This document shows, in pieces, positions 1 to 64,000 of a stretch of DNA of 64,000 nucleotides. Position numbers and translations under genes: made by a program. The first letter of the stretch is position 1. Every line of letters begins with the position of its first letter. Source of the stretch: Mobula hypostoma. Taxonomy: Eukaryota. Location of the stretch: NCBI RefSeq assembly GCF_963921235.1, contig NC_086108.1, positions 43,526,001-43,590,000 of the forward strand, given 5' to 3'. The notes beneath the pieces were generated by a model, which saw only the letters and a list, made by a program, of their open reading frames with translations, did not search any database and had not been told where the DNA came from.

Positions 1-24
1 CGTCACCACGTACAGAGATACAGT

Positions 25-598
25 TGGCCTCCTCTACTGTCGAGATGAAGTCACACATTTTAATTCCACATCCCATTCTGATATGTGAATCCACGGCCTC
101 CTCTACTGTAGAGATGAAGCCACACTCAGGTTGGAGGAACAACACCTTATATCCCGTCTGGGTAGCCTCCAACCTGATGGCAGTTTCTCTAACTTCCGTT
201 AATGCCCCTCATCCCCTTATATAGATATAAAATTTCCTTTTTTTCCCCTCTCTCACTTTTTTCTCTCTCTGTCCCTCTCACTATAACTCCTTGCCCATCC
301 TCTGGGCTCCCCTCTCCCTTTCTTTCTCCCAAGACTTCCCGTCCCATGATCCTCTCCCTTCTCCAGCCTTGTATCCCTTTTGCCAATCAACTTTACAGCT
401 CTTGGCTCCACCCCTCCCCCTCCTGTCTTCTCCTATCATTTCAGATCTCCCCTTCCCCCTCCCACTTCCAAATCCCTTACTAGCTCTTCTTTCAATTCGT
501 CCTGACGAAGGGTCTTGGCCCGAAATGTCGACTGTACCTCTTCCTATAGATGCTGCCTGGCCTGCTGCGTCCACCAGCATTTTTATGTGTGTTGCTCG
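25..598 (+). mobile_element. Penelope-like element 3' fragment (GIY-YIG C-terminus + pyrimidine-rich UTR + hammerhead-bearing pLTR)
   Basis: One frame reads HFNSTSHSDM*IHGLLYCRDEATLRLEEQHLISRLGSLQPDG, the C-terminus typical of PLE GIY-YIG endonucleases. Flanked by a 10-bp duplication gagatacagt (15-24, 599-608). Bases 26-56 are repeated at 96-126. Confidence 0.8.
498..533 (+). ncRNA. Minimal type I hammerhead ribozyme motif
   Basis: cgtc-CTGACGA(502-508)-A-GGGTCTTGGCCC-GAAA(522-525)-TGTC-gact. Helix I gtc/gac, helix II GGGT/GCCC, GUC cleavage triplet. Confidence 0.7.
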
Positions 599-940
599 GA
601 GATACAGTGAAAGGTTTTTGCTTGCATGTCATTCGGATATATTATTCGGCAAGGAAGTGGATGGAGCTAATACATAAAACAAAACAGAATCCAGAATATA
701 GTGTTAGAGAGAATGTGCGGTGCAGGCTGATAAAGAAAGTGCAAAGACCGTGACTAAGGAACTTGGGAAATCAAGAGATTATCTTTCAGTGTATGAGAGG
801 TGCGATACGGTAAAATGGAAGCTGTCCTTTAGTAATTGCCTGCTAAGTTTGGAATGCATTTCAAAGCTAAATGTTATACTTGACGATCAGACAGTGTGAA
901 ATATTGCCTGAGAGCGTACCCAGTTTAAGGTGAAAAGTGT

Positions 941-1135
941 AAACTGAAAATGGTGGAAGCACTCCGCAGGTCAGGCAACATCTGTAGGAGGGGAAACAGG
1001 GTTAACATTTCAGTCAGCAGATCTTTGGCGGGGTCTCTGATACCTTCGCTATAACGTTAACTCCGTTTCTCTTTTCACAGGCGCTGACTGGCCTGCTGGC
1101 TGTTGCCACCATTTTGAAGTTTTATTTCAGATTTC
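941..1135. mobile_element. Old degenerate palindromic PLE-derived element
   Basis: aaaatggtggaagcactccgcaggtcaggcaacatctgt...gttaac is mirrored by gttaac...acaggcgctgactggcctgctggctgttgccaccatttt, matching the arm sequence of the younger copies. The ribozyme core is lost. Confidence 0.55.
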
Positions 1136-1249
1136 CCGTACTTCCAGGTCTATTTCTTAAGGAAATAAATTTAAGCACCGTGAGGCGATTGTAAAAAGTC
1201 GGGCGCAAGTGGAACATCAAAATTTCCACGTCACTGCACCAGTTCGAGT

Positions 1250-1367
1250 GGGCACAGGATGGTAGGGGTATGATCCGGGTGCAGGTCGGTGGGAGTAGGT
1301 GTTTAACTAGTTCGGCATGGACTAAATGGGCCTGTTTCTCTGCTGTATTTTTCTATGAACCTATGAC
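1250..1367 (+). mobile_element. CR1 LINE 3' UTR fragment
   Basis: gggtgcaggtcggtgggagtagg...ttcggcatggactaaatgggcctgtttctctgctgta resembles the CR1 tail at 13370-13475. Confidence 0.55.
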
Positions 1368-1399
1368 AGTTTTCGCTTTTATAGGAACGTCGTTTTTAC

Positions 1400-1990
1400 T
1401 TTGTTTATGCAGCAAGCGAACAGATGCAGTTTCCCCCGAACCGCCCTTTGAAATTGGAACGCGATTTTTTTTACTGTTTGAACTCCCGAAAAATGATGCG
1501 GGATGAGCTTTCGTCCGGAACCACGGGGCCTTTCTAAAAGCGCCCCTGGGCTTTTAGCAACCCGGGCGCCGTGTGCTGTGAACGGGGAGGAGGCGGCTCA
1601 CCAGCTGTTTCGTTCCAAGATTTCCCTGGAAAGCAGAATTTTACCGTTTTGTGGCAGCGGTTTAGAAAAGTGAAGTGCAGAGTGGCGGAACTGCTCAGGT
1701 GACGGGGAGAAGGGTAGTGCCGCGGGAGACAGGGCGAATTCTGAACCAGGACAGTTTGCAGCGGGCACATGCTCTCCAAGACCGGCCGCCGCATACCTTA
1801 CTCAACTGGTGCCAACAATTCGAGTCCCTGACCAAGATTTGATAGTTACCAATTGGGAAATGGAGGCAATTATCTTTAGGATTTTGCTGACGTTAGCATT
1901 TTTACTTCTACTCGGTCTTGAGTGGTTCCTGTCCTGCCCGAGGTGAGATCGTGCCCCACTCCTGGCATACGGCATATTTAAAATTTACTT
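1400..1990. promoter_or_regulatory. CpG-rich, promoter-like region
   Basis: Visibly high GC and CpG density in non-repeat sequence (ccgggcgccg, gccgcggg, ccggccgccgc) against a CpG-poor background. Splice-donor-like motifs lie on both strands nearby. Confidence 0.5.
1860..1942 (+). CDS. Candidate first coding exon, hydrophobic N-terminal peptide MEAIIFRILLTLAFLLLLGLEWFLSCP
   Basis: Strong Kozak context (gaaATGG), 27 codons rich in L/I/F, ending at AG|GTGAGA donor (1943), inside the CpG-rich region. No homolog recognised. Confidence 0.35.
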
Positions 1991-2424
1991 CACGAGTCAT
2001 ACAGCACAGAACCAGGCCTTTTGGCTCGCTTGGGAATGTTGGATCTCCCTCCACTCCATTCTAGTTATTGATAGTTTACTTCAGAATTTTTTTCACAATT
2101 ATCATACATGAACTTATAACCCTCAATATTGTTTTTGTGTTTCCAACCCGCGTGGAGGTTTGTTCCTGGATTTCCGTTTTCTGACCTGCTGCTCCCTCCG
2201 TATATCCCGTTGCTTTCTGTGGGCTGGGGTCCTTGATCCCTCTGGACCTTTCTTATTTTGGAAACAATGGCCAGTTTTTTTTTCGGACGGGAAGGAAGTT
2301 TACAGGGGAAAGAGATGACTCGATATTTCTGGCAATGGCTAAGAGCAGGAGATTCAATACGATCCATCCGGCGGACAGACGGAGTAACTCGACCCGTGTA
2401 CACTACTCCTATGATAACCCTGCC

Positions 2425-3084
2425 TGAAGAAAGCTAATGGCATGCTGGCCTTCATAACAAGGGGAATTGAGTATAAGAACAAAGAGGTCCTTCTGCAGCT
2501 GTACAGAACCCAGTTGAGACCACACATGGAGTACTGTGTACAGTTTTGGTCTCCAAATTTGAGGAAGGACATTCTTGCTATTGACGGAGTGCAGCGTAGG
2601 TTCACAAGGTTAATTCCTGGGATGGCGGGTCTGTCATATGTTGAAAGATTGGAGTGACTGGGCTTGTATACGCTGGAATTTAGAAGGCTGAGAGGGGATC
2701 TTATTGAAACATATAAGATTATTAAGGAATTGGACACGCTGGAAGCAGGAAGCATGTTCCCGCTGATAGGTGAGTCCAGAACCAGAGGCCACAGTTTGAG
2801 AATAAGGGGTAGGCCATTTAGAACGGAGTTGAGGAAAAACTTTTTCACCCAGAGAGTGATGGATATATGGAATGCTCTGCCCCAGAAGGCTGTGGAGGCC
2901 AAGTCTCTGGATGCTTTCAGGAAAGAGATGGATAGAGCTCTTAAAGATAGAGGAATCAAAGGTTATGGGGATAAGGCAGAAACTGAATACTGATTGTGGA
3001 TGATCAGCCATGATCACAGTGAATGGCGATGCTGGCTCGAAGGGCCGAATGGCCTACTCCTGCACCTATTGTCTATTGTCTATT
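2425..3084 (+). mobile_element. CR1 LINE 3' fragment
   Basis: ORFs 2442-2657 and 2664-2993 encode the CR1 ORF2 C-terminus (RPHMEYCVQFWSP, TRGHSLRI). Ends in a (ctattgt)n tail. Same subfamily as the copy at 16596-23777. Confidence 0.92.
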
Positions 3085-3109
3085 CTCCCCACGTTGACAT
3101 CCCCTCCCA

Positions 3110-3300
3110 TCCAGCTTCCACCACACTAGCGGAAATGTACCGTGGCCAATTAACCTAGCAACCGGCGTGTACTTCCGATGTATAGAAAACCGGAGCGTTC
3201 CGAGATGAGCAACGCGGGCACAGGAGGAACGTGGACAGCACCTGACATTAGCGGGGTCCAGCCCGGATGGCTGGAGATGGGAACGCCAATGCGACTGCGC
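3110..3300 (-). mobile_element. Degenerate V-SINE-like tRNA SINE
   Basis: gccaattaacctagcaaccggcgtg...aaaaccggagcg matches the reverse V-domain also seen at 50640-50690 and 51230-51340. Confidence 0.55.
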
Positions 3301-3649
3301 CGTCCTCCCTTCTCGCTCCTTCGCCTCCTACTTGGCGCCTTCCTTCAACGCGGACTTTCCACATGAAGCTGACGCCAGACTCGGAAATAAAAATGCGTGC
3401 GTGGTTAAAAGATGTGTTATTTTAACATTGGCGATGAGTTGATAAGTGAGGGGAAGGAAATTAACAGTGAACAAAAGATTTTTATCTACTGTAACCATAA
3501 CAATTTAACATATTATTTTGCAAACTGTATTTCTGCAGGTTCGGGGGTGGGGGGGGATCACGTCAAATGGTGGGAGAGAGGGGACAGTGAAAGGCTCTGG
3601 GGCAATGAGCCTAAGTTTTTTGTTTCATGCAAGGGATGTGTGCTTCGCA

Positions 3650-4110
3650 GCCGAGCCAGCCAGCATTTGATTGATTATCCCAATTAGTCCTTAAGAAGGC
3701 TGTGGAGAGCTGCCCTTATGAACTGCTGCAGTACTTGGGGAGTCCGGCTTCCCATCTTGCAGCCAGGGCGACAGTTCTGGGATTGCGATAGTAACAGTGT
3801 AAGAATGGTGATAAATTTCCCAGTCAGGATGCTGGGAGGCTTGGAGGGCAACCTCAAGGTGGCTGTGTTCCCGTGTCATGGGTTTGGAAGGTGATCTCTA
3901 AGTGTCCTGCAGATGCTTCAAACTGTGTCACCGCCGGTGTTGAGCTCGAGTGTCGTGGAAGCTGCAGTTACCCAGGGAAGAGGGCAGTGTTCCAACACGT
4001 TCCTGACTTGGGAGTCACCCACCGCAGGATCACTGGTCTCTGGTCTGCTCCTGTAACCATATTGTGTACGTGGCTACTCCAGTTTAGCTCCTGATCAGTG
4101 GTGAAGTCTG
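3650..4110 (-). mobile_element. Ancient CR1-clade LINE 3' remnant
   Basis: Shares the pattern of the degenerate copy at 55310-55700 (tcccagtcaggatgctgggaggcttggagggcaacctcaaggtggctgtgttccc). Confidence 0.45.
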
Positions 4111-4215
4111 GTTAAGTGTCCCGCCTTAAGAGCTGGATCTGGGTTGCAAATCCCAAGCTCCATTCATTGAATCCCAACTCTGGATTACGATATCCAAGCA
4201 CACAGTGCCAGATCC

Positions 4216-7200
4216 CATAAGACCATAAGATATAGGAACAGAAGTAGGCCATTCGGCCCATTGAGTCTGCTCTGCCATTCAATCATGGGCTGATTCAATT
4301 CTTCCAGTCATCCCCACTCCCCTGCTTTCACCCCATATGCTTTGATGCCCTGGCTAATCAAGAACCTATCTATCTCTGCCTTAACACACAATGACTTGGC
4401 CTTCACAGCCGCTCGTGGCAACAAATTCCACAGATTTAACACCCTCTGATTAAAGTAATTTCTTTACACCTCTATTCTATATGGGCGTCCTTCAATACTG
4501 AAGTTGTGGCCTCTTGTCCTAGACTCCCCTACCATCGAAAATAAATTTGCCATATCTAATCTGCTCAGACCTTTTAACATTTGGAATGTGTCTATGAGAT
4601 TTTCCCTCATTGTTCTGCTCTCCAGGGAATACAGCCCAAGAGCTGCCAGATGTTCCTCATATGATAACCCTTTCATTCCTGGAATCATTCTCATGAACCT
4701 TCTCTGAACCCTCTCCAATATCAGTATATCCATTCTAAAATAAGGAGCACACAATACTCCGTGTGGTCTCGCGAGTGCCTTAGAGAGCCTCAACATCACA
4801 TCCCTGCTCTTATATTCTATACCTCTAGAAATGAGTGCCAACATTGTGTTCACCTTCTTCACCATTGATTCAACCTGGAGGTTGACCTTTAGGGTATCTT
4901 GTACAAGGACTCCAAATTCCCTTTGCATCTCTGCATTTTGAATTCTCTCCCCATCTAAATAATAGTCTGCTCATTTATTTCTTCCACCAAAGTGCATGGA
5001 CATACACTTTCCAACATTGTATTTCATTTGCCACTTCTTTGTCCATTTTCCTAAACTATCTAAGTCTCTCTGTAGGCTCTCTGTTTCCTCAACACTACCC
5101 ACTCCTCCAGCTGTCTTTATATCATAGGCAAATTTGGCCACAAATCCATTAATCCCATAGTCCAGATCACTGACATACATCGTAAAAAGTAGCAGTCCCA
5201 ACACCGACCCCTGTGGAGCTCCACTGGTAACTGGCAGCCAGCCAGAATAGGATCCCTTTATTCCCACTCTGTTTTCTGACGACCAGCTAGTTCTCCACCC
5301 ATGCTAGTAACTCCCCTGTAATTCTATCGGCTCTTATCTTGCTAAGCAGCCTCTTGGGTGGCACCTCGTCAAAGGCCTTCTGAAAATCCTAGTACACCAC
5401 ATCCATTGCATCTCCTTTGTCTACCCTGCTTGTAATTTCCTCAAAAAATTGCAGTAGGTTAGTCTGGCAGGATTTTCCTTTCAGGAAACCATGCTGGCTT
5501 TGGCCCATCTTGTCGTGTGCCTCCAGGTATTCCGTAATCTCATCCCTAACAATCGATTCCAAAAACTTCCCAACCACTGATGTCAGGCTAACAGGTCTAT
5601 AGTTTCCTTCTTAAATAGTGGAGTAACATTTGCAATTTTCTTGTCATCTGGTATAATGCCAGAATCTATCGATTCTTGAAAGATCATTGTTAATGCCTCT
5701 GCAATCTCTCCAGCTGCTTCCTTCAGAACCCAAGAGTGCATTCCATCAGGTCCAGGAGATTTATCCACCCTCAGACCATTAAGCTTCCTGAGCACCTCCT
5801 CAGTCGTAATTTTCACTGCACAAACTTCACTTCCATGACACTCTTGAATGTCCGGTATATTGCAGATGTCTTCCACTGTGAAGACTGATGCAAAATACGC
5901 ATTCAGTTCCTCTGCCAGTTCTGCGTCTCTCATTACAATATCTTCAGTGTCATTTTCTATTGCTCCTATATCTACCATCAACTCTGTTTTACCCTTTATA
6001 TACTTAAAAAAAGCTTTTAGTATTTTCTTTGATATTAGTCACCAGCTTCCTTTCATAATTCATCTTTTCCTTCCTAATGATCTTCTTAGTTTCCTTCTGC
6101 AAGTTTTTAAAAGCTTCCCAATCCTCTATTTTCCCACTAGCTTTGGCTTCCTTGTATGCCCTTTCTTTTGCTTTTACCTTGGCTTTGACTTCACTTGTCA
6201 GCCACAGTAGTGTCCTTCTAATATTAGAAAATTTCTTCTTATTTGAAATATATCTGTCTTGCATTTCCCTCATTTTTGGCAGAAACTCCAGCCATTGCTG
6301 CTCTGCTGTCCTTCCTGCTAGTGTCCCTTTCCAGTCAACTTTGGCCAGTTCCCCTCTCATGCCATTGTAATTTCCTTTATTCCACTGAAATACCGACTCC
6401 TTGGATCTTAGTTTCTCCTTCTCAAATTTCAAAGTGAACTCGATCGTATTGTGATCACTGTTCCCTAAAGATTCCTTAATCTTACACTCTCTTATCACCT
6501 CTGGATCATTGCACAACTCCCAATCCAGCACAGCCAATCCCCTGGTTGGCTCAACAACAAGCTGATCTAAAAAGCCATCCCTTAGACATGCTACAAATTC
6601 TCTTTCTTGAGGTCCAGTACTAGCCTGGTTTTTCCAATTTACTTTCATGTTAAAATCCCAAACGTTTATCATGACATTGCCCTTCTGATATGCCTTTTCT
6701 ATCTCCTGCTGTAATTTGTAATCCACATCCCTGATGCTGTTTGGAGGTCTGTATATAATTGCCATTAGGGTTCTTTTACCCTTGCCATTTCTTAACTCAA
6801 CCCATAGAGACTCTACACCTTCCAATCCTATGTCTTCCCTTTCTAATGATTTAATATTATTTCTTATACACAGGGCCAAACCACTCCCTCTACCTACTAA
6901 CCTATCTTTCTGATACACCATATATCCTCAGACATTGAGCTCCCAATGGCAGTCATCCTTTAGCCAAGTTTCAGAGATGATCACAGCGTGGGACTAGGCA
7001 GAAAAATTGGTTCGGCACAGCCAAGAAGAGCCAAAAGGCCTGTTTCTGTGCTGTAATGTTCTATGGTTCTATGGTCATGCTTGCCAGTCTGTAGCTGAAT
7101 TTCAAGATTATCCATTTTATTTCTTATGCTGTATGCATTCAAATATAACACTTTCAGTCCAGTATTTGTTGCTTTCTGTTTTAACTGCACCACATCACTA

Positions 7201-7400
7201 TTGCCTTGTAATTCATCCCACTGACTGTGACTATGCCTCATCTCCTGCCTGTCCTTTCTATCATCTCTGTTGCACGTTATCTTTGATTTATTTCTGTTTT
7301 CCTCTTCCTCTGCCCTATCACTCCAGTTCCAATCCCCCTGCCAAATTAGTTTAAACCCTCCCTAACAGTTCTATTAAACCTGCCTGCTAGGATGTTGGAC
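4216..7400 (-). mobile_element. CR1 LINE with nearly complete but disrupted ORF2 (APE endonuclease + RT)
   Basis: ORF pieces read KVLYLNAYSIRNK, ESLWVELRNGKG...IYRPPN, GNSDHNTIEF (APE), KSPGPDG, SQHGFLKGKSC, GAPQGSVLG, AKFAYDIK and TRGH. Tail (cataagac)n at 4216. Confidence 0.93.
6984..7073 (+). mobile_element. Short CR1 3' tail nested in the minus-strand CR1
   Basis: gtgggactagg...ttcggcacagcc...ggcctgtttctgtgctgtaatgttctatggttctatg interrupts the APE coding sequence in the opposite orientation. Confidence 0.75.
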
Positions 7401-8048
7401 CCCTTTGCGATCCTAAGTACCTAGATCCAGATCACAGACTCCAGGGTTTAGTAAATCCTAGAGTGTTCAACCAAAATCAAATGCTGGAGATACTGAAAAA
7501 CTAAAAACAAGCAGAGTAGAGATGAAAGGCTCCCAAACTGAAACATTTACTGTTTCTCTCCTCATTAATACTGCATGACCTGCTAAGTATTACCATCATT
7601 TTCGGTTTTCATTTCAGATTTCTTTTATTTGTGGTTTTCGGCTTTTTTGCGAACTCTAGGTGCCATTCCTGCAGTCCATTGGCCTGATGTTTGTGGTCCA
7701 CATGGTCAACTCTCCATCCCCGTATCTCACTCACATACAATGGGCAGAGGAATTTCCTCCAGGTCACAAATACATGGCCAGAGGAAAATATCCAGAGAAA
7801 AACAAAAGAGGAGTCTTTGGAACACTGGGACTGGAACGATTGGTTATGAACTCAATCATGGTTCAAGGCAAAATTGGTGATAGTAGGATTAAGAAAAAAG
7901 AAACAAGAGATAGATCCAGATGAGATATAGTTTCAACAGGACAAAAATGTCTACAACAGGAATTCTGCAGATGCTGGAAATTCAAGCAACATATATCAAA
8001 GTTGCTGGTGAACGCAGCAGGCCAAGCAGCATCTATAGGAAGAGGCGC

Positions 8049-8084
8049 AGTCGACGTTTCAGGCCGAGACCCTTCGTCAGGACT
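8049..8084 (-). ncRNA. Minimal type I hammerhead ribozyme motif
   Basis: Reverse complement reads agtc-CTGACGA-A-GGGTCTCGGCCT-GAAA-CGTC-gact. Confidence 0.72.
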
Positions 8085-8098
8085 AACTGAAGGAAGTT

Positions 8099-8134
8099 AG
8101 TCCTGATGAAGGGTCTCGGCCTGAAACGTCGACT
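8099..8134 (+). ncRNA. Minimal type I hammerhead ribozyme motif
   Basis: agtc-CTGATGA(8103-8109)-A-GGGTCTCGGCCT-GAAA(8123-8126)-CGTC-gact. Confidence 0.72.
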
Positions 8135-8494
8135 GCGCCTCTTCCTATAGATGCTGCTTGGCCTGCTGCGTTCACCAGCAACTTTGATATATGTTACAAA
8201 AATGTCTGTTTGTTTATTTTTCTGTCTCTGTTTAAAATGATATATCTCTAACATCATTAATATCAGATGACCAGTGGCTATACATATTAGTTGTCTTTCT
8301 CTCTCCTGGCCTGATCTGCTGACATTTTTTTCTATTTCCAGTTATGAACACTCACATTGCTTTTGCTCCTCTGTTTTATTAACTACAGACTGCAGGTCAT
8401 TGAAGTGATTTATTTTCCAGTTGGAATTAACTTCATCAAATACTGAATTCCACAGTTTCTCTGAAGGCCGAGAGAACTTTGTATAAACACAAAC

Positions 8495-8627
8495 ATAAGA
8501 GATTTTGCAGATACTGGAAATCCAAAGCACCACACACAAAATGGCAGAGGAACTCAGCAGGTCTGGCATCAGCTATGGAAGTTAATAAATAGTCTACATT
8601 TTGGGCAGAGACCTTTCATTGGGACTG
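8495..8627 (-). mobile_element. Degenerate single PLE pLTR arm
   Basis: gagattttgcagatactggaaatcc...aactcagcaggtctggcatc...gagacctttcattgggactg. The ribozyme core is decayed. Confidence 0.6.
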
Positions 8628-8863
8628 TATACTGTAAATGCAGCAGCTGTTCAGAACAAACCTGGATTCATGAATTGACCTAACACTCCCTCCTTGCAGC
8701 TTTTGTATTGGCATCTCTTTAAATCCTGTGGATTCCCATCTCTGGATTTATTCCTCACTTTATACTTCCTCCTCCTGGGTGCAACCTGTTTGGCGTTTGG
8801 TGCATGGAACTGTAAAATGTTTAACTCACCATTGAGAACATCTACCATAAACGCTGCCTGGGC

Positions 8864-9221
8864 AGGGCGAAAAGCATATTCAGGGATGCATCTCACCCAA
8901 ACCATGGACTTTTTATTCTCCTCCCAACCGGTATGCGCTACAGGAGCCTCCGCTCCTGCACCAACTGGCACAGGAAGAGCTTCTTCCCTGAGGCTGTGAC
9001 ACTGCTGAACCTCTCATCACAGCGCTAAGCAGTATTGCATCTGTATTGTACTGTCTCAGTACTTTTATATTTGTGTGCTGTAGCACTTTTTTATTTGCAG
9101 TTATTTTGTAAATAACACTTTTCTTTGCATTTCTGGTCAGATGCTAAATGCATTTCATTGGCTTTGTATCTGTACTCGGCACAATGACAATAAAGTTGAA
9201 TCTAATCTAATCTAATCTAAT
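8864..9221 (+). mobile_element. Rex1/Babar-type LINE 3' end
   Basis: Frame reads AKSIFRDASHPNHGLFILLPTGMRYRSLRS...RKSFFPEAVTLLN*, followed by AATAAA and an (aatct)n tail. Confidence 0.8.
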
Positions 9222-10014
9222 TTTCTTTCAATTCCCTTTATAATAAGTACCATTATGGTATCTGTATAAATAGTAGAATCACAAGTTACCATAATCCTCT
9301 TCACGGTAGGGTTTAAACATGTACAGTGTTCATTTCTTTGCATTAATCTATAGATTATTTTGCTTGAATTAATTGGGAGTCAGAAAAGTTTACACAATTT
9401 TTGATGTAAGGGAGCAGTATGAGCAGTCTGACGTTAAGAAGGTCATGACTTGGAGGAGATGCAACTTGAGAGGTTTGCAAGTGGTTAAGAAACCTGAACT
9501 GAGACAAGATCTAGAGGGCTGGATCAATGAATGAAATTGTGAGACATAAAGTTCAGGTCATTGGGAATACGAGGTGGTGCGGTGGATGCAATGGGAAGGG
9601 CTCTTGCAGCTGTGGAGAAAATACAAAAGATTAATGGGAAGAATATCAGTTAAAAAGACAAGTAGCATTGATACCACCGATTGTGAATACAACAAAATAA
9701 CAGCAAGATCACAATGCAATTTAATAGTAATCTAGTTATAAACTACAGATGGACATTTACGGAGAGTGAGCAGGTTATGAATCTTGATTTAAGTCATCCT
9801 CTCCTCAGTAGTATATTGAGGATGACAGCAGATTTCTTCAGCACCCATTATATATCAAAGGCATTCTTATACTGAAACTTGGCATATAGTGGTAAGTGGA
9901 TATATTTAAATAAAATAAAGTCAGACGTAGCTCCATGCAGTTCCAGTGGCCCTAGCAGGTTATTGAAATACTCGAGGTGTAGTGTTAGTTGAAATGGAGA
10001 AATTTTGGTAGAAA

Positions 10015-10400
10015 ATTTGCCCACAGCAAACTCTCAAGACACCAAGGGCAAAAGGAATTTGTGAGATAAATATTGTTCAAAATGCTGGGAGAACTCACCT
10101 GATTTATTTGAATAGTGAGATGAGCTCCTTTCAAACAGGAAATGTCACTTTGTGTGGTATGATTCTAAGCCTTGACTTGCCTAGCAGTGGGAGTCAACTC
10201 TGGTTAGCGGAGAAATAACTTGGTAGAATATGAACTATATTACATAAAATAATTTGTTTAAGTTAGTATCCAAGATCAATATTCAGCAATATAGGGTTTA
10301 ATGTCTCTTCCAAAATACGGTCTTCTGATAACACCACAACTATGGGCTGGACATTTGGGTTCAGGTCTCTAGAGAGAAACTTAAATCTGCACATTTCTAT
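10015..10400 (-). mobile_element. Ancient Deu-domain SINE-like remnant
   Basis: gagataaatattgttcaaaatgctgggagaactcacctg...gaatagtg and gggtttaatgtctcttccaaaatacgg resemble the reverse Deu domain and tRNA head of AmnSINE1/SacSINE1-type SINEs (recalled, not aligned). Confidence 0.4.
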
Positions 10401-10543
10401 CAGTCTACAAAATATCTCGTTCTTGCTTTAATAAACCAAGTCTGCTGAACGGATATGAGACTTGCTGTTTCCATTTTGTAATTAAGGATGTGCAAGAGGC
10501 CAGAACTGGGGAAATGCAAAGAATTTTAGGGGATTGTTCGGCT

Positions 10544-10994
10544 GGATATTATAGATAGGGAGGATAAGGTTATGGATATTATAGAGATAGGGAGGATAAC
10601 GTTATGGATATTATAGAGATAGGGAGGATAACATTATGGATATTATAGAGAGAGGGAGGATAAGGTTATAGATATTATAGAGATAGGGAGGGTAACAATA
10701 TGGATATTATAGAGATAGGGAGGATAACGTTATGGATATTATAGAGAGAGGGAGGATAAGGTTATGGATATTATAGAGATAGGGAGGGTAACATTATGGA
10801 TATTATAGAGATAGGGAGGATGACGTTATGGATATTATAGAGAGAGGGAGGATAAAGTTATGGATATTATAGAGATAGGGAGGGTAACATTATGGATATT
10901 ATAGAGATAGGGAGGATAACGTTATGGATATTATAGAGAGAGGGAGGATAAGGTTATGGATATTATAAAGATAGGGAGGATAACGTTATGGATG
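10544..10994. repeat. 32-bp minisatellite, about 14 copies
   Basis: Unit ggatattatagagatagggaggataacgttat with patterned variants. Confidence 0.95.
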
Positions 10995-11024
10995 GGTTGA
11001 ATACAAGCATAATAATTCCAAAAT

Positions 11025-11786
11025 TATTCCATGCACTTTGTTAACAAGAATAAAGACGTAGACTATTTTCTAAATGGGGAGAAAATTCAAAAATCGGAGG
11101 TGCAAAGGGACTTGGGAGATCTTTGCAGGATTCCCTAAAGGCTAACTTGCAGGTTGAGTCAGTGATAAGGAAGGCAAATGTAATGTTAGCACTTATTTTG
11201 AGAGGACTAGAATATAAGAGCATGGATGTAATGCAGAGGTCTTATAAGGCATCGGTCAGATCACACGCCAAGTATCGTGAGGAGTTTCGAGCCCCTTAGA
11301 AGATGTGCTGGCATTGGAGAGGGCCCAGAGGAGGTTCATGAGAATGATTCTGGGAATGAAAGGGTTAATGTATGAGGAGCATTTGATGGCTCTGGGCCTG
11401 TAGTCGCCGGAGTTTAGAAAAATGAGGAGGATCTCACTGTAACCTATTGAATACTGAAAACCCTAGACAGACTGGAATTGGAAAGGATATTTCCTATAGT
11501 GGTGGAAATCTAGGAGCAGAAGGCACAGCCTCAGAATAGAGGGACATCCATTTAGAACAGAGAAGAGCAATAATTTATTTAGCCAGAAGCTGGTGAATCA
11601 GTGGAATTCATTGCCACAGATTGCTTTGGAGGCCAAGTCATTGGGTATGTTTAAAACAGAGGTTCTTGATTAATCAGGGTGTCAAAGGTTATAGGGAGAA
11701 GGCAAGAAAATGGGGTTGAGAGGGATAATGAATCAGCCATTCAATGGGCCAAAGGCTCTAATTCTGCTCCTATGCCTTGTGGTCTA
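11025..11786 (+). mobile_element. CR1 LINE 3' fragment, degenerate
   Basis: Reads YFLNGEKIQK...VQRDLG and RRFMRMILGMKGL, followed by a CR1-type 3' UTR. Confidence 0.85.
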
Positions 11787-12873
11787 ACATCAACGGGTTA
11801 AACAAAATCAGTAAATGCAGGGGTGGTGAGTGAACTTAAACTGTTGTGAGCTACAGTGTGGTGAAAAGAATTCTAGATTTATGTTTATAAAGGGTAGAAG
11901 ATGGCCAAGAACCTATCTGAATAAACATCTGGAGGCAACAAAAGCATAGATGAAAGACTAGACTTGAATTGCACAATTTCTCTTAATTCGGAGTATTTTG
12001 TACTTTTACAATGAATGAGATAGCCTTTTATCCTTTATTTTAGGAATTTAGACTGCAGCATTGAAAAGCCTTTACAGTGTCAATCATCTCCTCAGCTGTA
12101 GGAAGATGGGAGACAGCAGGAAACAAGACAATGAAGAAATGCGGAGTCAAGGGTGCCAAGAGGTGATGATCCAAACAACTTTGAATCTATTGCAACGGAC
12201 GGAAAGCAATCAACCTTGCCAGATGGAACGATTACTGTGAGGTTCACTCCAGTAAGCAAAGCTGCAGGAAAACATCACCAATATTTAATTTAGCTAGGGG
12301 ATGTTGTGCCACTGTCCAGGAACAACTGACACTTTCAGAGGCCATAGGTCACTTTCTCTAAAGTTAAAATGGTGTGAAGTATGGATTGCACTAATTGGTC
12401 TCCAGCCTGGAAATGTTTTGATTACTATGTATAAGAATTAAAAATATCACATCAATTTGTCATCTGCTTCCTTGAACAGATACTTATCCAGGTATTATTG
12501 GATTAAACTGTAAAATAGATGTGGCATTTCTCACATTTTTCCAAAATGTTTCACAACTTGTAAGTTGAAGTTGTGCCCTGCTGCTAAGGGAGAGCCAATG
12601 TCCAGGTTCATCTGGTACAAAGGGAGGGGCTACTTAATCCATTCTTTATGCTGACACATTGAAAAGAGTTTGCCACTTTTCCCACTTCCCTGCTCTTTCT
12701 CTTCACTCATGCAATGCTCTTTTTTTAATGGAAGTATAAACACAATTTCCTTTTGAATGTTAGTATTAAATCTGCTTTCCACCACCAATTCAGCATGGTG
12801 CACTCCAGTTTCTAGCAGCCCACCAAATTATCTTATTTACTTCTCCTGCTCTGCCCCCTTCTACCAGTTATGT

Positions 12874-14040
12874 CAGGGGTCCCCAACCTTTTTTGCACTA
12901 CGGACCAGTTTCATATTGATAATATTCTTGCGGACCGGCCGAGCGGACAAGAGTAGCAGTCAAATACGCTGGATTTACCCCAAGAAAGACTACATTGACC
13001 ATGAAGCCTTGCGTGGGCACCAGTGCGCATGTGTGACTTGCACATGCGTGCAGGTGCCGATTATTTTTCTACAAATCGTTTTTGGCGATTCTGTTTGGGG
13101 GGGGTGTTAATCACGACCGGAATATAGGTGATAAGTGGCTAATACACTCAATTTCGTTTCTAAATGGGTTTATCTAACGAATTTAATATTAAACACACTG
13201 CGCATATTTTCCTCGCATGAATATAGTGACAAGTCAATTATCAGGGGAGGACAGGGGAGCTTGGAGTAAGTATTGAACGAACTTCCAATAGAAGTGGCAG
13301 AAGCAGGTTCGATATTATCATTTAAAGTTAAATTGGATAGGTATATGGACAGGAAAGGAATGGAGGGTTATGGGCTGAGTGCAGGTCGGTGGGACTAGGT
13401 GAGAGTAGCGTTCGGCACGGACTAGAAGGGCCGTGATCACCTGTTTCCATGCTGTAATTGTTATATGGTTATATAAGTCAATAGCATCAAAACATTTAAA
13501 GTAATGTTTGGATATTGAACACACAGCCCATATTTTCCCCGTATGAACATATAAAATCATTGCAATGCACCAATATCGCTGAACCAGTGGGAGCCCTGGG
13601 CTTGTTTCCCTGCAACAAGACGGTGTCATCGAGGGGTGATGGGAGACAGCGATACTCAAATGGGGTTCCTTATGTCCAGTCTATTCCGCAATTTAGTTTC
13701 TGTTGCATTCATCGCAGAGATACGTTGGAAATGGAAGCAACGTTTTCAGTGCTTTCGTGGCTACCTCAGGATACTTAGCCTTGACTTTGATCCCGAATAC
13801 CGGCAGAGATGTTATGTCAAACATACTTTACAGCCCGCCGTCATTTGCAAGCTCGAGGAGTTGATCTCCTTCCCGCGCTGACATGGATGACACATGTGTA
13901 ATGACCTCGCGTGCGTAATGGCTCAACAGTGGGCGTGACAGGGAATGAGGAAAGGTGCAGCTGACTCATATCGCCAAATCGTGTCGTTTCCTCGCGGCCC
14001 GGTAGCGCATGCTCTGCGGCCCGGTGGTTGGGGACCGCTG
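12874..14040. mobile_element. Non-autonomous hAT (Charlie-like) DNA transposon
   Basis: TIRs caggggtccccaacc / ggttggggaccgctg. Perfect 8-bp TSD agttatgt at 12866-12873 and 14041-14048. Confidence 0.9.
13270..13475 (+). mobile_element. CR1 3' end inside the hAT element
   Basis: Reads ELPIEVAEAGSILSFKVKLDRYMDRKGMEGYG followed by a CR1 3' UTR. Confidence 0.75.
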
Positions 14041-14346
14041 AGTTATGTAACCGATTACATCACTGTGCACGAGAAAACAATCCCATCCTCATTGCATTTC
14101 TCTTTCTAACTGCACCACTATTCTGGTAAACCTTTTCAGGACTCTATAAATTATTATCAGCTCACTTGCAGATAAAAAAATGAGAAGTGTGGAATGTTAT
14201 CCTTAAAGCAGAGTGAGCCAAAATTAGGTTTCAAATTAATTAAAAATCCATTTTTAGTGGAAGACTGATATTTAACCACAAGATGCAAATTTAAGATGAT
14301 TCCCAAAGACAAAACTTTGGATCAGGGTAAAAATATTAGCTGTCAC

Positions 14347-14735
14347 AAGAGATTCTGCTGAAGCAGGCCATCCAGAGGAACACACAGAAAATACTGGAGG
14401 AACTCATCAGGTCAGTCAGCATCTATTGAAATGAATAACCAATGGATGTTTCGGGGACACGAGGAAGTCTGCAGATGCTGGAAATTCAAGCAACACACAC
14501 AAAAAATGCTGGTGAACGCAGCAGGCCAGGCAGCATCTATAGGAAGAGGTACAGTTGACGTTTCAATTCCTCTTACTAGCTCTTCTTTCAGTTAGTCCTG
14601 ACGAAGGGTCTTGGCCCAAAACATCGACTGTACCTCTTCCTAGAGATGCTGCCTGGCCTGCTGCGTTCACCAGCATTTTTTGTGTGTGTTGGATGTTTCG
14701 GGGGCCCAGACCCTTCATCAGGACTGGAAAGGAGG
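14347..14735 (-). mobile_element. Older PLE pLTR arm, split by a younger PLE insertion
   Basis: Arm 14347-14456 resumes after 14703 (gcccagacccttcatcaggactgg). The reconstructed minus strand reads CTGATGA-A-GGGTCTGGGCCCC(C)-GAAA-CATC. Confidence 0.75.
14457..14689. mobile_element. Palindromic PLE-derived element, nested
   Basis: Inverted arms with a 14-bp TSD tggatgtttcgggg (14443-14456, 14690-14703). The plus-strand hammerhead has GAAA changed to AAAA. Confidence 0.85.
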
Positions 14736-15149
14736 AGGAGGAAGCCCGAAAGCTGCTACTCCGTGCTGCTATGGTTTGAAACACACTGCCCAAACTGGTG
14801 CTGAAAGCAGATTCAGTTGTAGATATTTTAGACGTTTCTATATATTTTAAAGTAAAATATAAAACGGTGGAGAAATTACAGGGAAGTATGACTAATTGCT
14901 AATTTGTCCACGCCAGGACCTACAACTCCGGGCTAATGATCTCGTTTAATATTCTATTGCCTGATTTGTGAATCTATTAACCATGGAGCATATTGAGCTG
15001 CCAGCAATTCAACTTAAATGGTTGACGGAGTCTGAATTTATGTGACTGAAAAGGACCTTGCGCATTGAGTACATCCCAAAAAAGACACAAATAAGTTCGG
15101 TGACAGACTACATAAGGACAGCAGGGGGCGCACAAAGCTGCAACACTTC

Positions 15150-15241
15150 AGGAAAACAGGCAAAGTGCTGGAGCAGTTCAGCAGGCCAGGCTGTGTGGAA
15201 ATACAAAGTCGACGTTTGGGCCCAAGACCCTTCATTAGGAC
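15150..15241 (-). mobile_element. Degenerate PLE pLTR arm
   Basis: gtgctggagcagttcagcaggccagg...gtcgacgtttgggcccaagacccttcattaggac. The core is mutated to CTAATGA. Confidence 0.6.
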
Positions 15242-17692
15242 AAGCTCACTGTGGCTTGAAATTCATCCAGTCACGAATGTTTGAATGAGATGAGATCATA
15301 CTACCGACTCGCCGATGCTTTGGCATTATTAAATGAAAGAGAATGAACCTCCAGGTTCAATTTTAATTTTAAATTGTTAATTTATTTTTCGGGCTCTATG
15401 CTTTGCTGGCAAAAGCAGCAGTCCGTCTGATGAAGATATTCCAAATGGGTGAGGTGATCTGTCCTGCTTTTTGCACACCGAACATACCTGGAAATTTTTT
15501 TTTATCACATTGCCTGTTACTTGTCAGCCTTGTCGCTGCACTGGAACAGTGTTTGCAGAGGTGTAGCTGGTTTGGGAGTGCATGTCTGTGTATGTTTCAA
15601 CATTGTCTTTAGCAATTGCATGCTGGACTCTGTTGATATTGAGGACAGAGCCTTCTCTTCCTGTTTAGTAATTAACTGCTCACTGGCAGATGTATTCGGA
15701 GAGCAAACTTCAGCCTGGTCTGTGGTGGTGAGGTCACTGTCAGTTACAGGCTGCCTTTGCTACTTGCTAAGTTATTGCCTCATTATACTGGCGTCTCGTT
15801 GTTAGCATTGCCTAGTGCTGCCCTTGGCATGCCTTTCAACACCGGCTACTGCCTCAAGGTTGATTGGCTGGTTTGATGTTAATGGTGGAGTGAAGGATGT
15901 GAGGTTATAAGTTGTGGTGGAATGAATTTGTGCTGCTGATCTTCCAGAGTAACCTGCGATTGCCCAGCTTGCTTTACCAATTGTAGCTCTTCGCCCTGCA
16001 ACTGTGAAGATGGGATTTTGTTTCCACAAGGGTTGTGTGGCGGTCGCTTCCCTCAATATCACAGACAGATGAACATACCGCAGGGACTGAAACAGACAGA
16101 TAAATATACAGTTGAATTCAAAAGTTTACATACACCTTAGCCAACTACATTTAAACTCAGTTTTTCACAATTCGTGACATTTAATCCTAGAAAACATTCC
16201 CTGTCTTAGGTCAGTTAGGATCACTACTTTATTTTAAGAATGTGAAATCTCAGAATAATAGTAGAGAGAATGATTTATTTCAGCTTTTATTTCTTTCATC
16301 ACTTTCCCAGTGGGTCAGAAGTTTACATACACTTTGTTAGTATTTGGTAGCATTGCCTTTAAATTGTTTAACTTGGATCAAACGTTTTGGGCAGCCTTCC
16401 ACAAGCTTCTCACAGTAAGTTGCTGGAATTTTGTTCCATTCCCCCAGACAGAACTGGTGTAACTGGGTCAGGTTTATAGGCCTCCTTGCTCTCACACGTT
16501 TTTTCAGTTCTGCCTACAAATTTTCTAATGGATTGAGGTCAGGGCTTTGTGATGGCCACTCCAATACCTTGACTTTGTTGTCCGTAAGCAATTTTATAGA
16601 CAATAGACAATAGGTGCTGGAGTAGGCCATTCGGCCCTTCGTGCCAACACCACCATTCACTGTGATCATGGCTGATCATCCACAATCAGTATCCAGTTCC
16701 TGCCTTATACCCATAACCTTTGATTCCGCTATCTTTAAGAGCTCTATCCATCTCTTTCTTGAAAGCATCCAGAGACTTGGCCTCCACTGCCTTCTGGGGC
16801 AGAGCATTCCACATATCTACCACTCTCTGGGTGAAAAAGTTTTTCTTCAACTCCATTCTAAATGGCCTACCCCTTATTCTTAAGCTGTGGCCTCTGGTTC
16901 TGGACTCACCCATCAGCGGGCATAGGCGGCCTTAGCTATGTTTCACCCGTTTCAACTGAAACAGGCCCCGCACTCTCAGGGGCCCCCGACTGACATGCAA
17001 AAATTTAATGCACAGCTCACAGACGCCACAATATTCTCCTACTACTTCCAGCTGAACCACGTGGGTGCTCGCTGACTGACATCTGAGAAAATACATTAAA
17101 ATATTTACTTCACTTGTAAACATTGCTCCTAGCAAAGAAGGCTACTTTTCAATGAGAGGAAAATGAAACGCTCCTATCCTAGTGGTGCTGAAAAACGGAA
17201 AATATTAGACAACAAAACAAAACATCTAAATAGTCTCCCAAAAGTTACATCTTTCTTTGGTCCAGCATCTGTAAAAGGCCCGTCGACTGCAGTTGCTGCT
17301 GCACCATTGTTACAGCATGGGTCTGCAGTGCCAAGTGACAGTGTAAGTGATACAGGACATGCTGATAATCAGAGCAATGAAAATGAGAAGAACAATTCTA
17401 CTCAAACAGATGGTGATAATGATGACCAAACTTTGTTTGATGAACAAGCACCACAGCATGATGACAGTCCTACAACTGAGACAGGTGAGGGAGATGCCCC
17501 CACCAGCACACCAGACAGAGAGAAAGCCCCACTAACATTCACAGAGACCGATCCAGCACATTGGCCAACGCATATTACCAGTGACCAACAGATCAACATT
17601 GTTAGGAGAGGTCCTATTCAGTTAGAGGACATTAACTTTCCACAGAGCCAATCACGCCGTCGTTTTACCAAGGACAGATATCTTATGAAGAT

Positions 17693-18556
17693 TGTGACGA
17701 GAATACACATAAAATTAAGATGTTTGCTGGCCTAGGTTAGCATCAGTGACATCAGCAAGTGGTCTGCCACCTGCCCTCAGGGGAAGGAGAGATAAGGAAC
17801 AATGGAGCAGCGTCTGGAGATGTGTAATGAAGGGACGTGGGAGAGAGAGCTGTCTGGAGCGGCTCCCCCTTTTGAACCCTGAACTGTTTGAAGTGATGGA
17901 CAGGTGATACCCCAGCAGGGGGATAAAAAGGGACCGGTTTGCTAAGGCAGGACACACACGCCACCCGAGGTAACGAGACCCTGGAAGCGGTACGCTTCTC
18001 ACGAGTCGGTGGGAAGTACCAGACAACGGCCAGGGTGGAAAAGTACGATCAGCGGGAACCTGGTGTGTGTCCGCCCTTGCCTGGGTGCCGGGTTTACTGC
18101 AGAGGATCGACCGCATCTGGAAGAGGGGTCACAGTCGGTGCCCTCAGGTGACATCACCAAGGACCTGCCCAAAAAGCTGCTTGTGAGCCATATCGTCGGT
18201 CTGTGAATGAAGCCGTGTCTGAATGATCAGTTGTTCCTGTTCTCTCTCTCTCTCCCCCCACGTTGTCCATCGCCATGGCAACGATTACTGCGAACTGAAC
18301 TACTAAACTGGACTGAAGTTTGAGTCACTTTGAAATTTGGTCATTTACCCCAAGACAACGATAGAGCTTGATTGATGCTGTTATCTTAATTCTGTGCACA
18401 TGTGTGTTTATAATCGCTGAACTGTTGCATTTATTATCCTTTCGATTACTGTGTTGCTTGTTTCTTTAATAAAACTTTCTTAGTTCTAGTACTCCAGACT
18501 CCAACTGAGTGATCCATTTCTGCTGGTTTGGCAACCCAGTTATGGGGTACGTAACA
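17693..18556 (+). mobile_element. Solo LTR related to the Gmr1-type Gypsy LTR
   Basis: Termini TGTGACG...CGTAACA with a 4-bp TSD agat (17689-17692, 18557-18560). AATAAA near 18468. Its 3' end resembles the reverse complement of the LTR terminus at 29826. Confidence 0.88.
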
Positions 18557-20093
18557 AGATGAAAAATGGAGAAACCATTCATAGGTCCTAGTTAGTGTAC
18601 TCAGAAACATCTGATTCAATCTTCTGTTTCTGCTGTACCCTATTTGGCAAGCGAAATCACAGTCTTACTTGCGGAGGTTTCAGAGTGTGGGAGCGACTCA
18701 CTCTCACACTCCAGGATCATGAGAAGTCAAATGCCAACATGGATAGCTGGCGCGAGCTGGAAACGTGCTTAAGAACGCACAGTGCCATTGACAGCACGTA
18801 CCAAGAAATGCAAATGCTGGAAAAAAAACACTGGAATGATGTCATGAAGAGGTTCATTGCCATAGTCTGTCACCTTGCAGAATGAAACCTTGCTTTCCGT
18901 GGCCACAATTCCACCCTACATGAATCAAATAATGGGAACTTTCCAGGCCTGGTGGAGCTGCTTGCCGAGTTCGACCCAGTGATGAGCAAACATGTCAGAT
19001 GAGCAGAGAAAAAAGAGATTGCTGACCACTACATGGGGAAAACCATACAAAATGAGTTAATCACACTTATTGGAGACAAGACACCGGAAGTGATAACAGA
19101 GAGAGTAAAACAATCACATTACTACTCGGTGACAATGGACTGCACCACTGATGCTGCACACATAGAGCAGCTCTCTGTGACACTGCACATTGTCACGTGC
19201 CAAGTAAATGTCGGAGCTACTGTTAGTGAGCATTTTGTCGGTTTCCTACCAGTGCTTGACACAACAGGTGCAGGCGTTACCGACATTTTCTTAACGCATA
19301 TGGAGAAGCTAGGATTAGATATCTCAAAATGCAGGGGGCAGGCATATGATAACGGGAGCAAACTGCAGGGGAAAAATAACGGGGTGCAGAAGAGGGTGCT
19401 ACATATTAACAAAAAAGCACTGATCATGCCATGCGCCAGCCACAGCCTAACCCTAGTCACTGTTGATGCTGCAAAATCAACAGCAGAGTCTGTGAGCTTC
19501 TTTGGGGTGCTGCAACGTCTAGACGCACTATTCAGCTCATCGACACAGAGATGGGAGCTTTTCAAGGAGAACGTGCCACAGATGACCCTCAACGCCATAT
19601 CCAACACGCGATGGGAGTGCCGCGTGGAAAGTGTGAAAGTCCTGCACTACCAGCTTCCCGATGTCGGCAATGCGCTCCTGTCACTGACTGAACATGCCAC
19701 ACAGAAAGGTGACAGTGAAACCACATCTGCAGCCAGAGGCCCAGAACAGGAGATCATGTCATGGAAATTCCTGCTGACTGTTATCATCTGGTACAATGTT
19801 TTACATGAGGTGGATCATGTCAACAAGCTGCTCCAGAGCCCACAAGTGGGAATCGATGTGCTACAGCGCGAGGTGGAATATGTTCGAAATTTCTCAAGGA
19901 ATACAGAGAGAACGGCCTTTCATCCACCCAAACAGATGCCAGAGACATAGCTGAAGAGATAGGGATGCCAATGGTCTTTCCTACTGCATGAATCAGAAAA
20001 CCAAAACGCCAGTTCCAGTACGAGTCCCAAAGTGCAGATCCTTCCCTGACAGTGGCACTCAAGGAACGGTACAAGAGAGAAGTTTTCCTTCCA

Positions 20094-21640
20094 GTCATAG
20101 TCATAGTCATAGTCATACTTTATTGATCCTGGGGGAAATTGGTTTTTGTTACAGTTGCACCATAAATAATAAATGGTAATAGAACCATAAATAGTTAAGT
20201 AGTAATATGTAAAGTATGCCAGTAAATTATGAAATAAGTCCAGGACCAGCCTATTGGCTCAGGGTGTCTGACCCTCCAAGGGAGGAGTTGTAAAGTTTGA
20301 TGGCCACAGGCAGGAATGACTTCCTATGACGCTCTGTGTTGCATCTCGGTGGAATGAGTCTCTGGCTGAATGTACTCCTGTGCCCACCCAGTACATTATG
20401 TAGTGGATGGGAGACATTGACCAAGATGGCATGCAACTTAGACAGCATCCTCTTTTCAGACACCACCGTGAGTGAGTCCAGATCCATCCCCACAACATCA
20501 CTGGCCTTACGAATGAGATTGCTGATTCTGTTGGTGTCTGCTACCCTCAGCCTGCTATCCCAGCACACAACAGCAAACATGATAGCACTGGCCACCACAG
20601 ACTCGTAGAACATCCTCAGCATCGTCCGGCAGATGTTAAAGGACCTCAGTCTCCTCAGGAAATACCAACGGCTCTGTCCCTTCTTGTAGACAGCCTCAGT
20701 GTTCTTTGACCAGTCCAGTTTATTGTCAATTCATATCCCCAGGTATTTGTAATCCTCCACCATGTCCACACTGACCCCCTGGATGGAAACAGGGGTCACC
20801 AGTACCTTAGCTCTCCTCAGGTCTACCACCAGCTCCTTAGTCTTTTTCCATTAAGCTGCAGATAATTCTGCTCACACCACGCGACAAAGTTTCCTACAGT
20901 AGCCCTGTACTCAACCTCATCTCCCTTGCTGATGCATCCAACTATGGCAGAGTCATCAGAAAACTTCTGAAGATGGCAAGACTCTGTGCAGTAGTTAAAG
21001 TCTGAGGTGTAAATGGTGAAGAGAAAGGGAGACAAGACAGTCCCCTGTGGAGCCCTAGTGCTGCTGATCACTCTGTCGGACACACAGTGTTGCAAGCACA
21101 CATACTGTGGTCTGCCAGTCAGGTAATCAAGAATCCATGATACCAGGGAAGCATTCACCTGCATCGCTGTCAGCTTCTCCCCCAGCAGAGCAAGGGCAGA
21201 TGGTGTTGAACACACTGGAGAAGTCAAAAAACATGACCCTCACAGCGCTCGCTGGCTTGTCCAGGTGGGCATAGACACAGTTCAGCAGGTAGACGATGGC
21301 ATCATTAACTCCTAGCCGGGGCTGGTAGGCGAACTGGAAGGGATCTAAGTGTGACCTGACCATAGGCCGGAGCAGCTCCAGAACAAGTCTCTCCAGGGTC
21401 TTCATGATGTGGGAGGTCAATGCCACCGGTCTGTAGTCATTGAGGCCGCTGGGGCGCGGCGTCTTCGGCACAGGGACGAGGCAGGACGTCTTCCAGAGCA
21501 CAGGAACCCTCCGGAGCCTCAGGCTCAGGTTGAATACATGGCGAAGTACTCCACATCGCTGAGGGGCACAGGCTTTGAGCACCCTGGTACTGACACCATC
21601 CTGTCCTGCAGCCTTGCTTGTGTTGAGACGTTTCGGCTGT
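20094..21640 (-). mobile_element. Rex1/Babar LINE, 5'-truncated, inserted in the hAT transposase
   Basis: RT motifs NDYRPVALTSHIMKTLERL, QFAYQP, FFDFSSVFNTI, APQGTVLSPFLF, QKFSDDSAIVG. Tail (gactat)n at 20094. Confidence 0.92.
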
Positions 21641-23748
21641 CACTAGTGGACTCTGCCATCACAGGCATTAGTGAGCGCTTCAGGCTGATGGAGTCATTTT
21701 ACAGTCTGTTTGGCTTCATTTATGGAAGAGAGGAAATGAAAAAAGCCACCCAAAGTCGCACACTGAAAGACAGCTGCGTAAACATGGAGAGGACACTTGG
21801 TGATGTGGATGCTGAGGACCTTTTGCACGAGGTGTCGGCTGCTGTCAGTGCCATGCCTGCAAAAGAAACCACTGGCCTGCAGATTCTGAGCTACATTTAC
21901 AGCAACAATCTGGTTGAACTGTATCCTGACCTCACCATTGCTCTAAGGCTCATGCTGACAGTGCCTGTGACTGTAGCGAGTGGAGAGAGAAGTTTTTCAA
22001 GGCTAAAGCTCATCAAAACGCATCTGAGGACAACCATGCTCCAGGAGCGTCTGTCAGCTCTTGCTCAGATATCAATTGAGCATGAAATAACAAGATCGCT
22101 GGACAAAGATGAGCTCATTAAAGCATTCTCGGCATTCAAGCACAGGTGGTTAGTGAAGTTCTAGTGGTAAGTCTTTTAACACATTTTTAGCAGAAATAAA
22201 GTTTATAATTAAAATAATAAAATAAACCACGTATTTCACTCAAAATGTGTATAGGCGATTAGGCAGCCTTTCCACAAATCGTAATATCTCTCTCCCACTT
22301 TCATCCCCTCTTCCTCACACTCTCCTCCTGTTCGTTGTCCAGGCCTTACGTGAGCTGCCCGTGGTGCTGAAAGAGTGCGAGATGCAGTTTGTCGTAAACT
22401 TCCAGTAGTTAACTTTCAGACACGGTTCATTGAATAAATAAAGTGTGAATTTTCATTAAATATGACATTGCTTTTGTTATTAATTTAATTAGAGGGAAAT
22501 TGTTTAAGCTGTTCTTATGTCAGCTGATACCTAACACATAGTGCCAGTCAATGCAGACTAGTTGCTGAAAAGGGCGAAGCTTCTCACTCCAAAGCAAAAA
22601 ATGTCATTGTTTCAGTTTTTAATTAAGAGAATTGTTTGGATTATGTTGCGCTATCTGTCCATTATGCTGAAAGTGCATATAATGCATCAACGTTTAAGTC
22701 TGAAATTATACCATTATTGATGCAAACCAACTTGAATATTCGCTTTTTTCTTTCTTTTTTTTGGGAAGCGGGGGTAAGGTCCCACATTAACTCTTGAAAC
22801 GGGCCCCCAGATGCTTAAGGCCACTTATGTCAGCGGGAACATGTTTCCTGCCTCTAGCGTGTCCAATCCCTTAATAATCTTACATGTTTCAATCAGATCC
22901 CCTCTCATCCTTCTAAATTCCAGAGTATACAAGCCCAGTCACTCCAATCTTTCAACATATGACAGTCCCGCCATCCCAGGAATTAACCTCGTGAACCTAC
23001 GCTGCACTCCCTCAATAGCAAGAATGTCCTTCCTCAAATTTGGAGACCAAAACTGCACACAATACTCCAGGTGTGGTCTCACCAGGGCCCTGTACAGCTG
23101 CAGAAGGACCTCTTTGCTCCTATACTCAATTCCCCTTGTTATGAAGGCCAACATGTCATTAGCTTTCTTCACTGCCTGCTGTACCTGCATGCTTGCTTTC
23201 AGTGACTGATGTACAAGAACACCTAGATCTCGTTGTACTTCCCCTTTTCCTAACTTGACTCCATTTAGATAATAATCTGCCTTCCTGTTCTTACCACCAA
23301 AGTGGATAACCTCACATTTATCAACATTGAACTGCATCTGCCATGCATCTGCCCACTCACCCAGCCTGTCCAAGTCACCCTGCATTCTCATAACATCCTC
23401 CTCACATTTCACACTGCCACCCAGCTTTGTGTCATCTGCAAATTTTCTAATGTTACTTTTAATTCCCTCATCTAAATCATTTATATTGTAAACACCTGCG
23501 GTCCCAGCACTGAACCCTGCGGTACCCCACTGGTCACCACCTGCCATTCTGAAAGGGACCCATTAATCGCTACTCTTTGTTTCCTGTCAGCCAGCCAATT
23601 TTCAATCCAAGTCAGTACTCTGCCCCCAATACCGCGTGCCCTAATTTTGCCCACTAATCTCCTACGTGGGAATTTATCAAAGGCTTGGCTTTCTGAAAGT
23701 CCAGGTACACTACATTTACTGGCTCTCCCTTGTCCATTTTCATAGTTA

Positions 23749-24201
<453 letters not shown>

Positions 24202-27191
24202 TCAGGTTATGTTGTTATAGGACTCATTTTACTGTGGATATAGGTACTTGTCTACCTGTTTCCTCCAGCATCTTCATAAGGTCCTTTGCTGTTGTTCTGG
24301 GATTGATTTGCACTTTTCATGCCAAAGTACATTAATCTCTAGGAGACAGAATGCATCTCTTTCCTGAGCGGTATGACGGCTGTGTGGTCCCATGGTGTTT
24401 ATACTTGCGTACTATTGTTTGTACAGATGAACGTGGTACCTTCAGGCGTTTGGAAATTGCTCCCAAGGATGAACCAGACTTGACATCATTTTCTGATCTC
24501 AATCTGATAGAAGATTTGTGGGCAGAACTGAAAAAGCATGTGCGAGCAAGGAGGCCTACAAACCTGACCCAGTTACACCAGTTCTGTCTGGAGGAATGGA
24601 ACAAAATTCCAGCAACTTACTGTGAGAAGCTTGTGGAAAGCTAACCAGAACATTTGACCCAAGTTAAACAATTTAAAGGCAATGCTACCAAATACTAACA
24701 AAGTGTATGTAAACTTCTGACCCACTGGGAAAGTGATGAAAGAAATAAAAGCTGAAATAAATCATTCTCTCTACTATTATTCTGAGATTTCACATTCTTA
24801 AAATAAAGTAGTGATCCTAACTGACCTAAGACAGGGAATGTTTTCTAGGATTAAATGTCACGAATTGTGAAAAACTGAGTTTAAATGTATTTGGCTAAGG
24901 TGTATGTAAACTTCTGACTTCAACTGTACTACAGGGACTGATTGAAGAGAATGAGGCCGAGTATGTTTATTCATCATGATTGTTGACGAACTCTCTTTCA
25001 CAATCTAGTCTGGCAGCAATATCCTTTGGTACTTGGTCAGGCTGATCACTGATAGGATAGAGAGTAATGTCCCTCACCCAGATCATGTTCTGTCTCCTTG
25101 CTACTTTCAATGCATCCTCCAGTCATTGTTCAACATGGTGTTAGCTTACAGCAATAATAATAGTAGACTCAATCCCTCTGTGTATGCCAGAAGAAAGCCA
25201 GCTTCTTTTCTTGAATTGCCACTTTGAACCTCTTATTGGAAGTTGCACATTTTTGTGTTGATTGAGTTATTTATGCTGATCCACCCTGTGATGATTATTA
25301 TCCAGTCAAACGGAGAGAGGGATAGTGAATAGAAGTCTCACCCATTGGCTCCCTGCTATCAGTATCCTCAGGAGAAGAAAAGGAAGCCCTTAAGTGCAGA
25401 AAAAAGACCAATTGTGATTTAGAAAAAAATATGATGGTTCAATTCATTGTCAGAGCAGTCTTATTTGGAGAAAGATTCAAGTCTTACTCCTTAACACAAA
25501 TCTGGCAACAGTATATTAGATTTGAATTGGAAGAGCAGTCTTCATGGCTATGCTGTTCAATTATGGAATTATCATAATGTTAGGATGTCAAGTCACTTGT
25601 CCCTCACAAATACTTTGGCTTCAGACGTACTATCAGTCAGGAGTTCCTCTTATAGTACATTCAGTAAGAAAAGGTCAAGTTCAATGAAGGGCCTAATACT
25701 TGCATTATAACTAATGGATGCATTGTAATATAGACACAGCAGAATGATCTTTTAACCTTCAAGTTACAGTCCGTGGATAAGATACTTGTGGTCTGTCAAT
25801 CACGTACTGAAATAGACTTACTTCCAACACCAGAGCTAGTAACATCAGCTTTTCAGCTAACAGGAGCTGCTGTGGCCGGTTGTTCTTCGAGGTAATAACT
25901 GGAATGATTTCATCCAGATAAGACCCTTGTCAAAATTTGGTTCTGAATGTTGAGGGATCCTGTTCTATTCTCATGATATAAAATTGTTGCTTCATAAATG
26001 CTTACTTCATTTGAAATTTCTTTAGTCGAGTAGCAAGCAGACTGCTCTCACAAAAAGCAAGAAGCAATGTATTGCAGAGAGGGAATTTTTGCCTATTCTT
26101 TGAAACAAGATATTAAAATGAACATATGAATGTTGTAATTTTTCTTCTATTTGATTAACCGTAGTTCTAATTGACATAACTTGGGAAAATCAAAATGTGT
26201 GTTTTATTTCAGTGATAATGTCAGACTTTAGCAATGAATGCAGGGCGGTATGCAACAAAGTCTTTCAGTAAGATAGTGGATGTTTTAATGGTTGTTAAAT
26301 ATCTTGTACTGAACAGTACAGTGATAAATGTTTGAACTCTTAACACCAGACAGGAAGAAGTGAGTAGTGGTGACAGTAATGGGTGTTGCTATGATTATAC
26401 TTACATTAACCATGTCTTAAATGCTGATTTATCTGGGTATTTTAAATCATTGTCATAGGTGAGACTCCAGTCTTTTAGTAACAACAGTTCCATCTGAAAG
26501 AGCTCACTACAACAGGAGATAGATTGTTTTAATCAGCTATATACAGTGCCTGTCAAAAAGTACTCACACTTCCCCTCGGAAGTTTTCAGATTTTATTGTT
26601 TTACAACATTGCAATACACTGGATTTAATTTGGCTTTTTTTGTCACTGATCAACAGAAAAAGACTCTTTCCTGTCAAAGTGAAAACAGATCCCTACAAAG
26701 TGATCTAAATTGATTATAAATATAAAATACAAAATGATTGTATAATTATTCACTCCTTCAAGTCATTATTTAATAGATGGTGTGTTTTTGATGATGTGTG
26801 GTGTTTGGCTTATGGTGTTTAGTTTGATGGCCAAAAAGCATAATTTTGGTTTCATCAGACCATAGAACCTTCTTCCAGCTGACATCAGAGTCTCCCCATT
26901 CCTTCTGGCAAACTCTAACCAAGATTTCATGTGAGTTTTTTCAATAGTGGCTTTCTCTTTGCCATTCTCCCATAAAGCTGCAAAGTACCCGGGCAACAAT
27001 TGTTGTATACGCAGTCTCTCCCAGCTCAGCCACTAAAGCTTGTAACTCCTCCAGAGTTGTCATAGGTCTCTTGATGGTCTCCCTCACTAGTCCCCTTCTT
27101 GCACAATTACTGAGTTTTTGAGGACGGCTTGCTCTAAGCAAATTTACAGCTGTGCCATATTCTTTCCATTTCTTAATGATTGACTTAACTA

Positions 27192-29286
27192 CAGTGGCAT
27201 GCAAAAGTTTGGTCAAAATTTCTGTTACTGTGAATAGCTAAGCAAGTAAAAGATGAACTGATTTCCAAAAGGCATTAATTTAAAGATGACACATTTCTTT
27301 AATATGTTAAGCAAGAAAACTTTTTTATTTCCATCTTTTACACCTCGGACATCAACTACTGCACAGAGTCTTGTCATCTTCAGAAGTTTACTGATGACTT
27401 TGCCATAGTTGGATGCATCAGCAAGGGAGATGAGGCTGAGTACAGGGCTACTGTAGGAAACTTTGTCACATGGTGTGAGCAGAATTATCTGCAGCTTAAT
27501 GTGAAAAAGACTAAGGAGCTGGTGGTAGACCTGAGGAGAGCTAAGGTAACGGTGACCCCTGTTTCCATCCAGGGGGTCAGTGTGGATGTGGTGGAGGATT
27601 ACAAATACCTGGGGAAACGAATTGACAATAAACTGGACTGGTCAAAGAACACTGAGGCGGTCTACAAGAAGGGTCAGAGTCGTCTCTATTTCCTGAGGAG
27701 ACTGAGGTCCTTTAACATCTGCCGGACGATGCTGAGGATGTTCTACGAGTCTGTGGTGGCCAGTGCTATCATGTTTGCTGTTGTGTACTGGGGTAGCAGA
27801 CTGAGGGTAGCAGACACCAACAGAATCATCAAACTCATTCGTAAGGCCAGTGATGTTGTGGGGATGGAACTGGACTCTCTCACGGTGGTGTCTGAAAAGA
27901 GGATGCTGTCTAAGTTGCATGTCATCTTGGTCAACGTCTCCCATCCACTACATAATGTACTGGGTGGGCACAGGAGTACATTCAGCCAGAGACTCATTCC
28001 ACCAAGATGCAACACAGAGCGTCATAGGAAGTCATTCCTGCCTGTGGCCATCAAACTTTACAACTCCTCCCTTGGAGGGTCAGACACCCTGAGCCAATAG
28101 GCTGGTCCTGGACTTTTTCCTGGCATAATTTACATATTACTATTTAACTATTTATGGTTTTATTACTATTTATTATTTATGGAGCAACTGTAACGAAAAC
28201 CAATTTCCCCCTGGGATCAATAAAGTATGACTATGACTATGACAATGACTATCTTTTACACTTTCAAAATAACAAAAAAGGAAAAGGGCCCAAAGCAAAA
28301 GTTTGGGCACCCTCCATGGTTAGTACTTAGTAACACCCCCTTTGGCAAGTATCACAGCTTGTAAACGCTTTTTGTAGCCAGCTAAGAGTCTTTCAATTCT
28401 TGTTTGGGGGATTTTTGCCCATTCTTCCTTGCAAAAGGCTTCTAGTTCTGTGAGATTCTTGGGCCGTCTTGCATGCACTGCTCTTTTGAGGTCTATCCAC
28501 AGATTCTCGATGATGGTCAGGGGACTGTGAGGGCCATGGCAAAACCTTCAGCTTGTGCCTCTTGAGGTAGTCCATTGTGGATCTTGAGGTGTGTTTAGGA
28601 TCATTATCCTGTTGTAGAAGTCATCCTCTTTTCATCTTCGGCTTTTTTACAAATGGTGTGATGTTTGCTTCCAGAATTTGCTGGTACTTAATTGAATTCA
28701 TTCTTCCCTCTACCAGTAAATGTCCCCCGTGCCACTGGCTGCAACACAAGCCCAAAGCATGATCGATCCACCCCCGTGCTTAGCAGTTGGAGAGCAGTTC
28801 TTTTCATGAAATTCTGCACCCTTTTTTCTCCAAACATACCTTTGCTCATTGCTGCCAAAAAGTTCTATTTTAACTTAATCAGTCCACAGGACTTGTTTCC
28901 AAAATGCATCGGGCTTGTTTAGATGTTCTTTTGAAGCTTTTGAACAGAACTGTTTGCAAGGAAGAATAGGCGAAAATTCCCCCAAACAAGAATTGAAAGA
29001 CTCTTAGCTGGCTACAGAAAGCATTTACAAGCTGTTATACTTGCCAAAGGGGGTGTTACTAAGTACTGCTATGCCGGGTGCCCAAACTTTTGCTTTGGGC
29101 CCTTTTCCTTTTTTGTTATTTTGAAAGTGTAAAAGATGGAAATAAAAAGTCTTCTTGCTTAAAATATTAAAGAAATGTGTCATCTTTAACTTTATGCCTT
29201 TTGGAAATCAGTTCATCTTTTACTTACTTAGCTATTCACAGTAACAGAAATTTTGACCGGGGTGCCCAGACTTTTGCATGCCACTG
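27192..29286 (-). mobile_element. Second Tc1 family element nested in the Passport-like Tc1
   Basis: Ends are TA|cagtggcatgcaaaagtttg and cttttgcatgccactg|TA. Transposase C-terminus [12 protein letters not shown]. Same family as 51812-52746. Confidence 0.88.
27343..28250 (+). mobile_element. Rex1/Babar LINE 3' part
   Basis: ORF 27501-28100 is near-identical to the copy at 20094-21640. (gactat)n tail. Duplication atcttttaca at 27333-27342 and 28251-28260. Confidence 0.92.
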
Positions 29287-29825
29287 TATACTCAGTGACT
29301 TGGAAATTTTCTTATATCTATCTCCTGACTTGTGCCTTTTTGTGGAGTTGCTTGGAGTGTTCTTTTGTCCTCATGGTGTAGTTTTTTTTCAGGATACTTA
29401 TTCACCAGCAGATGGACCTTCCAGATACAGGTGCATCAATTGAAACATCTTGACTGCACACAGGTCTCCAAAAACAGATCTCCATTTAACTAATTATGTG
29501 ACTTCTAAAACCAGTTGGCTGCACCAGTGATGATTTGGATCACTTTGTAGAGATGTGTTTTCACTTTGACATGAAAGAGCCTTTTTCTGTTGATCAGTGT
29601 CAAATAAGCCAAATTAAATCCACAGTTATTCTATGTAGTAAAACAATAAAACATGAAGGCTTCCAAAGAGGGTGAATACTTTTTATAGGCATTGTATGTT
29701 TGAAACCTTTATTGCTGGATACTGATGGTGGTATTCACCTGGGTTAGGGTTTCTCAGATGGAAAGGTATCTATGCACGCAGAAAACTGACTCTTGTAAAT
29801 TCCTACGAAAAGCACAAATGGACCC

Positions 29826-30744
29826 TGTCACGTACCCCGTGACGGGGATAAAGAACCAGCCGAGATGGAAAATGCTTTGCAGTCTCGTATTGCTATATAC
29901 TACTAATATTTATTAGTAACTACGCAATACAGTAATATAAATGTAGATAAATCAAACAGGTTAGCAATGATTATATATAAAAGTAAGTGTGGAATATATA
30001 TGTATGAAAAACCAAGCTTCTTTAAGTCTAGGGGTAAAAAGATACAGTCTTACGATGTTGAGTAAAGTTCAGTTCAGTTCAGTTCGTGGTATTTAGTTGA
30101 GTAGTGATGGAGAGAGAGAGAGAGAGAGTTGAGTCTTCAGGTGAGCTGATGCTGTCGATCTTCTCGTCGTCCTCAGAAATCCTTTACAAGTCACCGACTG
30201 TGACTTTAACCAGGGGGACCGGTCTTCTGTGGTGGAGCTATCACCCAGGCGAGGGTGGACACATAGACAACTCCCCACCAGTCAACCCCTTCTTCACCGA
30301 TGGAATAGCAATTTGGATTGATCCGCCTGATCGATCCTCCAAAACCCACTTTTTCTGCGGGCACAACAATGCTCATTCAGTGTCCAGATCATGTGTCTGA
30401 GGTCTGTATCATCTGACCTCCCATTTATTTCGCCAGGCTGAGCATCACCTGTCATTCAAAGAGTCCCTCCGTCCTTTGTCTGTAAAAGAGTGCACAAGCA
30501 GGCACCAAGTCCTTGAAAGTAACATGAACAATCTGCCTTTGGTCACCATAGCAACCTTCGAGCTGCTTGGTGCTGTCTCCAACTCCAAACTCAGTAGAAA
30601 TCCAAAGTTACTTCCAATGCCTTAAAGTGACAATCCACTGTTAATCTTCATCTCTCTCTCCTTTCCAAACAAACCACCAATGATGAATGTCTCTCTGTGT
30701 TTCTCTTCAAACAGTTAATAGGGGCACTCCAGGATCCCCTCACA
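29826..30744 (-). repeat. 3' LTR of the Gypsy provirus
   Basis: Direct repeat of 34695-35646, adjacent to the PPT. Confidence 0.95.
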
Positions 30745-30869
30745 CTCCCCTTCCTCAAGGAAAATAAATTGTCGAAGACGATTTTTAAAAACAATGTCCA
30801 TCACAGGGTTTTAAACAATACAGGGAAAAAACATTAGATGACAAAACAAAAATGGTCACAGTTTTCAAC

Positions 30870-33420
30870 TTAACATCTGGATAAGCAATCAGCTATGATG
30901 TTATCAGTACCTTTTACATGTTTTATTACCAAATCAAATTCCTGCAATACTAGACACCAATTTAACAACCTGCTATTTTTATCCTTCATTTTATTCAAAA
31001 ACACCAGCGGATTGTGATCGTGTAAATCACAAAAGGTCTTTGAGCAGGGCAAGTATAAACCTCAAAATGTTGCAAGGCCAGAATAAGTGCCAATAACTCG
31101 TTTTCAACAGTTGAATAATTTTTCTGATGTACATTAAATTTCTTTCCCACTTTATCAACACAATCATCCACTCTGGGGATAGGATAAGCATCTGTCTTGG
31201 TTATGGCATTAATTTTCCGGTAGTCAGTACAGAATCTCATGCTAACATCCGGTTTAGGCACAAGGACGCATGGTGACGCCCAGTCTGAGATAGATGGCCT
31301 AATAATACCGGTTGCTAGCAGGTACCCGATCTCTTTTTCAACTTCTTTATTTTTCTCAAAGTTCATTCTGTAAGGATGCTGTTTAATGGGCCAAGCTAAA
31401 TTCAGAATGACATCATGCACTGCCCCAGTGCACCATCTTGGTGTGTCAGGAAATAAATCTTTATGTTTCTTAATTAGCTCCTGCAATTGCTCTCTTTGTG
31501 CAGGCCCCAAATGGCTAACTTTATCAGTAAGGTCCTTTAAGATAAGGGAATTTGTAAGTCTTGTGAACAAAATACTCAGTTTAGTGAAATGATTTTTCTC
31601 CTCATTATCAAATTCCTTAGCCCCCTTTGTTTTCGTGGTCATACCTACTGGTACCACCTCAGAATCTTGATACGGTTTCAACATATTAATGTGAACCAGC
31701 TGCGTGGCCTTCCTCCTGTCAGGAGTTTCAATAACATAATTCAAAGAATCAATTTTCTTCACTATGTGGTATGGCCCATGGAATTTCGCTTGGAGCGGGT
31801 TGGTCACAAGAGGGAACAGCACCAGTACTTTGTTTCCCACTTCAAACACTTGCTCCCTCGCTCTCTTATCAAACCACTGTTTCATTTTAATTTGGGAGTG
31901 CTGCAGATTCTTCCTGGCAAGGTCACAGGCCTCGTTAAGCCTTTCTCGGAATTTTAAAACATAGTCTAACACACTGACACACACGTCTGGGTTAGACCAT
32001 TGCTCCCTGAGCAGGGTCAAAGGTCCTTTGGGCCTATGGCCAAAAATGAGCTCAAACGGGCTGAACCCTAAGGACTCTTGAATGGTGTCCCTCACAGCAA
32101 AAAGTAGTAAGTGTATCCCCTCATCCCAATCCTTGTCGTTCTCATGGCAATAGGTCTTAATCATAGTCTTTAAAGTGGAATGAAACCTCTCCAGAGCCCC
32201 TTGAGACTCTGGGTGGTAGGCAGATGACACAATCTGTTGAGCTCAGACACTACTTGCTGGAATATTTTTGAAGTGAAGTTGCTACCCTTGTCAGATTGAA
32301 TTTCTTTGGGTAAACCTACCAGTGCGAAAAACTTGCTGAGTGCTTTTACCACAGTCTTGGCCCGGATGTTTCTGAGAGGCACAGCTTCCGGGAACCTAGA
32401 TGCAGCACATATTATTGTTAACAAATCCTGATGACCAGCTGCAGTCTTTGGCAACGGGCCTACACAATCCACTATGACCTGGAAAAAAGGTTCACCAAAA
32501 GCAGGGATTGGCCGAAGTGGTGCTTTTGGTATGGCCTGGTTAGGTTTTCCCACCACCTGACACATATGACACCCTCTACGGTAATTGACAATATCTCTCC
32601 TCACGTTAGGCCAATAAAACTCCCTCAGGATCCTGTGCACTGTCTTTTTTATTCCAAAATGTCCCCCTAAAGGCATCTTATGGGCTAAGTTTAAAATTTC
32701 AACCCTATAAACCTTTGGAACCACCACCTGGTGCACAATAGCCCAATCCTCACTCGCAGGCACAGTAGCTGGTCTCCACTTCCTCATTAACACCCCATCT
32801 TTAAGATAATACCCCACTGTCTCTTTCTGAATCTCCTCCTCAGAGAGAGCTGTCTCTTTTAAAGCCACAATTTCTGGATCTTTATTCTGATCCTCTGTAA
32901 ACTCCTTCCTTGACAAGGACAGGTCTCTCCTCTCCTCCTTGTTCTCCTCAGCCTCACTACCCCTTAAATCCTGTTGGTATAGGGACGGTAGGAAAGTCTC
33001 AGACAAATCAATGCTAGCAGCAGCAGCCTTTCTGGACATACTTCATGTCACTGCACATACGGGATACACATCAGCATCTCTGGGCTGGTCCTCAGCAGCA
33101 GCAGGCTTGCTTGTGAGCTGAACTGCTGGGTAAACATCTCCACCTGCAAGGTCATTACCGAGTAAGACATCAACATGGTCTATCGGTAGCTCGGATTGCA
33201 CCCCTATTATGACTGGTTTCGACACCAAGTCGCATTTCAAGATTATCTTATGCAAAGGCATGGCCTCTGTTCCCTTTCCAATGCCCTTAATGATGTTTAC
33301 TTCTCCAGTGTCTGTTTCCGCACCAAATTCCAAAACATTCTTTAATATCAGTGACTGGAAAGCTCCAGTATCTCTCCATATTCTAACTGGGGCTGGGTTT
33401 GACCCCTCCTTCACAGACAC
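30870..33420 (-). pseudogene. pol (protease, integrase, truncated RT, RNase H), frameshifted
   Basis: PR motif IWRDTGA. INT motifs AHKMPLGGHFG...CHMC, VIVDCVGPLP, IQSDKGSNF, YHPESQGALERFH. RT N-terminus PIKQHPYR, WASPCVLVPKPD, FCTDYRKIN. RH motifs NYSTVENELLAL, DHNPL, NIIADCLSR. Confidence 0.92.
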
Positions 33421-34640
33421 AAACCCTTCTGAAATAAACCTATCGAGTCCTTCCTGAACTCGGTTCGACCCCCTTTTTTTTTCAGCGGTATTTTAGCCGT
33501 CTGAACATAGTCAGTTGGGGTTTTCTCTTTCTCCTTTCCTTTCCCCCTTTTCGCAGCAAAACAATTCGATGCCACATGGCCAGGTTTTCCACAAGAGTAA
33601 CACTTAAAACTGGGAAATTTTTCCCCCGACTGTTTCTCTTCCTCCTTACTTTTATCACTAATCCCCGGTTTACTCTCTGGTTTAGCCAGTGGATTATCTC
33701 TACTCCCTTGTGGGTTACTCTTAGTGGGGAAAAATTTTACTTTATGAGTTAGGGCATATTCGTCTGCTAACTTAGCAGCTTCTGACAGTGCAGCCGCCCC
33801 TTTTTCATCTAAGTGCATCCTTATCTCAGCTGAAACGCAGTTTTTAAACTCTTCAATCAACATTAACTCTCTCATGTTGCCAACACTCTCAACCGCCCCT
33901 TTTGAAGCACACCACCGATCAAAGTATACCCGTATCTCATGGGAAAACTCCACATACGTTTGGTTCCAAGACTTCCTCAAACCTCGAAACCTTTGTCTGT
34001 ACGCCTCCAGGACTAACCCATAAGCCTTAAACACAGCATCCTTCACTTTATCATAATCCTTTGCGTCTTCAAGAGACAGGGCTGCATATGCTTGCTCAGC
34101 CTTCCCCTTTACCACACTCTGTAATAACACCGCCCACTGCTCCTGCAGCCACTCCCGAGTACGGGCCACTTTCTCAAAATGTAGGAAATACCTATCAATC
34201 TCTGCTTCATCAAATGGAGGTACTAACTTAATTTCTCGACTGACGCTAAACCCCTCCTCACAGTTCACCATCTGAGCGTTCTGTTGCCATCTCTCCCTTT
34301 CAAACGCTCTCTGATTCTGAGCCACCTCTCTCTCTAAGTTCAATCTCTCTATCTTTAACAGTTCCAGGTGGACTTCGACCTCCTCTTTCTCTACAGGAAA
34401 CCTCTTTAACTCGCTCTCCTCAAAAGTCTGTATAGAGACATAATATTCAGCTATTTTTCTTTGAATTTCTGCTTTCGTCATACCTCTCTTTACCTCAACA
34501 TTCACTTCCTTAGCAATGTCCCGCAACTCATATTTCCTAGCCTTTTTCAAGGACACGGGGTCTGGGGATTCCAAAACTTCCGCAATATCCATTTCTGCTG
34601 ATATTCCACACAACCAATCAAAGGAATTTTTCCAAATCAA
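33411..34640 (-). CDS. gag-like ORF with CCHC zinc knuckle
   Basis: 409-aa ORF with LVPPFDEAEIDRYFLHFEKVA and CYSCGKPGHVASNC. The likely start is the internal M of MDIAEVLE. Confidence 0.85.
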   Translation of the reverse strand: MIWKNSFDWLCGISAEMDIAEVLESPDPVSLKKARKYELRDIAKEVNVEVKRGMTKAEIQRKIAEYYVSIQTFEESELKRFPVEKEEVEVHLELLKIERLNLEREVAQNQRAFERERWQQNAQMVNCEEGFSVSREIKLVPPFDEAEIDRYFLHFEKVARTREWLQEQWAVLLQSVVKGKAEQAYAALSLEDAKDYDKVKDAVFKAYGLVLEAYRQRFRGLRKSWNQTYVEFSHEIRVYFDRWCASKGAVESVGNMRELMLIEEFKNCVSAEIRMHLDEKGAAALSEAAKLADEYALTHKVKFFPTKSNPQGSRDNPLAKPESKPGISDKSKEEEKQSGEKFPSFKCYSCGKPGHVASNCFAAKRGKGKEKEKTPTDYVQTAKIPLKKKGGRTEFRKDSIGLFQKGLCL

Positions 34641-34694
34641 TTCAAACCAGCCTCCTGACCAATTTGTTCATATCGCGGATGCAGGCCCCAATTT

Positions 34695-34974
34695 TGTCAC
34701 GTACCCCGTGACGGGGATAAAGAACCAGCAGAGATGGAAAACACTTTGGAGTCCAGTATTGCTATAAACTAATAATTTTTATTAGTAACTACGCAATACA
34801 GTAATATAAATGTAGATAAATCAAACAGGTTAGCAATGATTATATATAAAAGTAAGTGTGGAATATATATGTATGAAAAACCAAGCTTCTTTAAGTCTAG
34901 GGGTAAAAAGATACAGTCTTACAATGTTGAGTAAAGTTCAGTTCAGTTCAGTTCGTGGTATTTAGTTGAGTAGT

Positions 34975-35031
<57 letters not shown>

Positions 35032-35646
35032 GAGTCTTCAGGTGAGCTGATGCTGTCGATCTTCTCGTCGTCCTCAGAAATCCTTTACAAGTCACCGACT
35101 GTGACTTTAACCAGGGGGACCGGTCTTCTGTGGTGGAGCTATCACCCAGGCGAGGATGGACACATAGACAACTCCCCACCTGTCAACCCCTTCTTCACCG
35201 TTGGAATAGCAATTTGGATTGATCCGCCTGATCGATCCTCCAAAATCCACTTTCTCTGCGGGCACAACAATGCTCATTCAGTGTCCAGATCATGTGTCCT
35301 GAGGTCTGTATCATCTGACCTCCCATTTATTTCACCAGGCTGAGCATCACCTGTCATTCAAAGAGTCCCTCCGTCCTTTGTCTGTAAAGGAGTGCACAAG
35401 CAGGCACCAAGTCCTTGGAAGTAACATGAACAATCTGCTTTTGGTCACCATAGCAACTTTCGAGCTGCTTGGTGCTGTCTCCAACTCCAAACTCAGTAGA
35501 AATCCAAAGTTACTTCCAATGCTTTAAAGTGACAATCCACTGTTAATCTTCATCTCTCTCTCCTTTCTAAACAAACCATCAATGATGAATGTCTCCCTCT
35601 GTCTCTCTTCAAACAGTTAATAGGGGCACTCCAGGATCCCCTCACA
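34695..35646 (-). repeat. 5' LTR of the Gypsy provirus
   Basis: Direct repeat of 29826-30744 with a longer (GA)n tract, adjacent to the PBS. Confidence 0.95.
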
Positions 35647-36148
35647 ACCCTGATGATGAGTTTCAAATATCTCACCCTCCCATTGTCACGAGTTCCAGTT
35701 CCTGAAGCAGTCACTATCCAGCGACTCTGTGGAATGAGGCAGCCATTGAATATGGTAGTTCACCAGTGTCTTCTCAAAGGAAATTAGGAATGACCTTGGA
35801 AACCAGTGAATGCTAATCATACCAGGGTTGAGTGGAGAAGCAGACAGCATTTTTCACACTGTATGACAAGTAGCCATGGTGTATTCAAGGATTACCGGAG
35901 CATGTAACAACATTAAGAGTCACTGACTTGAAACATCTTGCAATTAAATTACAACATAAACCAGATCGGTTGGCCCAAGCCATATCTGCCCGCTAAGCCA
36001 ACCTTCAATAGTCTCCTTTGGTAGAATGAATCGTTGCATTTAAGTCAAAAGTCTGCTTGCTCAGAGAGGATTAAGGTGTAATGGTTGACAACTGTACTAC
36101 GCAGAAGTTGATGTGTAGAAGGAAGTTGAACAGCAAGTGTTCAACATT

Positions 36149-36330
36149 AACTAGAGAACATCTGCAGATGCTGGAAATCCGAGCAACACACACAAAATGC
36201 TGGAGGACCTCAGCAGGCTAGGCAGCATCTGTGGAAAAGAGTACAGTTGACTTTTTGGGCTGAAACTGTACTCTTTTCCATAGATACTGGCTGGCCTGCA
36301 GGGTTCCTTCAGCATTTTGAGTGTGTTGCT
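36149..36330. mobile_element. Palindromic PLE-derived element with collapsed centre
   Basis: Inverted arms with a 14-bp TSD aagtgttcaacatt (36135-36148, 36331-36344). The ribozyme cores are missing at the symmetry centre. Confidence 0.82.
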
Positions 36331-37276
36331 AAGTGTTCAACATTTTTGGATCAAGTGGAATTATACTGCACACTCTTCTTTAACTGCCTTTTAGTTTAGG
36401 TCTGAGGAAGTGCAATATGTGCAAAACTAAGGTTTAATTTTTTTTTTTAACTGCGTGACCATAACTATTTACAGATTTTCCTTTCTGTGACTTCTGGCTC
36501 TATCAACAATTGAAGTAGGTTTTGGACGGATTTTGATCTTTAGATTGTTCTGAATTGCATATCGTCTCATGGGAGGGATCCGCTATTCAGATTTGAATAA
36601 ACAAAACACATTTAAAAATTTCAGAGTATCAGCATCATCCTGGGGTAACGTTGAAGCCGGCCAGGTACTTTCATACTAGGAAGTCCTGTGCTTGAGAGGA
36701 AAATCCCGAGTAAATGATAGCGGGTGGGTCAAGCAAAGTTTCCTGATTTCATGGGGACAGTCCAGCTAACTCGTGACAAGTGATTGTGAAAGAAACTGCC
36801 GGGCGACAGAGGGATTTAAAAATAAAATAGACCCAAACACAGCAGTATTTCTCTGCCATCATCATGCATCTGCAATTCTCATCAAACAGAAATAACTTTC
36901 TAATCTCACCCAACAGGTTTCTGCACCTGCTTTTGTGACCACTTTGGATTACCCATTTTTGTCTTCTGACACTGCCCCACCCCATCAATCTCTCTCTCTT
37001 CCAGAGATCTCCCACCATCTGTCTATCTTTAATTCTCTCATTGTAGTCATGATGATTCACATCCCTTTACTGCTGTCTCCTGAGTTCCAGCACATTATTT
37101 CCATAAGTCTATTCCCTTGACACACCCTTCACCACCTCTCTTGGGTCCCAACTCATCTGGGGAAAGAGAAAGAGACGCAAACATGAGGAATTCTGCAGAT
37201 GCTGGAAATTCAAGCAACACACATCAAAGTTGCTGGTGAACACAGCAGACCAGGCAGCATCTCTAGGAAGAGGTAC

Positions 37277-37312
37277 AGTCGACGTTTCGGGCTGAGACCC
37301 TTCGTCAGGACT
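37277..37312 (-). ncRNA. Minimal type I hammerhead ribozyme motif (best-preserved copy)
   Basis: Reverse complement reads agtc-CTGACGA-A-GGGTCTCAGCCC-GAAA-CGTC-gact. Confidence 0.75.
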
Positions 37313-37967
37313 AACTAAAAGAAGAGCTAGTAAGAGGTTTGAAAGTGGGAGGGGGAGGGGGAGATCCAAAATGATAGCAGAAGACAGGAGGGGGAGGGAT
37401 GGAGCCAAGAGCTGGACAGTTGATTGGCAAAAGGAATATGAGAGGATCACGGGACAGGAGGCCTAGGGAGAAAGAAAAGGGGGAGGGGGGAAAAATCCAG
37501 AGGATGGGCAAGGGGTATAGTGAGAGGGACAGAGGGAGAAAAAGGAGAGAGAGAAAAAGAATGTGTGGCTTCATCTGATGAAGCCACACTCAGGTTGGAG
37601 GAACAACACCTTATATTCCGTCTGGGTAGCCTCCAACCTGATGGCATGAACATTGACTTCTCAAACTTCCACTAATGCCCCACCTCCCCCTCGTACCCCA
37701 TCCGTTATTTATTTATATACACACATTCTTTCTCTCTCTCTCCTTTTTCCCCCTCTTCCCTCTCACTATACCCCTTGCCCATCCTCTGGGTTCCCCCCCC
37801 CTTTTCTTTCTCCCTGGGCCTCCTGTCCCATGATCCTCTCATATCCCTTTTGCCAATCACCTGTCCAGCTCTTGACGCCATCCCTCCCCCTCCTGTCTTC
37901 TCCTATCATTTCGGATCTCCCCTTCCCCCTCCCACTTTCAAATCTCTTACTAACTCTTCCTTCAGTT

Positions 37968-38003
37968 CGTCCTGACGAAGAGTCTCGGCCTGAAACGTTG
38001 ACT
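37968..38003 (+). ncRNA. Hammerhead motif, partly decayed
   Basis: cgtc-CTGACGA-A-GAGTCTCGGCCT-GAAA-CGTT-gact. Helix II is weakened and the triplet is GUU. Confidence 0.55.
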
Positions 38004-38995
38004 GTACCTCTTCCTTTAGATGCTGCCTGGCCTGCTGCGTTCACCAGCAACTTTGATGTGTGTTGCTTAAAGAGAAAGAGACAATATTTTCTGTGTAGAA
38101 TTCTTCTCAATAGAATTAAGGAAAGATTTCTCCTTTCAAGTTGCTGTTTCACTTGTGAAATGTTCCAAGCATTTTCTAAATATTTGTCCTAGTTCAAAAT
38201 GTTATTTTGTTTAGATAGCTCTGTGACATACCTTAGATTTTTATATTGATCACTAAATAAAGGTAGATTATTGTTTGTATAGCTCAAAGTGACTTTGAAT
38301 CTCTTTTTGTCTCATAAAGAAATGTAAATAAATTTATACAATGCAGATGAAATGACTAGACACAGTTTCAGTCATTTGAAAGAGCTTGTACTGCATACAG
38401 ATCAAATCATTACACAACATATTGAAGTAGTACAAAATCTACTCCCACTATAGCGTATGGAAAAAGAAACTTATTTAGCTACGTATATAGTACCATTTGC
38501 TCGGGGGGAGGGGTGCTTGGACAGCTGACTCTTGTGACCCTTCTGCAAAACCGCATGAAGCATGAAGGTCTATTGCTGATGGCTGTCACCCAGCTAATCT
38601 AATCTTGACTTCATCTCGATTCCCTGTGTTTTCTCTCATGGCATCTCAGTCAGTACCATGGATCTCTGGCTCCTAGACCCTGTATCTCAGATTCCCTGCT
38701 CTGACACTAGAATCAGACAGACACTGCTCTGTGACTTCACAGAGATACTTATCTGGTTTCAGCATGAATACTTGGGACAATTCTGGTTGAGCCTTAGGCT
38801 GACACATTCTTCTCTGTCATTCCTTTTTCATAAATGGAATTTCTTCTCATTATTTTTCAGACATTATTTATATCCTCAGGAATGTGCAAAACACCTGAGA
38901 GCACATGCCAGCAGGCTCCTACCTCATTGTTATAAAACTATTGAGGGTTGTCTCATAAATGATGGAATACTGACCTCACAATCTGCTTTGTTACA

Positions 38996-39345
38996 AGACC
39001 ATAAGACATTGGAGTAGAATGAGGCCATTCGGCCCAAGAAGTCTGCTCCATCCTTCCATTAGGGCTGATTTATTATCCTTGTCAACCCCATTCTCCTGCC
39101 TTCTCCTCGTAACCGTTGATGCTTTTACTAATCAGGAACATTTCAATCTCTGCAGTAATCATATGCAATGGCTTCTCTAGCCATCTGTGGCAATGAATTC
39201 TGCAGATTCACCACCTTTTGGCTAGAGAAATTCCTCTCCATCTCTGTTTTAAAGGTACGTCCTTGTACTCTGTGGTTGTGCCCCTTAGTCCTAGACTCCC
39301 CCACTATATGATACATCCTCCCCATGTCCACTCTATCTAAATCTT
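38996..39345 (-). mobile_element. CR1 3' fragment
   Basis: ORF 39143-39331 reads GESRTKGH...RNFSSQKVVNL. Tail agaccataagac. Confidence 0.8.
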
Positions 39346-39736
39346 ATGCCTTATTGTTCTCCCCCACTGCACCTTCCCTGTAGCTGTTGCACTTTATTCT
39401 TCGTTCTGCTACTGTTTTACCTTGTACTACCTCGATGCACTGTGTAGTTTTCGATACGTGTGAACAGAATGCAAATCAAGCTTATCACTGTTCTCAGTAC
39501 ACGGGACGGTAATAAACCAATTCTATTTCCAATTTTTAAGAAGATTTTGTTTTTACCCCGTGCATCCGCATACCTTTAAACAGTTACCTTCCCAGACAAT
39601 TTCTGACGATGTTAAACAATGGGTCTTTAAATGTTATAGATCCATCGGACTCAATTACCCACTGGATCAATTGGCACTAGTACTGATACATCCCATATGG
39701 ATTGTAACTTGCCTCTGTAAGACTCATTGCATCTAG

Positions 39737-40319
39737 TGGCATGATCTTGGGGGTGGCGCCCCCTCCCCGACCAAACTTTATCACTCTTGTTTGGGTGGAT
39801 GCTGTGTGTTGTGTCCCCTGTGTAACATCAGTACCCTGAAATAACATTCAGTCCACAATGTGCGGTTAAACGATTAAGATTTTATATTTAAGTATGGGGT
39901 TAGTAGAGAAACAAAAGAAAAGGAAAACAAATAAAAAGCGCCAATAATCTCATAAACATGTCCAGTGCACAAACGTTGGAGCTCACAGATTCCCTTTCAC
40001 TGATCGTCCTTCGCTAGTCGGCCCCTGGGCTCCCACCCCGAGCCTAGGCCCAGCGGGTCTGGCAACCATCTCCTCAAGCCACATCTTCTCTCTTCATCCT
40101 CCTCGTGCCTTCTCCCCCAAAGCCCGTGCAAACTAACAGCTTTCACACAAACAGAAAGAATAACATCTATCCCAATTGGTTTGCAAATGAATACAAGTCC
40201 CGTTATCACTAATTATAACCCAAACATGCTGCTATACAGAACCACTGTCTCAGCTGTTAACAGTACAGAGAAGCCATTTTATTCACCTTAGCAGTAACAT
40301 AAAAGAAGAAACCCTTACA
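39737..40319. mobile_element. Possible solo LTR, left boundary uncertain
   Basis: Ends in ...aacccttaca with LTR-like composition. No clean TSD was found. Confidence 0.3.
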
Positions 40320-41483
40320 GTAGCATTTCTATTAAGCCATTCTGTCGGTTACTTCCATTACTGGTCTAAAAAGAGTACCCAGTGCCTAACGGGATATTTC
40401 TTATTTGGACAAGAGCTACAGTACAGAGACAAGAAGAGCACATAAAGTGTCTGATGTCAGGGCACCATACTGGCTCATTGAATAGATAAAAGAATGAGAG
40501 GCAGCAGTACTAAATTGAACCCACACAAAGCACATGTTGACTACTAATCACTCAGAGGATTCAGACTTCATACAGAAAGCCGAAGAGACACAGGCAGGCT
40601 TCCCGATTAGCATGAGCCAGTTGTAAGCAGAGGGGTAGGAATAATTGGTAATAAAGATTTATTCCCATTGTATGAGCACTCCTGACGAATCTTTGGAAAG
40701 TATTTTTTTAAAGTTTTAATATTTAGTCCAACTGTTAAAGCTGAAATTTGAGGGAGTTATATTTATTCAGTTGGACCAAAGCTATTGTCTGAATTCTCAG
40801 AATTTTCTGTCTCTCACTGATAATCATTTGAGTGGCAGTTCACAGAGTCCTCTTAGAGTAATCACTCTCACCCAACAGCACCTCAGTGGATAAGGCTAAT
40901 CAGAGGACAGACTGGGATTGTTTCAGCCTGGGAATGTTAGGCTTGTGTGTCCCTTTGACTTTGAGCTCTGCTGGATTTTAGCATCACTTCTCTTTCTGCA
41001 AGATATGTTATTTTCCTTCATTCTCTATTCACAGACTATTTTCTCTTACCAGAAAAATACATCACAGTTCCTGCAGGCCAGGGCTGTTTTGTTTAACTTG
41101 ATCTGTTGTTTAAATATTTTCCAAAGCAGTTTAAAGCCTTTAGTTTGGGCATCATAGAAAAACTTTAACTCTTAACCACAGTTCTTATGTTCTTGGAGAA
41201 GTCTGTGATTGTGAGGTAGTCCTTACCACTGGGGTCTCGGCCATATTTCCTGGACAGGGGAGACTCCTTCTTTCATGTGAGCACAACTAAAAAGATCAGG
41301 AGTGGGCTATACAGTGCCCTGTGTCTGCTTTCATATTCAATAAAAGCTCTATTGATCTGATCTTGATCTTGGGTCTGCATTCCTAACTGTTCGCCATAAT
41401 CCTTGACTCCCTTGTTGACCAAATATCAATCATAAATTTCAATCAGTTTGATTTTTCATCTCTCTGAGGTAGTGAATTCCAAA

Positions 41484-42105
41484 TTAGATTATGAGGACAT
41501 GCAGTCCTCTTTTATTGTCATTTAGTAATGCATGCATTAAGAAATGATACAATGTTCCTCCAATATGATATCACAGAAACACAAGACAAACCAAGACTGA
41601 AAAACTGACAAAAACCACATTATTATAACATATAGTTACAATAGTGCAAAACAATATAGTAATTTGATAAAGAACAGACCATGGGCACGGGAAAAAAAAG
41701 TCTGAAAGTCTCTCGAAAGTCCCATCGTCTTACACAGACAGTAGAAAAAAGAAAAACTCCCCCTGCCATGAATCTCCAGTGCTGCAACTTTGCTGATGCA
41801 GCACCCTGGAAGCTCCCAACCACAGCCGACTCTTCAGTCCGTCTGAAAACTTCGAGCCTCCGACCGGCTCTCCGACACCAAGCACCGAGCACCATCTCTG
41901 TCGAGCGCTTCAACCCTGGCCCTGGCCACCAAACAACAGGCAAAGCCGAGGATTCAGGGCCTTCCCCTCCGGAGATTCTGGATCACACAGTAGCTGCGAC
42001 AGCGAAGCGGGCATTTCAGAAGTTTCACAGATGTTGCTCCGTGCTCTCACGTCTGTCTCCATCAAATCAGAATTGTGCACGGCCTCCTACTTGACAGATA
42101 ACAGA
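41484..42105 (-). mobile_element. Probable non-autonomous retroposon of unknown family
   Basis: Starts with the reverse complement of a polyA-signal tail (attagattatg...ttttattgtc) and continues into a CpG-rich body unlike the flanks. Confidence 0.35.
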
Positions 42106-43549
42106 AAGTAATTGGAATACTACTGTTTATATTAGGCAGTGTCATCACTTAATAAAGAACGTAGTCAATATTAGAAGCTAATATTTGGAAATGTTTTCTA
42201 TCATGATCAGAAAATTATTCTGTTCCAATTAACATTAACAGAGCCTATAGATATTATTTTTATGTTAATTCATCTATGTTCTTCAATGAGACTCGGAATA
42301 AGTCTCTTTCTTCTGACCCTTGCTCTGTCTTTAGTTATACACTTCCTTCTGTGGGGTCAGTCCTGCATAAAAACAGTCTCAGTCATTCATAAGAGAGTAG
42401 GCAGCAGGTTTAGTTGGCACCAGAATTAATTTCCACTGTGGCTTATAATAGTATTGTAATTCTGACAATCTTGTGTTCAGAATTTCTTGGCATTAGTGAA
42501 AATAAATGCCCTGAGGAACTCAGTATATCAGGCAGCAACTGAGGAGGGAAATGGACCTTTGGTGTTTCAGGTCAAGATCCCTTATCTGGTGCCTTCCTAT
42601 CATTGTTTAGTTCAGGCTCCAAACCTGTATTTAGACCCATGTGGACTGAACTATATCAGTCCCAGCCGCTGGGACTCTGGTGTTCCCTGAGTAACCCAGC
42701 AGGAGCGATGGATAGACTTTGTTCTCTTTCCAGGACATACAAGAAGAATGCCCATTAGTGAATCATTGTTTACAAAGGCTGCACTTTGCTATTGTACAAT
42801 AAGTAGCTTTTTGTTAGTTTTCTGAAAACAAGGTAACAAGTAAGAAGAATAGGTTATTTTGTGCCTCAAAGCGGCTTGTTGTCCAAATGGATCATGGCTC
42901 AGCTATCAGCTCATTGCCATCTACCTGCATTGATTCTGTCTTGCATACTCTCTGTAACTCTACAACCCTCATGAGTAGCATTCCAAAGATTCTCCTCTAT
43001 CTTCAGGGTGATAACATTTCTTTTTACCTCAGTCCTGAATGCCTAATTTACCAACTTCACTTTGAGATCATTGCACCTGCATCTAGACAGCTCGGGGAAA
43101 CATTATCTTTACATCTAAAATCAAAGCCGAGTTTATTGCCATTTGCACAAGTACATATGCCCACAAATGAAATGAAAAACTTACTTGCGGCAGTGTCATT
43201 GGGCACATGCATCAAATAAACAGCATTCATGAGGAAAACATTAAACACAATTTTCACAAGAAAACACAATTAGATAAAAAATATATGAAGTCCACTTTAG
43301 TGCAAAGTGGTTATAGTGTTGCTAAACTGTGGTGATTAGGGCATTGCCCATTGGTTCAAGAGCCAAATGGTTGTAGGCTGCTCTTCAGTATGGTGATGTG
43401 GGACTTCATGCTTCTGTACCTTTTGCGAGAAGATGGCATGGCCTGGATGGTGGAGATATTTGATGATAGATGTTGCTATCTTGAGGCAGCAGCTCCTGTA
43501 GATACTGTTGGCGGTGGAGAGGGATGTGCCCGTGTTTCTGGAGCTTCAT

Positions 43550-45702
43550 AGGGATTGAAGGTGGATATGCAATGGCAGGCATTTAAAGGTTGCATGGATG
43601 AACTACAACAATTGTTCATCCCAGTTTGGCAAAAGAATAAATCAAGGAAGGTAGTGCACCCGTGGCTGACAAGAGAAATTAGGGATAGTATCAATTCCAA
43701 AGAAGTAGCATACAAATTAGCCAGAGAAAGTGGCTCACCTGAGGACTGGGAGAAATTCAGAGTTCAGCAGAGGAGGACAAAGGGCTTAATTAGGAAGGGG
43801 AAAAAAGATTATGAGAGAAAACTGGCAGAGAACATAAAAACGGACTGTAAAAGCTTTTATAGATATGTAAAAAGGAAAAGACTGATAAAGACAAATGTAG
43901 GTCCCCTGCAAACAGAAACAGGTGAATTGATTATGGGGAGCAAGGACATGGCAGACCAATTGAATAATTACTTTAGTTCTGTCTTCACTAAGGAGGACAT
44001 AAATAATCTTCCAGAAATAGTAAGGGACAGAGGGTCCAGTGAGATGGAGGAACTGAGCGAAATACATGTTAGTAGGGAAGTGGTGTTAGGTAAATTGAAG
44101 GGATTGAAGGCAGATAAATCCCCAGGGCCAGATGGTCTGCATCCCAGAGTGCTTAAGGAAGTGGTCCAAGAAATAGTGGATGCATTAGTGATAATTTTTC
44201 AAAACTCGTTAGATTCTGGACTAGTTCCTGAGGATTGGAGGGTGGCTAATGTAACCCCACTTTTTAAAAAAGGAGGGAGAGAGAAACCGGGGAATTATAG
44301 GCTGGTTAGCCTAACGTCGGTGGTGGGGAAACTGCTGGAGTCAGTTATCAAGGATGTGATAACAGCACATTTGGAAAGCGGTGAAATGATCGGACAAAGT
44401 CAGCATGGATTTGTGAAAGGAAAATCATGTCTGACGAATCTCATAGAATTTTTTGAGGATGTAACTAGTAGAGTGGATAGGGGAGAACCAGTGGATGTGG
44501 TATATTTGGATTTTCAAAAGGCTTTTGACAAGGTCCCACACAGGAGATTAGTGTGCAAACTTAAAGCACACGGTATTGGGGGTAAGGTATTGGTGTGGGT
44601 GGAGAATTGGTTAGCAGACAGGAAGCAAAGAGTGGGAATAAACGGGACCTTTTCAGAATGGCAGGCGGTGACTAGTGGGGTACCGCAAGGCTCAGTGCTG
44701 GGACCCCAGTTGTTTACAATATATATTAATGACTTGGATGAGGGAATTAAATGCAGCATCTCCAAGTTTGCGGATGACACGAAGCTGGGTGGCAGTGTTA
44801 GCAGTGAGGAGGATGCTAAGAGGATGCAGGGTGACTTGGATAGGTTGGGTGAGTGGGCAAACTCATGGCAGATGCAATTTAATGTGGATAAATGTGAAGT
44901 TATCCACTTTGGTGGCAAAAATAGGAAAACAGATTATTATCTGAATGGTGGCCGATTAGGAAAAGGGGAGGTGCAACGAGACCTGGGTGTCATTATACAC
45001 CAGTCATTGAAAGTGGGCATGCAGGTACAGCAGGCGGTGAAAAAGGCGAACGGTATGCTGGCATTTATAGCGAGAGGATTCGAGTACAGGAGCAGGGAGG
45101 TACTACTGCAGTTGTACAAGGCCTTGGTGAGACCACACCTGGAGTATTGTGTGCAGTTTTGGTCCCCTAATCTGAGGAAAGACATCTTTGCCATAGAGGG
45201 AGTACAAAGAAGGTTCACCAGATTGATTCCTGGGATGGCAGGTCTTTCATATGAAGAAAGACTGGATGAACTGGGCTTGTACTCGTTGGAATTTAGAAGA
45301 TTGAGGGGGGATCTGATTGAAACGTATAAGATCCTAAAGGGATTGGACAGGCTAGATGCGGGAAGATTGTTCCCGATGTTGGGGAGGTCTAGAACGAGGG
45401 GTCACAGTTTGAGGATAGAGGGGAAGCCTTTTAGGACCGAGGTTAGGAAAAACTTCTTCACACAGAGAGTGGTGAATCTGTGGAATTCTCTGCCACAGCA
45501 AACTGTTGAGGCCAGTTCATTAGCTATGTTTAAAAGGAAGTTAGATATGGCCCTTGTGGCTACAGGGGTCAGGGGGTATGGAGGGAAGGCTGGGTTCTGA
45601 GTTGGATGATCAGCCATGATCATAATAAATGGCGGTGCAGGCTCGAAGGGCCGAATGGCCTACTCCTGCACCTATTTTCTATGTTTCTATCTATGTTTCT
45701 AT
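43550..45702 (+). mobile_element. Young 5'-truncated CR1 LINE
   Basis: Uninterrupted ORF2 segment followed by a CR1 3' UTR and a ctatgtttctat tail. Confidence 0.95.
43555..45600 (+). CDS. CR1 ORF2 reverse transcriptase domain (681 aa open, no endonuclease)
   Basis: KSPGPDG, NYRLVSLTS, QHGFVKGKSCLTNL, YLDFQKAFDKVPH, GVPQGSVLGP, SKFADDTKL, RPHLEYCVQFWSP. There is no true ATG start because the element is truncated. Confidence 0.85.
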   Translation: MKVDMQWQAFKGCMDELQQLFIPVWQKNKSRKVVHPWLTREIRDSINSKEVAYKLARESGSPEDWEKFRVQQRRTKGLIRKGKKDYERKLAENIKTDCKSFYRYVKRKRLIKTNVGPLQTETGELIMGSKDMADQLNNYFSSVFTKEDINNLPEIVRDRGSSEMEELSEIHVSREVVLGKLKGLKADKSPGPDGLHPRVLKEVVQEIVDALVIIFQNSLDSGLVPEDWRVANVTPLFKKGGREKPGNYRLVSLTSVVGKLLESVIKDVITAHLESGEMIGQSQHGFVKGKSCLTNLIEFFEDVTSRVDRGEPVDVVYLDFQKAFDKVPHRRLVCKLKAHGIGGKVLVWVENWLADRKQRVGINGTFSEWQAVTSGVPQGSVLGPQLFTIYINDLDEGIKCSISKFADDTKLGGSVSSEEDAKRMQGDLDRLGEWANSWQMQFNVDKCEVIHFGGKNRKTDYYLNGGRLGKGEVQRDLGVIIHQSLKVGMQVQQAVKKANGMLAFIARGFEYRSREVLLQLYKALVRPHLEYCVQFWSPNLRKDIFAIEGVQRRFTRLIPGMAGLSYEERLDELGLYSLEFRRLRGDLIETYKILKGLDRLDAGRLFPMLGRSRTRGHSLRIEGKPFRTEVRKNFFTQRVVNLWNSLPQQTVEASSLAMFKRKLDMALVATGVRGYGGKAGF

Positions 45703-46419
45703 TAATATTTCTGTATTTTGGTATGACCCTGCTCTTAATTGAACATAGTCCATAATTTTGTCTTGGCTATAAAATTGAAATCATGCTTTGGATACGTGAA
45801 GCAAAATTGTTTCCGGTAAGTACTAAATAATCAACATCCCCATAGAGAATATTTGTGGAACGTTGCTTCTCTTTTTTTGGTAGATTCAGTGATTACTTTA
45901 TTTTCTTACTCTGTTTACTGTTTTGAGATATGAGATTCAATCTGATACTTTCTCTATTATGTTACTTGTTTTGATCTTAGTCATGAACTTTGTGGGATAC
46001 TCTTTTAGAAAGCTTCCAATCCCTATTCATCAAGACAATGTACTTCTCTGTAGGTATGCATATAAATCATTTTCATAACCAAGTGATAACCTTACTGTCA
46101 AGAGTGTAGCTGTTTGAAATCGGAAAGGTTTTGTCAGGGTCAGGATGCAGAGAATGTTTTCTGGCAGAATCTCAAGTGTGAATATCACCGTTTAAAAATA
46201 AGGGGGTTTCCCATTGAAATCCTTTCTCTGAAAGGGTTGTGACTCTTTGGAAATCTCTTCCACAAAGAGAGTAGAAGTAGAGTCAGAAATAATGAGATAC
46301 TTGACAAGTAAAAGGGTAAAAGGTTACTGAAGGTGAATGAAAAATGTAGAGTTCAGGTTACAATCAGATCAGTAATAATGTCAGGCTCAAAGGTGCAAAT
46401 AATCATCTCATGTTCCTAA

Positions 46420-47895
46420 TTCATTTGTAAATTGGTAAATTGGATTAATATTGTCACATGTACCAATCTACAGTGAAAAACTTGTCTTGAACCCTGCCTG
46501 CGCAGATCATTACATGGCAGCAATGCATTGGGGCAGTACAAGGATGACAGAATGCAGAATAAAGTGTTATAGTTACAGACAGTGCAGTGCAGGTAGACAA
46601 TAAGGTACCAAGTCATAGTGAGGTAGTGAGGTGATGAGTCTATTTTATCGCATTAGGGGTATGATCGATAGTATTATAACAGTGGGATAGAAGCTGTCTT
46701 TAAACCTGATGGCTCGTGCTATCAGGCTTTTGTACATTCTACCTGATGGAAGAGGGACAAATATCTGGGGGTGTTTCTTTAATTATGTTGGTTGCTTTAC
46801 TGAGGCAGCGAGAAGTACAGACTGAGCTCATGGAGGGTGGGATATTTCTGTGATGTACTGAGTTGCGTCCACACCCTCTTTCCAGAAGTCAATGACCAGA
46901 TCTTTGGTTTTACTGACATTGTGAAAGGTTGTTGTCATGCCACCATGTGTCCTGGCGGTCTATCTCCTTCCTGTACCCCAGCTCATCATTACTTGCGATC
47001 TGGCGCATTACATTGGTATCATCTGGAAACTTGTAGATGGACTTGGAGCAGAATCTGGCCACACAGTTCTGAGTGTACAGGGAGTAGGGGACTGACGAGG
47101 CAGCTGTGTGGGGCACCAGGTTTGAGAATAATTGTGGAGGAGGTGTTGTTGCCTATCCTTACTGTTTGCAGTCTGTTGGTCAGGAAGTCGAGGATTCAGT
47201 TGCAAAAGGAGATGTTGAGTCCCAGGTTTAGGAGTTTGGAGATGAATTTTCTTGGAACTATAGTACTGAAAGTGGAACGGTAGTCAATAAACTGTATTCT
47301 AATGTAGGTGTCTTTACTGTCCAGATGCTCTGGAGATGAGTGTAGGCCCAGGGTAATGCTGTCCGCCTGTTTCTGTGGTAGACAATTTGTAGTGGGTTGA
47401 GGTTGTTAAAGAGTTTGGAGTTGTTGTGTGCTATGTTGAAGCACTCCATGATGGTGGATGTCAGAGCCTCTGGGCAACAGTCATTAAGAAACGTTGCCAT
47501 GTTTTTCTTAGATATCAGTTTGAAAGTGGTCTTCTTTAAACAGGTGGGAATCTCAGATTTAGGCAGAGAGAGGTTAAAAATATCTGTAAATTTCCTCTGC
47601 AACCTGGTCTACAAAGGATCTAAGGACAGATGGATTCACCCTCCAGAAGATTGATTTACTTTAACAATGGTGACTAAGGATTCGGGTGCACTGGAGGCTG
47701 ATGGGGAGCGAGGTAAAATACCAGTTCCTGTCTATTTAAAATATGCAGGCAAAGTTCATTGGGCTGCAAGATTCTGCTGTTGGCAATGCTTCCTGACTTT
47801 GTTTTGTATCCATGTAAGCGCAGCCATAACTGATGGCTGATCTGGGGCTCTATGCTAGACTGGTATTGTGTCTTGGCATCTCTGACAGCTATGTG
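46420..47895 (-). mobile_element. Degenerate Rex1/Babar LINE
   Basis: ORF pieces FTDIFNLSL...NDCCPEALTSTIMECF and IYKFPDDT. It appears to continue briefly after 49188. Confidence 0.75.
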
Positions 47896-48228
47896 TGTCA
47901 TAGTCCGGTCCGTAAAGTCCGTATTCCGGTTCACGGTCCGGTCCATCGACCCTTGCTCCAGGTTTTCCTATCTACCCTGTTTCTGTCTTGTTGAGCTCTA
48001 ATTGAGCCAGCTGATGCTAGTTGGGGCTGGCTGCATAAATACCTTCAGAGACCAGGGTGTGGCTGCTGGATTGTTCTTGTCTTTACTCTGTCTTCTGTTT
48101 CCTTGCTTGAAGCCCTGCCTTGTCTTGCCGGTAACTCTTGCCTCACCTGAAGTTCTCGTCTTGCCTTGCTTTGCCAGTAGCCTTGCCTTGTCTTGCTGTC
48201 TGGTCCTGGAGCCACCCTGTACCTAGCT

Positions 48229-48453
48229 CCCTTCCTGTCCCTTGCCTCCGCCCAGGTGAGTCAGGCTGTCTTGCTGTTACCTGGGGTTGGTTCTGTCCCT
48301 TCCTGTCCCTTGCCTCTGCCCAGGTAATCCAGGCCGTCTTGCTGTTACCTGGGGTTGGTTCTGTCCCTTCCTGTCCCTTGCCTCTGCCCAGGTAATCCAG
48401 GCCATCTTGCTGTTACCTGGAGTTGGTTCTGTCCCTTCCTCTCCCTTGCCTCT
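48229..48453. repeat. 68-bp tandem repeat, about 3.3 copies
   Basis: Units start at 48229, 48297, 48365 and 48433 (cccttcctgtcccttgcctc...). Confidence 0.9.
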
Positions 48454-48536
48454 GTTGGGTGGTGATCTGCACCCTGCCCAGGAGGATCCAAGCCTCGCCT
48501 CAAGTCTCAAGTCTCCTGTCTCTGGTCTCCAGCCCG

Positions 48537-48874
48537 CAGCCCCGCCTGTAGCCTCGTGTCTCCAGCCCCGCCTGTAGCCTCGTGTCTCCAGCCCCGCCTG
48601 TAGCCTCGTGTCTCCAGCCCCGCCTGTAGCCTCGTGTCTCCAGCCCCGCCTGTAGCCTCGTGTCTCCAGCCCCGCCTGTAGCCTCGTGTCTCCAGCCCCG
48701 CCTGTAGCCTCGTGTCTCCAGCCCCGCCTGTAGCCTCGTGTCTCCAGCCCCGCCTGTAGCCTCGTGTCTCCAGCCCCGCCTGTAGCCTCGTGTCTCCAGC
48801 CCCGCCTGTAGCCTCGTGTCTCCAGCCCCGCCTGTAGCCTCGTGTCTCCAGCCCCGCCTGTAGCCTCGTGTCTC
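48537..48874. repeat. 26-bp minisatellite, 13 identical copies
   Basis: Unit cagccccgcctgtagcctcgtgtctc; 338 bp equals 13 x 26. Confidence 0.95.
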
Positions 48875-50529
48875 CAGCGCCTTGCCAAGCCAAGTCTCTA
48901 GCCTCTAGCCTGAAGATTCCAGCCTCGTCCTGCCTGCCTGCCAAGCCTCATCCTTGCCTAGTTCTGGGGCCCGAGCCAGAGGCAAGACCCAGGTACTGGT
49001 TCCTTGTCCAGTCTCTGGCTCGGAGTCCAAGCCCGGGCTCCTAGCTCTTTTGTCCAGTCCTGTTCCAGGTTCCTGGTTTTCCTGTCCATGTCCTTGCCAT
49101 CGCCCTGTATTCTAGTCCTGTCCCTAGTACTTCAGTGTCTGTGTCTTGCACTTGGGTCCGTTCCCAGCTGTGCCCTTATGACAATGTGAGACTGTCTTTC
49201 AATTTCTTGTATAGCTCAGGGTTTGGATCTATACAAGAAATCACATGTTTGTGTGGCAGCCAACCTGGTTTGCTGTTGTTGGATGCACTCCACAAATATT
49301 CCAATATTTTGCAATAATTTTGCTGGTCTGGTTTCTGACAGACGCAGAACACAGTGAGTTCATATCTCTTTAAAGAAGTGAACTTTTAGATGTATTTACT
49401 GCAGTACTGAAAAGCACCTCATTCCTGCGATGAGGCAATAAACAAAACCCTGTTTAACCTCTCAGAGACATGTAACTTATCCCATGTGATTTCCCAACAG
49501 AAGGAGAGGTGATACTTCCACGTTCGCTGATGATACAAGATGACCAGAGTTCTAAAAATGTTTTAAAGGAGATGACAAGATAGGTGAGTGGGCAGGATCT
49601 TGACAGATGAAAGATAATATGGAAAAATGTTCTTGAAAAATACTGGGCCAGATCTTGTTGGCTAATGCCAGCAGTGTCAACAGGCATGCACAGCCTAATG
49701 TGGATGTTTCTGGTTTGGAGTCCCGCAGCCACAGGCAGTGTTGCTCAGTTTTCCCAGTGGTTATGCTGGGGCATTACCTTCTAGATTTGGTGCCAGGATC
49801 TGACCACCCCACCAGTTTCAATGGTGATTGTAAGGTATTCAGTAGCAAAAGTACTTAAAAAATGTTGAACTATTTTTGGTTAGTCATTGTTTTGAAGTGT
49901 TTCTCATTCTTTTTAATGTTCTTTTAAATTTTAAATGATTTTTAAGATTTTAAAATTATTTATTTCAGTTTTCATAGCTTTCCTTAATATTTTTGAATGC
50001 CATGGACAAAACAAACTATAAAGAAAAAAATTCCTTCCAGCTTTTACAACTGGATTTTGCTGTGGTCAACAGAGAATGTAACATAAGACACAGTAGATGG
50101 TGAATTGGTGATTGGATAGATAGCAGAATGGGATCTTTCTCAAGTTGACAGGTTGTGGTCAGTGAGATATCACTGGGATCAGTTTAGGTTAATCAATATC
50201 TACATTCAGACCAGGAAAGCACAAGTGTGGGGAAATGGGAAGTGATTCAACATGGGGAGTTGGCCAACAAGGTCTTGTCCTTAAATTCTTCTACCATTTG
50301 GTCTTTCGGAAACAGTGAAAGTACATACCCCAATAATGCATAACGCAGGTATGAAGACCCCTCTCATGTTACAGATGAGAAAATGTCCTTCATGTATTGA
50401 CCATTTAGACACTTCTCATCATCATCCTCACTTTCCAACTGCCTTCAATCACTTCTTAAATTCTTAGATATTCTTAGAATACAAGAATTGTTCTCAGAAT
50501 ACAATATTCATTTATTATTTAGTTAGTTT

Positions 50530-51380
50530 ATTTAAGTAGTGATGCAGTGCAGAATAAGCCCTACCTGCCCTTCAAGCTGCATCGCCCAGCAACCCCCTGA
50601 TTTAACACTAGCCTAATCACGGGACAATTTACAAAGACCAATTAACCACTAACCGGCACGTCTTTGGACTGTAGGAGGGAAATGGAGGGCTTGTGTATTC
50701 TAAAGCCTGATTTATACTTCTGTGTATGGGCTATGCCGCAGGCCTGATTTATACTTCTGCATAGCTCTACACCATAGCGAGCATGCATTGTTGTGTCTGC
50801 GTTGCTCTGCAATTCACTGCCAAAAAGCTAGTTGGTGGGGTTTCTATGCCACTGTGTCGAGTTTCTTCGTGAGAGACATGGTTGAGGAAATGCATTTCAA
50901 AAATATTTTCAGATGTCGGCAGGTAGATTTGACAATTTGGTTCATCATCTCCAACCATTTATTTTGCATCAGTGTGCAGACGTGGCAGAGAAAGGCAACC
51001 GGAAATGCGTAGGAGGAAGTGTAATGCTACCAAGCGGACCAATCACAGTTGTTGCGGTCTGCGTCGCCGCAACGCATGAGTTACTCTTTTGGTGAGGTGC
51101 GCATCACCCTACGACGTAGGTACGGTGCAGAAGTATAAATCAGGCTTTAGAGATCCAGCCGAGTAACAGGCCCTTTTAGCCCAATAAGCAGATATTGCCC
51201 AATTACACCCGTGTGATGGATTACCCCTACGAACCCATACATCTCTGGAATGTGCAAGGAAACTGAAACACCCAGAGGAAACTCTCAGTCACAGGGATAA
51301 CGTACAAACTTTTCTTACAGACGGTAGCAGGAATTGAACCAGGCCACGGAAGCTGTAAAGCCACTATGCTACTGCGTTGT
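50530..51380 (-). mobile_element. Two V-SINE-like fragments flanking a MITE
   Basis: ccaattaaccactaaccggcacgtctttggactgtaggaggaaa (50640-50685) and ggaaactgaaacacccagaggaaac...gaattgaaccagg (51260-51345, reverse B-box-like). Confidence 0.65.
50703..51147. mobile_element. MITE (PIF/Harbinger-like or TA-target DNA element)
   Basis: TIR aagcctgatttatacttctg / cagaagtataaatcaggctt flanked by TA. An extra internal TIR copy lies at 50742-50760. Confidence 0.8.
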
Positions 51381-51811
51381 CCCTATTCAACTCCAGCTGA
51401 ATAGAAGATGATTTTTAACAAAGTAGGCTGATCTGTGTATTATAAATAGTCTCTGCTCTGTGCTGGTGTGGGAATAAGGGTGTCCCCAAAACAGGTGAAA
51501 ATTGAGCAATAAGTTATGACTTAACAATGAGCTTTCAGATCCAAGGAGTTGCCAAGCTTGCAGATGGCATTTGTTCAATGCATTTACTTTGTAGCCTTAC
51601 CAATTCTGCTTAGCAAGATACCTGGGAAAGCTTATGAAGTACTTGTTAATGGGCACTGAACCCCTTTAGGAATTGTATCAATGCTTGGTGTACATTTCCT
51701 GTGAGAACAATTTGTACTGCCTAATGGTTCCTGTACTGCAAGATTAACTCTTCGAGGATTTGCTGTGTTTGCAGATGTCTAACATTAAAACTAATCTCTG
51801 ATAAGTAAGTA

Positions 51812-52746
51812 CAGTGGTATGCAAAAGTTTGGGCACCCCTGGTCAAAATTTCTGTTACTGTGAATAGCTAAGCAAGTAAAAGATGACCTGATTTCCAAAA
51901 GGCATAAAGTTAAAGCTGACAAATTTCTTTAATATTTTAAGCAAGAGTACTTTTTTATTTCCATCTTTTACAGTTTCAAAATAACAAGAAAGGAAAAGGG
52001 CCCGAAGTAAAAGTTTGGGCACCCTGCATGGTCAGTACTTAGTAACACCCCCTTTGGCAAGTATCACAGATTGGAATGCATGGCCTGAGTCAGTGGTGGA
52101 GGCAGATACACTAGTGAAGTTTGAGACTACCAGACAGGTATATGGAGGAATCTAAGGTGGGGGCTTATATGGGAGGCAGGGTTTGAGGGTCGGCACAACA
52201 TTGTGGGCCGAAGGGCCTGTACTGTGCTGTACTATTCTATGTTCTATGTCCTATGTCCTATGTTCTAAACACTTTTTGTAGTCAGCTAAGAATTTTTCCA
52301 TTCTTGTTTGGGGGATTTTTGCCCATTCTTCCTTGCAAAAGGCTTCAGGTTCTGTGAGATTCTTGGGCCGTCTTGCATGCACTGCTCTTTTGAGGTCTAT
52401 CCACAGATTCTCGATGTTTAGGTCAGGGGACTGTGAGGGCCATGGCAAAACCTTCAGCTTGTGCCTCTTGAGGTAGACCATTGTGGATTCTGAGGTGTTT
52501 CAGATCATTATTCTGTAGTAGAAGCCATCCTCTTTTCATCTTCGGCCTTTTCTTTTTACAGACGGTGTGATATTTGCTTCCAGAATTTGCTGGTATTTAA
52601 TTGAATTCATTCTTCCCTCTACCAGTAAATGTTCCCTGTGCCACTGGCTGCAACGCAAGCCCAAAGTATGATTGATCCACCCCCGTGCTTAACAGTTGGA
52701 GAGGGGTTCTTTTCATGAAATTCTGCACCCTTTTTTTCTCCAAACA
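51812..52746 (-). mobile_element. Tc1 3' half (family of 27192-29286) with a CR1 tail inserted at about 52071-52266
   Basis: TA|cagtggtatgcaaaagtttggg end. Reads [29 protein letters not shown] and [13 protein letters not shown]. Confidence 0.88.
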
Positions 52747-52749
52747 AGA

Positions 52750-53490
52750 GCCTGATGGTTGAAGAGTGATGTGAACCTGGTGATGTGAGTCCTGAGGGTT
52801 CTTTACCTTCTTCCTGATGGTAGCAGCAAGAAGAGAACATGACCTGGGTGGATGCTGCCTTCCTCTGACAATGCTCTACGTAGATGTGCTCAGTGGTGGG
52901 TTGTGGCCACTACTTTTTGCAGCATTTTCCGTTCAAGGCCATTGGTGCTTCCATACCAGGTGTGATGCAACCAGTCGACATACTCTCCACCACACATCCA
53001 GAGGCTTGTCAGAGTTTGAGATGCCGTGCTGAATCTTTGCAATCTCCTAAGGAAGTGTGTCAATGCTGTGCTTTCTTTGTAATTGCATTTATGTACTGGA
53101 CCCAGGGCAGGTCCTCTGAAGTGTTCTCACTTCAGAACTTAAAGTTGCTGATCCTCTCCTCTTCTGATACTCCAATGAGTCCTGGCTCATGAACCCTGGT
53201 TTCCTCCTCCTGAACTCAGTGATCAGCTCCTTTGTCCTGCTGACGTAGAGTAAGAGGTTGTGACCCCACTCAGCCAGATTTTCAACCTCCCTCCTATATG
53301 CTGGATCAGCCAACAACACTGAGTCATTAGCAGACTTGAAAATGGCACTGAAGCTGTGCTTAGCCACACAGTCATAAGTGTAAAGCAAGTAGTGCAGGGG
53401 TGTTAGCGCACAGCCTTGCGGTGCACCTGTGCTGAGGGACATTGTGGAGGAAATGTTGTTGCCAATCCGAACCGACTGGGGTGTATAAGT
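52750..53490 (-). mobile_element. Degenerate Rex1/Babar fragment
   Basis: ORF 53089-53442 reads STGAPQGCALTP...YTYDCVAKH...RTKELI. Confidence 0.75.
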
Positions 53491-53589
53491 GAAGAAACAG
53501 AATCCTTTGCACAGTACTGTATATAATCAAGTTAGTAAGCCCCAAAAAAGCCAAGCTGACCCTCCCTAATTTTGCTATGGATTTCCAAA

Positions 53590-54650
53590 TTCTAATACAC
53601 CCTAATAATTCAGTCCAGTAACTTTCCTATCATTGACATGAGACTCACTGGCCTATTGTTTTCAGAATTATCCTGGTTTCCTTCTTAAATAGTGGAACAA
53701 CGTTTGCTGCCTGCCCACCTCCGGGACCTCACCTGTGGCTGTAGATGACATGGAGATATTGGCTAAGGCGCCATCGACTTCGTCTCTCGGCTTTGTCAAT
53801 AACCTGAGGTGCAGCCCATCTGGCCCAGGGATGTATCCACCTTAGTGCTCTTTAGGAGTCCCAACCCTGCCTCCTCCTGTACCTCGAAATGCCCTATCAA
53901 TCAATAAGCTGAGCACCAATCTACGTACCCTCCACGACCTTCTCTTTGGTAAATAGTACTCATTAAGGACCCCACCCACATCCTTTGCACCCAAGCAAAT
54001 GTTCCCCCCTTTATCTTGAGTGGTCCTACCTTGTCTCTAGTTATCCTTTTGCTCCTGATGTATGCAGAGAATGCCTTGGGAGTCTCCTTAATCTTACTTG
54101 CTAAGGACTTTTCATGACCCATTCTGGTTTTCCCAATTTCTTCTTGGCTGGCTTCTGGCTTCCTTATAATCCTCAAATGCTGTCTCTGATTCTAGATTCC
54201 TAAGCTTTACATACGTTTCCTTTTCCTTCTTGACTAAATTCATGGCCTCTCTCAACATCCTTCCTTGCTGAGCCTAAGAGCCAGTCACAGTGCCACAGGC
54301 TTGACTGCTGCTGCTGTACCCCAATAGGTCATCTCCCCACCCCAATGGTATTCAAAAGGGTATACTTGTTGCTAAGGGGAATCTTGCACTGACTGTTTAC
54401 TCCCCTTATTTCTGGTGGTCACCCATCTACTATCTGCATTCTGGGTGTGACCAACTCAAAGTATCACCCATGAGGGTTTCAGCCTCCCAGATGTTCCTGT
54501 GTACATTCAGCTCCAGCTCCTTGACCTGGTCAGTGAGAAGCTGAAGTTGGGTGCACTTCCTGTAGATGTAGTCATCAGGGAGACTGTTCGGTCCTGAAAT
54601 CCCACATCTTACAGGTGGAGCAGTACACTGCCTTAACTACCATCCTGCCT
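53590..54650 (-). mobile_element. Degenerate CR1 fragments
   Basis: ORF 53901-54176 reads KSLASKIKETPKAFSAYIRSKRITRDKVGPL. Confidence 0.65.
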
Positions 54651-55794
54651 ACACAGAATGAAGGACTAAGGATTTATGGACAACATAGAAAACCTCACCT
54701 ATCCCTATGTGTGCCTTCTCTCTGAAACCTTTGAGTTTCACACTAACCTAGTTCACTTACTCAGCCTCTTCTTACCTTTTCATACCTTTGTCTCTAATTT
54801 TTCAAGCTTAAGTTGTACAATAAAATAAATGATTCCAAACAACTCACCACCCTTAGCTTCTGCCTCTTCTCGCTGAAGCCTGTTGCACCAAAGCCATCTA
54901 CTCCAACACTGGCCTACTCCTACAATGGCCACTCTGCCTACATCTCACTACTTTTACTGACCCTTCCAAAGTTACTAATAACTCAAGCAACCTCCCGGTC
55001 CACAGACAAGCTTCAATGGGCTCCACCTGCTCTTTGAAACTAGAGCGTAAACCCCACAACAAGGTCTCCAACTCTCTCTGCGATCTCCCACTCCATCAGA
55101 TCTCGTCAGATGTTGTGATAGCTCAGTTTGCCTCATAACTGCCGCATTGCCCGACAGAAATCAAGAAATAAAGGACAAATTACAGCCCAAAAATGCCATG
55201 TAGAGAGTACTACACTCCCAATGGCAGTGATATGGCATATATTTTAATACTCATTTTTCTTGTCTTTGTACAAGTGCCATACATTTCTAGTATTTTAAAT
55301 ACATTTTTATCAGATGCTGGTAGCTCTGGGAAGGCAGAGGTGTATTCTCCATCCTGAATGTAGTTGGAAAGTGGTCACCTCCTTGAACCATTGCAGACCT
55401 GTGCACTGGGACAGGAAGCTCCGGGATCTGGATATAGCAAAGACAAAGTCACACAAGTCAGGGTATTGTGTGTCTTGGAAGGGACTTGTATTACTGCACA
55501 TCTGCTGCCCTTATCCTTTGAAGTGGCAGAAGTTGCAGGCTTGGGCCAAAGTGTTAAAAAGCTTTAGTGAGTTTCTGCAGCACATTTCATGGATGGGATA
55601 CTTTCATCTTGCTGTGGTGGCAGTGCAGGGTGAAAATGCTTGGAGTAGAGAGGTAGTGTCATTCAAATGGGTGGTTTTGTCATAGATGTTGCTGAGTTTC
55701 TTCAATACTCTCCACAAACCATCTTCCTTTGTGCTAATTATTACTTCAGACAATGAAAGATCTTCTGCTCGATACCCATTGCTTTTGTTTTCCC

Positions 55795-57514
55795 TAAGGC
55801 CTTGGCAGACAGGATTAAGGAAAACCCCAAGGCATTCTACCAGTATGTGAAGAGCAAGAGGATAAGACGTGAGAGAATAGGACCAATCAAGGGTGACAGT
55901 GGAAAAGTGTGTATGGAACCGGAGGAAATAGTGGAGGTACTTAATGAATACTTCAGTATTCACTATGGAAAAGGATCTTGGTGATTGTAGGGATGACTTG
56001 CAGCAGACTGAAAAGCTTGAGCATGTAGATATTAAGAAAGATGTACTGGAGCTTTTGGAAAGCATCAAGTTGGATAAGTCACCGGGACCAGACGGGATGT
56101 ACCCCAGACTACTGTGGGAGGTGAGGAAGGAAATTCCTGAGTCTCTGGTGATGATCTTTGCGTCATCAATGAGGATGGGAGAGGTCAGAAACTATAGGCC
56201 AGTGAGTCTTACTTCAGTGGTTGGTAAGATGATGAAGATCCTGAGAGGCAGGATTTATGAACAGTTGGAGAGGCATAATGTGATTAGGAATAGTCAGCAT
56301 GGCTTTGTCAAAGGTAGGTCGTGCCTTACGAGCCTGATTGAATTTTTTGAGGATGTGACTAAACACATTGATGAAGGTAGAGCCGTAGATGTAGTGTATA
56401 TGGATTTTAGCAAGGTATTTGATAAGGTACGCCTTATTGAGAAAGTAAGGAAGCATGGGATCCAAGGAGACATTGCATTGTAGATCCAGAACTGGCTTGC
56501 CCACAGAAGGCAAAGAGTGGTTGTAGATGGGTCATATTCTGCATGGAGGCCAGTTATCAGCGGTGTGCCTCAGAGATCTGTTCTGGGACCCCTACTCTTA
56601 GTGATTTTTATCAATGACCTGGATGAGGAAGTGGAGGGATGGGTTAGTAAATTTGCTGAAGACACAAAGGTTGGGGGTGTTGTGGATAGTGTGGAGGACT
56701 GTCAGAGGTTACAATGGGACATTGATAGGATGCAAAACTGGGCTGAGAAGTGGCAGATGGAGTTTAACCCAGATAAGTGTGAGGTGGTTCATTTTGGTAG
56801 GTCAAATATGATGGCAGAATATAGTATTAATGGTAAGACTCTTGGCAGTGTAGAAGATCAGAGGGATTTTGGGTTCTGAGTCCATAGGACACTCAAAGCT
56901 GCTATGCAGGTTGACTCTGAGGTTAAGAAGGCGTATGGTGCATTGGCCTTCATCAGTCGTGGGAGTGAGTTTAAGAGCCAAGAGGTAATGTTGTAGCTAT
57001 ATAGGGCCCTGGTCAGACCCCACTTGGAGTACTGTGCTCAATTCTGGTCGCCTCACTACAAGGAGGACGTGGAAACCGTAGAAAGGGTGCAGAGGAGATT
57101 TACAAGGATGTTGCCTGGATTGGGGAGCATGCCTTATGAGAATAGGTTGAATGCACTCTGCCTTTTCTCCTTGGAGCAACGGAGGATGAGAGGTGACCTG
57201 ATAGAGGTATTCAAGATAATGAGAGGCATTGACCGTGTGGATAGTCAGAGGCTTTTCCCCAGGGCTGAAATGGCTAGCATGAGAAGGCATAGTTTTCTGG
57301 TGCTTGGAAGTAGGTGAGTGCATGGAATGGGCTGCCAGCGGCGGTGGTGGAGGCGGAAACGATAGGATCTTTTAGGAGACTCCTGGATGGCTGCATGGAA
57401 CTTAGAAAAATAGAGGGCTATGGGTAAAGCCTAGGTAGTTCTAAGGTAGGGACATGTTCGGCACAGTTTTGTGGGCCAAAGGGCCTGCATTGTTCTGTAG
57501 GTTTTTTGTTTCTA
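55795..57514 (+). mobile_element. CR1 LINE, 5'-truncated, frameshifted RT
   Basis: KSPGPDG, QHGFVKGRSCLT, SGVPQRSVLGP, SKFAEDTK, EYCAQFWSP, then a 3' UTR. Confidence 0.92.
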
Positions 57515-57696
57515 ATGCTCCTGATACCACAATCAAGTGCAATTATTTTTCTTTTATTTTCTTATTTAATTTATAAATTGAAGTTAACATTATTCATATT
57601 TGTCACATTTGTAACGCACTGTGCAAAACATTAATATTCACGGCATTTATACCCTGGCTAAGTAAGCCTTTAACAATAAATTTGAACTTGCCTTTA

Positions 57697-58226
57697 CCTG
57701 CTGTACCTAATAAAGTGGCCACGAAGTGTATTCGTGATCTTCTGATTCTGTTGCTCATCTACTTCAAGGTTCAACATGTTGTGCATTCAGAGATGCTCTT
57801 CTGCACACCACAGTTGTAACTTGTGGTTATTTGACTTACAGTTGCCTTTCTGTCAGCTTGAAACAGTCTGGCCATTCTCCTCTGATCTCCCACATTAACA
57901 AGTCATTTTTGCTGTCAGAACTGCCTCTCACAGGGTGTTTTAAAAAAAATTTCACACCCTTTCCTCTAAACTCTAGAGACTGTAGTGTGTGAAAATACCA
58001 GGAAATCTTCAGTTTCTGAGATACTCAAACCACCCTGTCTGGCACCAACAATCATTCCATGGTCCAAGTCACTTAGATCACACTTCTTCCCCATTCTGAC
58101 ATTTGTTTGAACAGCAAATGAACACCTGGACCATGTCTGCATGCAATGAGTCACTGCTAGATGATTGGTGATTAGATATTTGCATTGATGAGCAGGTGTA
58201 CAGGAGTACCTAATAAAGTGTCCACT
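57697..58226 (-). mobile_element. Tc1-derived non-autonomous element remnant
   Basis: Repeated gtacctaataaagtg(g/t)cc motifs. ORF 57966-58154 reads MGKKCDLSDLDHGMIVGARQGGLSISET, a Tc1 HTH start. Confidence 0.7.
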
Positions 58227-58667
58227 AAATGTTCGTCAAGAGCAGTCATTCACACCTCCACATAGTTGCCATAGCCAAGAAAGCTCATCTGTGTCTCTGC
58301 TTCCTCAAAGGGAAAGAAATGTTTCTTTTCATCCTTTGGCATGTTTCCTTTGATACTCACCAACATATATTGAAGCATCGTAGAAAATGTCCAATCCAGA
58401 TGCATCACAGCTTGGAATGGCAAGTGGTCTGCCCAGGATCACAGGAAACTGCAGAGAGTTGTGGGCACAGCTCAGCACACCCTCCCTCTGTGACTTGATC
58501 AATAATTTTCGCTGCCTCTGTAAAGTAGCTAGCATAATAAAATTTCCCATCCACCCTAGACATTCACCTTCCCCCACTGTCCCATCGAGCAAAAGATACA
58601 AAAGCCTGAAAGCACAGTTCACTAAGTTCAAAGGCAGCTTCTATTGATAAGTATAATGTAGATAAGT

Positions 58668-58990
58668 AACACAGACAAAATGCTGGAGGAACTCAGCAGA
58701 CCAGGCAGCATCTATGGAAAACAGTTGACATTTTAGACTGAGACCCTTCATCAGGACTGGAAAAAAGAGATTAGAAGGTGGGACGAAGTACAAGGTAGTA
58801 GGTGATTGGTGAAACTGGAAGAGGGGAAAGGGTGGTAAGGAACTGGGAAGTCAATTGGTGAAAGAGATAAAGGGCTGGAGAAGGGGGAATCTGATAGGAG
58901 AGGACAGAAGGCCATGGAGCAAAGGAAGGGGGATGAGCACCTCAGGGAGGTGAGCAGGTAAGGGGATAAGGTGAGTGAGGAAAAATTGGA
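58668..58990 (-). mobile_element. PLE pLTR arm with decayed hammerhead, followed by purine-rich UTR
   Basis: aaaatgctggaggaactcagcagaccaggcagcatc...gagacccttcatcaggactgg. It appears to resume near 59782 after a CR1 insertion. Confidence 0.7.
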
Positions 58991-59004
58991 ATAAAACCAT
59001 GATG

Positions 59005-59781
59005 ATAAGACATAGGAGCAGAATTAGGTCATCTGGCCCATCGAGTCTGCTCTGTCATTCAATCATAGCTGGTCCTCTTTTCTCCTCCTCCCCAGCCTAT
59101 TCCCCATAACCCTTGATGCCGTGTCCAAATCATGAACCTATCAATCTCTGCCTTAAATACACCCAATGACCTGGCCTCCACAGCTGCCTGTGGCAACAAA
59201 TTCTACAAATTCACCACCCTCTGGCTGAAGGAATATCTCCGTACCCCTGTTTAAACTTGGCAACGGAGCAATCTATTCCATCATCTAAATCATTGATATC
59301 CAGCATAAGAAGAAGCGGTAACAACACCAAACCCTGAGGACACAACTACTCACTGGCAGAAAAGGATCCTTTTATTCCCACTCGCTGCCTCCTACCAATC
59401 AGCCAATGCTCTAACTATGTTAGTAACTTTCCTGTCATACCATGGGCTCTTAACTTGGTGTGGCACCTCATCAAAGGTCTTCTGAAAGTCCAAATATACA
59501 ACATCCACTGCATCCCCTTTATCTATCCTACTTGTAATCTCCTCAAAGAATTCCAACAGGTTCATCAGGCAAGATTTTCCCTTAAGGAAATCATGCTGAC
59601 TTTGTCCTATCTTGTCCTGTGACACCAAATACTTAACAAATGACTCCAACATCTTCCCAACCACTGAGATCAGGCTAACTGGTCTATAATTTCCTTTCTT
59701 CAAGAGTGGAGTGACATTTGCAATTTTTTAGTTAACTAGCACCATGCTAGAGTCCAATGATTTTTGAAAGATCATTACTAA
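59005..59781 (-). mobile_element. CR1 fragment with internal deletions
   Basis: ORF 59392-59703 reads GNYRPVSL...YLDFQKTFDEVPH. CR1 3' UTR at 59005-59240. Confidence 0.85.
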
Positions 59782-61209
59782 TTGGGAATGGTGAAGAAGA
59801 AGTGGGGGCAATTACTGGAAAGATCGATATGTAAGTACTTCTTATATCCTTGCACTTTTTTTGGTCCACCTGCACTGTACTTCATCAGTAGTTGTTACAC
59901 TTCCTGTTATTTTCTTTACCTTGCACTGCCTTGATACAGTGTTGCAATAATGAAATATTCTATCTGAATTTTATGCAAGCCAAGTTTTGTACTCTAACTC
60001 AGTACATACAACAATAATGAACTAGTTCCAGTTTCATTTCCGCTGCAATTCTGCTTGTTTGCTAAATTTGAAAGGACACTTTTATGAGGCCTGACACCGA
60101 GTGACCCTAAATGGTAAACGGTGATTTAGTGTGGACTAATGAGATGTAATTGGTCAAAGTTTCAAAGATTCATAGATAAATCATTCAAAGTACATTTATT
60201 AATAAAGAATGTATAAATTATACAACCTTACAGGCGGCCACAAAACAAGCAACCCGAAAGAACGCAGTTAAATAAAAGACCAACACCCATTGCACAGAGA
60301 AAGAGGAAAAGACACAAATCATGTAAACAACAGAAGTGAGCAACAGCATTCCGAACCAAATTGAGTCCTTAGATCCAAATCCCCAGAGCAGTCTGGAGTA
60401 CCTTGCCTCAGTTCATCATAATAGGGTGGCAAATCCTCATGTAGCACAGCAGCAAGGGTAGTCTCACAGCCTCAGTGCCACAGACAATGGAGTGTACTTT
60501 GCAGGAGAGCGAGAAAAATCGGTCTGACTCAGAGTGGTGGGTGTGTGGAATGCACTGTCGGCGACGGTGGTGGAGGCGGATACAATAGGATCTTTTAAGA
60601 GACTCTTAGGTACGTGGAATCTAGAAAAATAGAGGGCTATGCAATAGGGTAATTCTAGGCAGTTTCTAGAGTAGGTTACATGGTCGGCACAACATTGTGG
60701 GCCGAAGGGCCTGGAATGTGCTGCAGATTTCTATGTTCTTGCCTTTGGTCCCAACACTCTGCCTTTCCAATATATCTGGGCCAGCGTTTAAGTTGTCTCA
60801 ACAGCGGATTGTACCTGGCCTTAAGACCCAGGCCCTGATGCAGCGAAACACTCTTGGCCTAGACCACACCACCCAGTGATTCATTCTGGGCCTCATTGCC
60901 CAGCCTGAAGCCGTTCTCGACCTTTCCAAATTGGCTTGGCACTTAGAGCGAACCAACCTCGTGCCTGGGCTAATTGGATGGGCATCAAAACTCACTCTGC
61001 CTGGACTTCTCCTCTCTGAACCATTAACTCTAACTCTCTCTGTATCAATTCTACAATACAGCAGCATGGCACATCCCTCAAATTCACTTTGCCTTTGTTC
61101 ATCTCTTCATTGTTTGTGGTTATAGCTTATCACAATTTACTTCAGAGCGAGTGTCACTAAGAATGTTTTTAGTCGGATTGCTTGCCTTTCGAATGACCAC
61201 ACATGAGCT

Positions 61210-62316
61210 GTTTAACAAGTGAAGAGCCCATGGTATTACAGAAAATATTCTAGCATGGATAAAGCAGTGGCTGATTGGCAGGAGGCAAACAGTGGGAATA
61301 AAGGGAGCCTTTTCTGGTTAGCTGCTGGTGACTAGTGGTGTTCCACAGGGGTTAGTGTTGGGGCCACTTTTTTTTACGTTATATGTCAATGACTTGGATG
61401 ACGGAATTGATGGCGTTGTGGAAAAGTTTGTGGATGATATGAAAATAGGTGGAGGGGCAGGCAGATTTGAGGAAGTAGAGAGGCTGCAGAAGGACTTGTA
61501 TTAGGAGAATGGGCAAAAAATGGCAGTTGCAATTCAGTGCCAGGAAGTGTATGGCCATGCACTTTGTAGAAGAAATAAAAGCATAGATATTTTCTAAATG
61601 GAGAGAAAATACAAAAATCTGAGGTGCAGGATTCCCTAAGGGTTAATTTGCACTTTGAGTCGGTGGTGTGGAAGGTAAATGCCATGTTAGCATTCATTTC
61701 AAGAGGAGTACAGTATAAAAGCAAGAATGTTATGCTGAGTCTTTATAAGGCACTGGTGAGGCCTCACAGAGTATTGCAAGCAGTTTTGAGCCCCTTATCG
61801 AAGAAAGGATGTGCTGACGTTGGAGAGTGTTCAAAGCAGGTTCACGAAAATTATTCTAGGATTGAAAGGTTTATCATACGTGGAAAGTTTGATGGCTCTG
61901 GGCCTGTACTCACTGGAATTCAGAAGGATGAGGGGTGACCTCATTGAAACCTATCAAATGCTGAAAGGCCTCAATGGAGTGGATGTGAAGAGGGTGTTTC
62001 CTGTGGTGGGAGAGTTTAAGGCCAGAGGATACAGCCTCAGAATAGAGGGGCATCCTTTTTGAATAGAGATGAAGAGGAATTGCTTTAGCCAGAGAGTACT
62101 GAATCTGTGGAATTTGTTTGCCACTGGTGGCTGTGGAGGCCAAGTCATTGGGTTTATTTGAGGCAAAGGTTGATAGATTCTTGATTAGACAGGGTATGAA
62201 GGGATACAGAGAGAAGGCAGGAGATTGGAACTGAGAGGGAAAATGGATCGGCCATGATGAAATGGTGGAGCAGACTCGATGGGCATATGACCTAGTTCTG
62301 CTCCTATATCTTATGG
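61210..62316 (+). mobile_element. CR1 3' portion, degenerate
   Basis: SGVPQGLVLGP, KFVDDMK, YKALVRPH, LYSLEFRRMRGDLIE. Confidence 0.88.
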
Positions 62317-63040
62317 CATGGAGAGAATCATTTCAGCTGAAGGTTGTCTCCTAAGCCAGTGGGGACCTCAGGTGAGGGATATGATGAATCATCTATGTGG
62401 TACTTCTGGCCAAAGACGGTTGTAAGTGTTTTAGGCTTCCCTCAGTCTGTTATTTTTGAAGACAGAGCTATTCTTGGAATCTTCTCCTCCCAATATATAT
62501 ATATATTTGATATTTTACCATTAACTATGGGATGTAACAGTACCTATGACATGCTACTTCATTCTATGGCACCAGAAATAATCCTTTGTTTGTTCCCTTG
62601 CCAGATAGATGCCTCATTTGTTGTCAGGCTTGATTATTCTCTTGACCTGTTTTTCAGTGTTGTTAACTGAAGCAGGGTTGGTCCCTTGTCTTGATGAACA
62701 TACTGCAGTTGAGGAAAGACACATTAGGCCATTAAATGGAATAACTCTGTTGCTACCATTGGCTCACATTGCCTCATGGATATGCAGTTTTGTGCTGCTT
62801 AGATTCCATCAGGATCGATTTGTATTTGTCACAATCCTTGTGCCACTCAGTTGCTCTTGGTGTGAAGATGGAGTTCTGTTTCCACACAGTAGTGTGGCAA
62901 TTATTGATATCAATACAGTCTCTGATTTAAAACACAGATTGATGAGGTAAGACTGGATTGATTTACCCCTCATGTTGGTTCACTCAATACTTGGTCAGTT
63001 CCAGCTGCTCCAGATTATTCTTATTGAACTTAAATATAAA

Positions 63041-63300
63041 TAAGACCATAAGACATAGGAGCAGAATTAGCCATTCAGCCCATTGAGTCTGCTCTGCTAT
63101 TCCATCATGGTTGATCCCAGATCCCACCCAACCCCAAACACCTGCTTTCTCGCCATATCCTTTGATGCCCTGACCGATCAGGAAACGATCAATTTTCGCT
63201 TTAAATGTACTCACAGGCACCACCACAGTCTGTGGCACAGCATTCCACAAAGCCAATACTTTCTGGCTAAAAAAATTCCTCCTTACCTCTGTTCTAAATG
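63041..63300 (-). mobile_element. CR1 3' end
   Basis: taagaccataagacatagg tail; reads LWNAVPQ...FKAKIDRFL. Confidence 0.82.
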
Positions 63301-63304
63301 ATTG

Positions 63305-63870
63305 ACCTAGGCAGATTTACAGCTGTGCCATATTCTTTCCATTTCTTGATGATTGACTTATTGTATTCCAAGGGATATTCAGTGACTTGGAAATGTTCTT
63401 GTATCTATCTCCTGACTTGTGCTTTTCACTAACCTTTTCACGGAGTTGCTTGGAGTGTTTTTTTGTCTGCATGGTGTAGTTTTAGCCAGGATGCTGACTC
63501 GCCAACAGTTGGACTTTCCAGATACAGGGGTATTATTACTACAATCAACTGAAACATCTTGACTGCACATAGATGATCTCCATTTAACTAATTATGTGAC
63601 TTGCAAAGCTAATGAGGCTGCACCAGCGATGATTATAGTGTATCATATTAAAGGGAGTGAATACTGATGCAAACAATTATTTCATGTTTCCTATTTGTAA
63701 TCAATTTAGATCACTTTATAGAGATTGGTTTCATTTTGACATGAAAGAGTCTTTTTCTGTTGATCAGTGTCAAAAAAGACAAACTAAATCCACTGTGATT
63801 CATTGTTGTAAAATAACAAAACATGAAAACTTCCAAGGGGGGGGGGGTTGAATACTTTTTTTAGGCATTG
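63305..63870 (-). mobile_element. Passport-like Tc1 5' half
   Basis: End gaatactttttttaggcattg|TA. Transposase start codon at 63472-63470. Homologous to 29290-29694. Confidence 0.85.
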
Positions 63871-64000
63871 TAAGTGGACAGTATCAAAAGGTAGAAATAC
63901 ATATAATCCCCAGTATCTTTTTAAAACTCATTTCAAGTTCTGCTTGGAAGTGTTTTATGTTCTCATGCTGCTTTGATTCAGCCAGCAGTCTTTGATGTAG

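Follow-up and report, generated by a model that had tools for sequence, protein, structure and literature searches.

The insertions in the window (the whole 64-kb stretch of Mobula hypostoma NC_086108.1 analysed here) are mostly dead, 5'-truncated end-fragments of a very abundant Penelope-type element (PLE). A search profile made from 11 arms of the window and scanned against it gave 19 matches at E<=1, 18 of them at E<=1.2e-4, and 12 insertions account for these 18. Seven of the 18 are arms outside the training set (E 3.6e-16 to 1.2e-4), and the best match in a reversed-window control had an E value of 0.51. A preliminary description of this DNA had claimed at least ten related arms, and every coordinate that it listed is a profile match. 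The density of about one insertion per 5 kb is a difference from the PLE hammerheads described in the consulted parts of Cervera and de la Pena 2014 (PMC4209133). Alignment of contigs to the element matched 114,068 contigs in one sequencing run, with a summed depth of about 1e7 on the arm as against 9.5 on the flank; this depth sum is not a copy number, but together with the contig count it bears out the very high copy number proposed at the outset. The proposed age series resolves into about three subfamily strata and no continuum.

Membership of the PLEs rests on matching proteins, as the window itself contains only the last 33-48 endonuclease codons. Two copies had been tied to a GIY-YIG C-terminus, and the corresponding segments, 56-199 and 37574-37726, do find counterparts in ray proteins that carry RT and GIY-YIG motifs; the arms continue an RT + GIY-YIG ORF. 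The first lies in a broken C-terminal endonuclease end of 48 codons with one in-frame stop (56-202, + strand; E 5e-15 to a Mobula protein). The window peptides are 79-86% identical to ray protein P0004, and the match reads through into the pLTR. YIDD is found in P0004, as are two cysteines within GIY-YIG; a CX4CxxC linker and CCHH inside GIY-YIG add to the case for a PLE. Pfam GIY-YIG matches on the ray proteins (E 4.6e-4, 18.8-20.9 bits) lie under the 22.6 cut-off, no Pfam family was found on three short window peptides, and the full-length relatives carry RVT_1 + GIY-YIG. Protein searches gave no full-length ORF of the window family, the best full-length relatives being at most 52% identical. 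In a weak test, the open frame through hammerhead and tail gave no candidate match, and no protein starting in the hammerhead region was found. The CX2-5CxxC linker motif occurs in P0004, P0005 and P0008, and among 85 longer relatives a simple pattern search found it in 47. This motif in the RT-EN linker separates Neptune/Nematis from Penelope/Poseidon (Craig 2021, PMC8557442), and the protein is, judged by it, of the Neptune/Nematis type. The EN+ PLE features of 5' truncation, an inverted arm and a TSD (target-site duplication) of variable length are all present in the window.

Five insertions lie within exact TSDs of 10, 12, 14, 14 and 14 bp, in agreement with the five clean duplications of 10-14 bp originally described. 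The search ranges were chosen by us at provisional insertion ends, and each repeat was matched by 0 of 300 random position pairs. Insertion A (25-598, + strand; profile and TSD 15-24/599-608, 10 bp) is a single tail-less arm comprising the ORF end, the pLTR and a hammerhead motif (497-534, +; C15.2>U in the motif alignment), and its start (25-56) briefly repeats 95-125 in direct orientation as a second copy. The others are head-to-head palindromes, each with a tailed arm on the - strand and a tail-less arm on the + strand. Insertion B (7953-8195; TSD 7941-7952/8196-8207, 12 bp) has its tailed arm at 7953-8096 and its tail-less arm at 8095-8195; the arms are 1% apart and both motifs carry G10.1-U11.1. 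Insertion C (14457-14689; TSD 14443-14456/14690-14703, 14 bp) consists of arms 14457-14564 and 14561-14689, with a core broken by CpG decay, and insertion D (36149-36330; TSD 36135-36148/36331-36344, 14 bp), of the middle stratum, of arms 36149-36266 and 36265-36330. In insertion E (TSD 37163-37176/38069-38082, 14 bp) the tailed arm (37177-37575) holds the tail (37177-37211), a hammerhead (37276-37313) and pLTR; the tail-less arm (37577-38068) holds the last 33 endonuclease codons, pLTR and a motif whose helix II is broken (37967-38004, +, motif alignment).

The remaining seven loci have no TSD better than chance (28/300 to 262/300 random pairs). Insertion A2 (935-1146; profile and by eye) is a head-to-head pair of the old subfamily in which no TSD was found, and B0 (7480-7620, +, profile) is an old-subfamily arm at 7521-7602 with a partial tail and a possible left arm that aligns poorly. 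Solo arms of the middle stratum are F (8486-8627, -, with a tail and a broken core; profile and motif alignment), C0 (14344-14735, -, with a tail; profile), H (15150-15249, -, without a tail and with a broken core; profile and motif alignment) and G (58661-58990, -, a long pLTR part without a tail and with a broken core; profile). The 6-bp repeat at the ends of F is not significant (28/300 random pairs), and insertion C sits inside C0, splitting the 3' core of C0's own hammerhead. Insertion I (42504-42589, -, profile and motif alignment) is a very decayed solo arm.

In all four clean palindromes only one arm carries the tail, which measures 35 nt in B, 34-36 nt in C, 33 nt in D and 35 nt in E; the old palindrome A2 likewise has a (partial) tail on one arm only, by eye the right-hand, + strand arm. 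The arm asymmetry noted previously is hence real, but it amounts to 33-36 nt, not 25-35, and the tailed arms run 10-15 nt past the end first given. The labels 'inverted' and 'direct' are usable in A and E, because only there does an arm reach the ORF, and cannot be defined in the other insertions. The distal tail end recurs as a pile-up of loose contig ends at 37175-37179 in 4/4 runs, which supports the stereotyped integration end that had been claimed; the proximal arm end is not among the 24 loose-end positions listed (1609 further positions were recorded). A consensus fold of six tailed arms places a 9-bp stem closing inside the tail, and as no compensatory change was found in it, it is a lead only.

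The junctions overlap by 2 nt in B, 4 nt in C, 2 nt in D and 5 nt in E, and junction and arm lengths differ in each of the four. This diversity argues against the short palindromes being a self-propagating non-autonomous family (MITE-like or retrozyme-like) instead of one-off truncation products, an idea to which we give hardly any credence even though vertebrate non-autonomous PLE derivatives with hammerheads are described. Retrozymes are moreover defined by tandem units, and no tandem array of the unit occurs among the 11 tandem-repeat entries, which also speaks against a non-LTR retrozyme with its tandem type I hammerhead units.

A minimal type I hammerhead motif is recognised in the window arms, and 11 motifs were aligned. 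Only one of these, at 37276-37313 in the tailed arm of insertion E (predicted cut after 37281), is fully canonical; the others depart from the consensus at 1-7 positions. The core boxes are intact in 4/11 motifs and in none of 100 shuffles. The extra A after CUGANGA, which had been ascribed to every copy with a recognisable core, is present in 9/11, and the two exceptions, I and B0, have no recognisable core. No Rfam family reached its gathering threshold in the window, and exact hammerhead motif scans of metagenome and viral contigs gave 0 loci.

The preliminary description had read the arms as a ribozyme family, which implies dispersed working hammerheads maintained by selection and self-cleaving to shape the integration product. 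The motif fits the published minimal hammerhead, pairing of helices I and II is possible in 84% of cells compared with 12-41% when slid, the tail-less arm of D begins 0-1 nt past the predicted cleavage site, and cleavage in the presence of protein is described for the motif of PAc (Poseidon of Anolis carolinensis; Frangieh 2024, PMC11167929). Against this, a family of working copies is hard to reconcile with a single canonical motif in 11, and shuffles pair equally well or better. Folded as single sequences, the motif and the region downstream of it do not outperform shuffled sequences (z -1.2 to +0.6), and the folding z-scores set against working ribozymes lie between -0.6 and +0.6. Covariation, suggested earlier as a check, gave 0/9 pairs changed on both sides in the 11 motifs, a small and closely related sample. 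The helix II loop does vary, but the selection on the stem that this had implied did not hold up: 3/3 loop changes in six young motifs fall at CpG columns, and motif changes in general affect 11/60 CpG but 8/222 non-CpG positions (Fisher P 3e-4), so that the loop variants represent CpG decay. Cleavage as the cause of arm starts was also rejected, since just 1/8 starts in the four palindromes is at a cut site, which is about chance. Finally, U at 11.1 makes up 45% of aligned depth in organism A as against 12% for the partner CpG change, and therefore the lineage with the G10.1-U11.1 pair was amplified well; in organism C the two values are 19% and 20%. Altogether we regard working, selected ribozymes as very improbable. 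Contigs of organism C reach the flank only to about 37120 and are uninformative on insertion E there.

Most of these features have counterparts in published systems. The motifs resemble the pLTR hammerheads of Cervera and de la Pena 2014 (PMC4209133) in their CUGANGA + GAAA core, short helix I, palindromic 15.2-16.2 pair without a helix III, extra nucleotide between 9 and 10.1, and occurrence mostly as dispersed solo copies in thousands per genome. They differ in a helix II of 4 bp versus 7-8 bp in Schistosoma, and G10.1-U11.1 is common in the window lineage where that paper lists G10.1-C11.1 as highly conserved. As in published PLEs with inverted pLTRs (PMC3846280, PMC8557442, Schostak 2008 PMC2377424), there is a head-to-head 5'-truncated inverted arm with a TSD around the whole unit, junction palindromes, and a tail that measures 30-40 bp, or 34-37 bp in Penelope, and in many cases sits at just one end; the TSDs of 10-14 bp compare with 8-10 bp in the Adineta examples of the PLE comparison papers. 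The minimal hammerhead, extra A, one-sided tail, inverted arms and TSDs are thus already published PLE features, and the novelty implied for the extra nucleotide, for a tail of 30-40 bp on one side and for an inverted arm with 5' truncation falls away. In sum, the original observation was confirmed; of its interpretation, PLE identity, copy number and the stereotyped tail end stand, but helix II selection, working ribozymes, novelty and the age continuum do not.

The closest functional comparison is PAc, in which two fixed insertion ends likewise lie just downstream of a hammerhead, with the tail between them and AT-rich flanks at the distal end; the window family differs in having the CX2-5CxxC linker, which Penelope/Poseidon, including PAc, are without. 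The PAc enzyme nicks and extends both target strands, its reverse transcription starts at two internal sites that equal the tail ends, and its hammerhead mutants still insert in vitro (Frangieh 2024, PMC11167929). The start site showed no difference between the two strands in that work, and hence nothing published, as far as the consulted sources go, forces one tail per insertion; the parts of Frangieh 2024 consulted offer no model for inverted copies. We consider it likely that the window contains decaying 5'-truncated insertions of a high-copy EN+ PLE with a Neptune/Nematis-type linker, in which each end of a staggered cut primes its own cDNA and the hammerheads are neutral passengers. The arm ends fall at two fixed points separated by 33-36 nt, and the arms lie inside the TSDs of 10-14 bp. 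Each end of a 10-14 nt staggered cut would prime a cDNA; the tailed arm would arise from a start at the distal site, the tail-less arm from a proximal start, and the tail, by analogy with PAc, would be the sequence between the sites. Both cDNAs would stop early and then join through 2-5 nt of microhomology, in insertion E probably after a 13-nt snap-back, and the hammerheads would be carried along within the pLTR, decaying neutrally once inserted.

Such a scheme recalls L1 twin priming, where cDNA is primed from both ends of the target and short microhomology links the pieces, leaving an inversion inside one TSD. The two L1 arms come from separate stretches of one RNA and do not overlap. Here, in contrast, the same 70-350 nt are present in both arms, and this calls for two template copies, strand displacement or a fold-back.

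Insertion E bears on this choice. Within one TSD its arms differ at five non-CpG sites that segregate in the family, where 0.3-1.2 are expected (Poisson P 1e-5 to 8e-3), a discordance that favours two separately primed cDNAs over a self-priming fold-back. The tail-less arm holds all four lineage-specific family variants and the tailed arm none. Insertion E therefore seems to derive from two distinct source copies, a reading of sequence that rests on one insertion. The inversion is instead attributed to self-priming in Arkhipova 2013 (PMC3846280), and a single template, either folded back in this way or primed twice on one RNA with strand displacement, would leave the discordance to later ectopic gene conversion from another of the numerous copies, or to recurrent mutation. 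In keeping with one template, 13 nt at the E junction (37563-37575, linked via a 5-nt shared word) mirror the start of the other arm, a 13-bp palindrome of the kind read as self-priming in PMC3846280; a single clade for the E arms was not rejected by an AU test over 129 columns (p = 0.20); and copy number may be high enough to make gene conversion plausible. The arms of insertion B also look single-template, being nearly identical, forming a 98/97 clade and sharing variants that are absent from the list of common family variants, but this identity could stem from homogenisation within a nearly spacer-less palindrome. The discordant E sites, by comparison, span about 200 nt (37263-37464) with the lineage-specific variants confined to one arm, and the sole non-CpG arm difference in insertion C falls on a segregating site as well. 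On balance a single template appears rather unlikely.

We found no two-template or twin-priming model of PLE inversions in the open-access literature searched. The arm discordance of insertion E is the single point we found beyond published features. We tentatively propose, as a possibility short of a probable one, that head-to-head PLE insertions are routinely made by two reverse transcription events on two templates, one per target end, with one start always at the distal site and the second at the proximal. The templates might be separate RNAs bound by a dimeric enzyme, or else the two pLTRs, diverged from each other, of a single tandem RNA.

The inversion step of the PLE cycle is still called undefined in the published work consulted. 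If this proposal is true, arm discordance is a genomic read-out that distinguishes two-template priming from self-priming fold-back. As annotation the family is ordinary, and its value is as material for counting cross-template arm pairs: subfamily markers of intermediate frequency and very many insertions allow a count of two-template arms and of the coupling of tails from end to end, and such a count would settle how PLEs build inverted structures. The amplified G10.1-U11.1 lineage in addition provides a natural experiment on whether PLEs require a fully canonical hammerhead to move in vivo.

Nineteen matches at E≤1 were obtained in the window with a search profile built from 11 of its arms, each a copy of the terminus carrying the pLTR and the hammerhead motif. 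Eighteen had E≤1.2e-4 and fell into 12 insertions, seven of the 18 being arms outside the training set; the best E in the reversed window, used as a control, was 0.51. The related arms claimed across the window in the preliminary description are hence real, as are its five copies with clean 10-14 bp target-site duplications (TSDs). Exact TSDs were found at five of the 12 loci, namely A (25-598; 10 bp), B (7953-8195; 12 bp), C (14457-14689), D (36149-36330) and E (37177-38068; 14 bp each in C, D and E), and these lengths were reached by none of 300 random position pairs per locus. No TSD at the other seven loci was significant against random pairs. C, which spans 14443-14703 with its TSDs, is nested inside an older copy, C0 (14344-14735), and its 14-bp TSD is a piece of the C0 hammerhead. 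The insertion point in this one case is the 3' catalytic box of the motif, of which 14 bp are duplicated, and this could be either self-targeting or chance given the local copy density.

Coding remnants of a Penelope-like element (PLE) were seen in A and E only. A 48-residue frame at 56-199 in A, with one stop read through, matched 8 proteins among 12 candidates, the best being a Mobula hypostoma protein (E 5e-15, 79%), followed by Hypanus sabinus proteins, which makes a ray the probable host. The Mobula protein has a YIDD motif, a CX4CxxC linker and two cysteines within GIY-YIG, and matches the Pfam GIY-YIG model with E 4.6e-4, below the curated cut-off. The segment 37574-37726 in E matches the same protein at 86%, the match running beyond the stop into the pLTR, so that two copies are indeed joined to a GIY-YIG C-terminus as first described. 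Judged from these matches, the window arms belong to a PLE. According to the accessible text of Craig 2021 (PMC8557442), a cysteine motif in the RT-EN linker separates Neptune or Nematis from Penelope/Poseidon, and the CX4CxxC linker would thus place the family in Neptune or Nematis. Longer relatives with RT and GIY-YIG gave 85 matches among 3112 candidates, the full-length ones at no more than 52% identity, and the protein searches found no intact ORF of the window family. The C-terminus of this PLE endonuclease also forms the end of a Hypanus sabinus gene model, P0006 (named “ATP synthase subunit C3-like”), as either an exonised PLE or an annotation artefact.

Several other repeats share the window. 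An LTR retrotransposon (29826-35598; LTRs of about 870-900 bp, 97% identical) has a gag-like ORF that matches SCAN and zinc-knuckle domains and, on the minus strand, an integrase located upstream of short remnants of RT/RNase H. A LINE fragment at about 20230-21640 breaks up the pieces of a hAT-type transposase (DUF4371, hAT dimerisation; 17133-22164). Two LINE 3' fragments (20233-21026 and 27324-28118), inverted to each other about 6.5 kb apart, are 91-96% identical. A CR1-like LINE (43552-45600) keeps an open RT frame of 682 codons and has numerous shorter relatives across the window. Tandem arrays lie at 48228-48878 (a 68-mer x3.3 adjoining a 26-mer x13.2, units 100% identical) and 10543-10993 (a 32-mer x14.2).

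The copies had been taken for an age series. They do differ in divergence, but form three subfamily strata, each with internal decay. The young arms of A, B, C and E lie 4-8% from their own majority; D, F (8486-8627), G (58661-58990), C0 and H (15150-15249) lie 26-32% from the young majority and 16-36% from one another; and A2 (935-1146), B0 (7480-7620) and I (42504-42589) lie 38-47% from it with one poorly aligned 42-nt piece left out. Distance from the young majority exaggerates age. Two of 14 branches in the arm tree were starred. A contig of organism B spans the left junction of E, implying that E is older than the split from that organism.

The hammerhead has the minimal type I form: helix I has 5 bp and helix II 4 bp, helix III is missing, and A9 is followed by an extra A. 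Conserved traits named in the accessible text of Cervera 2014 (PMC4209133) are the extra nucleotide, the G10.1-C11.1 pair and the palindromic 15.2-16.2 pair. Both core boxes are kept in 4 of 11 aligned motifs, and only that of E at 37276-37313 shows no departure from canonical. A variable helix II loop over a persisting stem had been reported, with covariation as the proposed check, and this pattern did not hold up as constraint. None of nine helix pairs in the 11 motifs has both partners changed, and pairing is equally good in 381 of 500 shuffles. Changes in six young motifs affect 11/60 CpG cells vs 8/222 other cells (P 3e-4), and all three loop changes fall on CpG columns, which points to decay. 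The tail-less arm of D begins at 36265, 0-1 nt past the predicted cleavage site, as one of eight arm starts, which is within chance. U at 11.1 (37289) makes up 45%, 43% and 19% of mapped depth in organisms A, B and C, and the partner CpG change 12%, 11% and 20%, these fractions being contig counts weighted by depth rather than copy counts. U at 11.1 is thus far commoner than the partner change in A and B, though not in C, and a lineage with a G10.1-U11.1 pair seems to have been amplified, which fits the in vitro insertion by hammerhead mutants described in the accessible part of Frangieh 2024 (PMC11167929).

Arm ends, expressed in coordinates of the tailed arm of E, are fixed at two places, 37212-37217 for the tail-less arms and 37177-37181 for those with a tail. 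Exactly one tail is present in each of the four clean palindromes, the two ends differing by 35 nt in B, 34-36 nt in C, 33 nt in D and 35 nt in E. The asymmetry described earlier therefore stands, with an extension of 33-36 rather than 25-35 nt. By eye, the old pair A2 also has one tail, on its right arm. Solo arms are mixed, F and C0 being tailed and A, G, H and I tail-less. Among contigs of four public runs (three organism labels) aligned to one arm, long heterogeneous loose ends cluster at 37175-37179, each row counting 220-361 contigs in X1, X5 and X9 and 64 in X13, so that the distal end is family-wide. The proximal end is absent among the 24 loose-end rows listed, beyond which there are 1609 more, and the tail asymmetry is a finding on the window copies. 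A possible 9-bp stem at 37195-37264 (minus strand) pairs positions 18-26 nt past the cleavage site with the mid-tail in most tailed arms, with no compensatory changes seen among them; it is a possible counterpart of the PAc RT-initiation stem-loop.

At the arm junctions, overlaps of 2 nt (B), 4 nt (C) and 2 nt (D) were found, and in E a 13-bp mirror of the tail-less arm start is joined to the tailed arm via a 5-nt shared word. In both copies that reach the ORF, A (25-57) and E (37563-37567), the rearrangement sits at one shared 5-nt word close to the endonuclease ORF end, and consists of a short direct re-copy in A and of a mirror and a jump into the pLTR in E. The accessible text of Frangieh 2024 describes nicking and extension of both target strands and a predicted dimer. 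Each target end would then prime a cDNA of its own, and the two truncated cDNAs would be joined through microhomology. Single-template self-priming, as proposed for inverted PLE copies in the accessible text of Arkhipova 2013 (PMC3846280), would instead yield arms identical at insertion. Consistent with self-priming, the arms of B differ at 1/101 sites and group at 98/97, and an AU test on 129 columns, without two of the five E markers, did not reject the E arms as one clade (p 0.20).

Of the 303 positions aligned between the arms of E, however, 24 are discordant. In eight cases the tailed arm is the one that changed: at six of them at least 94% of the family carries the letter of the other arm, and two are CpG decays. 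Another nine are missing from the listed rows of the family table, which has 21 more, and seven lie at segregating sites, where both letters reach at least 14% in organism A. Five of these seven are non-CpG vs 0.3-1.2 expected (P 1e-5 to 8e-3, assuming a post-insertion rate of 17/606 in E and 15-36 segregating sites), which speaks against self-priming. In organism C, four of these five reach no more than 1%, and it is the tail-less arm that carries all four derived letters. The sole non-CpG difference between the C arms is also on a segregating site. Ectopic gene conversion may likewise be the source of the discordance in E. Searches of the openly accessible literature returned no two-template model for PLE inversions. 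We tentatively propose, at somewhat less than even confidence, that two-template priming is the general mechanism by which PLE head-to-head copies are made.

Follow-up and report, generated by a model that had tools for sequence, protein, structure and literature searches.

Insertions of EN+ Penelope-like elements (PLEs) have been described as carrying an inverted, 5'-truncated pLTR, an optional tail of 30 to 40 nt and a target site duplication (TSD) (PMC3846280, PMC8557442). Self-priming with endonuclease resolution has been suggested for PLEs (PMC3846280, PMC8557442), and the route to inverted copies and tails is described as undefined (PMC8557442). Hammerhead motifs were found in pairs, 100 to 700 bp apart on opposite strands (PMC4209133). 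In vitro, the purified PLE protein, a predicted dimer, cuts and extends both target strands, and reverse transcription starts at two internal sites whose interval corresponds to the tail; the start sites are used alike on the top and bottom strands, priming is non-homologous, and insertion of PAc (Poseidon of Anolis carolinensis) does not need ribozyme cleavage (PMC11167929). The insertion studied here combines a palindromic layout and a ribozyme motif that are both already published and is an ordinary copy, one of many thousands of PLE stubs. It is very probably a severely 5'-truncated insertion of a PLE encoding reverse transcriptase (RT) and GIY-YIG endonuclease (EN), with two head-to-head, hammerhead-bearing ends that likely arose in one event, both nicked target strands priming on the same RNA.

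The insertion lies in a window of 64,000 nucleotides from Mobula hypostoma, whose positions are counted here from its first letter. As proposed in the initial annotation, an insert of 243 bp (7953-8195) is bounded by two 12-bp copies of a TSD with the sequence ACAAAAATGTCT on the plus strand, at 7941..7952 on the left and 8196..8207 on the right. The two reverse-complementary arms that had been recognized, of about 101 bp with one mismatch, measure 101 nt each (7988-8088 and 8095-8195), differ at 8076 versus 8107 and enclose a 6-nt centre. The insert lacks an ORF and is asymmetric, with a 35-nt extension (7953-7987) outside the left arm only. Arm A (7953..8094, minus strand) represents the 3' end (pLTR) of a PLE including the tail and covers element positions 1-142, position 1 being 8094. 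The extension is this tail (7953..7987, minus strand; element 108-142), which is found on arm A only and in a tandem copy continues into the 5' part of the ORF. Arm B (8095..8195, plus strand) is by its sequence an inverted, tail-less copy of element positions 7-107. At the inversion junction (8089..8096, no strand assigned), a 6-nt spacer belonging to arm A is followed by a 2-nt microhomology, AG (8095-8096), common to both arms. The sole difference between the arms is a T at 8107 in arm B, a CpG transition affecting core position 7, which is variable. The insert thus has an adjacent head-to-head, inverted and 5'-truncated copy, a tail in the range of 30-40 nt at one end (35 nt) and a TSD of the variable-length kind (12 bp), as in EN+ PLE insertions.

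The hammerhead boxes that had been listed for each arm (AGTC, CTGAYGA, helix II, GAAA, CGTC and GACT) were present in both, with an extra A after CTGAYGA and a 3-bp helix II closed by a 6-nt loop. Based on sequence and on the description in PMC4209133, minimal type I hammerhead motifs were assigned to 8049..8084 in arm A (minus strand, element 11-46), with a predicted cut between 8053 and 8052, and to 8099..8134 in arm B (plus strand), with a predicted cut after 8130. The core boxes, the extra nucleotide after position 9 and the palindromic 15.2-16.2 agree with that description of PLE minimal hammerheads. The earlier assignment to this type therefore appears sound except at the 10.1-11.1 pair, since the helix II pair next to the core is G.U in the window copy instead of G10.1-C11.1. 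In 10 of 80 palindromes, both arms had C at 11.1, a one-sided change that keeps the pairing, and no two-sided covariation in the hammerhead helices was seen among the palindromes analysed. The Rfam search that had been proposed as a check gave no hammerhead-family match in the window at E values up to 5. The matches that it did give were to hairpin-shaped miRNA models, below gathering scores and attributable to inverted insertions at 37163-38082 and 36135-36344, and we rejected them as real miRNAs because they are artefacts of hairpin shape. Folds of a single arm and of two arms did not give the hammerhead conformation, as expected for minimal motifs. The transcript of the window palindrome was predicted to fold into one long hairpin (-217.6 kcal/mol, z -30), in line with the earlier suggestion that read-through RNA would bury the motif. 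In such a transcript the motif, locked in double-stranded RNA (dsRNA) and without a tandem partner, is predicted not to cleave.

To trace the arms, the genome (3.48 Gb) was searched with the long arm (142 nt), and 40 of 276 candidates were scored. Among these 40, seven loci including the query matched the long arm over its full length at 100% identity; in five of the six other loci, the 200 nt shown upstream are all 3' UTR. The variants that the initial annotation took as private to the two arms are therefore shared, and they are best read as marks of a young subfamily. Of the 30 best matches, 21 extend upstream into a common pyrimidine-rich 3' UTR for the 200 nt shown, and the remaining loci either are cut short nearer to the arm or switch to an inverted piece. 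Arm lengths across the family ranged from under 60 to about 1,460 nt, with long head-to-head arms (370-1,460 nt) in 7 of 19 long stretches examined, and the window palindrome is the short end of a length continuum of PLE insertions.

In natural copies, RT and EN motifs end about 290 nt upstream of the same pLTR. Among the loci retrieved, none showed an ORF that was intact over its full length. The parent has a single ORF for a PLE-type RT (DKG, YxDD) with a C-terminal GIY-YIG endonuclease, and the proteins of parent copies show DKG, YIDD, a CX4CxxC linker and cysteines inside GIY-YIG. The position of the latter between GIY and YIG agrees with the CCHH finger described in PMC8557442 as far as the cysteines are concerned, the two His being unaligned. 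Pfam matches to the parent protein had E values of 7e-6 and 5e-4, with scores below the curated cut-offs (26.2 versus 29.6 and 20.8 versus 22.6). Pfam gave nothing for the N-terminal 577 aa of one copy (L031), though the DKG motif and the start of the RT are present there, and a PDB sequence search with the RT-EN protein returned no relevant match and one irrelevant one (E 0.36). The pLTR of L031 derives from a partial tandem, its terminal repeat continuing into the beginning of the ORF. The linker that joins RT to EN is of the form CX2-5CxxC, which is common to Neptune and Nematis; such features characterize a canonical EN+ PLE of the Neptune or Nematis type (PMC8557442), and the parent is probably of the Neptune type. 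Judged by these sequences, the window arms are the 3' end of an autonomous RT and GIY-YIG PLE and not a stand-alone element. A complex insertion with a long inverted arm and a partial tandem was seen at L031:6398-9302 and L032 (G000:C9:76286900-76291400); it also holds an internally deleted copy, a unit that is open for 577 codons from the pLTR on and passes from early RT straight to the 3' UTR.

A genome census was based on exact matches to a 15-nt anchor (element positions 61-75), which occurs in 172,670 copies. Counting exact anchors only, at least 17,257 head-to-head pairs were found, with 2,743, 11,650, 2,218 and 646 pairs at gaps of 0-60, 61-120, 121-180 and 181-240 nt, respectively, and 21 tail-to-tail pairs at 20-80 nt. 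In 1,685 pairs both hammerhead 5' halves were exact and the centre measured at most 30 nt, the centres being very varied. By scattering about five short inverted repeats per megabase, this PLE family may provide a source of dsRNA in the genome. At L172/L173 (G000:C2:12242864-12243270), inverted pLTR pieces alternate with a period of ~145 nt to form a multi-arm palindrome. Two pairs of palindromes with the same unusual centre lie 30-150 kb apart (G000:C1:42753209 and 42783054; C1:16706231 and 16858413) and are probably local duplications rather than products of transposition.

The window holds three other copies of the family, each with a 14-bp TSD, two of which were scored as head-to-head pairs. 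The head-to-head insertion at 14443-14703 sits in the hammerhead region of an older relative (pieces 14352-14426 and 14703-14725). Both other copies are one-tailed inverted insertions: that at 37163-38082 has longer arms starting at about -240 and -382, and that at 36135-36344 is older and shorter, with a short inverted piece. Stop-to-stop frames of at least 150 aa in the window, inspected by eye, looked like other transposons or off-frame readings, and no host gene was identified among them. Long open frames at 19003-19947, 23749-24201, 30998-34667 and 43552-45597 presumably represent, by eye, an hAT-type transposase, a Tc1-type transposase, a Gypsy-type gag/pol region and a CR1/L2-type RT, respectively. 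A GC-rich tandem repeat region with a repeating translation occupies 48280-48897.

Rules of insertion were derived from 114 palindromes, 33 chosen by junction patterns and 81 by the anchor alone. Exactly one tailed arm (ending at 130 or beyond) was present in 113 of the 114 and two tails in none, whereas an independent choice between two start sites would yield a one-tail fraction of at most half. When the first 13.5 Mb of contig C1 were surveyed completely, 69 of 70 palindromes had one tail. The short arm ended at 95-120 in 97/114. TSDs of at least 10 bp flanked 92 of the 114 palindromes, compared with 3 of 2,280 flank-swapped controls, and are therefore not due to chance; their mode was 13-14 bp, and the TSDs of the family were 67% AT. 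Among the 81 anchor-picked loci, the tailed arm reached further 5' in 38 and the tail-less arm in 32, 11 being ambiguous. Both target junctions start with the same T/A, and both matched the element RNA over a mean of 1.38 nt versus expectations of 0.82 and 0.73 nt (P 0.0012 and 0.0002, based on 40 and 52 insert-free ends from 64 clean loci of the 114). Central junctions of the 81 loci showed an overlap of at least 2 nt in 37 cases, 0-1 nt in 14 and inserts in 30; some were perfect palindromes.

The mechanism was read from these genomic products, which show the element that the insertions come from, that a TSD flanks them, that only one arm is tailed, that both arms have a common haplotype and that palindromes formed repeatedly and independently. 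We lean towards regarding the palindromes as an in vivo record of PLE-specific double priming, in which one RNP uses two assigned start sites, the tail end and a site ~36 nt inside, on the same RNA. The endonuclease would nick the two strands about 12-14 bp apart, giving rise to the TSD. One 3'-OH would then prime at the end of the RNA tail (near position 142-144), and the second would use the internal site, which lies ~36 nt upstream (near 105-109), with pairing of 1-2 nt possibly aiding priming. Both cDNAs would mostly halt within the 5' half of the hammerhead or shortly beyond it, microhomology (AG in the window copy) would join their 3' ends, and repair would fill the remainder. Two cDNAs might be obtained from one RNA stretch by strand displacement or from two sister RNAs, and alternatively the identity of the arms could be maintained by gene conversion. 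Two-site priming is favoured because there is one tail, because either arm can be the longer one, because the arms have a common haplotype and because TSDs peak at 13-14 bp. Strand-alike and non-homologous priming, as reported in vitro, does not alone predict a strict one-tail rule or an excess of microhomology (PMC11167929). If double priming is the correct reading, the tail, the TSD and the inverted copy are products of a single reaction, and the hammerhead region, not the cut site, sets the cDNA stops.

From the same PLE origin, palindromes could also form by fold-back self-priming: a tail-primed cDNA would fold at a short inverted repeat and copy back, and the endonuclease would trim or resolve the far end. 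This gives a simple account of identical arms, and it agrees with the 37 of 81 central junctions that overlap by 2 nt or more, with the perfect palindromes among them and with a predicted hairpin at element -4 to 26, the site of most junctions (z only -1.6). However, fold-back from a tail-primed cDNA demands that the tailed arm reach further 5', and it was the tail-less arm that did so in 32 of the 70 unambiguous loci. A cDNA begun at the internal site, in turn, cannot supply a tail, and the likeness of both target junctions speaks against this route as well, which we consider rather doubtful. A hybrid of fold-back and second priming is possible; second priming would be needed at least where the tail-less arm is the longer one. 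Together, the insertion rules (one tail, either arm longer, one template, a stagger of 13-14 bp and matching junctions) exclude plain fold-back as the sole route and yield predictions for the existing in vitro PLE system. They also bear on two claims made at the outset: that both arms stem from one template agrees with their shared haplotype, while copying of one arm from the other fails as a general rule, given the frequency with which the tail-less arm extends further. The main-text passages that we searched contain the layout and the two start sites; in them we found no statement that insertions strictly have one tail while either arm may be the longer one. Such a rule may be given in supplements and figures (such as Fig. 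S2 of PMC11167929) or in Arkhipova 2006, Evgen'ev and Arkhipova 2005 or Lunse 2016.

The inversion junction of the window palindrome (8089..8096), with its exact 24-nt centre, occurs at 64 loci in the genome. Such a shared centre might suggest a non-autonomous mini-element, similar to a SINE or retrozyme, in which the palindrome is transcribed whole and moved again as one piece by the PLE enzyme. The window copy has the commonest young haplotype among exact-centre loci, and tandem non-autonomous PLE derivatives exist (bioRxiv 10.64898/2026.07.22.740005). Of the 11,650 pairs with gaps of 61-120 nt, however, the 64 loci make up only about 0.5%. We examined 30 of them and found the spacer on the longer-ended arm in 18, on the shorter-ended arm in 11 and a complex arrangement in 1; short arms ended between 47 and 118, apart from one that was unaligned and one that continued further. 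Fixed ends and a fixed centre descending from a master, as in SINEs or MITEs, were thus not found in this sample. Exact-junction palindromes represented at least 10 haplotypes; their tail could be on either arm, and hence on either side of an asymmetric centre, and a daughter cannot acquire a tail or a longer arm that is absent from its master. A perfect hairpin of 100 bp would, in addition, bury the start sites. Propagation as a unit is therefore very unlikely, although a few palindromes of the same haplotype could be kin.

Agreement between the arms within loci was assessed in 45 loci, of which eight were dropped for short or unaligned arms. At four diagnostic columns, the arms agreed in 37, 36, 36 and 36 of the remaining 37 loci, and the mean distance between arms was 2.4% within loci versus 5.0% between loci. 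Because of the many haplotypes and the tail on either arm, the same junction arose many times from different templates, favoured by the 2-nt microhomology. The initial interpretation as a non-coding retro-element moved by a PLE was accordingly right about insertion by PLE RT/GIY-YIG, and its view of the palindrome as a mobile element of its own is not supported; most likely, the window copy is a dead-on-arrival insertion.

Junctions showed a four- to five-fold peak in the bin that corresponds to the hammerhead's 5' half, and the further-reaching arm started at 0-14 in 38 of 70 loci. The ribozyme cut site was rejected as the 5' boundary, as only 3 of 114 arm starts fell at 41-45, compared with 20 at 9-13. 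Candidate causes of the 5' peak are a transcript start in the upstream pLTR (PMC6765202), a splice acceptor, given that a pyrimidine tract and AG adjoin helix I in this element as they do in D. virilis Penelope, and stalling at the predicted hairpin spanning -4 to 26 (z -1.6). A spliced template is not supported: no recurrent upstream exon was present in the 23 centre inserts of at least 3 nt among the 114 palindromes, and several of these inserts look locally templated; no spliced copy was seen among the loci examined, and a scan of one copy detected no strong donor motif in the 390 nt upstream. At 8085-8094 (element 1-12) and in the upstream UTR of L035, a branch-point-like TACTCAC, a pyrimidine tract and CAG/TAG adjoin helix I, resembling the intron end of D. 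virilis Penelope. In an alternative hairpin, the tract at element 1-12 can base-pair with the core of the ribozyme, and splicing might therefore switch the motif on.

To separate template states from later changes, variants on both arms were taken as the state of the template and single-arm variants as having arisen after insertion. The core had no both-arm variant in 451 cells at the 81 anchor-picked loci. Template-variable columns numbered 1 of 29 in the hammerhead (11.1, G-C versus G.U) and 13 of 38 in the flanks (Fisher P 0.002, with columns and copies being non-independent). Single-arm changes, in contrast, affected 6.2% of cells in the core and 3.6-4.6% in the flanks and were mostly transitions, often at CpG. 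The excess conservation proposed earlier as a test was therefore found among template lineages, whereas inserted copies mutate in the core at or above the flank rate. These results suggest that the hammerhead motif is of importance to active elements, with no visible importance to inserted stubs. The window copy might still be argued to be retained for a ribozyme function, working or regulated, or for supplying the host with dsRNA or small RNA, as its core is intact on both strands, template lineages conserve that core and any read-through yields dsRNA of 101 bp. Intactness, however, needs no selection in a young copy, and core mutations accumulate after insertion at the rate given above. Furthermore, no cleavage was seen in vitro for a single minimal motif (PMC4209133), and arm starts at the cut site are as rare as stated. 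Retention for such a role is thus highly improbable.

Compared with published EN+ PLE insertions (PMC3846280, PMC8557442), the family shares a head-to-head inverted pLTR, a TSD around the whole unit, palindromic junctions and variable 5' truncation, as well as a one-ended tail (35 nt here, 31 bp in Pen2a_Av). It differs from these insertions, as described in the text covered, in that both pieces measure only about 100-140 nt and lack an ORF, in a TSD peak at 13-14 bp instead of the 8-10 bp of rotifer PLE examples and in the extreme abundance of the stub form (over 17,000 pairs). The ribozyme motif resembles PLE minimal hammerheads (PMC4209133) in having CUGANGA and GAAA, an extra nucleotide before helix II, a 4-bp helix I and ACGU for helix III, and a pyrimidine tract with AG adjoins helix I where the Penelope intron ends in D. 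virilis; in contrast to the hammerheads described there, helix II of this subfamily has only 3 bp, and G.U takes the place of G10.1-C11.1 as its closing pair. As in PAc (PMC11167929), two RT starts downstream of the hammerhead appear to bracket the tail, both strands appear to be cut and extended, and targets are AT-rich; unlike PAc, the element has the CX2-5CxxC linker of the Neptune/Nematis type. In the portions of PMC11167929 covered, two-strand priming is not tied to inverted copies, and neither strand preference nor homology is reported. Non-LTR retrozymes (bioRxiv 10.64898/2026.07.22.740005) are likewise short, non-coding and pLTR-derived, with a type I hammerhead. They form head-to-tail tandems with at least two motifs on one strand, whereas in the window copy the arms stand head-to-head, each strand holds one motif, and there is no sign that it spreads as a unit. 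The feature that defines retrozymes is thus absent here. In twin priming of LINE-1, two target ends prime on one RNA, and an inversion with a microhomology junction results. The palindromes resemble such products in their inversion and microhomology junction and, if our reading is correct, in the use of one RNA by two target ends. However, L1 twin priming inverts a non-overlapping upstream segment, whereas here the same segment is present twice.
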